NCBI GenBank assembly: GCA_047285805.1
Contig: JBJBCN010000002.1
Span: 384,001-448,000 of the forward strand
Direction: 5' to 3'
DNA length: 64,000 nt
Origin: Synechococcus sp.
Lineage (GTDB): Bacteria > Cyanobacteriota > Cyanobacteriia > PCC-6307 > Cyanobiaceae
The notes beneath the pieces were generated by a model that made no database searches, was not told where the DNA came from, and worked only from the letters and a program-made list of their open reading frames with translations. This document shows, one piece after another, positions 1 through 64,000 of the stretch. Positions within the stretch are counted from its first letter, which is position 1, and each line of letters opens with the position of its first letter. The position numbers and the translations under genes were made by a program.

Positions 1-788
1 GCGTAGCGATTGCCCGAGCCGTGGCAGAGAACAACGCACTGATCAACAGGGCGCTGCCCTTCAACCAAAAAGCGCTGATCCCTGAGCATGAGCTCCTCGT
101 GATTGCCGAAGGCTGATTTCAACAAAGCCCTGAGCTCTTTAGAGCAGGGCTCAACACCAGCGAGGCTTTCAACCCGATTGAGGAAGGGGAAGGCCTCGAG
201 AACGGGATCAACCTCAACCGATTGGGGTGTGTTGACCTCTGATTCCGGCTGTTGGGCTGCTTCCCTCTTAAGAGAACTTTTTTCTGGAGTCTCTAAGACT
301 CTTAGTGGTGACCCCTCATTGGGGGTCAGGGGGTGACCCTTCTGGGGGGTCAGGTGGGGTGACCCCTCATTAGGGGTCAGGGGGTGACCCTTCTGAGGGG
401 TCAGGTCTGCTGATTTCCGTGCTTTGGCCCACGGCCAGCGAACGTCTTTCGCACGTGCTTGGTTGCGGTGCTCTTGCAACAGCAGCTCAAAGCGATCGGA
501 CTCAACAGCGGGGCCAAGCTGCAGGGTGCTGGGCTTGCCTGGGATCTTGATTTCGGTGAGCAGGCCAGCCTTCACCAGGGCGGCCTTGATCTCGCCAGGG
601 CGTCGGCGGTTGATGTCGAAGGCGACGGCCTCGGAGGCCACGCTGATGGATCGTGAACCGTTGGTTGATGTATCAACCATGCCGAGTAGGTGCATGGCGA
701 TGTTGAGTTGATCGCGTGACTTCGCGTTGATCAACCAAGCAACAGCGAACTGCTGGTCAACGGGGTTGAAGAAGAAGCTGCGGGACAT
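1..788 (-). CDS. Putative replication initiator/DNA-binding protein of the integrated element (3' end outside window; not in ORF track)
   Basis: Hand translation from ATG at 788 is open to the window edge: MSRSFFFNPVDQQFAVAWLINAKSRDQLNIAMHLLGMV...LTPQKGHPLTPNEGSPHLTPQKGHPLTPNEGSP...; contains internal palindromic DNA repeats; co-oriented with and downstream of a serine recombinase. Function is inferred. Confidence 0.55.
   Translation of the reverse strand, partial: MSRSFFFNPVDQQFAVAWLINAKSRDQLNIAMHLLGMVDTSTNGSRSISVASEAVAFDINRRRPGEIKAALVKAGLLTEIKIPGKPSTLQLGPAVESDRFELLLQEHRNQARAKDVRWPWAKARKSADLTPQKGHPLTPNEGSPHLTPQKGHPLTPNEGSPLRVLETPEKSSLKREAAQQPESEVNTPQSVEVDPVLEAFPFLNRVESLAGVEPCSKELRALLKSAFGNHEELMLRDQRFLVEGQRPVDQCVVLCHGSGNRY
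309..403. repeat. Four palindromic iteron-like units TGACCC-N-GGGGTCA arranged as a 51-bp tandem duplication
   Basis: Units 309-328 TGACCCCTCATTGGGGGTCA, 334-352 TGACCCTTCTGGGGGGTCA, 360-379 TGACCCCTCATTAGGGGTCA, 385-403 TGACCCTTCTGAGGGGTCA. Confidence 0.9.
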
Positions 789-1131
789 CGGTTGGCATGA
801 GCGTTGTGGGGATATGGCGTTACGATTCCAAGGTGCTCTTTTGCTATTCCCGACTGAGCTCTAAAGGCGTCGTCTTGGGTGGGCGGCACCTTTTTTAATG
901 GGAGCTTGGAGTGACCCTGGCGACAAGGAATGAGCAGGGCAACTAACCGATAAGTAGAGCTAATAAAGCCCGCTGTTTCAGTACTTTGGGCTTGCCGATT
1001 GTTGTTGATTGATTCCATCCAATAGCTGCACTGCAGCGTGAGGATCAACGCCGCCATGCATTGCGGGTATCAACAATGCGTTGTCGGTTGATGCTGCCCC
1101 TGGTGAGGCTTGGGGAGGGTGTCAGCTGGGC

Positions 1132-2724
1132 TTATCCGCCTCTCCTGAGCCCTCTTAGGCGCCTTTCCTCGGGAGGCGTGGCGATGTCCTTTGCGTTGGC
1201 ATCCACGGCCTCCCACCACTCAAACGTCCTGCTCAGCGCCACGTTGTCGCTGATGCCTTCCTCGAGGCCGAGCTGAATCCGCTGGTCTTCGGGGCTGAGG
1301 CTGTCATCGTTGAGCTCAAAGCGTTCCTTTTTCGTCGCTGGATCGAAGCTCCACTTGAACCCGAAGCGACCGCTGGCGACTTCAATCACCCAACGGTTTT
1401 CAACGCGAGCCCCGAGTTCGGCGTCGTCGATGGCTTCGAGCAGTTGTTGGTCCGTCAGCTCCCATGGCTGCGCGAGCAACGGGGTGAGTCGTTCGATCAG
1501 CTGAGCGGTGGTGACCTGCGAGCCATGCATCCTGCTGACTTCCTGCTCGATCGCCTTTTCCTTTTCCGCGATCAGCGGGCCGGTGCCATCAATGTTGAGA
1601 GCCCTCAGTGCGGTCAAATCCGATCTCAGCTTGAGCAGCTCCTTTGATTCCACGGCCTCGCGGCTGGCCATAGCGGCCTTGAGCGGAGCCAACCGCTGGA
1701 CCAACGCCGGGCCCATCCATTCAATGGCGCGGCAGATCGAGGCTCTGGCGCTGGCATCGAGGATCGAGTTGGCGCCGTACCGCTGAGAGCAGTCGGCGGT
1801 GATGCAGCGGAGCCGACCATGGTGGCGCCCCATACGGATGCCGCACTCATGGCAACGGAAGTGCCCTGTTCGCCAGCTGCGTTGGGTTGATTGCCTGTGA
1901 GCGGAAGCGCCTCGAGCAGTGGAGGCTTCGAGCGCCCGTTCAACCTCAGTCCAGGTTGCTCTGGGGATCAATCCCTGGTGGCGGTCCCATTCGATGGAGT
2001 CATAGACGCCAGGCCTTGGGCCTTTGCGCTTGCGGGTGCCATCGGGCAGCGTCACCCAGGTGCCAGCGCAGCGGCCAATGCCGCCAGCGATGGCTGGGTT
2101 CTTCAACCAATTTCGGAAACTCAGCCTTGGCTTGTGGATCCCGTGGGTTCGGTTGAGCCAGAGCACGGTTTCTTGGATGCTCCGGCTTCTGAGGAAGTGC
2201 TCGATTGCTCCGCGAGAGACCTCCTCGAGTTCGGGGTCAACCACCAGGCCCAGGCCATCGGGCGCTCGCAGGAAGCCCCATGGAGGTTTGCCACCGTGGC
2301 CTCCTTTGCTCTGGCGGTGTGCTCTGCCGTGGGCGACGCGCTCGGCCAAGCGTTCAACTTCACCGGCATTGACCGCCGAGAGCAGTCGGGCTGTCATGCG
2401 CCCGGCAACGGTTGAAACGTCGAGGCCGTCGTCCAGCAGTCGGAGGTTGGCGGTGCCTTCCCGAGCAAAGAAGTCGAGCAGCTTTTCGTTGAACTTGGGG
2501 CTTCGGGTGATCCGATCCAGCCGGGTGGCGATCAGGGTGTCTTCGGGGCCCAGCAGAGCCAGGGCTTTCTTGAGTTCGGGCCGGTTGTCCTGCGTCCCGC
2601 TCTGCACATCAGAAAAGATTTCAGTGCAGCCAGCGGCGACAAGGCGAGCTTTCTGCTGCTCGAACGCCGAGGAATCGCGGGCCTGCTCCAGGCTCGAGAC
2701 TCTGGCGTAGCCGATCAGCGACAT
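1132..2724 (-). CDS. Large serine recombinase (resolvase + recombinase + Zn-ribbon domains)
   Basis: IGYARVSS catalytic motif, TRLDRITRS, ERLAERV...GGKPPWGF, LKNPAIAG, Zn ribbon CHECG...RCITADC; about 530 aa. Confidence 0.92.
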   Translation of the reverse strand: MSLIGYARVSSLEQARDSSAFEQQKARLVAAGCTEIFSDVQSGTQDNRPELKKALALLGPEDTLIATRLDRITRSPKFNEKLLDFFAREGTANLRLLDDGLDVSTVAGRMTARLLSAVNAGEVERLAERVAHGRAHRQSKGGHGGKPPWGFLRAPDGLGLVVDPELEEVSRGAIEHFLRSRSIQETVLWLNRTHGIHKPRLSFRNWLKNPAIAGGIGRCAGTWVTLPDGTRKRKGPRPGVYDSIEWDRHQGLIPRATWTEVERALEASTARGASAHRQSTQRSWRTGHFRCHECGIRMGRHHGRLRCITADCSQRYGANSILDASARASICRAIEWMGPALVQRLAPLKAAMASREAVESKELLKLRSDLTALRALNIDGTGPLIAEKEKAIEQEVSRMHGSQVTTAQLIERLTPLLAQPWELTDQQLLEAIDDAELGARVENRWVIEVASGRFGFKWSFDPATKKERFELNDDSLSPEDQRIQLGLEEGISDNVALSRTFEWWEAVDANAKDIATPPEERRLRGLRRGG

Positions 2725-2798
2725 TCCCCCTTGCAGCATGGGTAATCATCATGTTACTCTCCCGCTGCGTAGCCGGCCGTCCTCGACGCTTCCCAGGG

Positions 2799-3044
2799 GT
2801 GCTCGTAGTTGCCCGAGCGGATCGCCAGGCCGATACCGCAGCTCTCGTCATCGATGAGCCTGTCCACGCAGTCGCCCCACCAACTGAGCGCGGGGGACCC
2901 CAGCGGCGCGGCAATGTCCAGGCCACGGTGGGTGCGTGAGCCTCTGGCCCGCCAGCCGAAATGGCTGGTGTAGCCGCTGAACTGCGGGACCTGGAACTGG
3001 GCCAGGCGCCACTGGTTGGCCTGAACCGGAGAGGCAACCAGCAC
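2799..3044 (-). pseudogene. 5' part of an M23 family metallopeptidase gene, interrupted
   Basis: YTSHFGWR, HRGLDIAAPLGSP (HxxxD motif) and CGIGLAIRSGNYEH, then unrelated sequence and a stop before the expected second HxH-type metal-ligand region. Confidence 0.7.
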
Positions 3045-3058
3045 GGCGGTGGCCAGAC

Positions 3059-4234
3059 TTAGAGGAGCCCGATGGCATGAAGCGGCCCGCGTCCGCTTAG
3101 GAGTTCAAGGAGGAAAGCAGAGAAGCCGAGCATGGCCAAGCGCCCGTTCCAGACCTCAGAGCTGTTGTTCCAACCCCAGGCCCACTTGTCCTGGGGATAG
3201 AGCTTGACCTTGGTGGGTAGAGCGGCGGCTTGATCGAGGTTGACCTCGGGTCCTTCTAGGGCGTGTTGGACGAGGTTGGCCAGACCATCAATAAAGGAGG
3301 GGGTGGTGTCGAGTGCGGGTACGCGGCGGAAGTTGGTGATGCCGGCTTCCGTTGCGATCTCGCGGTACTCGATATCGATTTCCTCGAGGGTTTCGATGTG
3401 CTCGCTGACAAAGCTGATGGGGACGACGACGAGGTCCTTGACGCCGGATTCACCGAGCTCATTGAGTGCTTCATCGGTGTAGGGCTTGAGCCACTCGACC
3501 GGGCCGACACGGCTTTGGTAGGCCAGGGTGAATGGATTGGCGTGGCCGAGATCGGTGGCCAGCTTGTCCATGATCAGCTGGGAGCAGGTTTCGATTTCCT
3601 TTTGATAGGGGTCACCGGCTTCCTCGACGTAGCTCTTGGGGACGCCGTGGGCGGAGAAGAAGACGTGGGCGTCAGCGGGGTTGGGGCAGGCCCGTATCTC
3701 TTTGCCGATCAGTTCGGCCATGGCGCCGATGTAACCGGGGTCGTTGTAGTAGCTGCGGATGCAGCGGATGGGGAGATTGGAGAAGGAGGGATCGCCCTGG
3801 CGTAGGCGTTGCAGTTCGCGGAAGCTGGAGCCGCTGGTGCTGATGGAGAAGTGGGGATAGAGAGGAAGGACGACCACTTCATCAATGCCGTCGGCCTTGA
3901 TGTCGGCGACGGCGGATTCCGTGAAGGGGTGCCAGTAGCGCATGGCCACGTAGCTGGTGGCCTCGATGCCGCGCTGGCGCAGGGTGCTCTGCAGTTCCCG
4001 TGCCTGCTGCTCGGTGATGCGCCGCAACGGGGAGCCACCGCCGATGGAACGATAGGCGGCCTGTGATTTGCCGGACCGCAGGCTGCTGATGAGCCAGGCG
4101 AGGGGTTTTTGGAGTGCTGGATTAGGGAGCCGGATGATCTCCGGGTCCGCGAAGAGGTTGTAAAGGAAGGGGCCGACGTCCTGGATGCGTTCAGGGCCGC
4201 CGAGGTTCAGCAACACAACGCCGACCTTGGCCAT
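3059..4234 (-). CDS. hemH: Ferrochelatase with C-terminal CAB/HLIP-like helix
   Basis: [52 protein letters not shown]-terminal [12 protein letters not shown]. Confidence 0.97.
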
Positions 4235-4363
4235 GCACCGCTTCATCGCAAAACAACACTGGCGAGCGTAACGCTGCCGGCCTGGGCCTGGTCGCTCTGG
4301 CTCAATCTCGATAGGGTCGGCCGGACCTCTTTATGTGACGAGATCAGCCTCGAACAGCTCGAT

Positions 4364-5524
4364 TTGGCCCTTCGCGAACACAACGCGTTGCTGGCAGGCA
4401 GCGGTGTCTCGTTGCGGCTGGAACGGCGCGGGTCCCGGCTTGGCTTGAGGGGCTCCCTGCCCTGCCGCAGTGGTGGGCCGTCCCAGCGGGTTCAACGGAT
4501 TAGCCTCGGTCTGGAGGCCAATATGGCGGGCCTGGAGCAGGCCCGCGCCCAGCTGAAGCAAGTGCTACATCAGCTCCAGCAGCAACGCTTCCGTTGGCAG
4601 GACTGGGGGGCAAGCCCCCAACCAAGCGAGGCCCCTTCGGACCGACTGACCCCTGCGCTCAACACGCCGATTGGGCCCCGGCTAGAGCGCTTTGAGCAGG
4701 CATTCTTCAACGACCCGCGCCGCCGCCGCAACCCATCGGGTGCTCGGACCACCTGGAGCAGCGCCTATCAGCCGTATCTCAGGCGCCTCAAGCGCCTGGC
4801 CGAGGACCAGGCCCTTGATTGGGGACTCCCCCTGCTTGAGGTTGTTCTCGAGAGTTATCGCGTGGCTTCGCGGGGGCGACAGCAATGCGGCACCACCTTG
4901 GCGGCCCTCGCCCGCTCTGAGGGGTTGGTGTTGCCCTCCGACTGGAGTGAGCGGGCCGCTGGCTATGGCCTCCATGCCGCTCAGTTCCGTCAGCTCCCCA
5001 GTGATCAGCAGATCCTGGACTGGCTGGAGCGCATTCCCAATCCCGCTTGGCGTTTGGCCTATGGGTTGATGGCCACCTACGGCCTACGCAACCACGAGGT
5101 TTTCTTCACCGATCTCTCCGCCCTGGCCCCTGGGGGCGATCGGGTGATCCGCGTCTTGCCGACGAGCAAAACAGGCGAACACCAGGTCTGGCCCTTCCAG
5201 CCGCAGTGGGTGGAGCGCTTCGGCCTGGAGCAACTCGGGGCCCAGCGTCAGTTGCTCCCGACGGTCTGCACGGACCTGAGGCGCACCACACTGCAGCAGG
5301 TTGGACGGCGGGTGGCGGAGCAGTTTCGGCGCTACGACCTGCCGTTAACCCCCTATGACCTGCGCCATGCTTGGGCGGTCCGCACCATCCACATCGGCCT
5401 GCCCGACACCGTGGCGGCGCGAATGATGGGCCACTCGGTGGCGATCCATACCCGTACCTATCACCACTGGATCACCCGCCGGGACCAACAGCAAGCGGTC
5501 GACAACGCCCTGGCCCGCCATTAG
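4364..5524 (+). CDS. Tyrosine recombinase/integrase family protein (start uncertain)
   Basis: ATYGLRNHE, K (TSKTG), YDLRHAWA, MMGHS...HTRTY catalytic residues. The track start at 4109 overlaps hemH, so a later TTG was chosen. Confidence 0.85.
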   Translation: MALREHNALLAGSGVSLRLERRGSRLGLRGSLPCRSGGPSQRVQRISLGLEANMAGLEQARAQLKQVLHQLQQQRFRWQDWGASPQPSEAPSDRLTPALNTPIGPRLERFEQAFFNDPRRRRNPSGARTTWSSAYQPYLRRLKRLAEDQALDWGLPLLEVVLESYRVASRGRQQCGTTLAALARSEGLVLPSDWSERAAGYGLHAAQFRQLPSDQQILDWLERIPNPAWRLAYGLMATYGLRNHEVFFTDLSALAPGGDRVIRVLPTSKTGEHQVWPFQPQWVERFGLEQLGAQRQLLPTVCTDLRRTTLQQVGRRVAEQFRRYDLPLTPYDLRHAWAVRTIHIGLPDTVAARMMGHSVAIHTRTYHHWITRRDQQQAVDNALARH

Positions 5525-5566
5525 GCGGTGGCGACCTGACCTTGACAGATTGGAAGGACACTCCGC

Positions 5567-6244
5567 ATGGTCGCCGTGCCTGATCCCAACGCCCTTGACC
5601 AGACGGCCTCGCAGCTCGGGATGGGCGGTGATCTGGCCCCTGAGGCCACCGCCGATGCCTACCAACGACGCATGGCCCGTCGCAAGGAGGTGCAGCAGCA
5701 ACGGGTTGGCGAGCGCTCCTTAGAGAAGGGATTGGTGCTCGTCTTCACAGGCGATGGCAAAGGAAAGACCACCGCGGCTTTGGGGTTGGTGCTGCGGACC
5801 TTGGGCCATGGGGAGCAGGTGGCGGTGGTTCAGTTCATCAAGGGCGGCTGGCAACCCGGCGAGGCCAAGGCGCTTGAGGCCTTTGGAGAGTCACTGCATT
5901 GGCATGCCCTCGGTGAGGGGTTCACCTGGGAAACCCAGGACCGCGAACGGGATCGTGCCTTGGTCCAGGAGGCCTGGAATCGCTCTTGCAACTATCTCGC
6001 GGATCCGAGTCGCAAATTGGTCGTGCTCGACGAGGTGAATGTGGCGTTGAAGTTGGGCTACCTTGATGTGGAGGATCTGTTAGAAGGCCTCAAGTTGAGA
6101 CCACCGCTGACCCATGTGGCCTTGACTGGCCGCGGTGCTCCGCCGGCCTTGATTGAACGGGCTGATCTGGTTACGGAGATGAAGCTCGTGCGCCATCCAT
6201 TCCGGGAACAGGGTGTGAAAGCCCAAGCTGGGATCGAGTTCTAG
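5567..6244 (+). CDS. cobO: Cob(I)alamin adenosyltransferase
   Basis: [50 protein letters not shown]. Confidence 0.95.
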   Translation: MVAVPDPNALDQTASQLGMGGDLAPEATADAYQRRMARRKEVQQQRVGERSLEKGLVLVFTGDGKGKTTAALGLVLRTLGHGEQVAVVQFIKGGWQPGEAKALEAFGESLHWHALGEGFTWETQDRERDRALVQEAWNRSCNYLADPSRKLVVLDEVNVALKLGYLDVEDLLEGLKLRPPLTHVALTGRGAPPALIERADLVTEMKLVRHPFREQGVKAQAGIEF

Positions 6245-6498
6245 GAGTTGGCATTGGCCTGGACCATGGCCAATGCACTCATCAGAACCGACAGCCCACT
6301 AATGAGTAGAGCCCGGTGAACGACCGGCTCTCGCCAGGCGCTGGGGTCTTCGGTGAGCTGTTCCACTGCTGAGAGGGTGAGCCGGGCCATGAGGCCGCTG
6401 CGGCAGAAGCTGCCTGGGGCAATGGGTTGGTCTTGATGCCTGTCCATCCAGCACTGCCATCTCTCGGTCATCGAAGCGCTCCTCGCCAGCGTCGGCAA
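6241..6498 (-). CDS. Small hypothetical membrane protein
   Basis: Fills the gap between cobO and pyrH; hydrophobic C-terminus. Confidence 0.5.
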   Translation of the reverse strand: MPTLARSASMTERWQCWMDRHQDQPIAPGSFCRSGLMARLTLSAVEQLTEDPSAWREPVVHRALLISGLSVLMSALAMVQANANS

Positions 6499-6548
6499 GG
6501 GATCTCACGCTTGCTACTGTTCGGCCAACGAAGCTGTAGCACGAAGGG

Positions 6549-7262
6549 ATGGCCTATCAGCGCGTGTTGCTGAAGCTCAGTGGCGAAGCCCTAATGGGCG
6601 AACAGGGCTACGGCATCGACCCTGCGGTAGTGGATGCGATCTCCAAGGACGTGGCCGCGGTAGTGGCTGACGGCAGCCAGCTGGCGATTGTGGTGGGCGG
6701 CGGCAACATCTTCCGCGGGCTCAAGGGCTCAGCGGCTGGCATGGATCGGGCCACGGCTGACTACGTCGGCATGCTCGCCACCGTGATGAATGCCATCACC
6801 CTCCAGGACGGACTTGAGCGGGCCGGCATTCCGACGCGGGTGCAGAGCGCCATCTCGATGCAAGAGGTTGCGGAGCCCTACATCCGGCGCAAGGCCATTC
6901 GCCACATGGAGAAGGGTCGGGTGGTGATCTTTGCGGCTGGTACCGGCAATCCCTTCTTCACGACCGACACCACTGCAGCGCTGCGTGCGGCGGAGATCGG
7001 GGCCGATGTGGTCTTCAAGGCCACCAAGGTCGATGGGGTGTACGACAAAGACCCCAACAAAAATGCCGACGCGGTGCGCTACGACAGCCTCTCGTTCATG
7101 GATGTCCTCAGCAAAGAGCTTGAGGTCATGGACAGCACGGCGATCGCCCTCTGCAAGGACAACGCCATCCCAATCGTGGTGTTTGATCTCTTTGGTTCCG
7201 GCAACATTGGCCGGGCGGTGCGTGGTGAACCGATCGGCACCAGCATCCTTCCTTCGGCCTAA
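6549..7262 (+). CDS. pyrH: UMP kinase
   Basis: [30 protein letters not shown]. Confidence 0.97.
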
Positions 7263-7306
7263 CGGGTCGGTCCTGTTCTTTTCTTCAGCGACTCTCTTTT
7301 CTCGCC

Positions 7307-7846
7307 ATGGATCTCGAAGCCAGCATGCGCAAGTCGGTGGATTCCACCCAGCGCACCTTCAACACGATTCGCACAGGCCGAGCGAATTCCTCGCTTCTCG
7401 ACAAGATCCAGGTGGAGTACTACGGCGCCGATACGCCCCTGAAGTCCCTGGCCACGATCAGCACCCCGGACTCCACCACGATTCAGCTCCAGCCTTTCGA
7501 CATGAGCTCCTTGGCTCTGATCGAAAAGGCGATCGCTATGAGTGATCTGGGCTTGACCTGCAACAACGACGGCAAGCTGATTCGCATCAACATTCCGCCA
7601 CTCACCGAGGACCGCCGAAAGGACCTCTGCAAGTTGGCGTCGAAGTATGCCGAGGAGGGCAAGGTTGCCCTACGCAACATTCGCCGCGATGCCATCGACA
7701 AGGTGAAAAAGCAGGAGAAGGAAGGCGATTTCTCCGAGGACCAGAGCCGCGATGAGCAGGACAAGGTTCAGAAGCTCACCGACAAATTCATTGCGGAGAT
7801 TGAGAAGCTTCTGGCGGAGAAGGAAGCGGACATCCTCAAGGTGTGA
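7307..7846 (+). CDS. frr: Ribosome recycling factor
   Basis: [28 protein letters not shown]; follows pyrH. Confidence 0.97.
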
Positions 7847-8991
7847 GCCAAGCCCACTGTTTTGATGTTGCCGTCGTCGGTGCCGGTGCGGCGGGTGCAG
7901 CGGCGGCTTATCACCTAGCGGCTCGTGGCCGCCGAGTGCTGCTCCTGGAGTCCCAGGCGTTGCCCCGCCCGAAACCCTGCGGCGGCGGCATGGCAGCGTC
8001 GGTGCAGCGCTGGTTCCCCTTTGATCTGCAGCCGACCGTCGATCGGGTGATCACCCAGGTCAAGTTCACCTGGTGCCTGGAGGATCCAGTGGTGGCAGTG
8101 CTGCCGGGAGATTCCCCGTTCTGGATTGTTCAGCGCTCCAAGCTCGACCACTATCTCGTCCAGCAGGCCGTGGTAGAGGGCGCCGAGCTGCTTGATGACT
8201 CAGAAGTGTCGACGATTCAGCGGGATGGCGACCAGTGGTCTCTCAATGCTGGAGGGCACAGCTACCGGGCGCGAGCCGTCGTGATCGCCGATGGCTCCAA
8301 TTCGCTTTTCGCTGGGCCCATGGGCCTTGGCCCGAGCCAGCCTCGCTTTGCCGAGGCGTTGGCCGCGGAGGTGGATGCTGATGTCCTCGAGGGGGACACG
8401 GCACGCTTTGAGTTTGGTCTGGTGCGCCATGGGTTCTGCTGGGCCTTCCCTCGACAGGGCGGGTACAGCATTGGTGTTGGCACCTTCATTGGCCGCGATG
8501 CGGCTGATGCGGATGCGGTCTTGGCTGAACTGTTGCCGTCATTGGGACTGCCCCCGGATGCTGGGCTGCGGCGACGCTCCCCGCTGCGGGTCTGGGATGG
8601 TCATCACCCGTTGCATGTCCCCGGGGCGGTCGCGGTTGGTGATGCGGCCTCCCTGTGTGACCCCTTCCTGGCGGAAGGGTTGCGCCCGGCCCTGATGAGT
8701 GGGGTCCGCGCCGCAGAGGCGGTCGACCGTTTCTTGGGGTGCTCCGCGCCAGATGAGGCACTGCAGGCCTTGGCCCAGTACAGCGCTGACATGCGCCAGC
8801 AGTGGGGAGACTCCATGGCCTGGGGCCGACGTATCGCCCAGGTCTTCTATAGGGTTCCCAAGGTTGGCTATCAGTTGGGAATCAAGCGCCCCACCGCACC
8901 ACAACGGATCGCTCAGATCCTCTCCGGTGAGATGGGCTATGGCGACATCGCCCAGCGCGTCATTAAACGCTTGCTGTTCAAGCGGGGCTGA
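7843..8991 (+). CDS. Geranylgeranyl-reductase-family FAD-dependent oxidoreductase
   Basis: [40 protein letters not shown]. Confidence 0.85.
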
Positions 8992-8995
8992 GTCC

Positions 8996-9376
8996 CTAGC
9001 CGACCTTCGTGCAGTCCTTGAGTTGGCGGAGGCGTTGATCGATGGAGCCGAGCAGCTCGATGGCAAACATCGGCGACTCCTGGACCGCGAAGAGGAATTT
9101 CTCGCGATTCATCTTCAGCAGTTTGCAGTCGCTGACCGCTTTGGCGTTGCCATAGCGGCGATGCTCCGCCGTGACCAATGCGCCGGCCCCAAAGACGTCT
9201 CCGGCCTGGATCACCTCATGGCCGACCTCATCGTTCCAGGTGAGTTCGACGGTCCCTTCGAGAACGCCAAACATGCAATCGCCGGTCTCTCCGGACGAGA
9301 AGATCGACCCGCCCGCTGGAGCCTGAATCACCTCGCCCTGGCTCGCCAGGGCGCGCATGGTTTCGAGGGCGTTCAC
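8996..9376 (-). CDS. Cyclic-nucleotide-binding domain protein
   Basis: IFSSGETGDCMFGVLEGTVEL, GDVFGAGAL, RYGNAKA. Confidence 0.85.
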   Translation of the reverse strand: MNALETMRALASQGEVIQAPAGGSIFSSGETGDCMFGVLEGTVELTWNDEVGHEVIQAGDVFGAGALVTAEHRRYGNAKAVSDCKLLKMNREKFLFAVQESPMFAIELLGSIDQRLRQLKDCTKVG

Positions 9377-9408
9377 GTAGGGGTACCACGGTGATGCTGG
9401 ACTTTAGT

Positions 9409-10578
9409 TCAGGTGTTAAGAGCAAGTGCCGCCCCGAGGCCGCCACGGATGTCGTTAGGCAAGAGGCGCCCATCGTGGTCGGTATCCAGGGCGTCAAAGA
9501 CGGCATCGCTCCCCAACCACTCTTCGCGGGTGATGCAGCCATCGCCATCAAGGTCGTTTAGCAGGAAGATTTCCTGGGCGGCATGTTGGAAGGCGCCTGC
9601 GCCCTCCAGTTCTCCGAGGCGGTGAGCGAGCTGGGCTTCGAGGGTTTCGATGGCTTTGGTGAAGCCGCGGATGCCTTCATCCAGCTTTTCGGTAGCCATC
9701 GGATCCTCGGCCATCATCCCCTTGAAGCCCGAAGCATCCAGATGAATCTGTTGCTCGGTTGTCGCCGGGTCGAATGGGTTGAGTTTGCGCTGCAGATCGC
9801 CCTGAGTGTTGCGCAGTTGATCGAGCAGCTTGGGGGAGATGGTCAGTAGATCGCAGCCCGCCAATTCGACGATCTCGTCGATGTTTCGGAAGCTCGCCCC
9901 CATCACCTCGGTTTTGTAGCCGAAGGTCTTGAAGTAGTTGAAGATCTTGGTGACTGACAGGACGCCGGGGTCCTCGTGGCCGGGGTAGCTCTCGCGGCCG
10001 GTGCTCTTTTTGTACCAGTCGAGGATGCGACCGACGAAGGGGGAGATCAAGGTCACCCCGGCTTCAGCGGCAGCGACCGCCTGGGCAAAGCTGAAGAGCA
10101 GGGTCAAGTTGCAGTGAATGCCCTCTTTCTCAAGCACCTCGGCGGCTTTGATGCCTTCCCAGGTAGAGGCGATCTTGATCAGGACCCGATCGCGGCCGAT
10201 GCCGGCTTGGCGATAGAGGCCAATTAGCTTGCGGGCTTTGGTGATCGTGGCTTCGGTGTCAAAGCTCAGGCGGGCATCGACTTCGGTGGAGACGCGGCCA
10301 GGGACGATCTTGAGGATTTCTTTGCCGAAGCTGACGCATATCTCGTCGAGGGCTTCGCGCACCACCTCTTCGGCGGGAGCAGTTGGGCCGCAGACCTCAC
10401 GGGATTCGCGCAAGGAGGTGTCGATCAGGTTCTGGTAGGCCGGAATCTGGGCCGCCGCCAGGATCAACGAGGGGTTGGTGGTGGCGTCCCGGGGGGTGAA
10501 CTGCTGGATCGCATCGATATCTCCAGTGTCGGCGACCACAACGGTCATCGCGGCCAGTTGGTCGAGGAGATTGGCCAT
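9409..10578 (-). CDS. tal: Transaldolase with C-terminal EF-hands
   Basis: [37 protein letters not shown]-hands [12 protein letters not shown] and DTDHDGRL. Confidence 0.95.
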
Positions 10579-10655
10579 GCCGGGCACCAAAGGTGATTTC
10601 AAGCTAGCGATGCAAAACGGGGACAGAACCCCGTTGTCACCAAGCGGTCATCGAT

Positions 10656-12479
10656 TCAGTTGGATTGTCGTGCTGTCGCGGGCACAGCACGGCTTGGGGG
10701 AATTTTTTCCAGGACCAGCAAGGCTTCGATGATCTGTTTGGCAACCGGGACGGCCACGGTGGAGCCATAGGCGTTCTCTCCTTTCGGCTCGTCAATGACG
10801 ACCAAGACCACGTAGCGAGGTTTGTTGATCGGCAGATGGGCGATGAAGCTCGTGATCTTGGCCCCAGCGACATAAACCCCATTGCGGGCCTTTTGGGCCG
10901 TTCCGGTTTTGCCGCCAATTCGGTGACCGGGGATTTGAACGCCGCGTCCACTGCCTTTCTCCACAACAGTCTCCATCCAATTCAGGATGGTCTGCGCGAT
11001 CTCGGGACGGATCAATTGCACCCCAGAAGCGGGCGGCGCGCTAGCCAGGTCGTCGCCTGAGCGCAGTCCCCGGGTGATGTGTGGACTAACCAGCCTGCCG
11101 CCGTTGGCCAACATGGCGTGCAGCTGTATCAGTTTCAGCGGCGTCAGGTTGAACCCCTGGCCGAACGCTGCCGTCGCTGGTTCGATCGGTTGGGTCTTGA
11201 AGGTTTCGAGGGTTTTCAGCTGGCCCGCAACAGCGCCGGGAAGGTCGGTGTCGGGGGTGTTGTCGATCCCTAGGGTGTGAAGCCAATGCCAGAACCGCGC
11301 GGGCTGGACGCGCCGCATCGCCTCGACCATTCCAACATTGCTGGAAACCTGCAGCACCGTCGGGAAGTCGATGATCCCGTTGGCTTTGCGGTCATGGTTG
11401 TTGATCGGCCAGCCACCAATGGTGAGCTTGCCGGAGTCGTTGACTTTGCCGGAGGGATCAATGGCGTTCTCCTGCAGGGCGATTGCCAGGTTGATCGGTT
11501 TGAACGTTGAGCCGGGCTCGTAGAGGTCTTGGACCGACCATTCCCGAAACAGCCCGGGCTTGAACTTCCAGAACTGGTTGGGGTTGTAGGTCGGTGTGGA
11601 GGCCAGAGCCAGCAGTTCACCGTTTCTGACGTCCATGACCAGAGCAGCTCCGCGCTGGGCTTTCCACTTCTTCACCTGCTTGGCTAAAGCCATCTGGGCC
11701 ACCTGCTGCAGGCGCGCATCCAGGGTGAGTTGAAGCTTGAGGTCATCGCCATAGAGAACCCCCGGCTTAAGCCCGTCGGGAAGAGGGGTGCCATCGGCTC
11801 CGCGCCGGAGACTTCGGGAGGCTTCTTGGCGACGGAGGTCGCGATCACGGCTCTGCTCGAGTCCGGCCTGCGGAATCCGCTCCAGGTTCAGGAAGCCAAC
11901 GACGTTGGCGAAAAGCCCGGCCTGCGGATAGACCCGCTGCGGGTACGCCTCGAGGTCGACACCACTGATGCCGAGTTCACGCACCCGCTGGGCGGTTTCG
12001 GGATCCAGTTCGCTGGCGAGTCTGACGCCCGATTTCCGGCCATCCATCGCCTTGAGCAGCTCCCCCATCGGCTTGGCGAGCACCGGGGAGAGCTTGCGGG
12101 CCACATCCAAGGGGCTCCGCAGGCGTCCGATGTCGTCGCCAGGGAAGGAGAAGTAGCGGGGGTGGGCCCAGACGGTGAGGCGCTCTTCGTCCAGGGCCAC
12201 CAGGCGGCCTTGGCGATCGACGATGGTTCGGCGCCGACCCAGGGGTGTGATCGTCTGGGTTTGGATCGCCCGAGCTCGGTTCAGCAGCTCGTTGCCTTGA
12301 ATCACCTGGACCCAAGCCAGGCGGAGAGCTAGACCACTCAACCCGGCCGCCAAGAGGCCATAGACGATCCAGAGCCGCCGCGGCGGGACCGGCTGGAAGT
12401 CCACAACCTGGTTGCGCCTGGGCCGGCGACCTTCCCGTGGAGCAGAGGCTCGGCGGCCTTGCAGCCCCTTGGATCCCAT
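10656..12479 (-). CDS. ftsI: Class B penicillin-binding protein (FtsI/PBP3-like)
   Basis: EPGSTFK (SxxK), SSNVG (SxN), GKTGTAQK (KTG); N-terminal TM helix. Confidence 0.9.
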   Translation of the reverse strand: MGSKGLQGRRASAPREGRRPRRNQVVDFQPVPPRRLWIVYGLLAAGLSGLALRLAWVQVIQGNELLNRARAIQTQTITPLGRRRTIVDRQGRLVALDEERLTVWAHPRYFSFPGDDIGRLRSPLDVARKLSPVLAKPMGELLKAMDGRKSGVRLASELDPETAQRVRELGISGVDLEAYPQRVYPQAGLFANVVGFLNLERIPQAGLEQSRDRDLRRQEASRSLRRGADGTPLPDGLKPGVLYGDDLKLQLTLDARLQQVAQMALAKQVKKWKAQRGAALVMDVRNGELLALASTPTYNPNQFWKFKPGLFREWSVQDLYEPGSTFKPINLAIALQENAIDPSGKVNDSGKLTIGGWPINNHDRKANGIIDFPTVLQVSSNVGMVEAMRRVQPARFWHWLHTLGIDNTPDTDLPGAVAGQLKTLETFKTQPIEPATAAFGQGFNLTPLKLIQLHAMLANGGRLVSPHITRGLRSGDDLASAPPASGVQLIRPEIAQTILNWMETVVEKGSGRGVQIPGHRIGGKTGTAQKARNGVYVAGAKITSFIAHLPINKPRYVVLVVIDEPKGENAYGSTVAVPVAKQIIEALLVLEKIPPSRAVPATARQSN

Positions 12480-12925
12480 CAGTAGCCCGGGAGGATTTGG
12501 CCGGGGTTGACCTGGGCGAGTAAGGCCTCAAAACTCGGGCCGGTTCTGGCAGCCGGGGACGCAACGTAGACCAGTTTTTCGCTGCTCGTGGGCTCCAGCA
12601 GGCTGGGTTTGCGGGTCATTGAGAGGTGGTGCTGCTCGAGCACCGCCGCCGACTCCTGCAGGCGGTGCTCGAGGCGCTGGGTGGCTTCGAGGGATTGGAA
12701 ACTGCTGGTCCAGCGGCCTTGCCAGTGCAGGGTAAGCGCGCTGAGCCCAACCACGGCGACCCCAAGACCCACGAGGCTTCCGTCGGCAATGCGATGGAGA
12801 TTTCCCAGCCAAGGGGCTTGACGATCGAGCTTGCGGGCGAGCAGGGAGCCCTGGATCAGCTCGAGGGACCTCCTGGAGCGGTTGCTCTTCGCTCGATTGC
12901 TCTGTTGGAGCGGAACGGCAACCAC
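12479..12925 (-). CDS. Hypothetical bitopic membrane protein with coiled coil (FtsL-like position)
   Basis: One TM segment then helical region; stop overlaps the ftsI start. Confidence 0.6.
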   Translation of the reverse strand: MVAVPLQQSNRAKSNRSRRSLELIQGSLLARKLDRQAPWLGNLHRIADGSLVGLGVAVVGLSALTLHWQGRWTSSFQSLEATQRLEHRLQESAAVLEQHHLSMTRKPSLLEPTSSEKLVYVASPAARTGPSFEALLAQVNPGQILPGY

Positions 12926-12984
12926 AACTACCTGCGAGGTCTTCGCAAGTCAACCACGCGAGAGCGCTTCCAGCAATGGGGTTT

Positions 12985-14382
12985 TCACCAACCCAGTACA
13001 ACCAGATTGAAGAACGTCAGGCTGTTCCAGAGGGCGTGCATCAAGACGCAGCTGCCAAGTCGTCCCCTCTGCCACCGCAACCAGCCCAATCCGAGCCCCA
13101 GCACCATCAAGGGAGGGAATTCGCCGAGGCTGGAATGGGCCACCGCAAAGACTGCGGCGCTGGCCACTATTCCCCAAGACGATCCCCAATAACGCGCGGC
13201 CACCGGCAGGAGCACGCCACGAAAGATCGTCTCCTCAAAGAGGGGCGCCATCACGATCGCCGTCACGCCAAAGCAGGCCAGGGCTGGGACGTTGTGGCCA
13301 TTCAGTACGAGCTCCAGCAGCGGATTGCTGCCGCCTGGATCGCCAAAGAGCTTTCCCTGCAGCCAGCCGACAAGGCTCACCAAGGGCAGCACCATCAAGA
13401 ACCCCTTCATGGCTTGGCCGAAGCAGAGTTGGGGTGGTGACCAACGAAATTGCAGCCATCCCCCCTGTGGGCCTGGACCCAACGACTTGAGCAGGAGCCG
13501 CAGGATCACGAGCGGACCGGCCATCAAGGCGCCATAGAGCGCGACCACGCTGATGCCCTGTTTGAGCACCGCATCGATCGGCAAGTCCTGCAGCAGGCGG
13601 GTCAGCAGCGGTACCACCAGGAGTGGGGTCAGCAATTCACCGACCACGACAAAGCCGCCGGCCACCAGGAGGACGGTGTCGAGTCCCGAGAGATTGGGGC
13701 CCTGCCAGGGAGCGGCTTTAGGGGCCTTGCCACCCCAGCGCCGCCACAGCTCCCACAGCAGCAGGGCGATGCCTGCGATGAGTCCGACTCCAGGCAGGAG
13801 CGTGACGCAGAGCAGTTGAGCGCTGGCCCGCCGTGCCACCGCCTCACCATTGCAGCCTCCCTCCCCCAGAAGGGCCTCGCAGCTCCATTGCTGCAGCAGT
13901 GTTGATCCTTTGAGTTGGGCCAGCAATGCTTCTCGCTCGCTCCGGTTGGTCTGACTCGGCGCCAGCAGGGCGGCGGCAATGACTGAGATGTCCTCGGTTC
14001 CAGCGCTGAGGCGCTCTAGGACGCCCCTGGCCTGATCGGCCTGCCCGGTGCGCTCCAGCAGCAATGCCTGCTCAAGCAAGAGCTCAGGGGAGGGCGTCCG
14101 TCCGTCTTCCTCGCTGCTTTTGATCGCGCTCTGCAGGCTCTCCTGGAGGGTCGGCAGTGGATCGCCGGAGCTCAGGAGCGGGCGGATTGGATCACTCAGG
14201 TTGCCTTGGGCGAGCACCGTCAACTCGAGTTGCCGCCGACTGAGGTCATCGCCAACGGAGGGGCGCTGCAAGCTGCTGACCAGCCCGTTCAGCCAGAGCA
14301 GAAGGCTTAAGGCCAGGCTGATGAGGGCGAGGGCTGATTTCCAGCTGGGGGTCTGATTGTTGGACTCGTGTTCCGCGCTCAC
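12985..14382 (-). CDS. CAAX/CPBP family intramembrane glutamic protease
   Basis: APLFEETIFRG, FAVAH, HALWNS motifs; GTG at 14382 chosen to avoid overlap with the divergent gene. Confidence 0.88.
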   Translation of the reverse strand: MSAEHESNNQTPSWKSALALISLALSLLLWLNGLVSSLQRPSVGDDLSRRQLELTVLAQGNLSDPIRPLLSSGDPLPTLQESLQSAIKSSEEDGRTPSPELLLEQALLLERTGQADQARGVLERLSAGTEDISVIAAALLAPSQTNRSEREALLAQLKGSTLLQQWSCEALLGEGGCNGEAVARRASAQLLCVTLLPGVGLIAGIALLLWELWRRWGGKAPKAAPWQGPNLSGLDTVLLVAGGFVVVGELLTPLLVVPLLTRLLQDLPIDAVLKQGISVVALYGALMAGPLVILRLLLKSLGPGPQGGWLQFRWSPPQLCFGQAMKGFLMVLPLVSLVGWLQGKLFGDPGGSNPLLELVLNGHNVPALACFGVTAIVMAPLFEETIFRGVLLPVAARYWGSSWGIVASAAVFAVAHSSLGEFPPLMVLGLGLGWLRWQRGRLGSCVLMHALWNSLTFFNLVVLGW

Positions 14383-14478
14383 CCCACTGCCCCGTGGTTC
14401 GTGTTGGAGGCATTCTGTCGGCTCGGGCAGAAGCAAAAGACCACTCCAATACGATGCTTTTCCGTTAAGGAAGTGCCC

Positions 14479-15843
14479 GTGTCCCTCCGGATCCTGCTGG
14501 TTCGCCACGGCCTGAGCAGCTTTAACCTCGAGCACCGCATCCAGGGCCGCGATGACCTTTCCAGCCTCACCGAGGCTGGCTCGAAACAGGCTTTGGCCAC
14601 CGGTGAATCCCTGCGGGGTTTGACGATTGATGCGGCCTACAGCTCCCCGCTTCGGCGGGCCCACGACACCGCCCGGGCACTGTTGGCCGCCCAGGGCTCG
14701 AGCGTCGAGCTGCAGCTCAGTGATGACCTGCTGGAAGTGGACCTGGCGCCCTGGAGCGGTCTGCTGAGCACGGAGGTTCAAGCCCAATTTCCAGGGGATT
14801 ACGCCACCTGGAAGCAGCAGCCTGAGCAGCTCCAGTTGAAGCGTGCCGATGGTTCGTCCTATGCGCCGATCACTGAATTGATTGAGCAGGCCCAACGCTT
14901 CCTGGATCGTTTGCTAGCGGCCCATGACCCCGCCGCCGGAGCGGACCAGACCTTGCTCGTGGTTGGGCACAACGCCATCCTGCGCTGCTTGGTGCTCGCC
15001 TTGTTGGGGCTGGATGCCTCTGGCTTCCGTCGTTTGCGGTTGGAGAACGCTTCGCTTTCGGTCTTCAACGTCAGTCCGGCCCCCTCCGGCTCCGTCGCGA
15101 AGCCCTGGGCCGTGCAAATTGAATCCCTGAACGGCACCACCCACCTGCAGCCCGAGGTGTGCGGCAGCAGTCTGCCGAGCAAAGTACATGGCCCCCGTTT
15201 GCTGTTGGTGCGCCATGGTGAGACCGACTGGAACCGCCAGGGCCGCTTCCAAGGCCAAATTGATATTCCCTTGAACGAGAATGGCCGCGCCCAGGCCGCG
15301 GCGGCGGGTGAGTTCCTGCGCAAACTCAGTTTTGATAGGGCCTATTCCAGCTCTATGTCACGGCCCCGCCAGACGGCGGAGGGGATCTTGAAGCACCATC
15401 CCGGCGTGCCCCTCACCAGCGTCTCAGACCTCGTTGAAATTGGTCACGGCGAATGGGAAGGTCGCCTCGAGGACGAGATCTCGGACACTTGGGCGGATCT
15501 ATTGGCTGACTGGAAACGGGCACCGGAAACGGTGCAGATGCCACAGGGGGAGACCATTCAGGATGTCTGGCAGCGCTCCCTTCGGGGCTGGAACACCATC
15601 GCGGCCAACTTGGCCGCTGAGGAGACGGCCTTGGTTGTCGCCCACGATGCTGTCAACAAGACCATCCTCTGTGCCTTGCTCGGTTTGACCCCGGCGGATA
15701 TCTGGGCGGTCAAGCAGGGTAACGGTGGTGTCACCGTGATCGACTACCCCAATGGAGCCGATCAAGCTCCCGTGGTGGTTTGTTTGAACCAGACGGCGCA
15801 TCTTGGAGGAGTGATCGACCGCACCGCAGCCGGTGCTCTCTGA
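14479..15843 (+). CDS. Two-domain histidine phosphatase (phosphoglycerate mutase family)
   Basis: Two LVRHG motifs, SSPLRRA and SSSMSRP, VGHNA and VAHDA. Confidence 0.9.
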   Translation: MSLRILLVRHGLSSFNLEHRIQGRDDLSSLTEAGSKQALATGESLRGLTIDAAYSSPLRRAHDTARALLAAQGSSVELQLSDDLLEVDLAPWSGLLSTEVQAQFPGDYATWKQQPEQLQLKRADGSSYAPITELIEQAQRFLDRLLAAHDPAAGADQTLLVVGHNAILRCLVLALLGLDASGFRRLRLENASLSVFNVSPAPSGSVAKPWAVQIESLNGTTHLQPEVCGSSLPSKVHGPRLLLVRHGETDWNRQGRFQGQIDIPLNENGRAQAAAAGEFLRKLSFDRAYSSSMSRPRQTAEGILKHHPGVPLTSVSDLVEIGHGEWEGRLEDEISDTWADLLADWKRAPETVQMPQGETIQDVWQRSLRGWNTIAANLAAEETALVVAHDAVNKTILCALLGLTPADIWAVKQGNGGVTVIDYPNGADQAPVVVCLNQTAHLGGVIDRTAAGAL

Positions 15844-15867
15844 TCGTCTGAGCCCCCAGCGTTAACG

Positions 15868-17151
15868 ATGTCCATGTTTCTCCCCCAAGCCCTGGTGTTG
15901 CGCCAGGTTCAGCTTTTGGAGGGACCGGGTCAGGCGCCACGCCGCACCGACGTCCGCCTGGACGACGGCCGGATCAGTGCTTGGGGTGAGGGTTGTCTCG
16001 ACGCCTCTATCCCGCAGATCGAGGCTGCAGGGCTGCTCCTGGCTCCCCCACTTGTGGATCCCCATTCATGTTTGGAGGATCCACAAGTGGGGGTGGCCGA
16101 GACCCGGGCGTCTCTTGAGCGCTCCGCTATTGCAGCGGGGTATGGAACCGTCGCCCTTCTTCCGGACGCCACCCCTTGGCGCGACAATCCCGAGTGGCTC
16201 CAGGCCCTGCGCGCCGCTCCCACTGGGGGACTGCAGTTGTTGCTCTGGGGCAGCTTCAGCTTGGCGGGCGCCGGGCTTGAGCTGGCTCCCCATGGCGATC
16301 AACTCGCGAGCGGTGCCTTTGGCCTCGCCGATGGCTCCCAGAGACCATCGCTTCCCCTGCTGGAGCGTGGCCTGAGCCTGGCGGAAATGGATCAGGCTCC
16401 TGTGCTCTTGGCCCCAAGAGATCGGAGCTTGGCCCAGGAGGGTTTCGTTCGGGAGGGGGTGGAGGCGCTGCGGGCCGGATGGCCCATGGATCCCTATACG
16501 AGCGAAACACTTCCCCTCCGCAGCCTCCTGGATTTGGCGGCGCGTTATCCCTCGGTTCGTCTGCAACTGATGAACCTCTCCACCGCGGACTCCGTTGCAC
16601 TCCTTGGCACCCTGCCTGTGGATCAGCGCCCTCCCGCCACGGTGTGCTGGTGGCATCTCTTGGCGGATTCCGCCAGTTTGGATCCGATTGCGGAAGGTTG
16701 GAGGGTGGAGCCGCCCCTGGGATCCGCCCAGGACCGCCTGCGGCTCAAGCAAGGACTACGGGATGGATTGATCGCGGCGGTGGCCGTTCACCATCAAGCC
16801 CTGGATCCAGAGGAGCAACTCTTGCCTGTCGATCAGCGCCGTCCTGGGGTGGCGGGCCATCGCTTTGTCCTGCCTGCGCTCTGGCAGGAACTCGTCGAAG
16901 GGGATGGCTGGAGTCCCGATCAGCTTTGGCAGGTGCTTTGTTTTGGCCCCGCTGCCCTGCTGGGTCTTGAACCCCCAACGCTCCAACGAGGCAGCGATCG
17001 CTGGGTGCTGTTTGATCCCTTGCAGGCCTGGACGGCCCAGGATGATCCCTATGCCCCGATGGCCGCCAATCAGCCACTTGGCCGATCCACCCTGAATGGT
17101 CAGGTGGTCGCCACGGGGCTCAACCCCCTGCTTTGGCGCCGGAAGTCTTGA
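15868..17151 (+). CDS. Dihydroorotase-like amidohydrolase (degenerate metal motif)
   Basis: PPLVDPHS, AIAAGYGTVALLP, VEPPLGS, PAALLGL. Confidence 0.75.
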   Translation: MSMFLPQALVLRQVQLLEGPGQAPRRTDVRLDDGRISAWGEGCLDASIPQIEAAGLLLAPPLVDPHSCLEDPQVGVAETRASLERSAIAAGYGTVALLPDATPWRDNPEWLQALRAAPTGGLQLLLWGSFSLAGAGLELAPHGDQLASGAFGLADGSQRPSLPLLERGLSLAEMDQAPVLLAPRDRSLAQEGFVREGVEALRAGWPMDPYTSETLPLRSLLDLAARYPSVRLQLMNLSTADSVALLGTLPVDQRPPATVCWWHLLADSASLDPIAEGWRVEPPLGSAQDRLRLKQGLRDGLIAAVAVHHQALDPEEQLLPVDQRRPGVAGHRFVLPALWQELVEGDGWSPDQLWQVLCFGPAALLGLEPPTLQRGSDRWVLFDPLQAWTAQDDPYAPMAANQPLGRSTLNGQVVATGLNPLLWRRKS

Positions 17152-17881
17152 GCGGATCGCTGATGGTCAGAGCCCCTGAGGTGGACAAGGGCCAGAAGCG
17201 CCAGAAGGCCCGGCCAATGATCTCCTTCTCGGGTAGGAAGGCCCCGCCCGGCCAGAAGCGACCATCCCAGCTATTGGCCCGGTTGTCGCCCAGGACCAGG
17301 ACATGGTCGGGGGGCACCACGGCGTTGAGCGTGCGGCACTGCCCCATGCCCAGCGCATCAACAGGGCAGTAGCGCTGAACGTAGGGCTCCTTGAGCCAGG
17401 TGCCGTTGATTTTGACCTCGCCGCGGGGATTGACCACAACCCGATCGCCGGCGACGGCGACGACCCGTTTGATGTAGGCGTCACAGGCTGGGTCGGCGAC
17501 ACCGGGGATACTGTTGACGATCGGCAGGTGGGCGAGGACACAACCCAGGGGGCCGACCATTCGATCGGCGCTTAGGACCGGATCGAAATGGTGCGGGGCA
17601 TGGAAGATCACAATCTCGCCCCGTTGCGGCGCGCGGCTGCGCAGGGAGAGTTTCTCCACCAGCAAGCGATCCTGAAGCTGCAGCCCAGGAAGCATCGAAC
17701 CAGAGGGGATGTAGCGCGCCTCCAGGACGTAATGGCGTACCCCTAGGGCGACGCCCAGGGTGATCAGAACCCCTCGCCAGAACACCCAGGGGCTTTCTTG
17801 GGGTGGTTGTTGTCCGCCGCCTTCCGGTTCTGAGCCCCCGGTCTTTCCGCTTGAAGCTTGTGTTGGATCGTGCGAAGACAA
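17120..17881 (-). CDS. lepB: Signal peptidase I
   Basis: IPSGSMLPGL, YIKRVVAVAGD, LGDNRANSWDGR. Confidence 0.93.
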   Translation of the reverse strand: MSSHDPTQASSGKTGGSEPEGGGQQPPQESPWVFWRGVLITLGVALGVRHYVLEARYIPSGSMLPGLQLQDRLLVEKLSLRSRAPQRGEIVIFHAPHHFDPVLSADRMVGPLGCVLAHLPIVNSIPGVADPACDAYIKRVVAVAGDRVVVNPRGEVKINGTWLKEPYVQRYCPVDALGMGQCRTLNAVVPPDHVLVLGDNRANSWDGRFWPGGAFLPEKEIIGRAFWRFWPLSTSGALTISDPLKTSGAKAGG

Positions 17882-17943
17882 GGACGGGGCTGCCAGCTGG
17901 GGGTTCGGCTAGGGAAGATTAGGCCGGTCACCTCGCTTCATCG

Positions 17944-19437
17944 ATGGTTCGTCCGCGTTGGTTGTCTGTTCAGCAAACCGCCGCGGCGCGCAGCTGGTTG
18001 ATGTGGGATCGCTCTATTGCTCTTTGGGCAACCGTCAACTTGGTCTGGGTGGCCTTTGACATCACCTATGTCCCCTTTCGCACCTTCTGGCTGCAGCGGA
18101 ATCTGACGCCGATTCCCCAGGTGCCCCTGGTGGTTCCCCTCAAGGTGCTGCCAAACATCACTCCCCTCTATGACCCGCTGAAGGGCATTGAGCCCCACCG
18201 GGAGACCCAGGCCTACCTGCAGCACTTCGATCAATTGGATGCAGCCTTGTCGCAGGCCGCTCCGTTACCCGGCTCGGCTGTGCTGCGTCGCCAGCAGGTG
18301 CAGTTGACCGAGGCGATGATTAACGAGAACCCGTTTTCCGCATCAGGCAACAGCGGGACGCTCGAGAAGATCAAGAACCGCCTGCGCCATCGCGCTGGCT
18401 TGGATTCGGCGAAGCAGTCGGCGGAGCTCCTCCTCTCCGATCGCTGGTTGCAGAACCACACCTGGAAGGAGGAGCGCCGCTTCTGGCAGCAGCAGATATT
18501 GCCGCTGGTGGCGACCAGCTACTGGCGCTCCATCGATGAGAACGGCAGGCCGAGCGATCACTTCTGGCGTTACGACCTTCTGCTGTTCCAGAGCGTCTTT
18601 GCCTTTGACATCCTGCTGCGGATGTTGCGCCTGAGGCGCCGCTTCCCCGGTTTGAGCTGGCGCGATGCCTTACTTCGCCGTTGGATTGACCTACCCCTGC
18701 TGCTGCCGTTTTGGCGTTGGATGCGGCTTGCCCCGGTGGTGGAGCGTCTCAGTCAGACCGGCATGATCAACGTAGAGCCGCTCCGGGCGGTCATCAGCCG
18801 TGGTGTGGTCTCGCTGTTGGCTCTGGAGCTGTTTGAGGTGCTGGCCTTGCAGTTAGTCGATGGCACCCAGTCGCTGATCCGCTCCCCCCAGTGGCCGCGC
18901 ATGATTCGCAGTCTGCGCAGCCATCAGAGTGTCAGCGCCCTGCCGCCGCAGCTGGAGCAGCCAATGTTGGGCTTGCTGCAGCTCTGGGGGCCGATGGTCC
19001 TAGGCCAGGTCACCCCGCGGTTGACCCCAGAGCTCCAGTCCCTGTTGAGCCATGCCCTCGAACAGAGCCTGCGGGAGGTTCCCGGCGGAGCGGTGGTTCC
19101 TTCGGCTCTCGCCCGGCAGCTCACGGCCAGCATGGTCGAAACCGTTGTTGAGCTCTCCAGGACAACGGCCGATCGTTTGGCCCAAACTGACGACCGGCAA
19201 GCGGAGCTGCTTCAGCGTTTCGGTGATCGTTTTTGGGAGGAGTTGGCCGCGGCCCTGGAGCGCGGTGACACCCTGGAACGCAGCCAGGAGCTGCTCTGTG
19301 GTCTGCTGCAGCAGGTAAAACTGAACTACATCGCACAGGTCAACCGGGCTGGAATCGGAGCCCTGATGGAGGAGCTCGACGAATTGATGTCCCCTAGTGC
19401 TACTTCCCCAGAGCCGCCTGCCACTCCTCCGGCTTGA
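17944..19437 (+). CDS. Conserved hypothetical membrane-associated protein
   Basis: 497-aa ORF with host-like codon usage and TM segments. Confidence 0.7.
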   Translation: MVRPRWLSVQQTAAARSWLMWDRSIALWATVNLVWVAFDITYVPFRTFWLQRNLTPIPQVPLVVPLKVLPNITPLYDPLKGIEPHRETQAYLQHFDQLDAALSQAAPLPGSAVLRRQQVQLTEAMINENPFSASGNSGTLEKIKNRLRHRAGLDSAKQSAELLLSDRWLQNHTWKEERRFWQQQILPLVATSYWRSIDENGRPSDHFWRYDLLLFQSVFAFDILLRMLRLRRRFPGLSWRDALLRRWIDLPLLLPFWRWMRLAPVVERLSQTGMINVEPLRAVISRGVVSLLALELFEVLALQLVDGTQSLIRSPQWPRMIRSLRSHQSVSALPPQLEQPMLGLLQLWGPMVLGQVTPRLTPELQSLLSHALEQSLREVPGGAVVPSALARQLTASMVETVVELSRTTADRLAQTDDRQAELLQRFGDRFWEELAAALERGDTLERSQELLCGLLQQVKLNYIAQVNRAGIGALMEELDELMSPSATSPEPPATPPA

Positions 19438-19777
19438 AGCCCACCAGGGCTGTGCCTGATGCGGTAATGGCGAAGGGGCGCTTTATCAGCTTCCCGTCGG
19501 CAGCAAGGGCCTCCAGGGCTTCTTCATCGCTGAGGGCAGCGACGGCGGCTGCCCCTAGGGCGCGGTAGCTCTGGCCACTGGTGTTGAAGAGGCGTTTGCG
19601 CCCCAAGTAGTTGAAGGCCAGCCGAACCTCCTCTAGAGCGGGGGGCTCCAGGCTGATGTCGATCAGCTCGAGGGTGCCCTCCCCAACAGAAAAACCATGC
19701 TGGTCAAGCCATTTCAGGGCTTTGCGACACGTTCCGCACTTGGGGTAACTGAAGAGCCGAAGTCGGCTGGTGCTCAC
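19400..19777 (-). CDS. ArsC/Spx family protein
   Basis: YPKCGTCRKA, FNTSGQSYR, GKLIKRP. Confidence 0.9.
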   Translation of the reverse strand: MSTSRLRLFSYPKCGTCRKALKWLDQHGFSVGEGTLELIDISLEPPALEEVRLAFNYLGRKRLFNTSGQSYRALGAAAVAALSDEEALEALAADGKLIKRPFAITASGTALVGFKPEEWQAALGK

Positions 19778-20133
19778 TTGCCCAGCAGGTTCTTGATGGC
19801 GCCGACGAGGCTGTTGGAGCCGCTGCCGCTTCCGCCCTGGGGCCTGGTGCGAACGGTCACATCGCCGTTGACGCTGGTGCGGCAGCTCAGCCGGTAGTTG
19901 GCGGGACGGTCAGCCAGGTAGACCTGCTCGACGTCGCTGCGGGGGGACAGGTTTTGCATGCCTTCCACGACTTCAACGACGCAAGTGCCGCACTGACCAA
20001 CGCCACCACAGTTGTTGAGGTTGCTCAGACCGCCGTAGGGGTTGACCCCTGCATCTACAGCTGCCTTGCGGAGGTTGGCCCCTTCAATGCAACCGACCTG
20101 CTGGCCTTCCTGTTCAAAACGGATGGTGGGCAC
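19774..20133 (-). CDS. 2Fe-2S ferredoxin
   Basis: NCGGVGQCGTC...RLSC; start taken at GTG (VPTIRFEQ). Confidence 0.88.
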   Translation of the reverse strand: MPTIRFEQEGQQVGCIEGANLRKAAVDAGVNPYGGLSNLNNCGGVGQCGTCVVEVVEGMQNLSPRSDVEQVYLADRPANYRLSCRTSVNGDVTVRTRPQGGSGSGSNSLVGAIKNLLGK

Positions 20134-20259
20134 GGTCGGACGGGGATCTTCGGCGCCGACAAACTTACCTGGCCGGCGCCGATCGTTGACGTTTTTTGCT
20201 TTGGCTGACACTAAATGCAGCGTCCTGACGGCCTGAATTGGGCTGCCTAGGATTGATTT

Positions 20260-20943
20260 TTGTCGACTGAAACGGTGCATCCATCGGGTTACGACCGTCT
20301 CCAGAGCCAGGTCATTCCTGGCTACGGAAGCTTGGCCCGGCTGGCGGTAGCCCTCCTCAGCTGTTCATCCCAAGCTGAGAGGCAGGGTTCGTCTGTCCTG
20401 GTGGTGGGCTGCGGCACTGGTGCAGAACTGCTGGAGGCGGTGGCCCAGCGACCCGATTGGCAGCTCACAGCCCTGGATCCGAGTAACGAGATGCTCAGAG
20501 CCTCGCGCGAGCGGCTCGCCGACGTTCCCTCGATTCGTTGGCATCAGGCCACCGTTGAGGACTTTGTTGCCGGGGAGGCCGCGGCTGGTGGCTTCAGCGG
20601 TGCTCTCTCGGTTCTGGTGCTTCAATCCCTGCCCGATGACGGCAGCAAACTGGCCTATCTCAGTGCCCTGGCGAAGTGTCTGCAGCCCGGGGCTCAATTG
20701 GTCTTGGTTGATCTGATGCGCAGCTCCCTGACCTCCCTGCAGCCCCAGATCGAGGCGGCTTGGGAGGGCTTTCAGCGGGCTAGTGGCTTGGAGGTGACCC
20801 AAGATCAGTTGCCGTCCGTGAGCCTGCATCCGATTGGTCTGGCCCGTCTCACCAGCTTGGTGAATGCGGCCGGCTTCGGCGATCCGGCGAGGGTCTTTCA
20901 AGCCTTGGGATTTGAGGGCTTCTTGCTGCAGCGTCAGGGTTAG
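20260..20943 (+). CDS. Class I SAM-dependent methyltransferase
   Basis: [25 protein letters not shown]. Confidence 0.85.
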
Positions 20944-21455
20944 GCCTGTTGGGCAGCCTTGCTGCAGCGCTCAATCAGCGCTGGGACGGCGTCCACATCC
21001 AACCAATCGAGGATCTCAACGACCCGTCCTTCCATGCTCTTGTAGGTCCGGAAGAACTCGGCGACCTCCTCAAGCTGGACCGGAGCGATCTGGCGAATGC
21101 TCTTGATTCCCCGTTGATTGGGATCCGCGGCTGGAACGCAGAGGAGCTTGCCGTCATTGGCCCCCTCATCCAGCATGTCCAAGATGCCAATCGGACGGGC
21201 TTCGATCAGGCAGCCCGCAAAGGTTGGCTCGTGCATGATCACCATCGCGTCGAGGGGTGCTCCGTCCTCCGCCAGGGTGTTAGGGACAAACCCGTAATCG
21301 AAGGGATAGCGAACCGAGGAGTGGAGGACCCGATCAAGGGCCATTACTCCGGCGCCCGCGTTGAATTCATATTTATTGCGGCTGCCAGCCGGAATCTCCA
21401 CCACTAGGTTCACCAGCCCTGGCTGCGGGGAGGCCTGCAGACTGCGCAAGTCCAT
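20940..21455 (-). CDS. ppa: Inorganic pyrophosphatase (copy 1)
   Basis: [38 protein letters not shown]. Confidence 0.93.
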
Positions 21456-21744
21456 GGCTGGGGTGCTCAATCACGCGGGAGGGGGGAGCCGCCACGACAG
21501 GCTGGTTCGGTCGATTACCAAGGACGCTGGCCAGTGGAATGACCATCGTGCAGATCGCGACCACGAAGCCCAGGAGAGGGGCGACCGTGTCGTAAATCGG
21601 GCTGGAACTGAAGGGTTCCTCGCTCGATTCACTAGGTATAGAGGTGGATCTGCTGCTGGCGGCTTGGGGCGGAGCTGGGGGACGTTCCGCTGGGGAGCTC
21701 GCTAGGGCGGATCCTCTGGTTCGGGGAGGGGGGTCTGAGTCCAT
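21373..21744 (-). CDS. Pro/Ser-rich hypothetical protein with one TM segment
   Basis: ORF between ppa and the next gene; hydrophobic [18 protein letters not shown]. Confidence 0.45.
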
Positions 21745-21824
21745 TCAGGGGGTTAATGAAAACCCTCGGTACAGATTAGTAATTGCATCCTGACATCCAG
21801 ACCGTTGGGTGTCAGGTGTGCTGG

Positions 21825-22271
21825 CTACGCCGCAGGGCGTTCTTGCTCGTGCTGGTCGCGCCGGCTGTCGAGGGTGGTAGGGCTGATGTTGCTGGAATCA
21901 AGCAGCTCACGAATGCCCCGCAGTTCATCGAGGATGGATCCCAAAAGCTGTTGGGTTGCTGTCGAGGGGGAATTCAGCACCTCAACGGTGACTTCCTTGA
22001 TCCGCAGGACATCACGGGCGAAACGAGCCACCTCGTTGGGGTGGAACATCAGAGGTTCCTTTTGGTCACTCCGGTACTCGGGATTGAGCTTGCGGGGATT
22101 GAAAGGGGGGTTGAGATTGCGGGGGTCGGTGTTGGTGTAGCGGTAGACCGAGGCGCGCGAACGATTCAGGGAGCGCTGAACCTCATCGATACCGATCAGG
22201 TTTTCCGACTGCTCAGAGGTGTTGGCTGCACCTTCGGCGTTGCCTTCGATTGCAGCTGCTGCGTTCGCCAT
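21825..22271 (-). CDS. Conserved cyanobacterial HTH (resolvase/excisionase-like) protein
   Basis: LIGIDEVQRSLNRSRASVYRY HTH; NPPFNPRKLNPEYR. Confidence 0.75.
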   Translation of the reverse strand: MANAAAAIEGNAEGAANTSEQSENLIGIDEVQRSLNRSRASVYRYTNTDPRNLNPPFNPRKLNPEYRSDQKEPLMFHPNEVARFARDVLRIKEVTVEVLNSPSTATQQLLGSILDELRGIRELLDSSNISPTTLDSRRDQHEQERPAA

Positions 22272-22512
22272 GGCTTGACCCATTCCTGCTGAGAACGAAT
22301 GGGGGGCCATGAGACGTACTTGCGACAAATTGGAATTGAATGGAAGTTAGCAGGCTTTCCTCTCTGCAACTGAAATTTTTTCTTGATTCCAGCCGCGCTT
22401 GTGGCGCTTTTTCAAGCGGGTGCGACGGAGGGCTGCGCTGGTCCTCCGTCGCTGAACCGGCCCTCGCGCGAGCAGGTGATAGCTTCCGGCCTCGTTCCCC
22501 CCTCTCGATCCG

Positions 22513-24339
22513 ATGCGCGTCTCCCGCCTGATGCTGGTGACGCTGCGGGACGACCCCGCCGAGGCTGAGATTGCTTCCCACAAATTGCTGCTTCGTGCCG
22601 GATACATCCGGCGGGTCGGCAGTGGTATTTATGCCTATTTGCCCCTCCTCTGGCGCGTCCTTCAGAAGATCTCTGCTGTTGTTCGCGAGGAGCTCAATGC
22701 TGCCGGGGCCTTGGAGACGCTCCTGCCCCAGCTTCAGCCAGCGGAACTATGGCAGCGCAGCGGCCGTTGGGCGGGCTATACCGACGGCGAGGGGATCATG
22801 TTTCACCTCGAGGACCGACAAGAGCGTGAGCTGGGCCTGGGTCCGACCCACGAGGAGGTGATCACCGCACTAGCTGGTGATCTGCTGCGCTCCTACAAGC
22901 AGCTTCCGGTGAACCTGTATCAGGTTCAGACCAAGTTTCGCGATGAGATTCGTCCCCGCTTTGGCCTGATGCGCGGGCGTGAATTCATCATGAAGGACGC
23001 CTATTCCTTCCATGCCAATGAGGACTGCCTCAAGCAGACCTATGGCCAGATGGATCAGGCCTACCGCCGCATTTTTCAGCGTTGCGGCCTGCGGGCCGTG
23101 GCCGTTGAGGCCGACAGTGGTCCGATCGGTGGCTCCGCGAGCCAAGAGTTCATGGTCACGGCGGACTCGGGTGAGGATCTGATCCTGGCGGCAGGCGACG
23201 GTCGCTACGCCGCCAATCAGGAGCGGGCCATCTCCCTGGCCCCCGAGGCACAACCTCTGGTGTCGGCATCGCCAGTGGAGCGAATCCAGACCCCTGGACA
23301 ATCCAGCATTGAGTCCCTCTGCGAGGCCCAGGGTTGGCATGCCACGCAAGTTCTCAAGGTTCTGCTGTTGCTGGCCAGGTTTGAGGATGGGTTGCAGCAG
23401 CCCGTCCTCGTTAGCTTGCGTGGTGATCAGCAGCTCAATGACGTGAAGTTGAGCAATGCCCTGAGCCGACGCCTCTCCGCCGAGCACGGCACCCTCCTGG
23501 ACGTGCAGCCGTTGCTGCCCGATGAGGCGGCCAAGCAGGGCCTGCAGACCATTCCGTTTGGATTCCTCGGCCCAGATCTCAGCGATGCGGTGCTCTCCGG
23601 GGCCAAGTCTTGGGCTCCGCGATTTGAGCGGTTGGCCGATGCCACCGCCACGGATTTGGCTTCCTTTATCTGTGGCGGCAACCACCGCGATGAGCACTGC
23701 CTCGGAGCCCGTTGGCAGGACTGTGGTGGCGACCTGGTCCCGGAGGACCTGCGCTGCGCTCAGTCCGGTGATCGCTGTGTGCACGACCCCAGCCAAATCC
23801 TGGAGGCCAGTCGAGGCATTGAGGTGGGTCACATCTTCCAGCTTGGTCGGAAGTACTCGACGGCCCTGGGCGCCACATTCACCAACGATTCCGGCGCGGA
23901 GGAGCCGCTCTGGATGGGCTGCTACGGCATTGGTGTTTCCCGATTGGCCCAAGCCGCGGTGGAGCAGCACCACGACGCCAGTGGCATCTGTTGGCCGACG
24001 GCGATTGCTCCCTTCGAGGTGATCGTGCTGATCGCCAACGTCAAGGAGGCCGCCCAGGTCGAGCTGGCGGAGCGCCTCTATGGCCAGCTCCACTCCGCCG
24101 GTGTTGATGTGCTTCTCGACGATCGCCCTGAGCGGGCAGGCGTCAAATTCAAGGACTCAGACCTGCTGGGGATCCCCTGGCGTGTTGTTGTGGGTCGCGG
24201 TGCGGCCGATGGAGAGGTAGAGCTCGTCCAGCGCTCCACAGGGGATAAGCAAGATCTCTCGGCCGATGTCCTGGAGAGCACGCTGCTGGCCCAGCTCCAA
24301 CTGGAGCGTCAAGGGCTTCTTGCGGTGGAGGCCCCCTAG
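22513..24339 (+). CDS. proS: Prolyl-tRNA synthetase
   Basis: LGPTHEE, KFRDEIRPRFGLMRGREFIMKDAYSFH, GIEVGHIFQLG, MGCYGIGVSR. Confidence 0.98.
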   Translation: MRVSRLMLVTLRDDPAEAEIASHKLLLRAGYIRRVGSGIYAYLPLLWRVLQKISAVVREELNAAGALETLLPQLQPAELWQRSGRWAGYTDGEGIMFHLEDRQERELGLGPTHEEVITALAGDLLRSYKQLPVNLYQVQTKFRDEIRPRFGLMRGREFIMKDAYSFHANEDCLKQTYGQMDQAYRRIFQRCGLRAVAVEADSGPIGGSASQEFMVTADSGEDLILAAGDGRYAANQERAISLAPEAQPLVSASPVERIQTPGQSSIESLCEAQGWHATQVLKVLLLLARFEDGLQQPVLVSLRGDQQLNDVKLSNALSRRLSAEHGTLLDVQPLLPDEAAKQGLQTIPFGFLGPDLSDAVLSGAKSWAPRFERLADATATDLASFICGGNHRDEHCLGARWQDCGGDLVPEDLRCAQSGDRCVHDPSQILEASRGIEVGHIFQLGRKYSTALGATFTNDSGAEEPLWMGCYGIGVSRLAQAAVEQHHDASGICWPTAIAPFEVIVLIANVKEAAQVELAERLYGQLHSAGVDVLLDDRPERAGVKFKDSDLLGIPWRVVVGRGAADGEVELVQRSTGDKQDLSADVLESTLLAQLQLERQGLLAVEAP

Positions 24340-24367
24340 GATCCCGCTCTAATTGAATCTGAGACCG

Positions 24368-24778
24368 ATGGCAGCTGGTTGGCGTCGAATCAAAGCAGCC
24401 TTGCTGGCTGTCTGCCTGGGCCTGACCCTGTTGGTCACGGCTTGCTCCGGTAGCGGTGGTCCCCTCACGGGCAACTACGTCGAAGACACCGTCACGGTTG
24501 CGGATCAACTCATCGCCACCATCTCCATCGCTGCCGATGATCCGGGCCGCAGCGAGGCGGAGACCTCGGCTCGGGCCCTAATCAATGACTACATGGCCCG
24601 TTACCGCCCACAGCCCAAGTTCAATGGTCTGGCGTCCTTCACCACGATGCAGACGGCCCTGAATTCCCTGGCGGGCCACTACGCAAACTACCCGAACCGC
24701 CCCGTTCCCGATGCGCTGAAGGATCGCTTGAACAAGGAACTCAAGAAGGCCGAAACCGGTGTCGTTCGCGGCGCTTGA
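24368..24778 (+). CDS. psb27: Photosystem II assembly lipoprotein Psb27
   Basis: Lipobox VTAC, LTGNYVEDT, SFTTMQTALNSLAGHY. Confidence 0.93.
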   Translation: MAAGWRRIKAALLAVCLGLTLLVTACSGSGGPLTGNYVEDTVTVADQLIATISIAADDPGRSEAETSARALINDYMARYRPQPKFNGLASFTTMQTALNSLAGHYANYPNRPVPDALKDRLNKELKKAETGVVRGA

Positions 24779-24804
24779 TTGAGGCCCGTCGACTCGTTCG
24801 ACGC

Positions 24805-24831
24805 AAAAGCGGCCCATTTGGGCCGCTTTTT
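24805..24831. terminator. Intrinsic terminator after psb27 (symmetric)
   Basis: AAAAGCGGCCC-ATTT-GGGCCGCTTTTT. Confidence 0.85.
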
Positions 24832-24902
24832 CTATCAACACACTTTTGTGATTGTTTTGACGGAGGGTCACCCCATCTGAGATCCTTGATCCTTGTGCTT
24901 AG

Positions 24903-26240
<1,338 letters not shown>

Positions 26241-26245
26241 TTCCC

Positions 26246-27241
26246 ATGCCTGAACAGAAGACCCTGGACGTTGTCGGCATCGGCAACGCCATTGTTGATG
26301 TGCTCGTCCAGGCCGACGATGATGTCATCGAAGGCTTTGGCCTGACCAAGGGGACGATGGCCCTGATCGATCTGGACCAGGCCGAGACCCTCTACGCCAA
26401 GTTGGGCCCAGGTCTGGAAACTTCGGGGGGTTCCGCCGCGAACACCCTGGCCGGGATTGCCCAATTGGGAGGTCGTGCCGGATTCATCGGCCGCGTTCAC
26501 GACGACCAACTCGGCTCGATCTTTGCCCACGACATCCGTGCGGTCGGTACCCGCTACGAGACCCCCGCCGCGACGACGGGTGCCTCCACCGCCCGTTGCC
26601 TCATCCTGGTTTCGCCCGATGCACAGCGCACGATGTGCACCTATCTGGGCGCTTCAGTCGGTCTCGATCCCAGTGATCTCAACCTGGACATGGTGGCCCA
26701 GGCCAAGGTGCTGTACCTCGAGGGCTACCTTTGGGATAGCGACGCGGCCAAGGCGGCGTTTCTCGCGGCCGCCAAGGTTGCCAAGGAGAACGGGGCTGAG
26801 GTGGCCCTGAGCCTCTCGGATGCCTTCTGTGTTGAACGCCATCGCGACAGCTTTTTGGAGCTGGTCGATGGTCACGTCGACATCCTCTTTGCCAATGAGA
26901 TGGAGATCACCTCCCTCTACAAGGCCAACAGTTTTGAGGAGGCAGTCCAGGCGGTGCGTGGCCAGTGCCGCATCGCGGCCCTGACCCGCAGTGAGCAAGG
27001 GTCCGTTGTTCTCAGTGGCGATCAGTCCATCGCGATCCAGCCCTTCAACCTTGGCGCGCTGCTGGACACCACCGGTGCCGGTGATCTCTATGCCGGTGGT
27101 TTCCTGCACGCCTACACCCAAGGCGAGTCTCTGGAGCGTTGCGGCCAGCTTGCTTCCCTCTGTGCCGGTCAGGTGGTGACCCAGCTGGGTCCCCGTTCCC
27201 AGGTGGACCTCAAGGCCCTCGCTCAGATCCATCTCAGCTGA
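26246..27241 (+). CDS. PfkB family sugar/adenosine kinase
   Basis: GGSAAN, DTTGAGDLYAGGF. Confidence 0.92.
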   Translation: MPEQKTLDVVGIGNAIVDVLVQADDDVIEGFGLTKGTMALIDLDQAETLYAKLGPGLETSGGSAANTLAGIAQLGGRAGFIGRVHDDQLGSIFAHDIRAVGTRYETPAATTGASTARCLILVSPDAQRTMCTYLGASVGLDPSDLNLDMVAQAKVLYLEGYLWDSDAAKAAFLAAAKVAKENGAEVALSLSDAFCVERHRDSFLELVDGHVDILFANEMEITSLYKANSFEEAVQAVRGQCRIAALTRSEQGSVVLSGDQSIAIQPFNLGALLDTTGAGDLYAGGFLHAYTQGESLERCGQLASLCAGQVVTQLGPRSQVDLKALAQIHLS

Positions 27242-27548
27242 GAACGGATCGGGCCCAATTGGCGTAATCATTGCTGGCCTTGGCTGGCCAGCAGAGGAAT
27301 TCTGGGGTCTCGTAGCTGTGGTGCGCCCGCACCGCAGCCTCCAGGGCCTCCTGTTGGTCGGGACGGGCCTTCATCAGAAGCTGGACCTCCTCGCTGGCTT
27401 CAATCTGGTCTTCCCACCAGTAGAGGGCCCGTTGGGGTTGCAGCGCGACGCAGGCGGCGAGGCCTTGCTCGAGCAACGTCCGGGCGAGCGCTTCGGCTTG
27501 CTCTTGGCTGGCCTCAGTCGTGAGAGCCAGGATCAACGCTTCACTCAT
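27234..27548 (-). CDS. cutA: Divalent-cation tolerance protein CutA
   Basis: GLAACV, YWWEDQIE, HSYETPE. Confidence 0.9.
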   Translation of the reverse strand: MSEALILALTTEASQEQAEALARTLLEQGLAACVALQPQRALYWWEDQIEASEEVQLLMKARPDQQEALEAAVRAHHSYETPEFLCWPAKASNDYANWARSVLS

Positions 27549-28356
27549 TAGGTCCCTTCGGCTCCCCAACCTGGCGCAGGATCGCCTCCCGGGTGAGGCC
27601 CTTCTCGGCAGCGTCTGTTGGCGGTTTGATCTGTATCAAGCGCAGGCCCAGCTCCTGACTGAGGGATTGCCAGATCTTCTGGGTCAGCCCTCCGGACTGC
27701 CTGCAGAGCACTGCGCTGACTCTCCAGCGCCGGCAGAGCGCGCGCTCAATGGCCCCCTCCGGGAGAAGTCCTGGCCTGACGCAGGCGAGCTGCTCCGGCG
27801 GTAAGCCTGCGGCGAGGGCGAGGCGCAGGCTCTCCGGGTTGTCGAGGACCCGGGCGAAGTGCTGCGAGGCGGAGCTGAAGCGCAAGGCCGTGGCCAGATG
27901 CCGTGAGCCAATCGCCAGCAGCAGCAGCTCGCCTGAGAGCGGCAGGCCTTGCAGCTCCTCGAGCTGGTTGATGCTCGCGCTGGAGCCGTCGAAGGAGGCA
28001 TCCCGTTGGAGCCGGAGTAGCGGCTGGCGTTGGGCGTGGCAGCAGCGCTGTAGCCGGCTGCTGATCACCGCTGCAAAGGGGTGGGTGGCATCGATGACCC
28101 AGCGCGGCCTGTGGCGTTGCAGCAGCAGATCGACGTCCTCGGCGCTTTGGAGTGCCCCCACCTGAAAGTGGAGAGCAGGGTCTGTGCGGTAGGTCCGAGT
28201 GGCTGCCTCGCTGACCACGCTCACAAGGACTGACCAGCCACGCTCCAGCAGGGACTGGGCCAGGCGCGGCCCATCGCCGGTGCCGGAGACCAACAAAATC
28301 GTCTTGGCCGCGTCAGAGGTCGAGGAATCCCCCTGGTGAAATTCCAGACGTTGCAT
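27541..28356 (-). CDS. cobK: Precorrin-6A/cobalt-precorrin-6A reductase
   Basis: SGTGDG, VIDATHPFAAVIS, LAIGSR, CRQSGG. Confidence 0.9.
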   Translation of the reverse strand: MQRLEFHQGDSSTSDAAKTILLVSGTGDGPRLAQSLLERGWSVLVSVVSEAATRTYRTDPALHFQVGALQSAEDVDLLLQRHRPRWVIDATHPFAAVISSRLQRCCHAQRQPLLRLQRDASFDGSSASINQLEELQGLPLSGELLLLAIGSRHLATALRFSSASQHFARVLDNPESLRLALAAGLPPEQLACVRPGLLPEGAIERALCRRWRVSAVLCRQSGGLTQKIWQSLSQELGLRLIQIKPPTDAAEKGLTREAILRQVGEPKGPNE

Positions 28357-28376
28357 CAGGATATGGCCCTCTGTCC

Positions 28377-28865
28377 ATGAGCGTTCCTGTGAACCATTGC
28401 TTGCTGGAGGTAGAGGTGCTGGAGGCGCCTCAGGTGCGCTACACCCAGGACAACCAAACTCCAGTGGCGGAGATGGCCGTTCAATTCGATGGCCTGCGTC
28501 CTGATGATCCCGCGGGTCAGCTCAAGGTGGTCGGCTGGGGAAGTCTTGCTCAGGACCTTCAGAACCGGGTTCAGGTTGGTCAGCGTCTAATGGTCGAGGG
28601 CCGTTTGCGCATGAACACCGTGAGCCGTCAGGACGGTGTGAAGGAGAAGCGCGCTGAATTCACCCTCTCCCGTCTGCATCCTCTGAGTGTTGCTGCTGCC
28701 CGTCCCGCATCCCCAGCGCCGGGCTCCTCGGCCCCTGCTCCGGTTCGTGCGGCGGCTCCGGCTCCCGTTGCGGTGGCCGCTGCAGCCCAACAGCAACCCC
28801 CTACCTGGAACGCGTCGCCCCTGGTGCCCGACCTGCCCGAGGGTGAGGACGAGATTCCGTTCTGA
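28377..28865 (+). CDS. Single-stranded DNA-binding protein family
   Basis: OB-fold PQVRYTQD...VEGRLRMN and acidic DEIPF tail. Confidence 0.85.
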   Translation: MSVPVNHCLLEVEVLEAPQVRYTQDNQTPVAEMAVQFDGLRPDDPAGQLKVVGWGSLAQDLQNRVQVGQRLMVEGRLRMNTVSRQDGVKEKRAEFTLSRLHPLSVAAARPASPAPGSSAPAPVRAAAPAPVAVAAAAQQQPPTWNASPLVPDLPEGEDEIPF

Positions 28866-28887
28866 CCACCTGACTCGATGAGTGGGC

Positions 28888-29067
28888 TCAGTTGCTCGGA
28901 CTGATCAACTCTTCGGCCTGCTCGAGCAGTTGACCCAGTTCACGCTCAAGGGCGGCCAAATCCAAACGCAGCTCGGGCCAGCGCCCCTGATCCAGTTGCT
29001 GCAGCAACCAAAGCCGGTCCCGCTGCATCTCCTCAATCAACTCCTCTGTGCTGGGGGCATCATGCAC
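28888..29067 (-). CDS. Small conserved hypothetical protein (start uncertain)
   Basis: DRLWLLQQLDQGRWPELRLDLAALEREL helical peptide. Confidence 0.55.
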   Translation of the reverse strand: MHDAPSTEELIEEMQRDRLWLLQQLDQGRWPELRLDLAALERELGQLLEQAEELISPSN

Positions 29068-29107
29068 AGGGTTTGGCTGTTGCCCCCCGTTGACCGAAGA
29101 TGCCCGC

Positions 29108-29650
29108 ATGCTCGCAATCGCTTCCCCCGGCAGCCTAGTCACCTTGGCTGGTGCTGCTCTCTCGGTTATTGGCTGGGTTGGCTATGCCACCTCCAATCCG
29201 AACCTCAGCCTACCGACGATTTTTTACGGCATCCCCATCCTCTTGGGGGGATTGGCCCTCAAGTCCTCGGAGCTCCCCCCTGCAGAGTTGCTGCCGGCCC
29301 AGGCCGATGCCGTCGCCCTCCGGGAGGAGGCATCCAGCAAGACCCTGCGGAAGTTGGTGAAAGATGTGACCCGCTGGCGCTATGGCCAGAAGGCACACCT
29401 CGAGAGCTCCCTGGAGGCCCTGAAGCTCTGGGACGAAGATCAACCGCCCCAGCTGATCAGCGTTGCTGAGAGGGCCGTGGATGGTCGCTACGCCGTGACC
29501 ATTCGTTTCCGTTGTGAGGGCGTTCCCTTTGCCCGATGGCAGGAGAAGCAGGACCGTCTGGGCCGCTTCTTTGACCGTGGCCTGCGCGCCGAGCTTAGTG
29601 AGCCCAGCAGCGGCGAGGTCTTGCTTGAGTTGTTGCCCGCTGCTGGCTAA
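29108..29650 (+). CDS. DUF2854-like thylakoid membrane protein
   Basis: FYGIPILLGGLALKSSEL, DVTRWRYGQKAHL. Confidence 0.8.
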   Translation: MLAIASPGSLVTLAGAALSVIGWVGYATSNPNLSLPTIFYGIPILLGGLALKSSELPPAELLPAQADAVALREEASSKTLRKLVKDVTRWRYGQKAHLESSLEALKLWDEDQPPQLISVAERAVDGRYAVTIRFRCEGVPFARWQEKQDRLGRFFDRGLRAELSEPSSGEVLLELLPAAG

Positions 29651-29717
29651 ACCTTGAGCATTGCCGGTGGGTTGTGTCCCATTGCTTTGCCCCCATTGTT
29701 CGATCTTCGTCCCTCCC

Positions 29718-30602
29718 TTGAGCGAACGTTCTGCTGATCGCACCGACGCCTTGCGGGTGTCGGTCCTGAGTGAAGCCCTTCCCTATATCCAGCGTTTCTC
29801 CGGCCGTCGAGTCGTCGTTAAGTACGGCGGTGCGGCCATGGTCCGTGAAGATCTGCGTGATGCGGTCTATCGCGATTTGGTGCTTCTGGCTTCGGTCGGG
29901 GTGAAGCCCGTGGTGGTCCATGGCGGTGGGCCTGAAATCAATGAGTGGCTGGGGCGCTTGAACATCGAGCCACAATTCCGCAATGGCTTACGGGTGACCT
30001 GCCCCGACACCATGGATGTGGTGGAGATGGTTCTGGTGGGCCGCGTCAATAAGCAAATTGTCAATGGCTTGAATCGCCTCGGTGCTCGGGCCGTTGGCCT
30101 CTCCGGCAGCGATGGGCCGCTGGTGCGGGCCCGCACCTATGGCGACGGTGCCAATGGCCTCGTGGGGGATGTGGCTGCGGTGGATCCCTCGGTGCTCTTC
30201 CCCCTGTTGGACGCTGGCTACATCCCCGTTATCTCCTCGGTGGCCGCTGATGGGGAGGGCCAAGCCCACAACATCAATGCCGACACAGTTGCCGGCGAGT
30301 TGGCTGCGGCCTTGGAAGCGGAGAAGTTGATCCTGCTCACCGACACCCCAGGCATCCTGCGCGACCGGGAGGATCCCAGCTCCCTGATTCGCTCCGTCAG
30401 CCTCTCCGGGGCCCGCGAGCTGATTAGTTCAGGGGTTGTGGCCGGTGGCATGACCCCGAAGACTGAGTGCTGTATTCGCGCCTTGGCTCAGGGCGTCGCC
30501 GCTGCCCACATCGTCGATGGACGAACCCCCCACGCGCTGCTGCTGGAGGTGTTCACCGATGCAGGCATCGGCACGATGGTCACGGGCCGCTCCAACTTCT
30601 AG
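29718..30602 (+). CDS. argB: Acetylglutamate kinase
   Basis: [32 protein letters not shown]. Confidence 0.96.
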
Positions 30603-31745
30603 GTGCCTGTGGAGGACCCCAGCTCAGAGCCGGCGGCGGATCCCGCGGCGCTGCTCCCGGCGCGTGCTGCCCTGGAGCGGGGGGACTACGGCAGTTGTGA
30701 GCGGTTGCTGAGCCCCCTCCTGGAGGCCCATGGGCCAGTTACCCCGTTTGGGGGTGAAGTGCGCCTGCTCTTGGCCACGGCCCAACTGGGCCGTGGGGAC
30801 AATCAGGCCGCGGCAGTGACCTGTCGAAGCCTGCGCGCCTGCCGCGACAACACCCTGCGCATCCAGGCCAAGGGGCTTCAGGAGATTCTTGATGCTCCCT
30901 CACTGGTTAGGCCCAGGGAATGGTCCATGACCCTCCCGAGTCTTGGGGAGATGAAACCGCTTGAGGGCGAGCTCAAGGCCATGGCCAGGCAACGGCGCCG
31001 CCGCCGACGTCCCCCTGAGCCGCCGCCGCCGCCCACCGGACCCACCCAGGCCCCATGGGGTTTTGCTGTGGTGGCGATCCTGCTGCTGCTCATCACCGCG
31101 TTGCTCGGGGGCTGCGTTGATCTGGAGACCCGGCTTCACTTCCCGGCCCCGGGGCGTTTGCAGTTCGAGCAACGTAGCCAGTCGTTGACCGATCAGTCCC
31201 TCCCTTGGCAGGCCCAGTGGCGCCAGACGCTTCGCGGCCGCTCCTTGAAGGTGCATCAAGACCATGGACTCCTCGAGGTGCGCTCCCCGGTCTTGCCCGC
31301 TGCTCAAGCCCTCGGGCTCCTCCAGGACACCCTTGCGCAGGGTGCCGAGTTGGCCAATCTCGATCTCCCCGCCCCCGAGTTGCAGCTCAGCGAGCGCAAC
31401 TGGTTGATCGGGGTCCGCCAGCATCTCGTCCTTCGCTTCGACCTGGATGCGCTGCAACCCCTCCCTGGCCTGAAGCTGAGCGTCGACATGGACCCCATGG
31501 CCCTGCGTGCGATCCAGGCCTCGGGTCCGAATCCCGCCGAGGCCATCCGCCGCGCCAAAGACGAGCCCGAGGCCGTCCGCTGGCGCCTGCAGCCAGGCTC
31601 TGTAAACACCCTCCAGCTCTCCTGTTGGCGTTGGAACAAGCTCGGCCTGGGAACCGTTGCGATCACGCTCCTGCTTCTCCTAGTGGCCTTGCTGCAGCGG
31701 TTGCGGTTGGCCGCTGGCTTTGGCCTGCCCCAACTACCGGCCTAG
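30603..31745 (+). CDS. DUF3153-like membrane/lipoprotein
   Basis: TPR-like N-terminus, LLGGCV segment, C-terminal TM; lies between argB and priA. Confidence 0.65.
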   Translation: MPVEDPSSEPAADPAALLPARAALERGDYGSCERLLSPLLEAHGPVTPFGGEVRLLLATAQLGRGDNQAAAVTCRSLRACRDNTLRIQAKGLQEILDAPSLVRPREWSMTLPSLGEMKPLEGELKAMARQRRRRRRPPEPPPPPTGPTQAPWGFAVVAILLLLITALLGGCVDLETRLHFPAPGRLQFEQRSQSLTDQSLPWQAQWRQTLRGRSLKVHQDHGLLEVRSPVLPAAQALGLLQDTLAQGAELANLDLPAPELQLSERNWLIGVRQHLVLRFDLDALQPLPGLKLSVDMDPMALRAIQASGPNPAEAIRRAKDEPEAVRWRLQPGSVNTLQLSCWRWNKLGLGTVAITLLLLLVALLQRLRLAAGFGLPQLPA

Positions 31746-34003
31746 AGCTCCAGCGGGTCGGGATCGATGGCCAGGCTGACGTCGCCGGGTAAGAGCGCCC
31801 TGAGCTCGGTCTCCATCGGAAGCGGCAGATCGGAGCCGGCGGGTCCATGCAGCAGCAGTTGCCAGCGGCTATTGCCGGCCACCCGTGCCACCGGTGCCGG
31901 AGCCGGCCCGATCAAGAGCCAGCCGTGTTGCATCAGTTGTGTGCGCAGGTGTTCGGCGAGGCTGGAGGCTGCGGTTGCGGTCCGGCTTGCGGAGGGCCCG
32001 GCGAGTCGAAGCAGGCAGGCCCGGCTGAAGGGGACGAGGGAGGCGGCCTCTCGCTGCTGGAGTTCCTCGCTCAAAAAGGCCTCGTAGCGGCCGTCCACCA
32101 GATGCCGAATCACCGGGTGTTCAGGGCTGTAGGTCTGCACTAGGACTTCCCCCGGGCGATCGCCACGCCCCGCACGGCCCGCCAGTTGGAGCAGCAGCTG
32201 CAGGCTTTCCTCGGCGGCCCGCAGATCCGGTCGATGCAGCAGGCCATCGGCCGCCAGCACAGCCGCCAGGGTGACCCGCGGCAGATCCATTCCCTTCGCC
32301 AGCATCTGCGTGCCGATCAAGACATCGGCCTCTCCACGGGCAAACCGTTCCAGGAGCTGCCTGTGGCCATCCCGTCCCCGAGTGGTGTCGCGGTCGAAGC
32401 GCAACAGGCGCAGGTCCTCGAGTTCGTCCGAGAGGTGCTCGAGCACCTGTTGGGTGCCAGCACCGAAGGGCTTGAAGGCCGTCGAGCCGCAATGTCCGCA
32501 GCGGCGTTCGAGTTCGGCCCGATGGTCGCACCAATGGCAGCGGAGCCAGGAGCGCTCCCGCTGGCGGTGCACCGTGAGGGCCACATCGCAGTGGGGGCAC
32601 TGCACCACCTCACCGCAGCTGCGGCAACTCAAAAAGCTGCTGTAGCCCCGGCGCGGTACTAGAACCACGGCCTGCTCGCCCCGTTCTTTGAGGTTTTCCA
32701 GGCGATCCATCAAGGGCCGACTGACGAGTCGGCGATGACCCTCCGCTAGCTCTTGTCGCATGTCCACCACCAGGACCGGTGGAAGCTCACTCGTGCCAAT
32801 CCGTTTGGGTAGCCGCACCAGCTGGCAGTCCGCGTGGGGGCCTTGGCAAGCCCGCCATGTCTCGAGGCTGGGGGTGGCACTGCCCAGGATCAACGTGGCA
32901 CCGCAGCTCTGGGCCCGCAGCTTCGCGACGTCCCTTGCGTGGTAGCAGGGCATTGGGCTGTCCTGCTTGTAGGAGCGGTCATGCTCTTCATCGAGGACCA
33001 CCAAGCCCAGCTGCTGGAGGGGCAAGAAGATCGCTGAGCGGGTGCCCACCACCAGCAGCGGTCTGTCGCTGTTCAGGCAGCGGCGCCAGGTGTGAATCCG
33101 TGCGCCATCGCTGCAACCCGAGTGGTATTCCGCCACCGCGGTGCCAAAGCGGGCCCGGCTGCGATCTAACAGTTGGGGGATGAGGCCAATCTCGGGGGTC
33201 AACAACAACACGGAACGACCCGCCTTGAGGGCCTGGGCGGCCGCATGGAGATAGACCTCCGTTTTGCCGGCTCCTGTGACGCCCCAAAGCAGGAGTCGCC
33301 TTCCGGGTTTCGCCTGCTCAATCGCGGCCAGGGCCCGGGCCTGATCCGCCGTGAGCTCTTTTGGGCGGCCGTCCTCGGGTCGGTGGATGGTTTCCGGGGC
33401 CGTTGCGACGTGAAAGCGGCGCCGCTCGCGCCGGATGGTTCCCCGGCGCAGCAGGGTGTCACTCACGGATCGGCTGACCTGAGCGGCCTCGAGGGCCTGC
33501 GTTTGCCAGCACTGACCTCCTTGGCTCTGGAGGACCTGCAGCAGACGGCTCTGCCCCTCGCTCCAGCTGGCAACCACCTCCTCCGTGGGCGGTTGAACCA
33601 GCTCGAGCCAGAGTTGCTCCCTGGGGCGTTCCGGGGCGGAGCTGGCCCGTTGTCCCAGCCAGCCGGGCGGCAGGACTGCCTTCAGTGTTCGAAAGGATGT
33701 GGTCCGGCACTGCTGAGCAACAGTCTCAATCAGGCCCTGCCAATGCGGTTCAACCGCTGCCTGCTGATGGATCGTTTCAATCGGTTGCAGGGCTTTACCG
33801 GCCAGGGCTGATGGGACCTGGTCGAGCAGTTCCACCACCAGTCCGACATGGCGGCGGCCCCGCAGTCGAATCTGCACTAGATCGCCTGGGGCGCAAGGTA
33901 GTTGCCGGGGATTGCTGTAGGTGAAAACCTGTCCTTCCCGGCCTGCCTCGAGCCAGACCTGGACCCAGGAGCCCTGGGCAGCAGCTGAGGCGGAGACGGT
34001 CAA
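31742..34003 (-). CDS. priA: Primosomal protein N'
   Basis: GVTGAGKT, DEEHD, GSATP, four CxxC pairs, QLAGRAGR. Confidence 0.96.
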   Translation of the reverse strand: MTVSASAAAQGSWVQVWLEAGREGQVFTYSNPRQLPCAPGDLVQIRLRGRRHVGLVVELLDQVPSALAGKALQPIETIHQQAAVEPHWQGLIETVAQQCRTTSFRTLKAVLPPGWLGQRASSAPERPREQLWLELVQPPTEEVVASWSEGQSRLLQVLQSQGGQCWQTQALEAAQVSRSVSDTLLRRGTIRRERRRFHVATAPETIHRPEDGRPKELTADQARALAAIEQAKPGRRLLLWGVTGAGKTEVYLHAAAQALKAGRSVLLLTPEIGLIPQLLDRSRARFGTAVAEYHSGCSDGARIHTWRRCLNSDRPLLVVGTRSAIFLPLQQLGLVVLDEEHDRSYKQDSPMPCYHARDVAKLRAQSCGATLILGSATPSLETWRACQGPHADCQLVRLPKRIGTSELPPVLVVDMRQELAEGHRRLVSRPLMDRLENLKERGEQAVVLVPRRGYSSFLSCRSCGEVVQCPHCDVALTVHRQRERSWLRCHWCDHRAELERRCGHCGSTAFKPFGAGTQQVLEHLSDELEDLRLLRFDRDTTRGRDGHRQLLERFARGEADVLIGTQMLAKGMDLPRVTLAAVLAADGLLHRPDLRAAEESLQLLLQLAGRAGRGDRPGEVLVQTYSPEHPVIRHLVDGRYEAFLSEELQQREAASLVPFSRACLLRLAGPSASRTATAASSLAEHLRTQLMQHGWLLIGPAPAPVARVAGNSRWQLLLHGPAGSDLPLPMETELRALLPGDVSLAIDPDPLEL

Positions 34004-34459
34004 TCTTGCAAAGCTCTTGGTAGTTTCTTAAGATGAGTCTGTTGTGCAGTCCATAGGGCTGCAGTCGGAACCAGGCAAAGTTCCGTCCAGCGGGAAGATC
34101 TTGAGGACAGCCAGCCCAGCTGAGCACCCGATCTGCGAGCCCCCCTGACAGTCTTGCCGGGCTTCTGGCCCCGTTCCGTAACCCTGTTTTACCCCCCTCA
34201 GTCAGCGCCGATTTATCGACATCACTGCTGAGATCGCCGACACCTCCCCTTCAATCGCCCATGAGCGCTCACTCCTTCACGGCGTGACTGCTGATTTGGT
34301 TGGCCTCAGAGCCAGAACCAATTCGATTGCTGGTTCGTCCTCTGCCGCTTGCGCGGATCAGAAGTCCGGAGTCCGTCTGCCGTCAGTCCTGGATGCATCT
34401 CTCCCCCGGTGATGTCCAGCTGATCTGCCTTCCGCCTCAACTTCATCTAGACGAACGCG

Positions 34460-35890
34460 ATGAGTCCTGCTGCTGCGACCAAAAAGTCAGCGACCACCAA
34501 GACTGCTTCGAAAGCGAAAGCATCAGAGACGGAGAAGAAGACCGCTGCTGAAATCATCACCGTGGCGAACGCCTCCGGTGAGGCCGTCAAGGTGACGAAG
34601 GCCAAGGCCACCAGCAACACTAAGAAAGAAACCGAGGCCGCCAATAAGGTCGCTCCGACCAAGGCCAAGGCCAAGGCCTCCAAATCCAAGACCTCCACCA
34701 CCAAAGCTGCCGCCAGTAAGAAGACCACGACGACCAAGGCGGCCTCAAGTAAAGCTTCTTCCACCAAAGCGGCCGCATCTAAAGCCGCTGGCAAAAAAGC
34801 GGCTTCTGCCGATCTCGACAAGGCGGCTGATCAACTGCTGGCCGCCGCTGGTAAGGCTCCTGCCGCAGCCGCCAAGGCGTCCGAGAAGGACGCGGCCAAG
34901 ACCGCCAAGGCTCTGGCCAGTATCAAGATCGGCCCGAAGGGCGTCTATACCGAAGACTCGATTCGAGTTTATCTCCAGGAGATCGGCCGCATCCGCCTTC
35001 TGCGGCCTGATGAAGAGATCGAGCTGGCGCGCAAGATTGCCGACTTGCTCCAGCTTGAAGAGCTGGCGAACCAGTTCGAGGCCGATAATGGCCACTATCC
35101 CGACACCAAGGAGTGGGCCGCTCTCGTTGAGATGCCCCTGGTCAAGTTCCGCAGGCGCCTGATGCTCGGGCGGCGCGCCAAGGAAAAGATGGTTCAGTCG
35201 AACCTCCGCTTGGTTGTTTCGATTGCCAAGAAGTACATGAACCGGGGCCTGAGTTTCCAGGACCTGATTCAGGAAGGCTCCCTCGGCTTGATTCGTGCCG
35301 CTGAGAAGTTCGACCACGAGAAGGGCTACAAGTTCTCGACCTACGCCACCTGGTGGATTCGTCAGGCGATTACCCGCGCCATCGCGGACCAGTCCCGCAC
35401 GATTCGTCTCCCGGTGCACCTCTACGAGACGATTTCTCGAATCAAGAAGACCACCAAGACCCTCTCCCAAGAGTTCGGCCGTAAGCCGACCGAAGAGGAA
35501 ATTGCTGAGTCCATGGAGATGACCATCGAGAAGCTCCGCTTCATTGCCAAGAGCGCTCAGTTGCCGATTTCCCTGGAAACCCCGATCGGCAAGGAAGAGG
35601 ATTCCCGCCTCGGTGACTTCATCGAAGCCGACATCGAAAACCCCGAGCAGGATGTCGCAAAAAACCTGCTGCGAGAGGATCTTGAGGGTGTTCTGGCGAC
35701 CCTCAGCCCCCGCGAACGTGATGTGCTGCGCCTGCGCTACGGCCTCGATGACGGTCGGATGAAGACCCTCGAAGAGATCGGTCAGATCTTCGACGTCACC
35801 CGCGAACGGATCCGTCAGATCGAAGCCAAGGCCCTGCGCAAACTGCGGCACCCCAACCGCAATGGTGTGCTCAAGGAGTACATCAAGTAA
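34460..35890 (+). CDS. rpoD: Principal sigma factor (group 1 sigma70) with K/A/T/S-rich N-terminal extension
   Basis: [57 protein letters not shown]. Confidence 0.96.
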
Positions 35891-35969
35891 CCAAGCCGTT
35901 GACTTTTACCCAAGCGGTTTAAGGTTCAGGCGCCGGCGGGATTCCTGCCGGCATTGTCTTGAGGATTCC

Positions 35970-37070
35970 ATGGGCTTGCGGGTCTCGATTGTTCTGCCCA
36001 CCTACAACGAAAGGGGCAATATCGAGCCGCTGTTGGCCCAACTGCTTCCCCTCAGTGAGCAGTGGGACCTGGAAATTTTGGTCGTCGATGACGATTCAGC
36101 TGATGGAACCGCCGAGCTGGTGCGTCAGCTCGCCCACAACGAGTCGCGGCTTCGCCTGATCCGCCGGGTTGGTCGCTCCGGTTTGGCCAGCGCGATCAAA
36201 GAAGGATTGCTGGATGCCACCGGAGATCTGGTGTTGGTGATGGATAGCGATGGTCAACACGAGCCGGGATCAGTCCGCCGCGCCATCGAAAACCTGGAAG
36301 CCGGAGGCTCCGATCTGGTCATCGGCAGCCGCTTCCATCCCGAGGCCAAGATCCTGGGGCTGAGTGACCGCCGTGAGACGGGATCCACCTGGGCGAACGC
36401 CAGTGCCCGCTTCAGCCTGCCGAAGCGCTACGCCCATCTCACGGATTACATGAGCGGCTTCTTTGCTCTGCGCTTAGAGCCCCTGCTTCCCTTGATTCGG
36501 GGAGTGGATGTCAATGGTTTCAAGTTCCTCTACGAACTTCTGGCCGTCAGCCGTGGACGCTTGAGTACCGCGGAGGTGCCCCTGACCTTCCAACCGCGCA
36601 CCTATGGCAGTTCCAAGTTGGACCTGGCCATCTTTTGGGACTTTTTGATTTCGATTCTCCACACCCTGAGCTTCCGCCTGTTGCCCAGGCGTGCCATCAG
36701 CTTTGGTTTGGTGGGCTTAAGCGGTGTTGCGGTGCAGTTGCTCATTACGCAGCTCTTCATGGCCCTTTGGGGGCTGGGCTTTGAGCAGGCGTTGCCTATT
36801 GGCGTCATCTCGGCCGCCAGTTCCAACTACTTGATCAACAACGCCCTGACCTTCCGCTTTGCACGCCTGCAGGGTGTGCTGCTGCTACGCGGTCTGCTCA
36901 AGTTCCTGCTGGTGGCCTCCTTGCCCGTGATGGCGAATGTGGGGCTGGCCTCGGCTTACTACAGCCTCATCGCCCCCAATGCCTTCTGGGCGCAGCTGGC
37001 CGGGATTGTTGTGGTGTTCGTCTGGAATTATGCCGCCAGCAGCCGCTTCGTTTGGAACACCCCAAATTAG
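35970..37070 (+). CDS. GT2 polyprenol-phosphate glycosyltransferase fused to a GtrA-like domain
   Basis: PTYNE, VDDDSADGT, MDSDGQH; C-terminal four-TM region. Confidence 0.9.
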   Translation: MGLRVSIVLPTYNERGNIEPLLAQLLPLSEQWDLEILVVDDDSADGTAELVRQLAHNESRLRLIRRVGRSGLASAIKEGLLDATGDLVLVMDSDGQHEPGSVRRAIENLEAGGSDLVIGSRFHPEAKILGLSDRRETGSTWANASARFSLPKRYAHLTDYMSGFFALRLEPLLPLIRGVDVNGFKFLYELLAVSRGRLSTAEVPLTFQPRTYGSSKLDLAIFWDFLISILHTLSFRLLPRRAISFGLVGLSGVAVQLLITQLFMALWGLGFEQALPIGVISAASSNYLINNALTFRFARLQGVLLLRGLLKFLLVASLPVMANVGLASAYYSLIAPNAFWAQLAGIVVVFVWNYAASSRFVWNTPN

Positions 37071-37072
37071 AG

Positions 37073-38839
37073 ATGCAGAGGCTCCGAACTTGGCTAGATG
37101 CCAACCCCTCCCGAGCCCTCGCTGCCGCCTTGGCGTCCATTGTTGGCCTTTGCCTGCTGGCCTTCTTTAACCAGCTAGGCGGCCTGGGTCTGCTCGATAA
37201 GACCGAAGGACTCTTTGTCGAGGTGCCACGCCAGATGGTGTTGAGCGGTGACTGGGTCACCCCACGTTGGAACGGCGCGACCTTTTTTGATTACCCCGTT
37301 TGGGGGTATTGGATGGTCGGCCTTAGCTTCCAGTTGTTGGGCGTCAGTGAATGGGCAGCCCGTCTGCCGGCGGCCCTGGCGGCCAGCGCCGTGGTCTTTG
37401 CGCTTTTTGGCCTGCTCCTTGCCCTGGCACCTGCCCAGGAGTCCGTCAGTCATCGCCTTGGACGGGCAACCCTCTGCAGCGGCCTCTTGGCCTTGAGCCC
37501 CGGTTGGGTGGGCTGGGGCCGCTCTTCGGTCACCGACATGTTTTTGGCTAGTGGGATCAGCCTGGCCTTATTCGGTTTCGCGCTGGCCTATTGGCGCCGG
37601 GATCGACCTTGGTTGCGCCAGCTCGGACATGTCGCCCTCTCGCTCTTTTGTGGGGTTGCGGTACTGGCGAAAGGACCCGTGGGTTTGCTCTTGCCTGGCC
37701 TCGTGATCATTGGATTCCTAGTTTTGCGGCGTGATTTCTGGCCCGAGGTCCGTCAGACCCCCTGGCTTCCGCTGCTGTCCCTCTTCATCGGCGTCACCCT
37801 TCCTTGGTATGCGGCTGCGACCCAGGCGAACGGTTTCGACTTCCTGGCCCGCTTCATCGGTTTCAGCAACCTGGAGCGCTTCACCTCCGTCATCTACGCC
37901 CACCCCGGCCCCCCGTGGTTCTACCTGCCCTGGTTGCTGCTCTTGGCGCTGCCCTGGTCGCTGTACATACCCGTGGCGATTCTTGATCTGCAGGTCTGGG
38001 CCCCCCAGCGCTGGCATCGCACTGACGCTGGGGCAGCCCTGGCGCAAATGGCACTGATTTGGCTGGTCGTTGTCGTGGCGTTCTTCTCGGCGGCAGCCAC
38101 CAAATTGCCCGGCTACATCCTTCCGGTTGTTCCCGGTGCGGCTCTGCTCGTGGGGCTGTTCTTTGCCCCCCTGTCGTCTAGTCACCCCCGGCCGACATCG
38201 CTGGATCGTCTGCAGCGTGGCAGCGGCTGGTTCAACGCTCTGTTGCTTGGAGCCATGGCGCTGGCGGCGGTGCTCGCCCCGCGCCTGATCGAGGTGGACC
38301 CCGCCTATCCAGGTTTTGCCCATGCGATTGCGCGCTCGGGTTTGCCCTGGCTCCTGGCCCTGCCCCTTGCCGGGGCCTGCGCTGGCTTGATCGTCTTGCT
38401 GCGGGCCGCGAACTCGGAGGCGCTGCGTTGGTTGTGGCTGCCCAACACAGCTGGCTTCGCGGCGGTGCTGGCCATGGTGATTCCGGTCTTGGCGCCCTTG
38501 ATGGATCGCGAGCGCCTCTTGCCCATTCGGGTCTTGGCGCGTCAGGCAGCTGCGGCAGCAGAGCCCGGCGAGCCGCTGTTGGTGGCGGGCTACAAGCGCT
38601 ACAGCGTGGTCTTCTACAGCGGCCGGCCTGTGCTGTTCGTTCACGATGCCCGCTCTGCTCAACAGCAGCTGGAGGCGCAAGCCAATTCGGCTGGATCGGT
38701 TTTGGTGTTGGGCTCTGATCGGGAGCTTTTGGACCTTGGCGTGGGACCGGGTGATGCGGAACTTCTCGGTCGTCTGGATGCCCACCGCTTAATCAGACTG
38801 GACCGCAGCATCCTTGATCAGTTGAGCGAAAGATCGTGA
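37073..38839 (+). CDS. ArnT/PMT_2 (GT-C) family glycosyltransferase
   Basis: MVLSGDWVTPRWNG, FDYP, WAARLP, LAKGPVG, PPWFY, KLPGYILP. Confidence 0.88.
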   Translation: MQRLRTWLDANPSRALAAALASIVGLCLLAFFNQLGGLGLLDKTEGLFVEVPRQMVLSGDWVTPRWNGATFFDYPVWGYWMVGLSFQLLGVSEWAARLPAALAASAVVFALFGLLLALAPAQESVSHRLGRATLCSGLLALSPGWVGWGRSSVTDMFLASGISLALFGFALAYWRRDRPWLRQLGHVALSLFCGVAVLAKGPVGLLLPGLVIIGFLVLRRDFWPEVRQTPWLPLLSLFIGVTLPWYAAATQANGFDFLARFIGFSNLERFTSVIYAHPGPPWFYLPWLLLLALPWSLYIPVAILDLQVWAPQRWHRTDAGAALAQMALIWLVVVVAFFSAAATKLPGYILPVVPGAALLVGLFFAPLSSSHPRPTSLDRLQRGSGWFNALLLGAMALAAVLAPRLIEVDPAYPGFAHAIARSGLPWLLALPLAGACAGLIVLLRAANSEALRWLWLPNTAGFAAVLAMVIPVLAPLMDRERLLPIRVLARQAAAAAEPGEPLLVAGYKRYSVVFYSGRPVLFVHDARSAQQQLEAQANSAGSVLVLGSDRELLDLGVGPGDAELLGRLDAHRLIRLDRSILDQLSERS

Positions 38840-39513
38840 TCGCCATGCCCCCTGTTTTTGGCGAGTGGCTGCATGTTCTCGGCCGGCGGCGCCTGCTTAT
38901 TTCCCTGGCCATCGCGGCGGTGCTGCTGGTGTCAGGTCCCAGCATGAAGGCCACTGCTCCTGACGCATGGGATCGGACCCTGCTCGATGGGCTGCATCAG
39001 CAGATCCCGGAGTGGCTCGGCCAGCTGTTGCTCTTGGTTTATCAAGCCAGTGGTGTTCACCTGACCGCCGTACTGGTCTTGGCCGTCCTCTGCTTTCTGG
39101 CCTTCAAGCGGTTGTGGCCCGATTTGGTCTGCCTAGTGGCAGGAACCGGCGGGATTTTGGTGATCGTGGACCGTCTTCTCAAGCCCTGGTTCGATCGTCC
39201 GCGGCCCGACGCCAGCTTGCTGGAGCTGAGTGGTCGCAGCTTTCCCAGTGGCCATGCCGCGGGCTCGGTGGTCTTCTACTTCATGAGCTGCACTCTGCTG
39301 GCCGCCCACTATCCGCGGCTGCGCAGGCCCCTCTTTGTCCTTTCAAGCCTCTGGGTGGCCCTGGTCTGGCTGAGCACGCTCTACTGCCGAGCCCACTGGC
39401 CAAGCGACATCTTGGCGGGGGCCGCCGTCGGTTATGTGTGGCTCAGCTTCTGCCTCGCGGGGTTCACCGTCTGGGAGCGGCACCATTCTCATCCCTTCTC
39501 CTCCCATGGCTAA
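38836..39513 (+). CDS. PAP2 family phosphatase
   Basis: KPWFDRPRP, SFPSGHA, HWPSDILAG. Confidence 0.9.
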   Translation: MIAMPPVFGEWLHVLGRRRLLISLAIAAVLLVSGPSMKATAPDAWDRTLLDGLHQQIPEWLGQLLLLVYQASGVHLTAVLVLAVLCFLAFKRLWPDLVCLVAGTGGILVIVDRLLKPWFDRPRPDASLLELSGRSFPSGHAAGSVVFYFMSCTLLAAHYPRLRRPLFVLSSLWVALVWLSTLYCRAHWPSDILAGAAVGYVWLSFCLAGFTVWERHHSHPFSSHG

Positions 39514-39913
39514 CGCCTCTTCACTACTGGCTTCGCTGAAGAGACTCCGTTCAGCCCCAACCATGTCCGCGGCTGAGCAGCGCCAGTTGTCCGACGAGCT
39601 GATGGCTGCGCTTGCCACCTGCGAGTGGTTCACAGTTGGTGTGATGGCCCCCTCCGCCGCAGTCGCCGTTTCGAGCCTGCGGGCCTTGGAGGCTCGGCTC
39701 TCCTGGGAGGCCCTGCAACTGGATCCTGCTGGCGAAGAGCTGGCCTCAATTGAGGGTCCCGTCTTCCTGAAGGCCAACCAGAACACCGGCCGGTTCCTGG
39801 TGCGCCGTGAAAGCGGTCTCGGCGAAGGCCTGCTCATCACTGGCCATAACCCCGTCGATCCCAGCTCGGAAGACACCTGGGGCCCCCTGCCCTTGGGTTT
39901 GTTCGACGACTGA
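39506..39913 (+). CDS. DUF1824-like protein
   Basis: WFTVGVMAPS, GPVFLKANQ, TWGPLPL. Confidence 0.75.
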   Translation: MANASSLLASLKRLRSAPTMSAAEQRQLSDELMAALATCEWFTVGVMAPSAAVAVSSLRALEARLSWEALQLDPAGEELASIEGPVFLKANQNTGRFLVRRESGLGEGLLITGHNPVDPSSEDTWGPLPLGLFDD

Positions 39914-40007
39914 TCACGACTTTTGGGCCTTTGGCCTGGATGGGCACTCCACTCCCTAGGCTTGACGGCTGTGATTCGGCGGCCCTTTGCTGCCTTGATG
40001 CATTCCG

Positions 40008-40961
40008 ATGGCTGGTTCCCAACTGCGTATTGCTTCCCGTCGCAGCCAGCTGGCCATGGTCCAGACCCATTGGGTGCGTGACGAGCTAGCTAAGGCCCAC
40101 AACGGCTTGGAGATCACCATCGAAGCGATGGCCACCCAGGGCGACAAGATCCTGGATGTGGCCCTGGCGAAGATCGGTGACAAGGGCCTGTTCACCAAGG
40201 AGCTTGAGGCTCAGATGCTGGTGGACCGTGCCGATATCGCCGTCCACAGCCTGAAGGATCTGCCCACGAACCTGCCCGAGGGCCTGATGCTCGGCTGCAT
40301 CACGGAGCGGGAAGATCCCGCCGACGCCCTGGTGGTGCACGAGAAGCACAAGGACAAGACGCTCGCGACCCTGCCGGAAGGGGCCGTTGTGGGCACAAGC
40401 TCTCTGCGCCGTTTGGCCCAGCTGCGTTACCACTTCCCTCATCTCACCTTCAAAGATGTGCGCGGCAACGTGATTACCCGCTTGGAGAAGCTCGATTCCG
40501 GTGAGTTCGATTGCCTGATCCTGGCGGCCGCGGGTTTGGGTCGTCTCGGCCTTGGGGATCGCATCCACGAACTGATCGACCCGTCCATTTCGCTCCACGC
40601 CGTCGGCCAGGGCGCCCTGGGCATCGAGTGCCGTGATGGAGACATCAAGGTCCTTGAGCAGATCAAGGTGCTCGAGCATGTCCCCACCGCTCGCCGCTGC
40701 CTGGCGGAGCGTGCGTTCCTGCGGGAACTGGAGGGCGGTTGTCAGGTGCCCATCGGCGTCAATACTCGTTTTGAGGGCGACGAGCTGGTGATGACCGGCA
40801 TGGTCGCCAGCCTCGATGGCAAGCGTCTGATCCGTGATCAGGTCCAGGGAGATCAAACCAACCCCGAGGTCCTCGGGGTTGGTTTGGCCCACAAACTAAA
40901 GGCCCAGGGAGCAGGAGAGATCCTGGAAGAGATCTTTGCAACCGTTCGGCCCGAGGCCTGA
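40008..40961 (+). CDS. hemC: Hydroxymethylbilane synthase
   Basis: [42 protein letters not shown]. Confidence 0.98.
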
Positions 40962-42927
40962 CACCCCCCCGGGAGGAGTCGAGCTGGATGAGGCTCGGCC
41001 CCTTCCCTTTCAATGGAGCCTCCTGGCGTGGGCAGCTCTGGTTGGCGCCCTGACGGGCCTCGCCGTTGTTGGCTTCCATGAGCTTCTTGGCCTGATCAAC
41101 AACGGCCTGTTTGGTCCGGCCGTGTCCTGGGCGCTGGCCCTTGTGGGCCAGGCGCAACCGGAGCCGCCACCCCTTCCGGTGGAACCCTTACCGATGGACA
41201 GCGGCACACCGCTGCGTGCTCTGCTGCAGCTCGGTTTAGGGGGCGTGGGCTTCCTCCCTGATCAGGTCCCTGCAGTTCCGGACCCGGACCCGGTCCAGGC
41301 CATGGCTGGAGATCTACCCCTCTGGTTGGCCTCTTGGCCCGTGGTGCTGATGCCACTCCTCGGTGGCCTGGGGGTCGGCGTGTTGCGGCTCTGCTCGAAG
41401 GATTTGGGACCAGGCTTGCCGAGCTTGATGGCCATGGCCGATGGGGCTGTCCAGGCCAACCCGAAGCTGCCCTTTCAACGCCTCCTCGGGGCCTCCTTTA
41501 GCTTGGGGAGTGGTGCTTCCCTGGGGCCTGAGGGGCCGAGCGTGGAGAGCGGCGGCAACATTGGTCTCTGGCTTGGGATGCGTGGCGGCCTGCCGCCGGA
41601 GTCCCAGAAGGCCTTGGTTGCCGCCGGCGTTGCGGCGGGTTTGGCGGCGGGCTTCAAAGCCCCAATTGCTGGGGTCTTTTTCGCTTTTGAGGGCAGTTAC
41701 AGCACTATCCCTGGGCGCCCCAGCATCCGCGCGGTCCTCGTGGCTGCCGTGGCCTCCGCGCTTGTCACCCAGCTGTGCCTCGGCAGTGATCCGATCTTCC
41801 GGCTGCCGGCCTATGAGGTGCGCTCCCCCCTTGAGCTGCCCCTTTATCTGGGGCTGGGGTTGTTGGCTAGCGGCGTCTCCATCGCCCTGCTGCGACTTCT
41901 GGCGGCCGGCCGGAGTCCGCGCGTCCAGCACTGGTTGGGCCGCCTGCCTACATGGCTGCTCCCCGGGGTTGGCGGTCTGGCCATCGGTTTGTTGGCCTTG
42001 AGCTTCCCCCAGGTGCTGGGGGTGGGATACGACACGATTGAGGCCCTCTTGGGAACTGGTGGCGGGATCGCTCTGCTCACCCTGTTGGGCCTGCTTTTTG
42101 TGAAGCTCTTGGCTACCGCCTTGAGCAGCGCAACGGGTTTTGTCGGTGGTGGTTTCGCGCCCTCGCTCTTTGCTGGGGCGGTTTTGGGCAATGTCTACGG
42201 CCAGCTCCTTGGAGACAGCGGCTTGGGTCTGCCGGTGGCGGAACCCCCCGCCTACGCCATGGTCGGCATGGCTGCGGTCCTGGCGGGCAGTGCCCGCGCG
42301 CCCTTGACCGCTCTGTTGCTGCTCTTTGAGCTGACCCGGGACATTCGCATTGTTTTGCCGCTCATGGCGGCGGCGGGCCTAAGTGCGGCGTTGGTGGAGC
42401 GTTGGCAGGGGCTCGCTGATCCTGGTCTGCTCGGACCGGATCTCCTCGAGGATCAGCGCCGCCAATTCCTGACGGCCCTCCCGGTTGTCGACGCCTTTGA
42501 GCCAGAGGTCCCCTTGGTGCTGAATGCCGCTGAGACAGCCCAGTCGGCCCTGCAGCAATTGCTTGAGTCCCACGGCCACTGCCTGATGGTCGAGCAGGAG
42601 AACTGGGTCGTTGGACTCGTGACCCTCTCTGATTTGCAGCTGGCCCTGACGGGGCTCGGGCCTGCGGTCACGCTGGCGGACTGCCGTCGCTCCGACCTGC
42701 TCTGGCTGCCCGCTTCGGCGAACCTGGCGCAGTTGGAGGATCAGCTGCGCCCTAATGGCCTGCGCCAGCTGCCGGTCTTCGACCTCAGCCTTCCGGATCT
42801 GCCCCATCTCCCCAGCGCCCTGCCCACCAGTGGCTTGCCCGTGAAGGCTCTGCAGGGTCTGGCGAGCCGAGACGGAATGGCGCGGGCCGTGGCCCGTGTT
42901 CAGTCATCTATCAATTTCCAGCCATGA
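40936..42927 (+). CDS. ClC chloride channel/transporter with CBS domains (start uncertain)
   Basis: [32 protein letters not shown]. Confidence 0.9.
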
Positions 42928-42950
42928 AAAAAGCCCCCGCTTGGGGGCTT
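42927..42950 (-). terminator. Intrinsic terminator of the second ppa
   Basis: Minus strand AAGCCCCC-AAGC-GGGGGCTT followed by a T run. Confidence 0.8.
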
Positions 42951-42972
42951 GGATGGCAGTGAAGAGCTCTGC

Positions 42973-43560
42973 TCAGTTGATCAGCTTTGGAGCGATGACT
43001 TCCATGTAGCGGGCCTCGCACTCCTTGACGATTTTCACGGCTTCGGGGGAGTCGAAGAAGCCGTTTACGCGACAGGTGCCGGGCTTCTTGAGGTCCTTGT
43101 AGTGCTCCCAGTAGTACTTGGTTTCCTTCAGCCAGTGCTCACCCAGTTGTGTGTAGCTGGTGATGTGCTCCATGCGCTTGTCATCGGCGAGCACAGCAAT
43201 GACCTTGTCGTCGACTTCGCCGCCGTCGTCGAATTTCATGATGCCAATGATGCGGGCCTCCACCAGGGAGCCGGGCACCAGGGGCTCCGTCACACCGACG
43301 ATCTCGATGTCGAGGGGGTCGCCGTCCTCATCCCAGGTGCGGGGAATGGTGCCGTAGGCGAAGGGATAGGCCAGGGAGGAATAGCCGACGCGATCGAGCT
43401 TGAGGTGACCGGTTTCGGTGATCAGCTCGTACTTATTAATCGTGTTGCTGTTGAGCTCCACGATGGTGTTCAGCCGCAGCTCGGCTTCATCGGCAAATGC
43501 AGGCAGCACGTGAAGCAGGTTGAGCATCGTGCGGCTTGGGGCGTGATCTATGTTCGCCAT
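42973..43560 (-). CDS. ppa: Inorganic pyrophosphatase (copy 2)
   Basis: NKYEL, YPFAYGTIPRTWDEDGDPLD, DDKVIAV, HYKDLK. Confidence 0.93.
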   Translation of the reverse strand: MANIDHAPSRTMLNLLHVLPAFADEAELRLNTIVELNSNTINKYELITETGHLKLDRVGYSSLAYPFAYGTIPRTWDEDGDPLDIEIVGVTEPLVPGSLVEARIIGIMKFDDGGEVDDKVIAVLADDKRMEHITSYTQLGEHWLKETKYYWEHYKDLKKPGTCRVNGFFDSPEAVKIVKECEARYMEVIAPKLIN

Positions 43561-43635
43561 CAGGGCAGCGGGCCTAAGGATGGTCGGCATCCTACGGAGT
43601 GCCAGGAACCTACCCTGTGGAGAGGTCGCGTAGGC

Positions 43636-44165
43636 CTAGAGAGCTTCAGAGTTCGGGTCTTCGTATGCCTGTTTTGGCTCCCGCTGGGCTTCAAAGGCTT
43701 GTATTCAGGACCAGGCCTCTTGCGCTGAATCGGTGAACTGGGAGAGCTCCAGGTGTTCCTCGCGGATCAGGCCTCAGTCCGCTTGCTAGTCAAAATCATT
43801 AGGCGTTACCAGAAGTCTTTGCCAGAGAGGATGACGGTCATCTGCCGTTTCATAGCCGTCTGACGTATGTTGAGAACCTCAAAGAGCGCATCAAGGGTGA
43901 CGAAGCCACCCGGGAAGAGAACGACAGCGGTGGAGCGTTTGAACAAGTTGAACTTGCTTAGAGCGGAGTAATTAGCTCTAGGCCGGTGTGTGGGAAGGGC
44001 TTAGGTTCTTGCAGGAGCTTGATGCTGAGACCAATCGAGTGTCCACCGGCGTCAAAGGCGCCGCAGTCGGTGGCCTCCATGATTCCGGGCCCCCCGGCAT
44101 TGACGATGAAGTGCTTGCTGGCCTGCTGATCCGCTGAGACCAGATGGCTGAATTCGCGAATAATA
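43636..44165 (-). pseudogene. Degraded LOG family (TIGR00730-type) gene, 3' half
   Basis: Hand translation across frameshifts and stops gives AGGPGIMEA...GAFDAGGHSIGLSIKL, VVLFPGGFVTLDALFEVL...RQT, GKDFW*, TDSAQEAW. Confidence 0.8.
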
Positions 44166-44364
44166 GAGTTAAAAGTAAATACTACCGTCTCTTTATCCGA
44201 TAAACCGAGGGGTGGTAGTACTTCTATGCGAGTTGCGAGGTAGTTTCTATCTAGTACTGTTATCTAGGACTTAGATCACAGACCTACACGAGAATATAAA
44301 GACCAATTATAGGGAGGACAACGGGTTATTGCAGTACTTGTATACTTGTAAGTGTGATAAGAGT

Positions 44365-44590
44365 AGAGTTTTTCCAAGATCCAGAGACAAAGCAGGTCAA
44401 GCGGTTCCACCGCGATGAGAAGAGGTAGTCACAAGACCCCATGGTTTTCTGGAAACAGTCACTGCGATACCTGGCGAGTCTCCTTTTAAGGCCAGTGTGC
44501 AGCCCTATCGGGACGTTGCAGTTAACCATGGAGGGACCTCATCAAGAGTGCTAATAGCCTGTGGAGGTTCTTTGGGGATGCCAAGAAGAG
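44365..44590 (+). pseudogene. DUF1651-like gene remnant
   Basis: FQDPETKQVKRFHRDEKR*SQDPMVF, then after frameshifts PGESP and WRDLIKS...PVEVLWG; resembles picocyanobacterial DUF1651 proteins (from recall). Confidence 0.55.
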
Positions 44591-45176
44591 CTGTAGCCAT
44601 CTACTACATTTAGGTTTAGGTACCAATGGTTCTCAGCCATCCCTGCAACTAAGTATTAGGGCCCCAGAAATTTGTACTGGGATTCACTGATAAGCCGCGT
44701 GCAGTATGTGAGTCGATAGCGAGGGCTGCAGTTACGAGTGGTGTTAGCGATAAGTGGATGGACTAGTGTTTTGCCTTCTCAAGAGCGGTAAGAATTTTTA
44801 TTAGGGGGAAAGTTCCTGTAATCGCTGTTAAAGTAGTTTGTGAACGTCATGTGGCTTGCGACCTTGAAATCGCGTCACGTAGCGGGCGAGCATTGATGGT
44901 TGTTGTAGGTCAACGCGACAATGAGATAGTCAGTGCTTTTTACTTTTGTAGTGACTGGGTGGTAAGGTATACGACTTTCTCAATAGAAACGAAGGATAGT
45001 GTTCATATGAACGGATTAGACTTTTCGAGAAGTATCCATATGATGGCGCCTGAGATCGGTTTCTACGGCGAAAAGTATCAATCGATTGACCATTCAGCGC
45101 TGTTCACAGGTACAGTCGTATTGAAAAAACAATTCAACATCTGAGTCCTGCGATCCTTATTATAAGTCATCCCATC

Positions 45177-45908
45177 ATGTTTTGGTTCCTTGATATCGTA
45201 TTTGTGACGCTGATCGGCAGCTGCCACTGGCTAATAAAGACACTTTCCGCAAGACCAGGTGCCTTAAAGACGCAGTTATCTTCATTTGGTGGGGGCGCAG
45301 CAATATCATATGTGTTCCTACACATATTCCCGGAGATAGCAGTTGGAGGTGCGGAGATCAGCAAGGCATCTGGAATGCACACCTATATCCCAAGTGAAGC
45401 CCTAGAGAGTCTTATATTTCTCGTTGCACTCATTGGAGCAGTGCTCCCGTATCTAATTAAGTCAGCAAGTCTTCGTCTTCATACGATGAAGGACTATTAT
45501 GAAAACGCGAATCTGACTAGATTTGCCTTGATAAACTATCTTTACGCGTATTCAATGCCATCATTGCTTACCACAGGATATGTGTATGCGCTTTCGTTCA
45601 CTATTGCGATTGCAGGACATGTACTGCTGTCAGATAGGTCAATGCTAGCGAAGCACCAATCTTCTTATTATAAGAAACTAAGGTGGATAGGTAGCCTATC
45701 CCTTGTTATCGGGACTGTGCATACATTTGCACTTCATCCGATTTCGGAACTAAATCTCGCATATATCAAATCATTTATTGGTGGGAGCTTAATTACAAGT
45801 GTTTTGCAAGAAGAAATACCGAAGCCAGATTCTTCTAGAGTTAGCTTCTTTTTGAGTGGACTGATCCTTATGACAGCAATTTTGATAACAAGAGGATTTG
45901 TAAAATAA
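45177..45908 (+). CDS. Multi-pass membrane protein, ZIP-transporter-like
   Basis: SFGGGAAISYVFLHIFPEI, AGH..LSD, FIGGSLITSVLQEEIP; about seven hydrophobic segments. Confidence 0.65.
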   Translation: MFWFLDIVFVTLIGSCHWLIKTLSARPGALKTQLSSFGGGAAISYVFLHIFPEIAVGGAEISKASGMHTYIPSEALESLIFLVALIGAVLPYLIKSASLRLHTMKDYYENANLTRFALINYLYAYSMPSLLTTGYVYALSFTIAIAGHVLLSDRSMLAKHQSSYYKKLRWIGSLSLVIGTVHTFALHPISELNLAYIKSFIGGSLITSVLQEEIPKPDSSRVSFFLSGLILMTAILITRGFVK

Positions 45909-46039
45909 GGATACAAGGGACTATATTAAGTCATGGGCATGGTCATGGAAAAAGTCAGAGATAGGAACTGCAAAACGCTTGATTAAATCTTCAGGTAAGC
46001 AATGATCCATCAATTGATACTTAATCGATCACTAAAAAG

Positions 46040-47683
46040 TCATCTACCCTCAAGATGTCGTAGGTCAACAAAATCAAGTATAGAAGACGAGTATGACAAG
46101 TTATACGGATTCATCCCTTCAAAGTAACCGGATCGAGTAGAGGACTGAATATTAACCACAGACGAGAGAAGGGAGCTAAGATTACTGGTATAACCTGTCA
46201 TTGAGGAAGAATAGTCATTTAACCTCTGGACCAAGGTGGTAATATCCGAGAACCCAGCCTTCAAAGCGACAAGCGTGTCATAGAAAGCTTTTTGAGAAGA
46301 CTTAATAGATTGATCACTCGCAATAAGTTCATTTGAATAGTTAATATAATTAGAGTAATATTGATTACTAGACTGTATGGTGTCAAGTGCAGATTGCTTT
46401 GCAGACTCCTTGGTTGATGATGCAGTCCTCCTTTGTGACCGTGCTGAAAGTGCATCCGCTCCAGAATCGAATAATTTCCAACTCATTGTGATAGCAATAC
46501 TATTACCCCATCCTGAATTGTCAGATTGTGAATAGCTGTCAATAGGAAGAGTACCGCTGTAAGGGGCTTCGCCGACAGTCTTGTATGAATAGGATGTTGA
46601 TGGAGACCAACCAAAGGATAGACCAAAGCTTGGTAGATAGCTAGACAAATAGTAGTCTGATTGACGTAGATAACCTAAGTAGCTATAATAACTACTATAG
46701 ATAGTATCGGAATAGATAAGGCTTGACCGAACAATCTCTTCACGACCTAGAGAGCTGAAACCAATTAAATCAGATATAGTCTTACTCATAAAGAACTTGG
46801 CTGAAATGGTCAACTCGTCAGAAGAAATGCCTATGTTAGATGAAAGAGAGGTATAATAATTATTGAAAGAAATAATAGCAGAAGAGAGATTATTCTGATA
46901 TAGACGCAGTTGAGCCAAGGACTGGGCAACATCTGGGACCGCGAGAAGTCCAATTTGATACTGTGCAACTGTCACCTTAAGCGATTCTGAGGCCGAGTAG
47001 ACGTTTTGTAGTTGAACAAGTATATCTTGGTAAGCAATCCAGACATTTATAGCATCAAGAAGGGATGAATTGTACTGAGATATGTCAGATGCAGTTGAAC
47101 TATATGCTGTAGAAAAGGAAACGTTGTTATAGTACCTAGCCAGGTTTATTGCTGTAGGATTAAAGATTGGGATAGAGAATGTTGGTTTAATACCCCTACT
47201 GTAAATCTGGCTTGAAGATGTATCGTATTCTTGAGTTTGACTTGGTTGGCCAGCTGCTGGAGTTGGGTATGTGAGAGTAGACGAACCTGTATAATTGTAT
47301 GACCATGAACCAGAATCCAGGGAAAAGCTCGGAGCAAATGCTTCTAGAAAGTAGGAACTACGTAAATCCTTGGAAGCCATATAAGAAAAATCAGCTGCCT
47401 TAATATTTGGAGAACGCTTTGTTTGTATGATTACATCATCTAGGGTCTCCAACAAAGGCGAATCGCTAGACTCATTTAAATAAAGGATTGGTTGTGGACA
47501 ATACTCCTTGAGACTCAGTAAACCTAATGCGACTCTCACAAAAGGTTCTCGGTCTAAGCAAAGTAATCTACTGATTGTTGGCTGATTGACTTTTCTAAAA
47601 TTGCGTAACTTAATTTGCTCTGCGTTTGCAGGTAAAACTGAGCTCAAGATAAGTGAAAAAACAAGCGGGATTCTGAAACGCAC
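46040..47683 (-). CDS. TolC-family outer-membrane efflux protein
   Basis: GTG start gives signal peptide MRFRIPLVFSLILSSVLPANA; AQYQIGLLAVPDV, SWKLFDSG and ALKAGFSDITTL fit OEP repeats; divergent from the HlyD/ABC genes. Confidence 0.8.
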   Translation of the reverse strand: MRFRIPLVFSLILSSVLPANAEQIKLRNFRKVNQPTISRLLCLDREPFVRVALGLLSLKEYCPQPILYLNESSDSPLLETLDDVIIQTKRSPNIKAADFSYMASKDLRSSYFLEAFAPSFSLDSGSWSYNYTGSSTLTYPTPAAGQPSQTQEYDTSSSQIYSRGIKPTFSIPIFNPTAINLARYYNNVSFSTAYSSTASDISQYNSSLLDAINVWIAYQDILVQLQNVYSASESLKVTVAQYQIGLLAVPDVAQSLAQLRLYQNNLSSAIISFNNYYTSLSSNIGISSDELTISAKFFMSKTISDLIGFSSLGREEIVRSSLIYSDTIYSSYYSYLGYLRQSDYYLSSYLPSFGLSFGWSPSTSYSYKTVGEAPYSGTLPIDSYSQSDNSGWGNSIAITMSWKLFDSGADALSARSQRRTASSTKESAKQSALDTIQSSNQYYSNYINYSNELIASDQSIKSSQKAFYDTLVALKAGFSDITTLVQRLNDYSSSMTGYTSNLSSLLSSVVNIQSSTRSGYFEGMNPYNLSYSSSILDFVDLRHLEGR

Positions 47684-47841
47684 AGAAATAACATCACTAT
47701 TTTTTGCCTTATAGGAGTCATCGACATTAACGTCAATAACACAGAAAGCGAAAAAACAATATTGTAACAATATCAAGAATTGCATCACTTGTTTGATGGT
47801 CAGGCGCCGATGAGTATCTTGCAAATATTAATAAGTTGTTT

Positions 47842-49077
47842 ATGGAACCATCAAAAGGCGAAGACATCGACTCCGTATCCAAGCACAATGGAGATCTAAA
47901 CTCAAAAATGGACAAATCAGATCCGTTACGATATAGTCAAAGCGTAAATATACTCATCACACCAATAAAATACTGGTCTGGATTGGCAGTCATTACTTCT
48001 GTCGGACTTCTAGGTTGGTCTGTATTTGGAAGGATACCCGAGAAAACCACTTCTAGTGGATTTATAACAAAACCATTTTTATTGGCTTCTGTTGGCCAAT
48101 CAGCCAGTAGCGACGGAACATACTCAAGTATCTTGGTAAAGCCTGGTGACAAAGTAGTCAAGGGTCAGTTACTCGCGAATCTTGCATTCCCAGCCCTATT
48201 GCAAAAAGTTGACGAAGCTAGAACTCAACTGAAAATTGGTAAGACTCAGCATCAATCACAGTATGAGACACCTTCATTTCAAAACTATTTGAATGAGCAG
48301 AAATCATCAGTCGACTCATCTAAGAAATATCTTATTGCAGCTCAAGGCATTGCAAAAACTGGGGCTATATCTGAGACGACAGTAAGGAACGCAAAACAAA
48401 GCTATCAAAGCTCAGTGCAATCACTGCTGTCGACTCAGAGTAAAGTGATCGAGTCAAACTCGAATATAGCAAAACTTGAAACGACACTAAATGCTGCTAT
48501 TACTACGCAAAAAGAGGCTTCAAATATCTATTCACCATATACAGGCATAGTATTAAATATCTTTCGGTCAAGCGGCCAACCTAATGTTCCGGGTAAACCA
48601 TTACTTCAGCTAGAAATAAATGCTAACGGGCAACCTTCACCGCAACAAAGTGATGGTTTAGCTGTTATTTCATTTTTTACTCCAACAGCCGCTGCTAAGT
48701 TATTGGTCGGACAAGAAGTACACATACTTCCCTCAAACATTCAGGCAAATACAGTAGGTAACGTAGTTGGAAGAGTATCAGAAATATCACTCTTACCCCT
48801 TACTCAGTCAGAGGCATCTGGAATTCTCGGTTCACAAGAGTTAGCTACCGAGCTTCTTCAAGATAACAAAAACATCCAGGTCACTATCGACCTGGAAGAA
48901 GATAAACAATCTCCTTCTGGCTTCAAGTGGATCAATGGGTCAGGACCTCCATCAACTCGTCCCTCACAATTCCCAAGGGTTGGCCTACAAGCTCAGGTTT
49001 CTGTGATTACTAAACGAATTCCCCCAATCACACTTGGTGTTCCGGCGCTCAAGAAATTCTTTGGTATTAGCTCATGA
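47842..49077 (+). CDS. HlyD-family membrane fusion protein (NHLP bacteriocin secretion type)
   Basis: TM ending WSVFGRIP, ILVKPGDKVVKGQLLA, IYSPYTGIV, SGFKWINGSGP. Confidence 0.9.
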   Translation: MEPSKGEDIDSVSKHNGDLNSKMDKSDPLRYSQSVNILITPIKYWSGLAVITSVGLLGWSVFGRIPEKTTSSGFITKPFLLASVGQSASSDGTYSSILVKPGDKVVKGQLLANLAFPALLQKVDEARTQLKIGKTQHQSQYETPSFQNYLNEQKSSVDSSKKYLIAAQGIAKTGAISETTVRNAKQSYQSSVQSLLSTQSKVIESNSNIAKLETTLNAAITTQKEASNIYSPYTGIVLNIFRSSGQPNVPGKPLLQLEINANGQPSPQQSDGLAVISFFTPTAAAKLLVGQEVHILPSNIQANTVGNVVGRVSEISLLPLTQSEASGILGSQELATELLQDNKNIQVTIDLEEDKQSPSGFKWINGSGPPSTRPSQFPRVGLQAQVSVITKRIPPITLGVPALKKFFGISS

Positions 49078-51272
49078 ATTTCAAGACACCTTCAAAAATC
49101 CAGGTAGAAGCTATTGAATGTGGAGCCGTTTCATACTGGATTATTAATGGTTTCTACAATAACTGGCTCACAAGTGAAGAAGCAAGAATAGATGTGAATG
49201 TTACAAAAGATGGATCAAATGCATACAATATTGTCCAAGCACTCAAGAGAAAGGGTTTTGATTCAGATGGTTTTCAACCTACCATAGATGAACTCAAGAG
49301 TAATAATCCGGAGTGCGGTCTTCCATGTATTGCTTGGGTAAATAAAGTCCATTGGGTTGTTCTAGAGAAGTTCGATGGGACAAGTTTTTTGATCAGCGAC
49401 CCAGCTAAGGGCCATAGAAAGTCAACTCCTGCAGACTTTGAAAAGGAATACTCAGGCCTAACACTAAGCGCACGTCCTACCAATACCTTCAAACCCCAAG
49501 GCACTAAACCCAATGCGATAGTTGATCTTGTCAGCATTGTTTCTTCCAACAAGAAAGCCATTGCACTTTATGTACTACTTGGATTAGTACTCACTATCCC
49601 CGTAGTGTCCTTAAGCTCATTTATCGGATTTTTTACAGACACGATCCTTGCCGAATCTGGTGCGAGCAATAGTTACATCTGGATCCTAACATTTATAGTA
49701 GGGCTATTCTTTCTTGGAAAATTCCTAGAGCAAATCATTCTGAGAAGGCTTCATTTGTCCGTATTGGCAGCATTGATCCAGAGAACTATCACGAAACTTC
49801 TCTCTCTTCCACTCTCTTTTTACCCACTCAGAGACCTTGGCGAGATAAGTCAGCGCATTACACTTAATATTAGCCTCTCAAATATTCTTACGGGCCCCTT
49901 ATCCAAGGCCTCCGTAGGATTAGCAACGATGGCGATATATGCTGCAATAATGCTGACATATAGTCCAATTCTTGGCATCCTTGTAATACTTCTGGGCGCA
50001 ATAAACTTTTATACTCTAATTAGCCTCGCAAAATCATTAAGCCAGTTCTCACAAAAGAGTTCCATGATGACGGGAAAGATGACATCTAATATTCTATATA
50101 TGGCCAATAACTTTCAATATCTGAAAGCCAATGGACTCGAGCTACCCCTATTTCAACAATGGAGCGATAACTTTTCTCAGTCTCAAACAACAAGCGAGCA
50201 AATGTCCTATATCCAGAAACGCAATACTTCAACTACTTCATTCCTTAATCAACTCGCCGATTATTTAATAGTGATTGTCTCTGGGCTCTTCATAATGATG
50301 GGAAATATTAGCTTAGGTGAATTCATCAGTTTCAGGCTCATATCACTCGCATTCTTGAAACCGATAAATACTCTTGCTGGAGTTAATTCTAAGTTCGCAA
50401 CAGCGGTTGGTGATGTCAACCGGCTGAAAGACTTATGGGATGAGAAGGACGATACCGTAGTCAGAAATTCTTACAAGATGATTGATCAGACTTCTTTTGA
50501 ACTTGACATTAACACAGCATTAAATCTTGTAAGTAATTCAAGCATTAGCCTAGATTCTGGAGGTTTTCGATACACACCAGGTTCACCACCTGTCTTTGAA
50601 GGCATTTCGCTCAATGCACAACATGGTGATGTCATTTCTCTTACTGGGCCACCAGGATCTGGAAAGACAACGCTTTTACAATCTCTGTCCTATCTCACAG
50701 ATCTCGATTCGGGCTCGATTACATTGTCGGACTCACCTATTGGTTCATACGCTCCATCGTTGTTAAGAAGCACCTTGTCCTTCACTTCTCAAGACAAGTA
50801 TATATTTACTGCATCGGCACTGGAGAATATCAAAGTCTTCGATCCACAGATTTCTCAAAGTAATATCTTAGATACTATCGAGCTTTATGGTCTTGCTTCA
50901 ATCTTAAGCTCTCTTCCTCAAGGACTTGCCACTGAACTTGGCCCTTCAGTACAAATAAGCAATTCCGATAAGATTATCATTCACTTACTTCGAAGCCTTG
51001 TCAGAAATCCCAGAATCCTAGTCATAGACGAGCTACTGGCTGACATAGATTCGGATTTCGCTCAGTCTTTACTTATCAGGATCTCCCAGAATATTCCGAT
51101 TGTTATCTTTGTATCACTGGATCCTAATTTAATTTCAATTGCAAATCGATCTCTCGTCTTGAGTTCAAAAGGTCTGCAAGAACTACCCCCACCAGAACTT
51201 ATCACGCGGATTAAAGCGCGCCAAGAATCACAATCTAAACCCCAAACTCAGTACAAGGAGGCTTCCAAGTGA
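49074..51272 (+). CDS. C39 peptidase-containing ABC exporter (NHLP type)
   Basis: QVEAIECGA (catalytic Cys), HWVV and ISDP triad residues, TM domain, Walker A GPPGSGKT, Walker B ILVIDE. Confidence 0.92.
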   Translation: MNFKTPSKIQVEAIECGAVSYWIINGFYNNWLTSEEARIDVNVTKDGSNAYNIVQALKRKGFDSDGFQPTIDELKSNNPECGLPCIAWVNKVHWVVLEKFDGTSFLISDPAKGHRKSTPADFEKEYSGLTLSARPTNTFKPQGTKPNAIVDLVSIVSSNKKAIALYVLLGLVLTIPVVSLSSFIGFFTDTILAESGASNSYIWILTFIVGLFFLGKFLEQIILRRLHLSVLAALIQRTITKLLSLPLSFYPLRDLGEISQRITLNISLSNILTGPLSKASVGLATMAIYAAIMLTYSPILGILVILLGAINFYTLISLAKSLSQFSQKSSMMTGKMTSNILYMANNFQYLKANGLELPLFQQWSDNFSQSQTTSEQMSYIQKRNTSTTSFLNQLADYLIVIVSGLFIMMGNISLGEFISFRLISLAFLKPINTLAGVNSKFATAVGDVNRLKDLWDEKDDTVVRNSYKMIDQTSFELDINTALNLVSNSSISLDSGGFRYTPGSPPVFEGISLNAQHGDVISLTGPPGSGKTTLLQSLSYLTDLDSGSITLSDSPIGSYAPSLLRSTLSFTSQDKYIFTASALENIKVFDPQISQSNILDTIELYGLASILSSLPQGLATELGPSVQISNSDKIIIHLLRSLVRNPRILVIDELLADIDSDFAQSLLIRISQNIPIVIFVSLDPNLISIANRSLVLSSKGLQELPPPELITRIKARQESQSKPQTQYKEASK

Positions 51273-54001
51273 CAATTCAACCATCATCAATAACCTACTA
51301 TACTAGAGTTTCCTGCAACATACCAGTGCCAACATCAGATGGCACTCTAAAGTATCACCTACTTGATCTCTTGCCAGGTTCGATAGATTCGTCATTCTGG
51401 CGTCAACTCATACCCACATTAAATATCGCATTCGAGGAACTTCCAGCCCTAGATGTTGCTGCAGCTTCGCTTTCTAAATATGCATCTGACCCTGGCAATG
51501 AGTATGAAGTTACGCGAAAGATTCTTGACAACCTCTATCTTAATGTTCGTCTCTCACTTTCAAAAAGTCGTCAAGCAGACATCTCCTTTAGAGAGTCTTC
51601 AACCCTTTCAGTTGATGCACCGACACAACGAAAGATTATCTCTAATCAATCTCTCTACCTTGCGCGTATCGAATCTGAAAAGGGTCTTCAGGCGTTTTCA
51701 ATTAATGATGAAGTGGGGGCAGTCAATGCTCCAACAAGATTACTTTTGCCTTCAGGTTCAAGTGTTACCATCTTTGGACAAACAAGCTGCAATATTCTCA
51801 CGACTCTCAGTAATGATGACATTCAAACACTTGTCGATACAATCGCCCATCTCCAGCTTTTACTTGTTCAGGATATAATATCTCGATCTAGGAAGTTAGA
51901 AGCAGACGAGTCTAAGGCCTATAGCTATGCCCTTCAGGCTTTGGAAGAATATATACCTCCATCTCTTAACAAGTCTGATTCAACAGTCTTATCTACAACC
52001 AGTGACTTTGACAATGTCTTTTACTGTGCTGGTGCTGTAGTCAGAAAGGAATCTCAAGCCTCCAATCTATATACGTCCGTCTCACTTGCAGACTGCACTA
52101 CAGAATATGACGCACTTGTTAAGTTGCTAAATGTTTCGTCAGTTCCCTATCGGATATCTGATCCACCTAATGTTTTTGCCGATAACCGTACCTATCTCTT
52201 TGTCAACGAAGATGAATCAGTTACTGCTCATGTTCGAACATCTTATGGATACCGAATAATCTCGAATACTACTACTACTCAAGCTAGAGATGGAGAACCG
52301 CACCCATCTGGGCAGATTATTACCATCTATCCAATTACTCCCGATAATGGAGGCCCTTGGAGCTTTATAAAAACTGGCCTTAGAGATGCTAATGGTCCGT
52401 TGCTTTCTGTGGTCGGGATATCACTCCTCCTTTCAGCAGCGACACTTATTCCTGCTTTTCTGATTGATCAATTGACATCATTATACATTCCTTATGGTAA
52501 CTACTATTCTCTAGTTTTTTTTGGTGTATCAGCTATTGCAGTTCTTGGAATTACGTATATCATCCAACTTCTCCAAGCACGTTACTTAGTCAGATTCGAG
52601 CTTATTACTGACTCTAATCTCCAGACAATGATGGTGGATAGGTTCCTCCGAATTAAGGTCGACGAAGTCGCTTCATACTCTCCTGGAAGTCTTCAAAACC
52701 GAATAATGGGTATATCACAACTTCGATCAACGATCACCTCTAATCTGACACCAATCTTGACCGCTTATCTATCAGTCATCTTCAACTTTATATATCTATT
52801 CGTCTTTTCATGGCAATTGTCGCTCGTCGTAATGGTAGCTGGAGCTCTACTGGGAACAGCTACATTTTGTGCAGCTCAGCAAAGACTAGTTTACTTTAAG
52901 CAGCTCACTGAGCTCGATGGCAAGCTTCTTGAATATACAAATGATTCCATTAATGGTATCCAAGTTCTCAGATCAACTGGAACAACTGATGAACTCCTGT
53001 CCCGTTTTACAAAAGTTGTAAAACCCCTTATCTCAGCAATCTTTAATGCAACTCGTCTACTTAATAGAGTAGACACGCTTTCTGGCTCAACTACTTACAT
53101 ACTGTATATCTTCTTGCTTCCCTTTGCATATCACCTTTCCCATTCAGGCGATTCTGGAGGACGTGTTTTAACGATAGGTGCCACAGTAAGCTTCCTCACC
53201 TGTACCCAAACTTTCCTTTCAAGCTTCGAATCGGCAATTGATAAGTCTATCTCAAGTTTTGTACAGGTGTCTACATACTGGTCTCGTGCAATGGATATCT
53301 TACATCTGCCTGCTGAGCCAGCGCATCTTGAATCAACACCAAAGAATTTTGATGGCTCATTGTCAGCAACTAATCTTGGATTTGTTTATCCATCCAAAGG
53401 TAATATCTCAAATAGGCCGGTCTTTAGCGGGCTCAGCTTTGAATTGAAACCTGCCACTTCTAACCTTATTCTTGGATCATCAAGATCTGGCAAGACAACA
53501 TTGCTTTCTGTCCTATCAGCACTTCATGATACTTACGATGGAACTGTCACGGCTTCTGGACATGACTTAAATACTATGTCACCACGTATTTATCGGTCTT
53601 TCATTTCCAATGTCCCTCAAAACCTTGTGATGAAACAAGGCAGCCTTAAGTCAAACATTAGCTCTGGCGTTTCTGTCTCATCTGATGAGATCGGATCACT
53701 CCTCGAAACCTTTGGGCTTAGTCAGTTCGTTGATTCTTTGCCAATGAAGCTTGGTACCGTAGTTAGTCCAAAGGCTTCGTCAATACCTGTACAGTATAAG
53801 AAAAGACTATTTCTCCTGAGAGCTGCTCTTAAGCGTTCCAAATATGTCTTCATTGATGATGCACTATCTGGTCTTCCTAGTAATGACATACAAAAAGTCT
53901 TGAACTACTTCACTTCAAATGGCGCCACTGTCTTAGCAACGTCATCGAATAGCAGTCTATCTACATACTTTGATCAGACGTTTAGTCTCGACAAGTCTTA
54001 G
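51269..54001 (+). CDS. Second ABC exporter subunit (permease + ATPase) with long N-terminal domain
   Basis: TM domain, Walker A GSSRSGKT, Q-loop NVPQ, SLPMKLGT, VFIDDA; overlaps the upstream ABC gene. Confidence 0.88.
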   Translation: MTIQPSSITYYTRVSCNIPVPTSDGTLKYHLLDLLPGSIDSSFWRQLIPTLNIAFEELPALDVAAASLSKYASDPGNEYEVTRKILDNLYLNVRLSLSKSRQADISFRESSTLSVDAPTQRKIISNQSLYLARIESEKGLQAFSINDEVGAVNAPTRLLLPSGSSVTIFGQTSCNILTTLSNDDIQTLVDTIAHLQLLLVQDIISRSRKLEADESKAYSYALQALEEYIPPSLNKSDSTVLSTTSDFDNVFYCAGAVVRKESQASNLYTSVSLADCTTEYDALVKLLNVSSVPYRISDPPNVFADNRTYLFVNEDESVTAHVRTSYGYRIISNTTTTQARDGEPHPSGQIITIYPITPDNGGPWSFIKTGLRDANGPLLSVVGISLLLSAATLIPAFLIDQLTSLYIPYGNYYSLVFFGVSAIAVLGITYIIQLLQARYLVRFELITDSNLQTMMVDRFLRIKVDEVASYSPGSLQNRIMGISQLRSTITSNLTPILTAYLSVIFNFIYLFVFSWQLSLVVMVAGALLGTATFCAAQQRLVYFKQLTELDGKLLEYTNDSINGIQVLRSTGTTDELLSRFTKVVKPLISAIFNATRLLNRVDTLSGSTTYILYIFLLPFAYHLSHSGDSGGRVLTIGATVSFLTCTQTFLSSFESAIDKSISSFVQVSTYWSRAMDILHLPAEPAHLESTPKNFDGSLSATNLGFVYPSKGNISNRPVFSGLSFELKPATSNLILGSSRSGKTTLLSVLSALHDTYDGTVTASGHDLNTMSPRIYRSFISNVPQNLVMKQGSLKSNISSGVSVSSDEIGSLLETFGLSQFVDSLPMKLGTVVSPKASSIPVQYKKRLFLLRAALKRSKYVFIDDALSGLPSNDIQKVLNYFTSNGATVLATSSNSSLSTYFDQTFSLDKS

Positions 54002-55337
54002 TCCACCGATCCAATATCTCTTCAAGATCCGTTCTTGTTGGATTCATAACTTTCTTGCAACCTGATTCCCTCGCTTCTAATTTCTGAACCTCTAATGTCT
54101 GTTTTATTATCTTTCTTGTGATACTGATTCCAAGTCTTGAGATCGACTTATATAGTAGCATTGCCAATCTAATGATTGACTTCCTCTGCATGATCTCATC
54201 TATCGATGATAAAGTTCTAATTGAGTCAAGGTAGCTCGATATCGCAAAACTGTTTCCCTGCGAAGTCAACAACAAACCTTCCATTGTATCAACTATATAT
54301 TCACGTATAGCATATCTTATAAACGCGGATCGGACTAGGTAAGTCTTCTTATAAGCACCTGACAAGCTTCCCCAATCACGTCTCTGGATCAAGTCACTTA
54401 TAAACTGATTCAAGTCACTGCTAATCACAGTAATATCATTGCGGATACCCTCTGCAAGTAGCAACTGTCTATAAAGCTGTTCCTTCATTACGTCAGCATG
54501 TAGATTAGTATCCAGTATTGTGAGATCTCTAACCGACTGTGTCGACAGTGTCAGCCCATCAAGTTCAGAGTCTCTCGTATCAATATAGACATATGGAGCG
54601 AGTACAAAGTCATCTATAGCACTCTTGCCTGACCTGATACTCTCCACAGATCTATCTATCTCTGCCTGTGTGATGTATTGCGCATTTCGTTGAGGCAGTA
54701 CAAGCAACTCTGCTTCCCGGATAGTCATTTCTAGATCAATACTCTTATAGTCTATATACTCCTCCTTTAAGACCCGAACTACGTCTTTGCTAGCAGAACC
54801 AGCCACTCTATCCATATATTCTTCTATACGCTTCCAGTCTCTCTCCCCAAATGATAGTGTCGAAAGATAACTAACAAGCAAATCTAGGTGATCCTTTAAC
54901 TCTCTATCTTCTACCTTTTCTGCTAATATTCTTAAGTTGATTAATGGTATGCTCAAATGTCTGTAGCCTGCTTCGTTTAACTCATGCAGTAGTCCTACCT
55001 CGTCATCACCTGTACTAGGATTCTCAATATAGTAGCTGTATACGTCCCCAAAGCCGATCATTCCACAAGACTGCATTTCTACAGCTCGTAATGCACCCAT
55101 GCTTGAACAACCAATAACAGTGTATCCAGATTCAATAACCTCTTTTATCTCCCGATGAAGAATGGCGAATTCTTCAAAAAAGTATCCATCTACTACTACT
55201 AACACCTCTACAGAACTATTCTGCATTACATAGTTAACTAAGTCCCCTGCCTTTGCAGGTGGCTGGATGTCCCAACCACAGAAGATATCTTTACTTCCTG
55301 AAGATGGACCTACAAATACAGTTCTCTTATTGATCAT
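53982..55337 (-). CDS. TfuA-like protein 2 with C-terminal extension
   Basis: VFVGPS, PPAKAGDL, VDGYF...ILHREI, GCSSMGALRAVE, GMIGFGDVY, DDEVGLLH, SIPLINLR; ATGA overlap with the YcaO stop. Confidence 0.92.
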   Translation of the reverse strand: MINKRTVFVGPSSGSKDIFCGWDIQPPAKAGDLVNYVMQNSSVEVLVVVDGYFFEEFAILHREIKEVIESGYTVIGCSSMGALRAVEMQSCGMIGFGDVYSYYIENPSTGDDEVGLLHELNEAGYRHLSIPLINLRILAEKVEDRELKDHLDLLVSYLSTLSFGERDWKRIEEYMDRVAGSASKDVVRVLKEEYIDYKSIDLEMTIREAELLVLPQRNAQYITQAEIDRSVESIRSGKSAIDDFVLAPYVYIDTRDSELDGLTLSTQSVRDLTILDTNLHADVMKEQLYRQLLLAEGIRNDITVISSDLNQFISDLIQRRDWGSLSGAYKKTYLVRSAFIRYAIREYIVDTMEGLLLTSQGNSFAISSYLDSIRTLSSIDEIMQRKSIIRLAMLLYKSISRLGISITRKIIKQTLEVQKLEARESGCKKVMNPTRTDLEEILDRWTKTCRD

Positions 55338-56356
55338 AATGGGAAGCCTGTCAACATAGATCCTTGCCGAAGACTTGGTGACGGCCAAGCAAATACTTTG
55401 CACACATGCACCGGATCTATCGGGAACCTTGTCTGTATATCTACGTACCCGATCTGAATACCCTGCCTGTTCGCCGATTCAAGCAACTTGTTTCTCGTAT
55501 CTATACTGTACTTGTTCGACTCTATCCCTTCATGTCCTATATAGTCAATAACTTCACTCGTTCGTTCCACCGTATCTGTATACTCTTCATACTGAGCTGC
55601 GTAGAACCAGTCATCTCTCGAGGCTGCAATTCTCATCAACCACGTCTGCATTGCCTCAGCTATACAGTCAGTAATTGCTTGTTGTGGACAGTCACCAAGT
55701 CCAAATGCATTAAAGCCACCAGTGACACTTCTTTCTTTTGACTCAATTGAGCATACCGAAATAGGCCAAGCTGACTTATATACATAACACCTTAGGTCAC
55801 TCACCTTCTTCTTCATCTGAATAATCAACTCTCTATTGTGTGACGATAGATGATCTAAGCTTAACTCGTATCTCTCGGCCCTAGATATGATTACTCGTTC
55901 TACAACTTCTACCAAGCCAGATACTAACGCAAGCTCACTGTTAGTATGAGCACCAAGCCCAGTAGTACCCATTGGATACTTGTTTACCAGTCTAAGCGGA
56001 TTATTTAGCCTATACTCTACTGATTCTAATGGGAAATACTCGACAGATCCATTAAGAGCATTCTTACCAACTATACAGTTCACTTGATTAGATAATCTAT
56101 CATCTTTAATTGGCAAGCTACTCTGACGCCTGACTGTCTCATTGTCTACATTCTCTGACGCATATCTTTCAATTGCCTCAACTGCTGTTGCCAGCCACGC
56201 AGTTTCATCGGTCCATCCTTTACCGCTGTCAACAGTCAAGTGAATCGCGCTTGGCCGACATGACTGGTAGACATGAATTGGAAAGTCGTCATATCCGCTT
56301 ATACAACCAATCCTAGTAACCCCAATGTTATTCAATACAGACTCTATTTCACTCAT
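55334..56356 (-). CDS. YcaO-family protein 2
   Basis: IGVTRIG, SCRP...VDSGKG, VEAIERY, TTGLGA, EVVER, AEAMQT...IAASRDD. Confidence 0.88.
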   Translation of the reverse strand: MSEIESVLNNIGVTRIGCISGYDDFPIHVYQSCRPSAIHLTVDSGKGWTDETAWLATAVEAIERYASENVDNETVRRQSSLPIKDDRLSNQVNCIVGKNALNGSVEYFPLESVEYRLNNPLRLVNKYPMGTTGLGAHTNSELALVSGLVEVVERVIISRAERYELSLDHLSSHNRELIIQMKKKVSDLRCYVYKSAWPISVCSIESKERSVTGGFNAFGLGDCPQQAITDCIAEAMQTWLMRIAASRDDWFYAAQYEEYTDTVERTSEVIDYIGHEGIESNKYSIDTRNKLLESANRQGIQIGYVDIQTRFPIDPVHVCKVFAWPSPSLRQGSMLTGFPL

Positions 56357-57725
56357 TGTAAAATCCTTTCAGAAGTGCCGAGATCGACTGATAGCATCTC
56401 TCTTCATCAAGCAGGGTTATAATCTGTCCGAACTCATAGCCTCTTCTATCTCGGATGCACTCGTCCAGTATTACACTTAGGAGTACATACCATCTATCCT
56501 TATAACCACATGACTTTAACCATCCACTGTCAAAACTAGCCATATCAGCGCTGGGATTCACCAATCGATATCTGCTTCTCCAAGCAAGATATACGAGGGG
56601 GTCGTCACTCTTGGTCGATCTATCCAATACTGGGATCGTTATATCTTGTCTTTGGCCCAAATACATTCTTATAATATTCTCATAGCTCACCTCTGCCCCT
56701 CTACCTATAAGTCTAAATTCTGGCCCCGACTCGATCTGACAATTGTATCTCCGGATAATACCTTCGCAATAACTTGCCCGTAAGATATCATTATCTATAT
56801 TGCAATTCCCGAACACCTTAATCTTATCTGCTAGTTGACTTATGTTGATATAAGCTCCTCTTTTCTCGTCCCAGCCTGTTTCCACAATACACTCCTCTTC
56901 GACATATTCTGGCAAGCCGTTCCACCTATTTACTATGGGCATACACCCATTGAGTGCACACTCGATAACGACCTTTCCTTGCGTCTCTTCCGTCGTCGTA
57001 GAAAGTACTATGCAAAGTGAACTCTCTCTAAATAACAAGTCCCTCTGTCCTGTATCTGAATCAAATATCCATTCTATACATACATTTTGATCATTAGCCA
57101 CTTGCTTTAGTTGATTCAAATAATGATAGCTCTTCTCCGATTGATCAGAAAAGAGACATATAGCCATCGTTGGTTTCTTACGTAGAAGCCCGACAGCTCT
57201 GATGGAGTCTACAATATTCTTCGTATATTCAAGTCTTGATACAACTACTATTCGATTCTTTCTCGCTTCGATGTGCGCACTTTTCAAGGAGGATATACGT
57301 ACTGGCTTAACGATGCCCCTCACTCTTGCACCTACTGGTAGGAAGTTCTCTACAAGATCCTTAGAAAAGACCGTGTTAAATACTAATGTATCTCCAGAAC
57401 TCATGAGTAGCACTACAGACCTTATGTATTTCAAGCGACTAACTATAGTATTAATATAGTAGTGCAGGGTTATATCCTTCCGAGCTCTGTTCCTCCACTC
57501 CATTAAATCATCCCAATACTCGCATACAAACATTGATGGCCATATCTCAATATCGTTAAAATGGGACAGGTAGCTTTCCAGGCTACCTATCTCTTCCTTG
57601 CAACTAAAACTATATACTAATACGTTAATCCCTTCCCTTGACCTGTCAGACACGAAATAGTCATTGAACACCTTGGCTGTTGCATTCTCGTTCTCTGACC
57701 CGTGAACTAACCGTACTATAACCAT
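56349..57725 (-). CDS. GT4-like (GT-B fold) glycosyltransferase
   Basis: VVVSRLEYTKNI and EETQGKVVIECALNGCMPIVNRWNGLPEYV (E-x7-E signature). Confidence 0.8.
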   Translation of the reverse strand: MVIVRLVHGSENENATAKVFNDYFVSDRSREGINVLVYSFSCKEEIGSLESYLSHFNDIEIWPSMFVCEYWDDLMEWRNRARKDITLHYYINTIVSRLKYIRSVVLLMSSGDTLVFNTVFSKDLVENFLPVGARVRGIVKPVRISSLKSAHIEARKNRIVVVSRLEYTKNIVDSIRAVGLLRKKPTMAICLFSDQSEKSYHYLNQLKQVANDQNVCIEWIFDSDTGQRDLLFRESSLCIVLSTTTEETQGKVVIECALNGCMPIVNRWNGLPEYVEEECIVETGWDEKRGAYINISQLADKIKVFGNCNIDNDILRASYCEGIIRRYNCQIESGPEFRLIGRGAEVSYENIIRMYLGQRQDITIPVLDRSTKSDDPLVYLAWRSRYRLVNPSADMASFDSGWLKSCGYKDRWYVLLSVILDECIRDRRGYEFGQIITLLDEERCYQSISALLKGFYNE

Positions 57726-59287
57726 CTACTTCTCTCCATACAAATATACATTATGGCTAACTGCCACATATCATGGAAGTACAATCCAAGCACATCATCT
57801 GTATTGCCTATCCAGAATAGATTCTTATTAAGTAGTGATCTCACATCCTTTACAGCTCTAAGGGCTTCCCCCTCTTCCAACGAATCAATATATAGTAAGT
57901 GTGGCCTCAACTGCTGTTCTTGACGCAAGAAAGTATTCCACTCTCTTACCCATTCTTCATATCTCTTACAGGCTAGAAGTTCCTCAAACAGTCTATTCCT
58001 ACCATAGCTATGGAATAGTACGTTTCCAGCCAGAAACTCTAGCAATATAAACAACCTCTCCTCATTCTCTATGTCTATAGACTCACCTCTGCATACACAG
58101 TCAACTATATGCTTCTCGTACCTACCCTTGAAGACCTGGCTACATATCCGCTCATCTCTCACATCTAATACACAATCTAACCACTCAACGGCAGAACTAG
58201 TAAACGATATTGCATCTTCTTTGCTTATCGTGGCTCCAGACGAGTTCGATCCACATTGAACTACTTTGTACCTTCTTATTGAATCATAAAGCCATTCCGA
58301 TTCTATTCTGTCTGTAAATGACCGTACTTCAATTGGAGGCTGTCTTTCGGCTCTAAGTATTTTACTCACGGCATCCTGCCTACAGAACATTGAGGTAACT
58401 TCACATTCTTCACTGCTTGTCTGACCTTTTAGCCTCGCCATGTCATCCACTAGGCTCCTCGTCCAAGTCTTTATGTATAATTCATGAACAATAGCGGGTG
58501 AACGTAAAAAGCAAAATATCATAAAATTGGAGATCGTATTAGCATGATCTGAACTCTCCGATATATTCACGACACGCGAATCTTTACTTAGCTGCCTTGG
58601 AATATATGGAGTCCATGCAACACTAATGTTGGAAACTGTATTACTTTTCCCCAACTCGCCTAGCCTATAAAGCGTTAAGAGGCTCTCTAGATCATTTCGT
58701 TTCTGGGACTGAAAACGATCTACGCATCTATTACTAGCCTCTTTCCCAATTAATGCTTCCATATCTTTCTTTATCTTACCCCATGTTCTTTGCTCAAAAT
58801 AACACAACTTCTCTCTTTCTATAAGGATACTCTTGATTTCACGATCTATCATGCCAACATCTTCCAAATGGTTAAGCCAGAAATATATCTCTACAAATGC
58901 CACCGTTGTTGGTTTCCAGCCTTCATCCTCTCCCATATGCAATAGCGCGACGTCGGAATCGTCACGTATACCATTCTTAAAATATTCATATATCTTGCCG
59001 TAGCCCTTCATTCCAAAACAATCTAGTTCTGAGGCTCTTAGTGCACCAAGGGAGGAGACCCCATAAATATTCTTGCCAGCCTCCAGAGTTAATAAAAACT
59101 CTTTGTGCCACGGTGCAGGTATTGTCTTGTATAACCCGTCTGCAACAATTATGTTCTCAATATCTTTATCTGTGAGATCTTCGAATAAATCAGACTGCTT
59201 GCATGGGCCTTTTAATGTTATTCCTTCAACTAGTGATTCTTTGATTCCATAAAGGCTTGGACCAGCGTATAAGACTGTATTTGACAT
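57716..59287 (-). CDS. TfuA-like protein 1 with C-terminal extension
   Basis: LYAGPSL, GPCKQSDL, ADGLY...PWHKE, GVSSLGALRASEL, GMKGYGKIY, DDSDVALLH, SQKRND. Confidence 0.92.
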   Translation of the reverse strand: MSNTVLYAGPSLYGIKESLVEGITLKGPCKQSDLFEDLTDKDIENIIVADGLYKTIPAPWHKEFLLTLEAGKNIYGVSSLGALRASELDCFGMKGYGKIYEYFKNGIRDDSDVALLHMGEDEGWKPTTVAFVEIYFWLNHLEDVGMIDREIKSILIEREKLCYFEQRTWGKIKKDMEALIGKEASNRCVDRFQSQKRNDLESLLTLYRLGELGKSNTVSNISVAWTPYIPRQLSKDSRVVNISESSDHANTISNFMIFCFLRSPAIVHELYIKTWTRSLVDDMARLKGQTSSEECEVTSMFCRQDAVSKILRAERQPPIEVRSFTDRIESEWLYDSIRRYKVVQCGSNSSGATISKEDAISFTSSAVEWLDCVLDVRDERICSQVFKGRYEKHIVDCVCRGESIDIENEERLFILLEFLAGNVLFHSYGRNRLFEELLACKRYEEWVREWNTFLRQEQQLRPHLLYIDSLEEGEALRAVKDVRSLLNKNLFWIGNTDDVLGLYFHDMWQLAIMYICMERSRWL

Positions 59288-60468
59288 TATCCAGCTGCCG
59301 GTGAATGTATCTCTCTTGAGATCAAGTTAGCACTTTCAAGATTAAGTCCACCAAGTCGACTCAGATTTCTATATCCATTGTAATTATACCCATGAAGCCC
59401 TTCAACAAGTACCCTTACAACGTGAATCATCTCGTCAGCTTGATCATACGTGTGTATATAAATGCTCTCTCCATGTTCACGCACTACTTCATCCACGATC
59501 TGTTCTAATGATGGATTATCTCCTAGTGTCCCCTTCCTTAAATCGACCCCATCCCCTACTCTCTTCCCAATCTTGTCCTTAGGAAATGTAGTCAGATATA
59601 GATCCTTGTTCATATCTTCTCTAGATCCCGAAATTGATATTACTCTTGCTTGGTGAGCTTCTGTTATTGCCCTGGTTGCTGCAATTACTCCGTTTGTATA
59701 AGTACCATATCCACACCATGCTTGCATGCCATCCGATATGAGGCACTTATAAGTCGGAAATGCTTCCCAAATAGTGTTATCGTACAAACCAACGACTATA
59801 TTGCTATCTACTGACAACTTATCTCCCAATACCTTCAGTTCTCCTTCTTTCAGCACTGCGCTATCAACTTCTATATCTGTCGATCGCCCATTCTGTTCAT
59901 TCAACGTTATACAATGTCTTTCTATTACCTCGTGTATACCTGATCTGCATGCATCATCCCAGCTTATCCCCGACGCTAGTCCATTTGATGACAAATAAAA
60001 GCATCCTCTTTTTCTCGGATTTGTCATCCTTCTAAAATCCAGGCTTACGCTGTCAAACGGTATGTAAACTTCTTCCTTTGTGATCATGTCAATCGCCGTT
60101 GACCATTTTTCCTTGCTATTTCTTGTATAATCGATCATTGTTATAGCCAAACGATCTACCGAGCATATTCGACCTTCTAACTCACTCTCTTTACATTCTA
60201 TAGTCCAATCTGCTTCTTCTGCGATATGGCATTCAAAGCTTTCCATTAATGCAGATATATTTGCTTGCAGCTGAGTAACACCTTTGCCTCCACTCTGCGA
60301 CAACACTTTTGAATTTGGCCTGTAGGCTATTGATACACCTAATTCTTCTTTTACAAACCCACTAATACTTGCCAACCGTGATACAGAAAACTTACTCTTG
60401 ATCGTATTTAGATACGTGAGCAAACTCTCTGATGCAGTCTTGTTTTCCTTAATTCTGGTTTCAATCAC
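59287..60468 (-). CDS. YcaO-family protein 1
   Basis: VSRLA, YRPNS...SQSGGKG, ALMESFE, SSNGLASG, HEVIERH, RAITEAHQAR...ISGSRED. Confidence 0.92.
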   Translation of the reverse strand: MIETRIKENKTASESLLTYLNTIKSKFSVSRLASISGFVKEELGVSIAYRPNSKVLSQSGGKGVTQLQANISALMESFECHIAEEADWTIECKESELEGRICSVDRLAITMIDYTRNSKEKWSTAIDMITKEEVYIPFDSVSLDFRRMTNPRKRGCFYLSSNGLASGISWDDACRSGIHEVIERHCITLNEQNGRSTDIEVDSAVLKEGELKVLGDKLSVDSNIVVGLYDNTIWEAFPTYKCLISDGMQAWCGYGTYTNGVIAATRAITEAHQARVISISGSREDMNKDLYLTTFPKDKIGKRVGDGVDLRKGTLGDNPSLEQIVDEVVREHGESIYIHTYDQADEMIHVVRVLVEGLHGYNYNGYRNLSRLGGLNLESANLISREIHSPAAG

Positions 60469-60472
60469 GCTT

Positions 60473-60516
60473 AAAAAAAAAAGCTGACGATCGCTCGCAA
60501 TGGCGATTGTCAGCTT
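60473..60516 (-). terminator. Intrinsic terminator/attenuator between precursor and ycaO
   Basis: Minus strand AAGCTGACAATCGC-loop-GCGATCGTCAGCTT running into a 10-T tract. Confidence 0.85.
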
Positions 60517-60540
60517 ATCTTATCTTGTTTGAACTACAGG

Positions 60541-60750
60541 TTATGCGCCAGCAGCACCAGCTGCAACACCAACTCCTGCCCATTCGACAGTGCTCCCACC
60601 AGCGGCCTTTTGAAGGTCTACACCGCGCGTCTTGACAGCCTCAGCCATGTGCTCCTTTTGGAATTTGCTCCCAATCTGACCCATGAGCTCCGGCGTAGGA
60701 CCACTCTTCTTGAGTTCATCCAGAAAAGCATGAGCGTTTTCGACTGACAT
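60541..60750 (-). CDS. RiPP precursor: Nif11-like leader, double-glycine site, 17-aa core STVEWAGVGVAAGAAGA
   Basis: MSVENAHAFL resembles Nif11-type leader starts; DLQKAAGG matches the (E/D)L-x-x-(V/A)-x-GG C39 cleavage consensus; directly upstream of ycaO. Confidence 0.88.
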   Translation of the reverse strand: MSVENAHAFLDELKKSGPTPELMGQIGSKFQKEHMAEAVKTRGVDLQKAAGGSTVEWAGVGVAAGAAGA

Positions 60751-60820
60751 GATTTACATGCGGGTACCTTGTAAGGCTAGCCATGGCCTTGATGGATGCC
60801 AACTCGCATGTAACGAAAGG

Positions 60821-61483
60821 CTAATCTTTGCTAGACCCCCATACTGCTGAGGTGCATTCTTTGATACCAAGCTTCTTTCTCACCGCTTCAGTCTTAAGCG
60901 ATAGATCATCTTCTAAATGTCTTAAGCCACAGTATTGACTTGCTTCAAGCCCTTTGGACAACCCATCAATCATTGCTTTTATATGTTGCATGCTTTCCTT
61001 TGTCGGCTCCTTTAAATGACTTGCAATCACTTTAAATAATATAATTGCTGATAGGGTCGTCATTGATTGACCTGCGTAGAAAGCCTGAAGCGCAGTTTCA
61101 CCAAACGGTGTCGTATTGTAGCCAGTAAGCACATGTAGGATGTCGTGCGTATGTCGTAATCTTGTCCTTACATATTCTTGCCGGCTCATTTGAGAGTTCA
61201 CTGGAAACCTTATCATTCCAGGAATACTATGTATAAACTCTTGCTCTTCAGACATTCTCATCAGATGCATTCCGAGATCTTTCCCTAATGTTCCCTCCTC
61301 CATGAATATCAGGTCATCGAGACTGTACTCAGAAGGTCTCCACCTTTCCATAGCATCATCTGCAATAAATGAGTGCAGATGAACGACCTTCCACTGATTC
61401 GAGGCCGCTAATTCCTCCGCTTCAACCCTGATCTCACCAAGTTGGACATCTCTTTTAAACAGATCACCTATTTGTAGTGCCAT
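60821..61483 (-). CDS. Coq4-family protein
   Basis: EGTLG and RLRHTHDILHVLTGY...GETALQAF (HDxxH...E metal motif). Confidence 0.85.
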   Translation of the reverse strand: MALQIGDLFKRDVQLGEIRVEAEELAASNQWKVVHLHSFIADDAMERWRPSEYSLDDLIFMEEGTLGKDLGMHLMRMSEEQEFIHSIPGMIRFPVNSQMSRQEYVRTRLRHTHDILHVLTGYNTTPFGETALQAFYAGQSMTTLSAIILFKVIASHLKEPTKESMQHIKAMIDGLSKGLEASQYCGLRHLEDDLSLKTEAVRKKLGIKECTSAVWGSSKD

Positions 61484-61530
61484 TCATAGTCTCATTTCTT
61501 ACACTATACACACTATGTCGCCAGTCTTAA

Positions 61531-62334
61531 ATGTCTTCATCATTTGATGTTTATCGTTTTTTTGATCGTCACCCATCGTTTGACTGCATCCTTCCTCTTT
61601 CTTCGTCTAGCTACTTAGTCCGTTCTGGCTCTACATTCTATTCTTGTCATCATTTCGTCACCTTTCATTCGCTTCACAGTCTTTATAGCCTTTACCTTCA
61701 TTTTCTTACCCTCTCTCAATCTACTTTTATCTCCCTGCCCCCATTGTCTGAGATCTTCCAGCTTCCTGATAACAGTTGTTTGCTCATAACTGAGTTTATT
61801 TCTGGTCGTAGACCCTCCTTTTCTGAGCTCTCGTTTCTTCTGCCAGAAATGGTTTCATTTGGTTTAACGGCTACATCTTCCTCTCCACCTTCTGATCACC
61901 TTATTCCTAAAACCCCTAACTCCTTTGAGCTTTTGCGAGCTCAAATACAAGCTTCTCCTTGCTTTCACTCCCTACCCGCTTGTCTTTCACGCTTTCTCTT
62001 GCTTGACCCTCCTCATGGTTCCCTTTCTTTTTGCCATGGAGATTTTTTGCCTCAGAATCTTGTCATTGATCGTCATGACAATGTTTTTCTAATTGATTGG
62101 GAGTTGACAGGTCTCTCCATCCAGCAGTTTGACCTTGGCTGGCTCAATGCTTATTGCATTCTCTCTAGCCTCTCGCTCCCATTTGCTGAATCATCATATC
62201 CCCACGCACTTGATTATTTCACCAGATTTGGGCTGGTTCGATTTGCTTATCGAATCCTCCAGCAGTCGCTTCCTCAAAAGATGACTAGTGAGCGGATGCT
62301 CACTATCATCTCTCTTTTTAATAGATCTATCTGA
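61531..62334 (+). CDS. Aminoglycoside-phosphotransferase (APH)/choline-kinase-like protein
   Basis: LITEFISG, CHGDFLPQNL, LIDWE, FDLG motifs. Confidence 0.82.
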   Translation: MSSSFDVYRFFDRHPSFDCILPLSSSSYLVRSGSTFYSCHHFVTFHSLHSLYSLYLHFLTLSQSTFISLPPLSEIFQLPDNSCLLITEFISGRRPSFSELSFLLPEMVSFGLTATSSSPPSDHLIPKTPNSFELLRAQIQASPCFHSLPACLSRFLLLDPPHGSLSFCHGDFLPQNLVIDRHDNVFLIDWELTGLSIQQFDLGWLNAYCILSSLSLPFAESSYPHALDYFTRFGLVRFAYRILQQSLPQKMTSERMLTIISLFNRSI

Positions 62335-63133
62335 CGGCTATCTCCTTTTATCTTCCTGCCTTGTATTACCTGTGGAATCTGTTGGGACAAACTTTGTTTC
62401 TTGACCTTAACCTCAAGTGTAGCTTCTTTGCCCTTGCCTGCCTTTTTCTTGCTTACTCTTGGGCATCGCTTTGATGTCCTTTTCTTATTACGTACTCCCA
62501 CTTTTTGTTATTTGTCTCTCTCCGGTTCTGCGTATTTCATCATGCGCGGGTGTCGTCCATTAATCATAGACTCTCTCCTTATTCCTGTTTCACTCTCTTT
62601 ACTCTTTGCTATTTCTATTTCATACAACCTCTCTAATTCACTATGCACTCTAGCGCTTTCAGTGCTGATCTTTTGTGCGTCTTCTCTGTCGCTCACCTTT
62701 CGCTCCTGAGAGTTGTTTCTTTGCATAGCTTTTACGCTGCTGTTGCATTGTTGTTTAATTCCGCCCACTTAATGACGCCTTGCTCGTCATAGAATGTCTC
62801 TTGCAGTACTCCTGGGATGAGTCTATCCTTATCATTGCACATATCTATTGTAACTCCCTCTGTCTTTGTTCACTGACCCGAGACACCATAATATACAAGT
62901 CGGTCGCTAGTTGCTCTTGCGGCACTAACTAACCTGCTCTTTTGATCTGCTCTCGCTTCCTAGTCTTGCCTACACTTTCGTCGAGTGGAATCTGTATTGT
63001 TGCCCAGCCACTTTGGCCCCGGATCACAACTTCCCCCTGCTATCACGCTATTCTCCTCTCAGTCTTCCAGTGCAATTATAAAAACTCGTCGGACAGGGCT
63101 GACAAACCTTTGTCCCTTGCCTTGTTGAAGTGC

Positions 63134-64000
63134 TTACTCCATCGCAAGTCGCTCGAGCTTTCCCTTTAGGTAGCGAATGAACGATTGATGATCTAGCGGC
63201 CGACCGCTTACCCGCTCCACTAATTCCATAGCGTTGACACTGCGACCCAGCGGATAGACCCGTTCACCGAGCCATTGGCCTAGCGCTGCGTCTTTCCTGG
63301 AATCGAGCAGTGTTTCGATAGGGCCGATTTGAGCTTCTACCGTTTCGCTGATTTGTGCGCTTATCAGGTGGCCTAGCCCATATGAGGGGAAATAGCCAAA
63401 CATTCCCTCGCTCCAGTGCACGTCCTGGAGGCAGCCCTCTCGGTCCGTTTTTGGTTGGATGCCTAGGAGTTCTCTCATGCTCTGATTCCAGGCGCTGGGC
63501 AGCTCCTCAACCGGTAGTTCTCCCTCGATCAGCTGTAGCTCTAATTCGTAACGCAGTAGTACGTGTAGGCAGTAGCTGACCTCATCTGCCTCGACGCGTG
63601 TCAACCCTGGTTCGATTCGGTTGAGGTCCCGCCAGAAGGCTCTCGGGCTTCCCCAATAATCTCTGCCTAGGGCACTAGCGAAGCGGGGATGCCAGCGTTT
63701 GGCGATGGCTTCGCTTCGGGCTAATCGGTTCTCGTAGAAGAGGCTCTGACTTTCGTGAATAGCCATTGAGGTCGCTTCACCTAAGGGCCATGGGAACCAG
63801 TGCTCACCGGAGCGCGGTAGACCCTGCTCGTAGAGGCTGTGCCCCCATTCATGGGCGGTGGCCAGGAAAGCGGAAAATGGCTTACCGGTCACCACACGGG
63901 TGGTGATCCTGAAATCGTCCGGTCCGAGTGTGCTTGAGAACGGATGGGGTGAACGAGCTCGGTGGCATCGCTGTTTGCTGTACCCCCACTCCTGCAGCAA
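63134..64000 (-). CDS. M32 carboxypeptidase (Taq family), 3' part; start outside window
   Basis: HPF, DFRITTR, HEWGH..YEQG, HESQS, RVEADE, GCLQDVHWS, GYFPSY. Confidence 0.95.
   Translation of the reverse strand: MLQEWGYSKQRCHRARSPHPFSSTLGPDDFRITTRVVTGKPFSAFLATAHEWGHSLYEQGLPRSGEHWFPWPLGEATSMAIHESQSLFYENRLARSEAIAKRWHPRFASALGRDYWGSPRAFWRDLNRIEPGLTRVEADEVSYCLHVLLRYELELQLIEGELPVEELPSAWNQSMRELLGIQPKTDREGCLQDVHWSEGMFGYFPSYGLGHLISAQISETVEAQIGPIETLLDSRKDAALGQWLGERVYPLGRSVNAMELVERVSGRPLDHQSFIRYLKGKLERLAME

Follow-up and report, generated by a model that had tools for sequence, protein, structure and literature searches.

Which product, if any, is made by a run of biosynthetic and export genes of foreign composition in the genome of a Synechococcus sp., and how would it leave the cell? 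The genes lie in a window of 64,000 nt, i.e., the whole stretch of DNA analysed, and all coordinates below are positions in it. A first-pass annotation had read them as a new RiPP system producing a secreted linear thioamide peptide, possibly glycosylated or phosphorylated. According to our analysis, the most likely function of the gene set is to produce and export a small peptide with a sulfur modification (thioamide), and we regard it as a good lead for natural-product work, of a general kind already known. We consider it probable that this is a horizontally acquired cluster for a ribosomal, exported, backbone-thioamidated peptide, and that its family, found in aquatic picoplankton, is conserved and uncharacterised.

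Genomic island and insertion site

GC profiles and blastn against a same-genus genome (G156) delimited a foreign island of ~19 kb at ~44160..63140, with ~41% GC versus ~62% in the host flanks. In G156, the window sequences 42307-44143 and 63147-63999 are matched only ~560 bp apart, corresponding to an empty site. The island extends beyond the gene set (46040..62334) by ~1.9 kb more leftward and ~0.8 kb more rightward. The adjoining host gene, of the LOG/Lysine_decarbox family, persists as a remnant on the minus strand (43639..44158), of which tblastn recovered residues 161-340 only, broken over three frames with stops; in G156 this gene is intact (342 aa; PF03641, E 1.4e-29). These comparisons indicate that the insertion interrupted the LOG-family gene, which decayed afterwards, and that the gene set was horizontally acquired on foreign DNA. 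A tRNA, a flanking direct repeat and an Rfam match were looked for, and none was found.

Gene set, relatives and cluster variants

All 12 genes are open and intact at the coordinates given here; the ORF list, Pfam and NCBIfam agree on the intact coq4-like, precursor, ycaO1, tfuA1, GT4, ycaO2, tfuA2, kinase and export genes of the first-pass annotation, and HMM searches with Pfam and NCBIfam upheld its domain identities. According to the ORF coordinates, consecutive genes overlap end-to-start from ycaO1 to tfuA2, and so do those of the HlyD-like protein, the C39-ABC exporter and the second ABC subunit (ABC2). Domain scans and translation also agree with the earlier description of a locus without LanM, radical SAM, azole dehydrogenase, E1-like partner and core Cys: LanM, radical SAM, SagB-type dehydrogenase, E1-like and HopA1 domains were found in none of the island ORFs scanned, no leader-binding RRE domain was recognised in the island, ThiS, ThiF and MoeB genes are absent from it, and Pfam found no flavoprotein decarboxylase domain there. 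Scores against the curated NCBIfam models all fall under the equivalog cut-offs, and function is therefore assigned at the family level, from distant relatives.

A search for homologous clusters recovered the same gene set in 20 other loci, 19 of them on metagenome contigs and the last in another genome of the genus; three forms can be distinguished. Variant A, that of the window, contains two YcaO/TfuA pairs together with GT4, Coq4-like and kinase genes; variant B, which has no glycosyltransferase, contains two pairs with an adjoining gene of the ThiS family and another resembling sulfotransferases; and variant C contains one pair with GT4, Coq4-like and kinase genes. Precursor, enzymes and NHLM-type exporter stay together throughout, and with 20 further occurrences the gene association is far above chance. 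Close relatives were found at 79-93% identity, and the architecture is maintained over loci with 25-50% GC.

With the YcaO1 alignment (A2) as query, only 4/400 other genomes of the same family matched at E <= 1e-20, with a strong match in one only. This rarity, the foreign composition of the island and the decay of the adjoining LOG-family gene would suit a silent or decaying cargo, whose genes look intact in a strain that makes no product. We regard this as quite improbable, given that 12/12 frames are open and the catalytic motifs intact, that gene overlaps and a terminator are retained, and that the relatives display the identities and the conserved architecture described above.

Precursor peptide

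The precursor gene (60541..60750, minus strand), present as a single copy in the genome, encodes a 69-aa peptide that was delimited by translation and by family alignments A6 and A9. It consists of a 52-aa leader ending in AAGG, followed by the 17-aa core STVEWAGVGVAAGAAGA, which contains no Cys. The family comprises 204 clusters at 90% identity, mainly from ENA and Tara metagenome sources; in the alignment, GG is invariant in 19/19 precursors and Trp nearly so, and the cores display Ser/Thr, this Trp and an Ala/Gly tail. Among 120 distinct cores, Trp occurs within the first 9 residues in 112 and Ser/Thr within the first 5 in 113, Cys is present in 15, and the overall composition includes 36% Ala and 16.5% Gly.

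The leader had been designated as Nif11 type, which stands as a distant relationship only: the profile match falls below the curated cut-off for PF07862 (15.8 bits, cut-off 23.8, E 0.017), as it does for TIGR03798 (13.6 bits, cut-off 32.3, E 0.06). Among the family members, 11/19 match Nif11 at E <= 1 (best 8.4e-4), and in four distant relatives that share the core the Nif11 domain is genuine (34.6-51.6 bits). Because these four pass the Nif11 cut-off, the window leader, which in the alignment misses ~14 internal residues, is identified as a derived, shortened Nif11 type. Between the precursor gene and ycaO1, a terminator-like hairpin with a 14-bp stem and a T-run was read in the sequence (60473..60516, minus strand; -21.3 kcal/mol, z -3.1 by scan and fold).

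YcaO and TfuA pairs

YcaO1 (59287..60468, minus strand; PF02624, E 5.3e-40) and YcaO2 (55334..56356, minus strand; PF02624, E 3.8e-21) both have their highest scores with TIGR03266, the YcaO family for thioamidation of the McrA glycine, with E 2.5e-35 and 2.1e-16, versus 1.3e-16 and 1.5e-10 for the SagD-type TOMM family (NCBIfam). The archaeal YcaO structures 6pe3 and 6ci7 are the best structure matches for the two proteins, 6pe3 (MJ1094) being the top PDB match of YcaO1 (E 6.3e-10). Residues K46, E60, E63, R64, E150, E153, R154, E234, Q237, R247, D248 and D249 of YcaO2 are invariant in 7/7 homologues; both A2 (35 YcaO1 sequences) and A8 (7 YcaO2 sequences) show the paired Glu motifs (ME..E, E..ER) and S/G-R-[ED]-D without exception. 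We take these invariant acidic and basic residues to be the expected ATP/Mg site.

The genome's only two TfuA genes are those of the island, and both encode long forms of about twice the usual TfuA length, namely TfuA1 (57716..59287, minus strand; 523 aa; PF07812, E 2e-29) and TfuA2 (53982..55337, minus strand, in an ORF reaching 55403; ~451 aa; PF07812, E 7.2e-30; NF033432, E 1.9e-35). TfuA2 probably starts at Met23 (55337), in an ATGA overlap with the ycaO2 stop, because its homologues align from residue 26-29. In TfuA1, the TfuA domain (residue 1 to ~216) precedes a helical C-terminal region of ~300 aa; the N-terminal half of its predicted structure matches the experimental TfuA structure 6xp8 (Z 24.4, rmsd 2.7 over 209 residues), and its complete homologues measure 516-555 aa in 9/9 cases. 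TfuA adjoins YcaO1 in 14/14 loci extending beyond ycaO1. Furthermore, the host genome carries three ThiS-family genes, all outside the island, and in variant B a ThiS-family sulfur-carrier gene lies immediately upstream of ycaO1 in 4/4 loci.

Three of the features by which a YcaO/TfuA thioamidated RiPP is recognised are found together here: a YcaO with putative ATP/Mg residues, an adjacent TfuA and a small leader-core precursor. The proposal of a secreted linear thioamide peptide, possibly glycosylated or phosphorylated, gains support from the YcaO matches to TIGR03266, 6pe3 and 6ci7, from the predicted TfuA1 fold, and from the ThiS linkage in variant B and the conservation over 20 loci. The YcaO superfamily has multiple chemistries, and the enzymes might instead perform other ATP-dependent backbone reactions (an azoline at an N-terminal Ser/Thr, or an amidine) with TfuA as an accessory and no thioamide, as the SagD-type matches of both proteins and the Ser/Thr kept at the core start (113/120) could suggest. 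This appears distinctly unlikely, as the island lacks an E1-like/ThiF-type partner, an RRE and a SagB dehydrogenase, matches are better to the thioamidation family and to archaeal YcaO structures of the thioamide type, and YcaO1 is adjoined by TfuA and, in variant B, by ThiS. An azoline-forming TOMM/LAP cluster was rejected on the missing E1-like/RRE and SagB domains and on an Ala/Gly-rich core, with Cys in 15/120 cores of the family.

A cellular protein could also be the target, with the peptide gene unrelated, since YcaO is known to thioamidate proteins (PMC13063428), as with McrA or ribosomal protein uL16. We assign this a very low probability: a homologous peptide gene stands alongside ycaO1 in 15/19 metagenome loci and in G156, the GG site is invariant, a C39 exporter is linked, and the cluster is missing from nearly all relatives, which fits a housekeeping target poorly.

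Putative tailoring genes

Three further enzymes are encoded in the gene set. The GT4-type glycosyltransferase (56349..57725, minus strand; PF00534, Glycos_transf_1, E 2.9e-9), whose atlas look-alikes are all GT4/Glycos_transf_1, is present in 7/7 loci that bear Coq4-like and kinase genes and reach beyond tfuA1. The Coq4-family metalloprotein-like enzyme (60821..61483, minus strand; PF05019, E 3.8e-10) matches the PDB entries 3msq (E 3.6e-14) and 6e12 (E 5.3e-6), and H113, D114, H117 and E129 (HDxxH-x11-E) are invariant in 6/6 sequences. Divergent from it lies a gene for an APH-like small kinase (61531..62334, plus strand; PF01636, E 2.8e-9) with HGDxxxQN and DWE invariant in 5/5; both genes occur together in 9/9 loci covering that place.

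The Coq4-like enzyme shares the HDxxH-x11-E motif and sequence matches with the Coq4 family, i.e., eukaryotic COQ4 and cyanobacterial 3msq and 6e12 (Alr8543), and differs from it in lying within a peptide cluster, always with the small kinase. COQ4 is reported (PMC10680789) to be necessary in coenzyme Q biosynthesis, for the oxidative decarboxylation at C1. We found no literature description of a Coq4-type enzyme as a RiPP tailoring enzyme, PMC10783134 containing a passing mention only.

Export genes

The export genes comprise those for an OEP/TolC-like outer-membrane efflux protein (46040..47824, minus strand; PF02321, E 3.2e-14) and, on the plus strand, an HlyD-type membrane-fusion protein of the NHLP/NHLM bacteriocin export type (47836..49077), a C39 peptidase-ABC exporter (49074..51272; PF03412, E 1.9e-22) and ABC2 (51269..54001). 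TIGR03794, TIGR03796 and TIGR03797 are the best NCBIfam matches of the last three, respectively, all under their cut-offs (HlyD-like, E 7.3e-43, 147 bits, cut-off 156; C39-ABC, E 2.6e-117, 393 bits, cut-off 853; ABC2, E 2.6e-63, 215 bits, cut-off 709). ABC2 aligns from residue 353, behind an N-terminal stretch of ~350 residues, and its residues 1-377 match no Pfam family. OEP homologues adjoin the exporter in five other loci (L006, L011, L012, L018 and L034). Inspection of the translation by eye located Gln10, Cys16, His93 and Asp109 in the C39-ABC protein, and with the double-glycine site and the C39 exporter both present, cleavage is expected behind the leader Gly-Gly.

Comparison with known systems

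Actinobacterial thioamitides (e.g., thiostreptamide S4) and thiovarsolins (PMC8153245; PMC6511847) likewise have YcaO and TfuA beside a small precursor, an APH-like phosphotransferase in the cluster and thioamidation of small aliphatic residues. In contrast, the island lacks a HopA1-like partner, a cysteine decarboxylase and a core Cys, and adds a second YcaO/TfuA pair, double-length TfuA, GT4, a Coq4-like enzyme, and a double-glycine leader with type I export. Thioamitide Ser/Thr dehydration pairs the APH-like phosphotransferase with a HopA1-like protein, according to PMC8153245. A thioviridamide-type product was rejected: the kinase is present with no HopA1 domain in the island ORFs scanned, and core Cys and a flavoprotein decarboxylase domain are lacking for an AviCys ring.

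The McrA thioglycine system of methanogens (YcaO and TfuA with a ThiS-COSH donor) provides the best matches (TIGR03266, NF033432, 6pe3, 6ci7 and 6xp8) and shares the ThiS gene linkage, here in variant B. It differs in its substrate, an enzyme subunit rather than an exported peptide; in addition, the island scores lie far under the equivalog cut-offs (122 vs 365 bits) and the island TfuA has the extra ~300-aa helical region. With Nif11/NHLP-leader precursors and NHLM export (Haft 2010, cited in PMC8120280) the island shares the double-glycine leader and HlyD, C39-ABC and a second ABC of NHLM type, although its leader is ~14 internal residues shorter and below cut-off (15.8 vs 23.8 bits). Unlike the picocyanobacterial prochlorosins, it has no LanM/ProcM and its core shape is conserved, not hypervariable. 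A prochlorosin-type lanthipeptide cluster was rejected on the missing LanM domain and core Cys.

Calling the system new was an overstatement, because genome mining had earlier turned up YcaO/TfuA clusters that combine a Nif11-like precursor with ThiS, C39-ABC and NHLP export: the survey of Malit et al. 2021 (PMC8120280, Fig. 4D, Fig. S20) includes Nif11-like precursors, YcaO/TfuA, ThiS/ThiF, GT4, C39-ABC and NHLP export in various combinations. Among the architectures listed there, none has a Coq4-like gene with a kinase or two YcaO/TfuA pairs, none of the Nif11-like YcaO/TfuA families is chemically characterised in that study, and the names Synechococcus, Cyanobium and Prochlorococcus are absent from its text supplement.

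Proposed pathway and possible roles

The best reading of the product is an exported linear backbone-thioamidated peptide with further tailoring. The 69-aa precursor gene would be strongly transcribed, with a leaky terminator allowing a fraction of transcripts to continue into ycaO1-tfuA1-GT-ycaO2-tfuA2, which would be translationally coupled. For the later steps we draw on family knowledge and gene association. Each YcaO would use ATP to activate amide carbonyls in the backbone of the Ala/Gly/Val-rich core, and its TfuA partner would supply sulfide taken from a ThiS-type carrier in thiocarboxylated form, whose gene would lie outside the island, yielding thioamides; a route of TfuA hydrolase and thiocarboxylated ThiS is stated in PMC13063428 and PMC8153245. 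Each pair probably serves its own stretch of the core, because the handful of variant-C cores, without a long Ala/Gly tail, go with one pair, the second being missing. GT4, the APH-like kinase and the Coq4-like metalloenzyme may then modify the polar N-terminal core end (Ser-Thr-x-Glu-Trp), likely by Ser/Thr glycosylation and/or phosphorylation and one further step, and the C39-ABC/ABC/HlyD/OEP machine would cleave behind Gly-Gly and export the 17-residue product.

As for its function, the product might be a released metal-binding (copper-type) thioamide peptide, i.e., a ribosomal counterpart of polythioamide chelators rather than an antimicrobial. The polythioamide closthioamide is termed copper-chelating in PMC7183216, the core architecture is conserved and not hypervariable, and no immunity gene was recognised. 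As a lead only, an island multi-pass membrane protein without a Pfam family (45177..45908, plus strand) has atlas look-alikes in a cluster named 'divalent heavy-metal cations transporter' (match score 0.95), with a weak ZIP lead at 0.82. Such a role is nonetheless unlikely: the membrane protein has no counterpart in other cluster-bearing loci, neither an uptake receptor nor a regulator accompanies the cluster, and the Gly/Ala-rich hydrophobic tail and double-glycine leader would equally suit membrane-active bacteriocins. For the exported thioamide peptide in general, candidate biological roles include antagonism, metal binding and signalling.

Gene content and operon organization

The first-pass annotation had proposed a candidate new RiPP system; the cluster, which is real, intact, mobile and conserved, belongs instead to the YcaO/TfuA-thioamidated kind of RiPP, although with distinctive parts, namely a core family marked by Trp plus Ala/Gly, two YcaO/TfuA pairs, TfuA proteins of long form, and a putative tailoring set of kinase, Coq4-like protein and GT4. 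We regard it as a strong natural-product and enzymology lead and not as a new principle. The minus strand carries the Coq4-like gene (60821-61483), the gene for the 69-aa precursor peptide (60541-60750), ycaO1 (59287-60468), tfuA1 (57716-59287), a GT4-type glycosyltransferase (GT) gene (56349-57725), ycaO2 (55334-56356) and tfuA2 (53982-55403), with an APH-like kinase gene placed divergently (61531-62334, plus strand). The export genes encode OEP (46040-47824, minus strand), and HlyD (47836-49077), C39-ABC (49074-51272) and a second ABC protein (51269-54001), these three on the plus strand. The frames, previously described as intact for all named cluster genes, were confirmed by the ORF list, Pfam and NCBIfam: each gene is an open frame, and the eleven proteins besides the precursor have the expected domain. 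Likewise, the reported absence of LanM, radical SAM, azole dehydrogenase and an E1-like partner holds, as no LanM, radical SAM, SagB, E1-like or HopA1 domain was found among the island ORFs scanned.

From ycaO1 through tfuA2, successive genes overlap end to start. Between the precursor stop and the GTG of ycaO1, a 14-bp hairpin is followed by a T-run (-21.3 kcal/mol, z -3.1); a terminator-like hairpin in this place is the usual layout where the precursor is strongly expressed and some transcripts continue into the enzyme genes. The sequencing runs listed for window positions 56400-62400 comprised three DNA runs from one study, which may be the source data, and no RNA run. A shorter database gene call exists for YcaO1 (P0010, 319 aa, 81% coverage); the longer frame is likely the gene, since the N-terminal residues encoded from the GTG at 60468 onward are conserved among homologues. 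The kinase gene has an extreme strand composition (AT skew ~-0.4, GC skew ~-0.4) and the N-terminal half of its product is rich in Ser, Leu and Phe; homologue alignments nonetheless begin at the first Met. In the second ABC protein, ~350 N-terminal residues of no recognisable family (51269-52320, plus strand) stand ahead of the membrane domain, and this extension is retained in homologues of 906-934 aa.

Related clusters and their architectures

At E <= 1e-10, 429 relatives of YcaO1 were recovered, and a distinct clade at 35-84% identity is nearly all metagenomic. An alignment of this clade retrieved one distant locus from 185,579 species genomes, an actinobacterial YcaO/TfuA, and 19 loci from metagenome contigs. 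Of 400 further genomes from the host's family, 4 matched it at E <= 1e-20, and only the match in G156, a genome of the same genus, was strong; a separate draw of same-genus genomes gave a match in 0 of 36.

Architectures were compared by tblastn of the window proteins against these loci (L numbers), and three variants were distinguished. Variant A, found in the window, L012 and L013, and partially in L005, L009, L010, L011 and L023, contains the kinase, Coq4-like protein, precursor, YcaO1, TfuA1, GT, YcaO2, TfuA2 and exporter. In variant B (L015, L016, L018 and L021; partial in L014, L017, L019 and L020) there are one to four precursors and, in 4/4 loci, a ThiS-family gene immediately upstream of ycaO1. 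YcaO1 is followed by TfuA1, YcaO2 and TfuA2, then by a sulfotransferase-like gene in L015 and L018 and by the exporter in L018; this variant is devoid of the GT, Coq4-like gene and kinase. Variant C (the G156 locus L034 and L007; partial in L008 and L022) comprises the kinase, Coq4-like protein, precursor, YcaO1, TfuA1 and GT, with the exporter next and without a second pair. Precursor, YcaO1, long TfuA1 and exporter thus constitute the system core, being common to the three variants. TfuA1 measures 516-555 aa in all nine complete homologues, the kinase and Coq4-like genes form a divergent pair in 9/9 loci covering that place, and the GT accompanies them in each of the seven loci reaching far enough.

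The GC content of the loci ranges from 25 to 50%. The flank of L012, an MnmG fragment, displays 88-92% identity to genomes of the host's family, which indicates that this contig is also picocyanobacterial; the MscS flank of L018 (variant B, 28% GC) reaches at most 37% identity to host-family genomes. In L006, a Mutator-family transposase fragment (8401-9505, E 2.7e-24) lies between the exporter and ycaO1, and no precursor gene was detected in the locus. A small 2OG-Fe(II) oxygenase-like ORF, sub-threshold (E 1.6e-4 to 8e-4), adjoins the kinase in some variant-A loci (L009:613-1143, L010:2956-3453, L013:1912-2409 and L023:1985-2482) and has no counterpart in the window.

Genomic island, insertion site and host

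The GC content of the window is ~62% up to ~44 kb and ~41% from there to ~63 kb. In the complete genome G156, window positions 42307-44143 match at 84% and 63147-63999 at 78%, with ~560 bp between them; since both flanks are nearly adjacent there, the insert corresponds approximately to window positions 44,160-63,140. The ~560-bp gap of G156 belongs to an intact 342-aa gene of the LOG/Lysine_decarbox family (L034:1309-2337, minus strand), and the window holds a remnant of it (43639-44158, minus strand) limited to residues 161-340 and spread over three frames with stops and frameshifts. Given the intact G156 gene, the insertion cut the host LOG gene at about residue 161, and the remnant has since decayed. 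No tRNA, convincing flanking direct repeats or Rfam family was found at the island borders, nor an integrase among the ORFs scanned. A viral origin of the cluster was considered and rejected, as the viral contigs searched contained no YcaO1 relative. HemC and Ppa of the window genome fall in 90%-identity clusters in which the members with a name belong to Synechococcales, Synechococcaceae and Cyanobium, so that picocyanobacterium is the right term for the host.

G156, with its empty site, has its own variant C (L034 5800-19650; contig C1, ~109.8-123.6 kb). This is a separate island of 41-44% GC, located ~2.5 kb past the empty site beyond an M32 carboxypeptidase gene, with a single YcaO/TfuA pair at 45-57% protein identity; its closeness to the empty site suggests a hot spot for islands. 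The window island also encodes a 243-aa multi-pass membrane protein (45177-45908, plus strand) of no Pfam family and absent from the other loci, whose look-alikes include a 'divalent heavy-metal cations transporter' cluster (0.95) and, as a weaker lead, ZIP (0.82). Distant from the island, window positions 5345-5470 give a short match (43% over 42 aa) to an integrase-like ORF found beside the cluster in the metagenome loci L010, L013 and L023.

Precursor peptide family

With a 52-aa leader and a 17-aa core, the window precursor reads MSVENAHAFLDELKKSGPTPELMGQIGSKFQKEHMAEAVKTRGVDLQKAAGG / STVEWAGVGVAAGAAGA in translation. A single-sequence search recovered only three other 90% clusters similar to it, and a profile of 19 family members searched against 1.84 billion sequences gave 24 representatives at E <= 0.001, including some that are long repetitive proteins. 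A true Nif11 domain (34.6-51.6 bits) together with the same core type is present in four of the profile matches (89-92 aa); in the joint alignment, the window leader equals a Nif11 leader minus ~14 internal residues. With the Nif11 profile, 11 of the 19 members match at E <= 1 and the window peptide is below threshold. The initial designation as a Nif11-leader peptide holds only in a distant sense, as a shortened Nif11 type on the basis of alignment and not as a profile match of the window peptide itself.

A wider precursor profile yielded at least 204 clusters at 90% identity among the best 8000 candidates scored, most of them of ENA or Tara metagenome origin. Core statistics were calculated from 130 peptides, corresponding to 120 distinct cores of 16-28 residues (median 21). 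Trp occurs among the first nine core residues in 112 of them and Ser/Thr among the first five in 113; 111 end in six small or aliphatic residues, Cys is present in 15, and Ala (36%) and Gly (16.5%) figure prominently in the composition. These statistics indicate one conserved family shape, consisting of a polar head, Trp and an Ala/Gly tail, unlike the prochlorosins, whose cores are hypervariable. The second YcaO/TfuA pair may serve the core tail, the sole hint coming from variant C, where the cores are shorter, with ...GVGVAALF at the end instead of the Ala/Gly run.

Predicted thioamidation and export

Both YcaO proteins score higher with TIGR03266 (thioamidation) than with the SagD type in NCBIfam, and in the PDB they match only archaeal thioamide-forming YcaO structures; the YcaO alignments keep the paired glutamates and the S/G-R-[ED]-D motif without exception. 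The TfuA1 N-domain model can be overlaid on TfuA of M. acetivorans (Z 24.4, rmsd 2.7, 209 residues). According to two papers, the sulfide for YcaO comes from TfuA hydrolysis of thiocarboxylated ThiS (PMC13063428, PMC8153245), a route directly in line with the position of a ThiS gene next to ycaO1 in variant B. The window genome has three ThiS-family genes outside the island, and no TfuA beyond the island copies. Gln10, Cys16, His93 and Asp109 of the C39 domain are kept, as read by eye, and NHLM families are the best NCBIfam matches of the three inner-membrane/periplasmic export genes. Combined, the YcaO, TfuA, ThiS linkage, C39 and NHLM evidence argues that the product is probably an exported thioamidated linear peptide.

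The predicted complex of YcaO1, TfuA1 and precursor scored 0.26 against a mark of 0.32. The TfuA1 model has a pLDDT of 71 over the whole protein and 66.5 for the C-terminal region alone, for which Foldseek and wide VIA-align searches gave at best a 40-residue helical hairpin (Z 5.8). The region is all-helical in the models and so appears unlike a winged-helix RRE; the models are of low quality, and fold novelty is not claimable from them.

Putative tailoring enzymes

We infer from sequence that the peptide would be tailored by the GT, the kinase and the Coq4-like protein. The kinase keeps the motifs HGDxxxQN and DWE, and its PDB matches are weak, corramycin phosphotransferase (E 0.027) among them. 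In thioamitides, as described in PMC8153245, Thr is dehydrated by an APH-like kinase together with a HopA1-like protein; an APH-like kinase is present in both systems, but no HopA1 partner was found among the window island ORFs scanned. The Coq4-like protein shows HDxxH-x11-E in 6/6 homologues and matches the cyanobacterial structures 3msq and 6e12; oxidative decarboxylation has been linked to eukaryotic COQ4 in PMC10680789. For the GT, no sequence relative was found in the PDB. Kinase and Coq4-like protein might work jointly, with Ser/Thr, Trp or the C-terminus as possible targets. A broader joint reading, which we consider improbable, would comprise (i) picoplankton-released, Trp-anchored poly-thioamidated Ala/Gly peptides as a new class, serving as metal (copper-type) ligands and not as toxins; (ii) the kinase and Coq4-like protein as a novel two-component tailoring unit, e.g., for phosphorylation-dependent elimination or oxidative decarboxylation; and (iii) the TfuA C-terminal region as a new leader-binding module in place of an RRE.

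Prior knowledge and significance

Natural products seldom contain backbone thioamides and, to our knowledge, the few thioamidated RiPPs known are from Actinobacteria; a complete mobile cluster of thioamide type is now documented in a culturable-type picocyanobacterial genome. Two YcaO/TfuA pairs with one short substrate offer a direct test of site selectivity, the double-length TfuA proteins constitute a testable point, and variants A, B and C represent a natural 'deletion series' matching genes to core parts; for the kinase/Coq4-like pair, we know of no role in peptide maturation. If bioactive or metal-binding, the product would bear on picoplankton allelopathy or trace-metal chemistry, with limited ecological weight given the rarity of the cluster (~1% of the family genomes searched).

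In agreement with the first-pass annotation, to which no characterised pathway with this enzyme set in a picocyanobacterium was known, no published description of the cluster was found in the literature searched, a scope mostly outside subscription journals. Fig. S20 of Malit et al. presents gene sets with ThiS/ThiF, C39-ABC and NHLP export, and the accessible portion of their supplement text leaves Synechococcus, Cyanobium and Prochlorococcus unmentioned (PMC8120280). In a survey of RiPPs from marine Synechococcus published in 2023, the YcaO clusters described are of azoline/SagB type and TfuA is nowhere mentioned (PMC10783134).

One further locus was observed in a low-GC same-family genome (L037, G299:C1:1851000-1870999, GC 34%), where a different, distant TfuA-YcaO pair (25-31% identity) has a C39-ABC exporter and a stretch resembling a sulfotransferase close by; it may be another thioamide-type cluster.

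What the first reader, a model, noticed from the sequence alone, without database searches (positions are those of the whole stretch)
60541..60750. Precursor with compact Nif11-like leader and Cys-free Gly/Ala/Val core
Seen: a 52-aa leader ending DLQKAAGG, then STVEWAGVGVAAGAAGA (core 60544-60594). The gene is more GC-rich than its neighbours. With no Cys, lanthionine, thiazole and AviCys chemistry are excluded. Thirteen of 17 residues are G/A/V, similar to the small-residue stretches thioamidated in thioamitides. Only one precursor is visible, unlike the multi-precursor prochlorosin systems. Inference: an amphipathic product with a polar, decorated N-terminus and a thioamide-rich hydrophobic tail.
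Basis: partly seen in the sequence, partly recalled or inferred. Interest (0 to 1): 0.8.

Follow-up and report, generated by a model that had tools for sequence, protein, structure and literature searches.

The report
Picocyanobacterial thioamide-peptide precursor, new family
This small gene is a genuine precursor for a secreted, chemically modified peptide, probably with sulfur swapped into its backbone, and it belongs to a large, variable family in planktonic picocyanobacteria that we did not find described and whose product is unknown.

Summary
Observation confirmed: window 60541-60750 (-) encodes a 52-aa double-glycine leader and a 17-aa Cys-free core (13 of 17 G/A/V). It heads an operon in a 19-kb low-GC island with two YcaO/TfuA pairs, a GT4 glycosyltransferase, an APH kinase, a Coq4-like protein and an NHLP-type C39 export system. 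The ORF is under purifying selection and is followed by a terminator-like hairpin. It fails the Nif11 HMM cut-offs, but full-length Nif11 relatives with the same core type show the leader is Nif11 with two deletions. A profile finds 228 relatives. Cys-free and single-precursor hold here but not family-wide: 18 of 119 have Cys, and one locus has four intact copies. One clade carries kinase, GT4 and Coq4-like genes; the other carries a sulfotransferase and ThiS, which supports a decorated Ser/Thr head. At least one thioamide is likely. 'Thioamide-rich tail' is unproven, and YcaO2 lacks two arginines conserved in YcaO1 and the archaeal enzyme. Not a thioamitide or prochlorosin. It is a new variant of the Nif11/TfuA-YcaO cluster type listed by Malit 2021.

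The parts
60595..60750 (-). Precursor leader, 52 aa: Nif11 leader shortened by two internal deletions; L(-7), A(-4), G(-2)G(-1) cleavage motif
60544..60594 (-). Core peptide, 17 aa: Ser/Thr head, Trp5, Gly9 (W+4), Gly/Ala/Val tail; stop codon 60541-60543
60473..60516 (-). Terminator-like hairpin with U-tract between precursor and ycaO1
   Evidence: -20.4 kcal/mol, z -4.0; hairpins followed by a T-rich run in 10 of 10 loci examined, no shuffle control for the other nine
59287..60468 (-). YcaO1, thioamidation-type, clade-specific C-terminal HxPAA(G/I) motif, no PxP end
   Evidence: (closest solved structure MJ1094, 6PE3, E 4e-33)
57716..59287 (-). TfuA1: TfuA domain (about 1-215) plus about 300-aa helical C-terminal extension, candidate leader-binding module
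   Evidence: 6XP8, Z 24.1, rmsd 2.6, 209 aligned; weak complex support
56349..57725 (-). GT4 (Glycos_transf_1) glycosyltransferase
55334..56356 (-). YcaO2, divergent second YcaO; keeps the acidic motifs but lacks the arginines at YcaO1 R266 and R275
53982..55403 (-). TfuA2 with a different C-terminal extension (likely start near 55340)
49074..51272 (+). NHLP-type peptidase ABC transporter (PCAT) with C39 domain; Gln10, Cys16, His93, Asp109 present
51269..54001 (+). Second NHLP-type ABC transporter subunit
   Evidence: TIGR03797 best hit, below cut-off
47836..49077 (+). NHLP-type HlyD adaptor
   Evidence: TIGR03794 147 bits, cut-off 156.2
46040..47824 (-). TolC-like outer membrane efflux protein
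60821..61483 (-). Coq4-like protein of a cluster-specific subfamily; HDxxH..E metal motif intact; directly upstream of the precursor
61531..62334 (+). APH-family phosphotransferase, HGD..N and DWE motifs intact
44144..63146 (.). Low-GC island (about 41-42% vs about 62% host) holding the cluster, between the pyrophosphatase region and the M32 peptidase gene

Best explanation
The gene is the single substrate of the island's RiPP pathway. The compact Nif11-type leader recruits the modifying enzymes, possibly through the C-terminal extension of TfuA1 (inferred, weak model support). YcaO/TfuA use ATP and sulfide released from a thiocarboxylated ThiS carrier, supplied in trans in this genome, to turn one or more backbone amides into thioamides. 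YcaO1/TfuA1 most likely act near the conserved W-x-x-x-G segment and YcaO2/TfuA2 on the Ala/Gly tail (inferred). The APH kinase and/or GT4 decorate the Ser1/Thr2 hydroxyls, where the sister clade uses a sulfotransferase (inferred). The PCAT cuts after GG and exports the 17-mer through HlyD/TolC. The product is a linear head-and-tail amphiphile (GRAVY -0.34 for residues 1-5, +1.47 for 6-17), most likely an antagonistic or signalling peptide acting at membranes. Shown: gene, family, selection, gene order, enzyme identities. Inferred: every chemical step and the function. Component odds: true substrate 0.9; at least one thioamide 0.8; O-decorated head 0.55; three or more thioamides in the tail 0.4.
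For: Both YcaOs sit directly upstream of a TfuA; TfuA is described as the hallmark of thioamidation clusters (PMC7136475 passage; PMC8153245 passages; PMC6511847 passages). The YcaO1 clade's closest solved relative is the thioamidating MJ1094, well ahead of azoline enzymes (118 vs 50-74 bits). TfuA1 superposes on 6XP8 (Z 24.1). Five of 8 clade-B loci encode ThiS upstream of ycaO1; this genome has a 44%-identical ThiS elsewhere and a ThiF-family gene, matching the ThiS/TfuA sulfide route stated in PMC13063428 (passage). No E1/ThiF, SagB, LanC or HopA1 hit among the 14 ORFs scanned around the precursor. Kinase in 9, Coq4-like in 10, GT4 in 7 of 13 clade-A loci and 0 of 8 clade-B loci; sulfotransferase in 2 of 8 clade-B and 0 of 13 clade-A loci. 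YcaO1 and YcaO2 each form one clade and split the same way, so the two-pair layout looks ancestral; the one-pair loci G098 and L015 nest in clade A and are the lineage whose cores end in bulky residues instead of an Ala/Gly run. TfuA1 240-523 with the precursor scored 0.39 against a best control of 0.00: weak support only (mark reached by 116 of 157 solved complexes and 2 of 215 mismatches; at 0.60 or under by 18 of 157 and by both mismatches; runs agree in at least 28% of contacts; partner pLDDT at least 65).
Against: No product has been observed. All 7 YcaO2 sequences lack the arginine of the R-A-x-T-E motif and have Trp at the R275 position, both conserved in YcaO1 and MJ1094, so YcaO2 may do other chemistry or none. 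The -12 position of the leader is Ser/Asn/Thr rather than the Leu of the L(X)4L motif described for C39 recognition (bioRxiv 10.64898/2026.10.04.756588 section 7). The clade-wise swap of tailoring genes and the loss of pair 2 are each one evolutionary event among kin, many loci are truncated, and the tree is the quick version with long YcaO2 branches. APH and GT4 proteins can also act on small molecules or sugars (own knowledge). Three near-identical precursor genes (L018, L019, L031) differ by non-synonymous changes only (0 synonymous; small counts).
Confidence: 0.55

Rival explanations
1. Only YcaO1/TfuA1 makes a thioamide (one or a few, near the conserved Trp/Gly); YcaO2 catalyses a different backbone reaction such as amidine or macroamidine formation, or is a non-catalytic partner. 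The tail is then not thioamide-rich.
For: YcaO2 is a long-branch clade only about 18% identical to YcaO1 by profile alignment and lacks two conserved arginines; pair 2 is absent in G098 and L015; thiovarsolins carry a single thioamide (PMC6511847 passage).
Against: YcaO2 keeps its own TfuA2 in the window and in 5 of the 6 metagenome loci with YcaO2 (the sixth, L019, ends at YcaO2), and TfuA2 keeps the SxGALRA motif, which suggests a sulfide-dependent reaction.
Confidence: 0.2
2. The APH kinase phosphorylates Ser1/Thr2 only as a step to dehydration (Dha/Dhb, giving a pyruvyl-type N-terminus after leader removal, as in thioamitides), with an unrecognised lyase such as the Coq4-like protein; or kinase, GT4 and Coq4-like proteins serve self-protection or carrier roles and the head is not polar-decorated.
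For: Thioamitides use an APH kinase for Ser/Thr dehydration and start with Ser1 (PMC8153245 passages). Kinase and Coq4-like genes are adjacent in 9 of 9 loci with the kinase. The closest solved Coq4-like relatives are annotated only as putative ubiquinone proteins.
Against: No HopA1-family lyase in the genome, while 96% of HopA1 genes sit beside a phosphotransferase (PMC8153245). A cluster-type Coq4-like gene also lies next to a clade-B-type precursor without a kinase nearby (L040, 210 bits vs at most 92 for other Coq4-like genes). The sulfotransferase in the sister clade points to a retained anionic group.
Confidence: 0.15
3. The YcaOs are stand-alone cyclodehydratases forming (methyl)oxazolines at Ser1/Thr2; no thioamide is made.
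For: Ser/Thr occurs in the first four core positions in 116 of 119 relatives; azoline-type YcaO clusters are reported in Synechococcus (PMC10783134 passages).
Against: TfuA partners and ThiS linkage; no E1/ThiF partner or SagB oxidase among the scanned ORFs; no PxP C-terminus; closest structure is a thioamidating YcaO.
Confidence: 0.05
4. The ORF is a chance or decayed frame, or an unmodified class II bacteriocin-like peptide that only shares the exporter.
For: Below Pfam and NCBIfam cut-offs; no clear Shine-Dalgarno by eye; orphan copies without YcaO nearby exist in G877, a 67%-complete genome with no YcaO1 match.
Against: 228 relatives, pN far below pS in diverged pairs, conserved position next to ycaO1 in 15 of 19 loci, conserved downstream hairpin.
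Confidence: 0.05

Closest known systems
TfuA-YcaO gene clusters with Nif11-like precursors (Malit et al. 2021, PMC8120280; passages and supplement part 3 of 4 read)
   Same: Nif11-type GG precursor, adjacent ycaO-tfuA, ThiS in some clusters, NHLP-type exporter, glycosyltransferases common; product unknown.
   Different: Their cyanobacterial clusters are from Nostocales, Oscillatoriophycideae and Gloeobacteria; the supplement text has no Synechococcus, Cyanobium or Prochlorococcus mention (Table_1.XLSX and figure logos could not be read). None of the layouts in the part read shows two complete YcaO/TfuA pairs, a Coq4-like gene or an APH kinase. The leader here is 52-56 aa, not about 70.
Thioamitides (thioviridamide, thiostreptamide S4; PMC8153245 passages)
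   Same: YcaO+TfuA, APH-type phosphotransferase, Ser1, run of small residues.
   Different: No C-terminal Cys, no decarboxylase, no HopA1 lyase, no AviCys; Nif11/GG leader with PCAT export; two pairs; GT4; conserved Trp.
Prochlorosins/synechococsins (PMC10783134 abstract and passages)
   Same: Picocyanobacterial host type, Nif11-derived GG leader, island location, conserved leader with variable cores, multiple and scattered precursors in some genomes, C39/HlyD/TolC export.
   Different: No LanM/LanC, mostly Cys-free cores, TfuA-type YcaOs (that paper has 0 mentions of TfuA; its YcaO clusters are azoline type); cores keep a fixed pattern around Trp.
Thiovarsolins (PMC6511847 passages)
   Same: Linear peptide thioamidated by a YcaO/TfuA pair without Cys chemistry.
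   Different: Tripeptides from a repeating core in Streptomyces, one pair, no Nif11 leader or PCAT.

Membership tests
Nif11-leader RiPP precursor | Score above PF07862 / TIGR03798 cut-off | tested here: not met
   15.8 vs 23.8 bits; 13.6 vs 32.3 bits; 12 of 20 family members hit PF07862 at E<=1, best E 8e-4
Nif11-leader RiPP precursor | Homology to full-length Nif11 leaders | tested here: met
   Family profile retrieves four 89-92-aa proteins (E 4e-6 to 6e-4) that pass TIGR03798 (54-69 bits), align end to end with two gaps and carry the same core pattern; the profile included the core, so the core likeness is partly selected for
Nif11-leader RiPP precursor | Double-glycine site with L(-7) and small or hydrophobic (-4) | tested here: met
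   G(-2) 120 of 120, L(-7) 119 of 120, A(-4) 112 of 120 (the parsing pattern required a similar motif)
Nif11-leader RiPP precursor | L(-12) of the L(X)4L motif | tested here: not met
   Thr here; Ser 72, Asn 35, Thr 5 of 120
Nif11-leader RiPP precursor | Four-helix leader fold (PDB 9ZN4) | not tested
   Both folding jobs went to TfuA; the first deletion falls roughly where helix 2 is described (inference)
Nif11-leader RiPP precursor | Linked C39 PCAT with catalytic Cys/His/Asp | tested here: met
   PF03412 80 bits; Cys16, His93, Asp109 visible (residue roles recalled)
TfuA-YcaO thioamidated RiPP cluster | Adjacent ycaO and tfuA genes | tested here: met
   Two such pairs
TfuA-YcaO thioamidated RiPP cluster | TfuA fold and conserved SxGALRA motif | tested here: met
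   Z 24.1 to 6XP8; motif invariant in 11 of 11 TfuA1 and 7 of 7 rows of the TfuA2 alignment, two of which are unrelated TfuAs; catalytic role of this Ser is recalled, the paper was not readable
TfuA-YcaO thioamidated RiPP cluster | Intact YcaO ATP-binding residues | tested here: inconclusive
   YcaO1 matches MJ1094 at all motifs; YcaO2 keeps the Glu motifs but not two Arg
TfuA-YcaO thioamidated RiPP cluster | Thioamide in the product | not testable with these tools
   Needs MS or NMR
Thioamitides | C-terminal Cys and AviCys machinery (decarboxylase) | tested here: not met
   No Cys in core; no such gene among 14 ORFs scanned
Thioamitides | APH kinase plus HopA1-like lyase | tested here: not met
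   Kinase present; no PF17914 match in the genome
Prochlorosins | ProcM/LanM cyclase and Cys-containing core | tested here: not met
   No PF05147 match in the genome; no Cys
Prochlorosins | Many precursors per genome | tested here: not met
   One in this genome; but several in L028 and two in G877
Linear azol(in)e peptides (NHLP/Nif11 TOMMs) | E1/ThiF partner, SagB oxidase, PxP C-terminus of YcaO | tested here: not met
   None among 14 ORFs; C-termini lack PxP; PxP criterion from PMC7136475 passage

The most novel reading that the evidence does not exclude
This is a second diversity-generating peptide system of planktonic picocyanobacteria, a thioamide counterpart of the prochlorosins: hundreds of Trp-anchored cores on a miniaturised Nif11 leader, processed by two specialised YcaO/TfuA pairs with a division of labour (pair 1 at the W-x-x-x-G segment, pair 2 on the Ala/Gly tail), an exchangeable head group (phosphate and/or sugar in one clade, sulfate in the other), TfuA extensions as a new leader-binding module, and a Coq4-like metalloprotein acting as a new kind of RiPP tailoring enzyme or carrier.
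Probability: 0.3. Interest if true: 0.8.

Novelty: new variant of a known kind. Interest (0 to 1): 0.58.

Why it matters
Our literature searches found no thioamidated peptide described from picocyanobacteria, and prochlorosins are the best-known variable peptide family there. A second family, rare in the genomes searched (2 of 45 in the genus, 1 of 285 in a streamlined sister genus) but with at least 228 variants in mostly metagenomic sequence, offers a new handle on the open question of why these streamlined cells keep libraries of modified peptides. It escapes standard Nif11 HMMs, so mining tools would miss the precursor. The cluster is compact, has one substrate here and natural one-pair and two-pair variants, so the roles of a second YcaO/TfuA pair and of a Coq4-like protein in RiPP biosynthesis are directly testable.

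Tried and rejected
RNA evidence: no RNA holder was listed for 57700-61500, so no reads were laid; this says nothing on expression. Genome-contig scans: nothing with the single YcaO1; one distant actinobacterial locus with the alignment. Phage collection: no match for the precursor. Plasmids: three leader-only Nif11 hits for P0260, not followed. ESM Atlas: no usable hit for the TfuA1 extension; only sub-0.8 hits for the precursor, one of them a Nif11 cluster. The TfuA extensions could not be assigned a fold: TfuA1 284-379 and TfuA2 231-452 have pLDDT under 50 and fold searches were filled by the TfuA domain; the two extensions do not align to each other; a SurA-like look by eye was not confirmed by Pfam. 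The weak hit in G168 is spurious, lying at the start of an unrelated 512-aa ORF. TfuA hits in G021, G248 and G345 belong to other YcaO lineages. No tRNA in the window; the sigma-70 scan was at chance level (4 found vs 2.2 +/- 1.4). The TfuA mechanism paper (Liu 2021) could not be read, so the catalytic Ser is recalled. The careful tree did not finish; the quick tree was used. The genomic context of the four full-length Nif11 relatives could not be fetched (one search gave no names). High GC as a sign of separate origin was rejected: it is mostly amino-acid content and recurs in 13 of 13 loci with both genes.

Full report
OBSERVATION. The minus-strand ORF at 60541-60750 gives 69 aa: a 52-aa leader ending in Gly-Gly and a 17-aa core with 13 G/A/V and no Cys. 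Its GC (0.543) is the highest 210-nt window in the island (mean 0.413, sd 0.028). Simulation from the protein and the island's codon usage expects 0.514 +/- 0.019 against 0.551 observed (P=0.037); leader GC3 is modestly raised (0.56 vs 0.41, P=0.016) and core GC3 is low (0.24). The precursor is GC-richer than ycaO1 in 13 of 13 loci with both genes, and GC3-richer in 11 of 13. So this is largely a composition effect, perhaps with some codon bias. A strong hairpin with a U-tract follows the stop (-20.4 kcal/mol, z -4.0, 0 of 200 shuffles), and hairpins of different sequence followed by T-rich runs follow the precursor in 10 of 10 loci examined (no control for the other nine). This fits a precursor transcript made in excess over the enzymes (inference).

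CONTEXT. The gene lies in an island of about 41-42% GC in a 61% GC, 2.37-Mb genome, roughly 44144-63146 by comparison with G098. Gene content and genome size point to a Synechococcus/Cyanobium-like picocyanobacterium (inference). Pfam and NCBIfam scans of 14 ORFs give, downstream on the same strand, YcaO1, TfuA1, a GT4 glycosyltransferase, YcaO2 and TfuA2; convergent to them HlyD, a C39 peptidase ABC transporter and a second ABC subunit, all best matching the NHLP export models though below their cut-offs; then TolC. Upstream are a Coq4-like gene and a divergent APH kinase. The C39 domain shows Cys16, His93 and Asp109 (roles recalled). The genome has no LanC-like or HopA1 match, three ThiS genes and one ThiF-family gene elsewhere. 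It has 11 other PF07862 hits above cut-off, none with a GG leader plus core, and no paralog of this precursor.

IS THE LEADER NIF11? By HMM it is not: 15.8 vs 23.8 bits and 13.6 vs 32.3 bits. A profile of 20 family members run against 1.84 billion representatives returned 23 hits, among them several spurious repeat proteins and four 89-92-aa proteins (E 4e-6 to 6e-4). These four pass TIGR03798 at 54-69 bits and align to the precursor end to end with two gaps, about 13 aa after the first helix and about 7 aa in the acidic stretch before the GG site. Their cores follow the same S/N-T-x-x-W-small-residue pattern; since the profile included the core, this likeness is partly selected for. The leader is therefore a miniaturised Nif11 leader. 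It keeps L(-7) (119 of 120) but not L(-12), part of the L(X)4L motif described for Nif11 leaders (bioRxiv 10.64898/2026.10.04.756588, abstract and section 7).

THE FAMILY. The single sequence finds 3 relatives; the profile finds 228 at E<=0.01, of which the best 120 were listed and 119 parsed: leaders of 52 aa (14), 56 aa (104) or 66 aa (1); 110 distinct cores, median 21 aa; Trp in 115; Ser/Thr in the first four positions in 116; Cys in 18; last five residues all A/G/S/T in 98. Aligned on the Trp (114 cores), Thr is commonest at W-3 (75) and Gly at W+4 (73); these are Thr2 and Gly9 here. The listed 120 are the top scorers, so Trp frequency is biased upward; three more distant representatives lack it (P0242, P0246, P0249). 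Diverged pairs show purifying selection (window vs L018: leader pS 0.78, pN 0.21; core 0.75, 0.22; L013 vs L017 leader 0.72, 0.10). In the G098 lineage the leader is constrained (pS 0.15-0.20, pN 0.008-0.025 in three of four pairs) while core pN is about equal to or above pS; three near-identical genes differ only non-synonymously (crude counting). In genomes the family is rare: 2 true hits in 45 genomes of the genus (the third was spurious), 1 of 285 in a streamlined low-GC genus of the same family, only G000 in 401 phylum-wide genomes.

CLUSTER VARIANTS. A YcaO1 alignment of 35 sequences retrieved 19 metagenome loci. A family precursor lies in 15 of the 19 (one broken); in L014 a transposase fragment sits at the expected place, two contigs end too early, and L024 has none within 4 kb. 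A quick ML tree (42 rows; SH-aLRT only) makes YcaO1 (99) and YcaO2 (100) separate clades, each dividing into clade A (52-aa leaders; includes the window) and clade B (56-aa leaders, 25-46% GC loci). Of 13 clade-A loci (window, G098 and 11 metagenome loci, several near-identical; five assigned by likeness, not by the tree), 9 show the kinase, 10 the Coq4-like gene, 7 the GT4, none ThiS or a sulfotransferase. Of 8 clade-B loci, 5 show ThiS, 2 a sulfotransferase (the only two that extend well past TfuA2), none kinase, GT4 or Coq4-like. Many loci are truncated and kin are not independent: this is one swap. YcaO2 is present in 6 of 7 metagenome loci long enough to tell and absent in L015 and G098, which nest in clade A; this one-pair lineage has cores ending in bulky residues rather than an Ala/Gly run, two of four with Cys3. 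L028 holds three intact precursors, a fourth fused to a 2OG-Fe(II) oxygenase and one frameshifted copy. G877 has two precursors on different contigs with no YcaO nearby, one beside a Coq4-like gene scoring 210 bits against the cluster subfamily, while other Coq4-like genes scored at most 92.

ENZYMES. The YcaO1 clade's best solved relative is the thioamidating MJ1094 (118 bits) ahead of MusD, TruD and LynD (50-74 bits). It ends in HxPAA(G/I), not the PxP of azoline-forming YcaOs (PMC7136475 passage). TfuA1 residues 2-215 superpose on 6XP8 (Z 24.1, rmsd 2.6, 209 aligned), and both TfuAs keep the SxGALRA motif. YcaO2 is about 18% identical to YcaO1 by profile alignment; it keeps GKG, ExxER and the RDD-type motif but in 7 of 7 sequences lacks the arginine of RAxTE and has Trp at the R275 position. 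Its invariant motifs argue for function, but not necessarily the same reaction. Kinase and Coq4-like proteins keep their catalytic or metal motifs. With no RRE-type hit among the scanned ORFs, the roughly 300-aa TfuA1 extension is a candidate leader binder: the complex model scored 0.39 vs best control 0.00, a weak pass (116 of 157 solved complexes and 2 of 215 mismatches reach the mark; at 0.60 or under 18 of 157 and both mismatches; contact agreement at least 28%, partner pLDDT at least 65).

MECHANISM. Most likely the leader recruits YcaO/TfuA, which phosphorylate backbone carbonyls with ATP and insert sulfide freed by TfuA from thiocarboxylated ThiS (route stated in PMC13063428 and PMC8153245 passages). 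Here ThiS would come in trans; the genomic copy at C2:837971 is 44% identical to the clustered ThiS of L028. Pair 1 probably acts near W-x-x-x-G and pair 2 on the tail; kinase and/or GT4 probably modify Ser1/Thr2; the PCAT cleaves and exports a linear head-and-tail amphiphile. All chemical steps are inferred. Odds: whole model 0.55; at least one thioamide 0.8; thioamide-rich tail 0.4. Rivals: YcaO2 does other or no chemistry (0.2); kinase-led dehydration or protective roles (0.15); oxazolines only (0.05); non-functional or unmodified (0.05).

KNOWN SYSTEMS. It works like the TfuA-YcaO thioamide pathways and belongs to the cluster type with Nif11-like precursors listed by Malit et al. 2021 (PMC8120280; passages, supplement search and part 3 of 4; Table_1.XLSX and the figure logos were not readable and could hold this cluster). 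It is not a thioamitide, prochlorosin or LAP (see membership tests). The Synechococcus YcaO clusters of PMC10783134 are azoline type and that text has no mention of TfuA. Searches for TfuA+YcaO+Nif11 (11 papers, 10 listed), thioamide+Prochlorococcus+YcaO+TfuA (1), TfuA+picocyanobacteria (0), Coq4+RiPP (2) and searches showed, from listings and the passages read, no description of this family; most subscription papers are not searched. Earlier AI notes of this scan describe Nif11+YcaO/TfuA+sulfotransferase clusters with Cys-free poly-Ala cores in aquatic actinobacteria; these are unchecked leads that suggest a wider class.

VERDICT. Real precursor, correctly described; interpretation partly supported. 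New variant of a known kind; interest 0.58, more for the family and its enzyme set than for this single core.

Noticed in passing
L011 (G248:C1:1850500-1870499), 809-18832: A different Nif11 + TfuA/YcaO cluster in the same family: ThiF-rhodanese, ThiS-like gene, two radical SAM proteins, FAD-binding protein, sulfotransferase, NHLP-type exporter and two near-identical 99-aa Nif11 precursors with Cys-free Thr/Ala/Gly-rich cores.
   Followed up: partly
L028:7875-8729 (-): A 284-aa ORF in which a family leader and a duplicated core-like repeat are fused in frame to a 2OG-Fe(II) oxygenase domain; stand-alone 2OG oxygenase-like genes lie next to the kinase in L017-L019 and L031.
   Followed up: partly
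L007 vs window 44144-63146: In G098 the related cluster lies at the same chromosomal neighbourhood but on the other side of the M32 peptidase gene and inverted, suggesting independent insertion at a hot spot or rearrangement.
   Followed up: partly
L012 (G345:C12), 1801-12285: An unrelated YcaO/TfuA pair lies between a 263-aa and a 1923-aa ORF that share a similar N-terminal stretch, with no short precursor seen.
   Followed up: no
L014:8790-9505: A Mutator-family transposase fragment occupies the place of the precursor gene upstream of ycaO1.
   Followed up: no
window 45177-45908 (+) and 44851-45144 (+): A 243-aa hydrophobic ORF and a 97-aa ORF at the island's left edge have no Pfam hit; the 243-aa protein has no homolog in the related loci.
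   Followed up: partly
G000:C2:1261015 (+), C2:781679 (+), C3:128051 (+), C2:1130267 (-): Other Nif11-domain ORFs in low-GC patches of the genome, two of them with internal stops, and one with two Nif11 domains.
   Followed up: no
window 1132-2739 (-) and 4109-5524 (+): A serine recombinase-like ORF and a tyrosine integrase-like ORF near the window start, judged by eye.
   Followed up: no
family-wide: Coq4-like genes occur in 165 of 401 genomes of this cyanobacterial family, often in several copies, with no known role.
   Followed up: no
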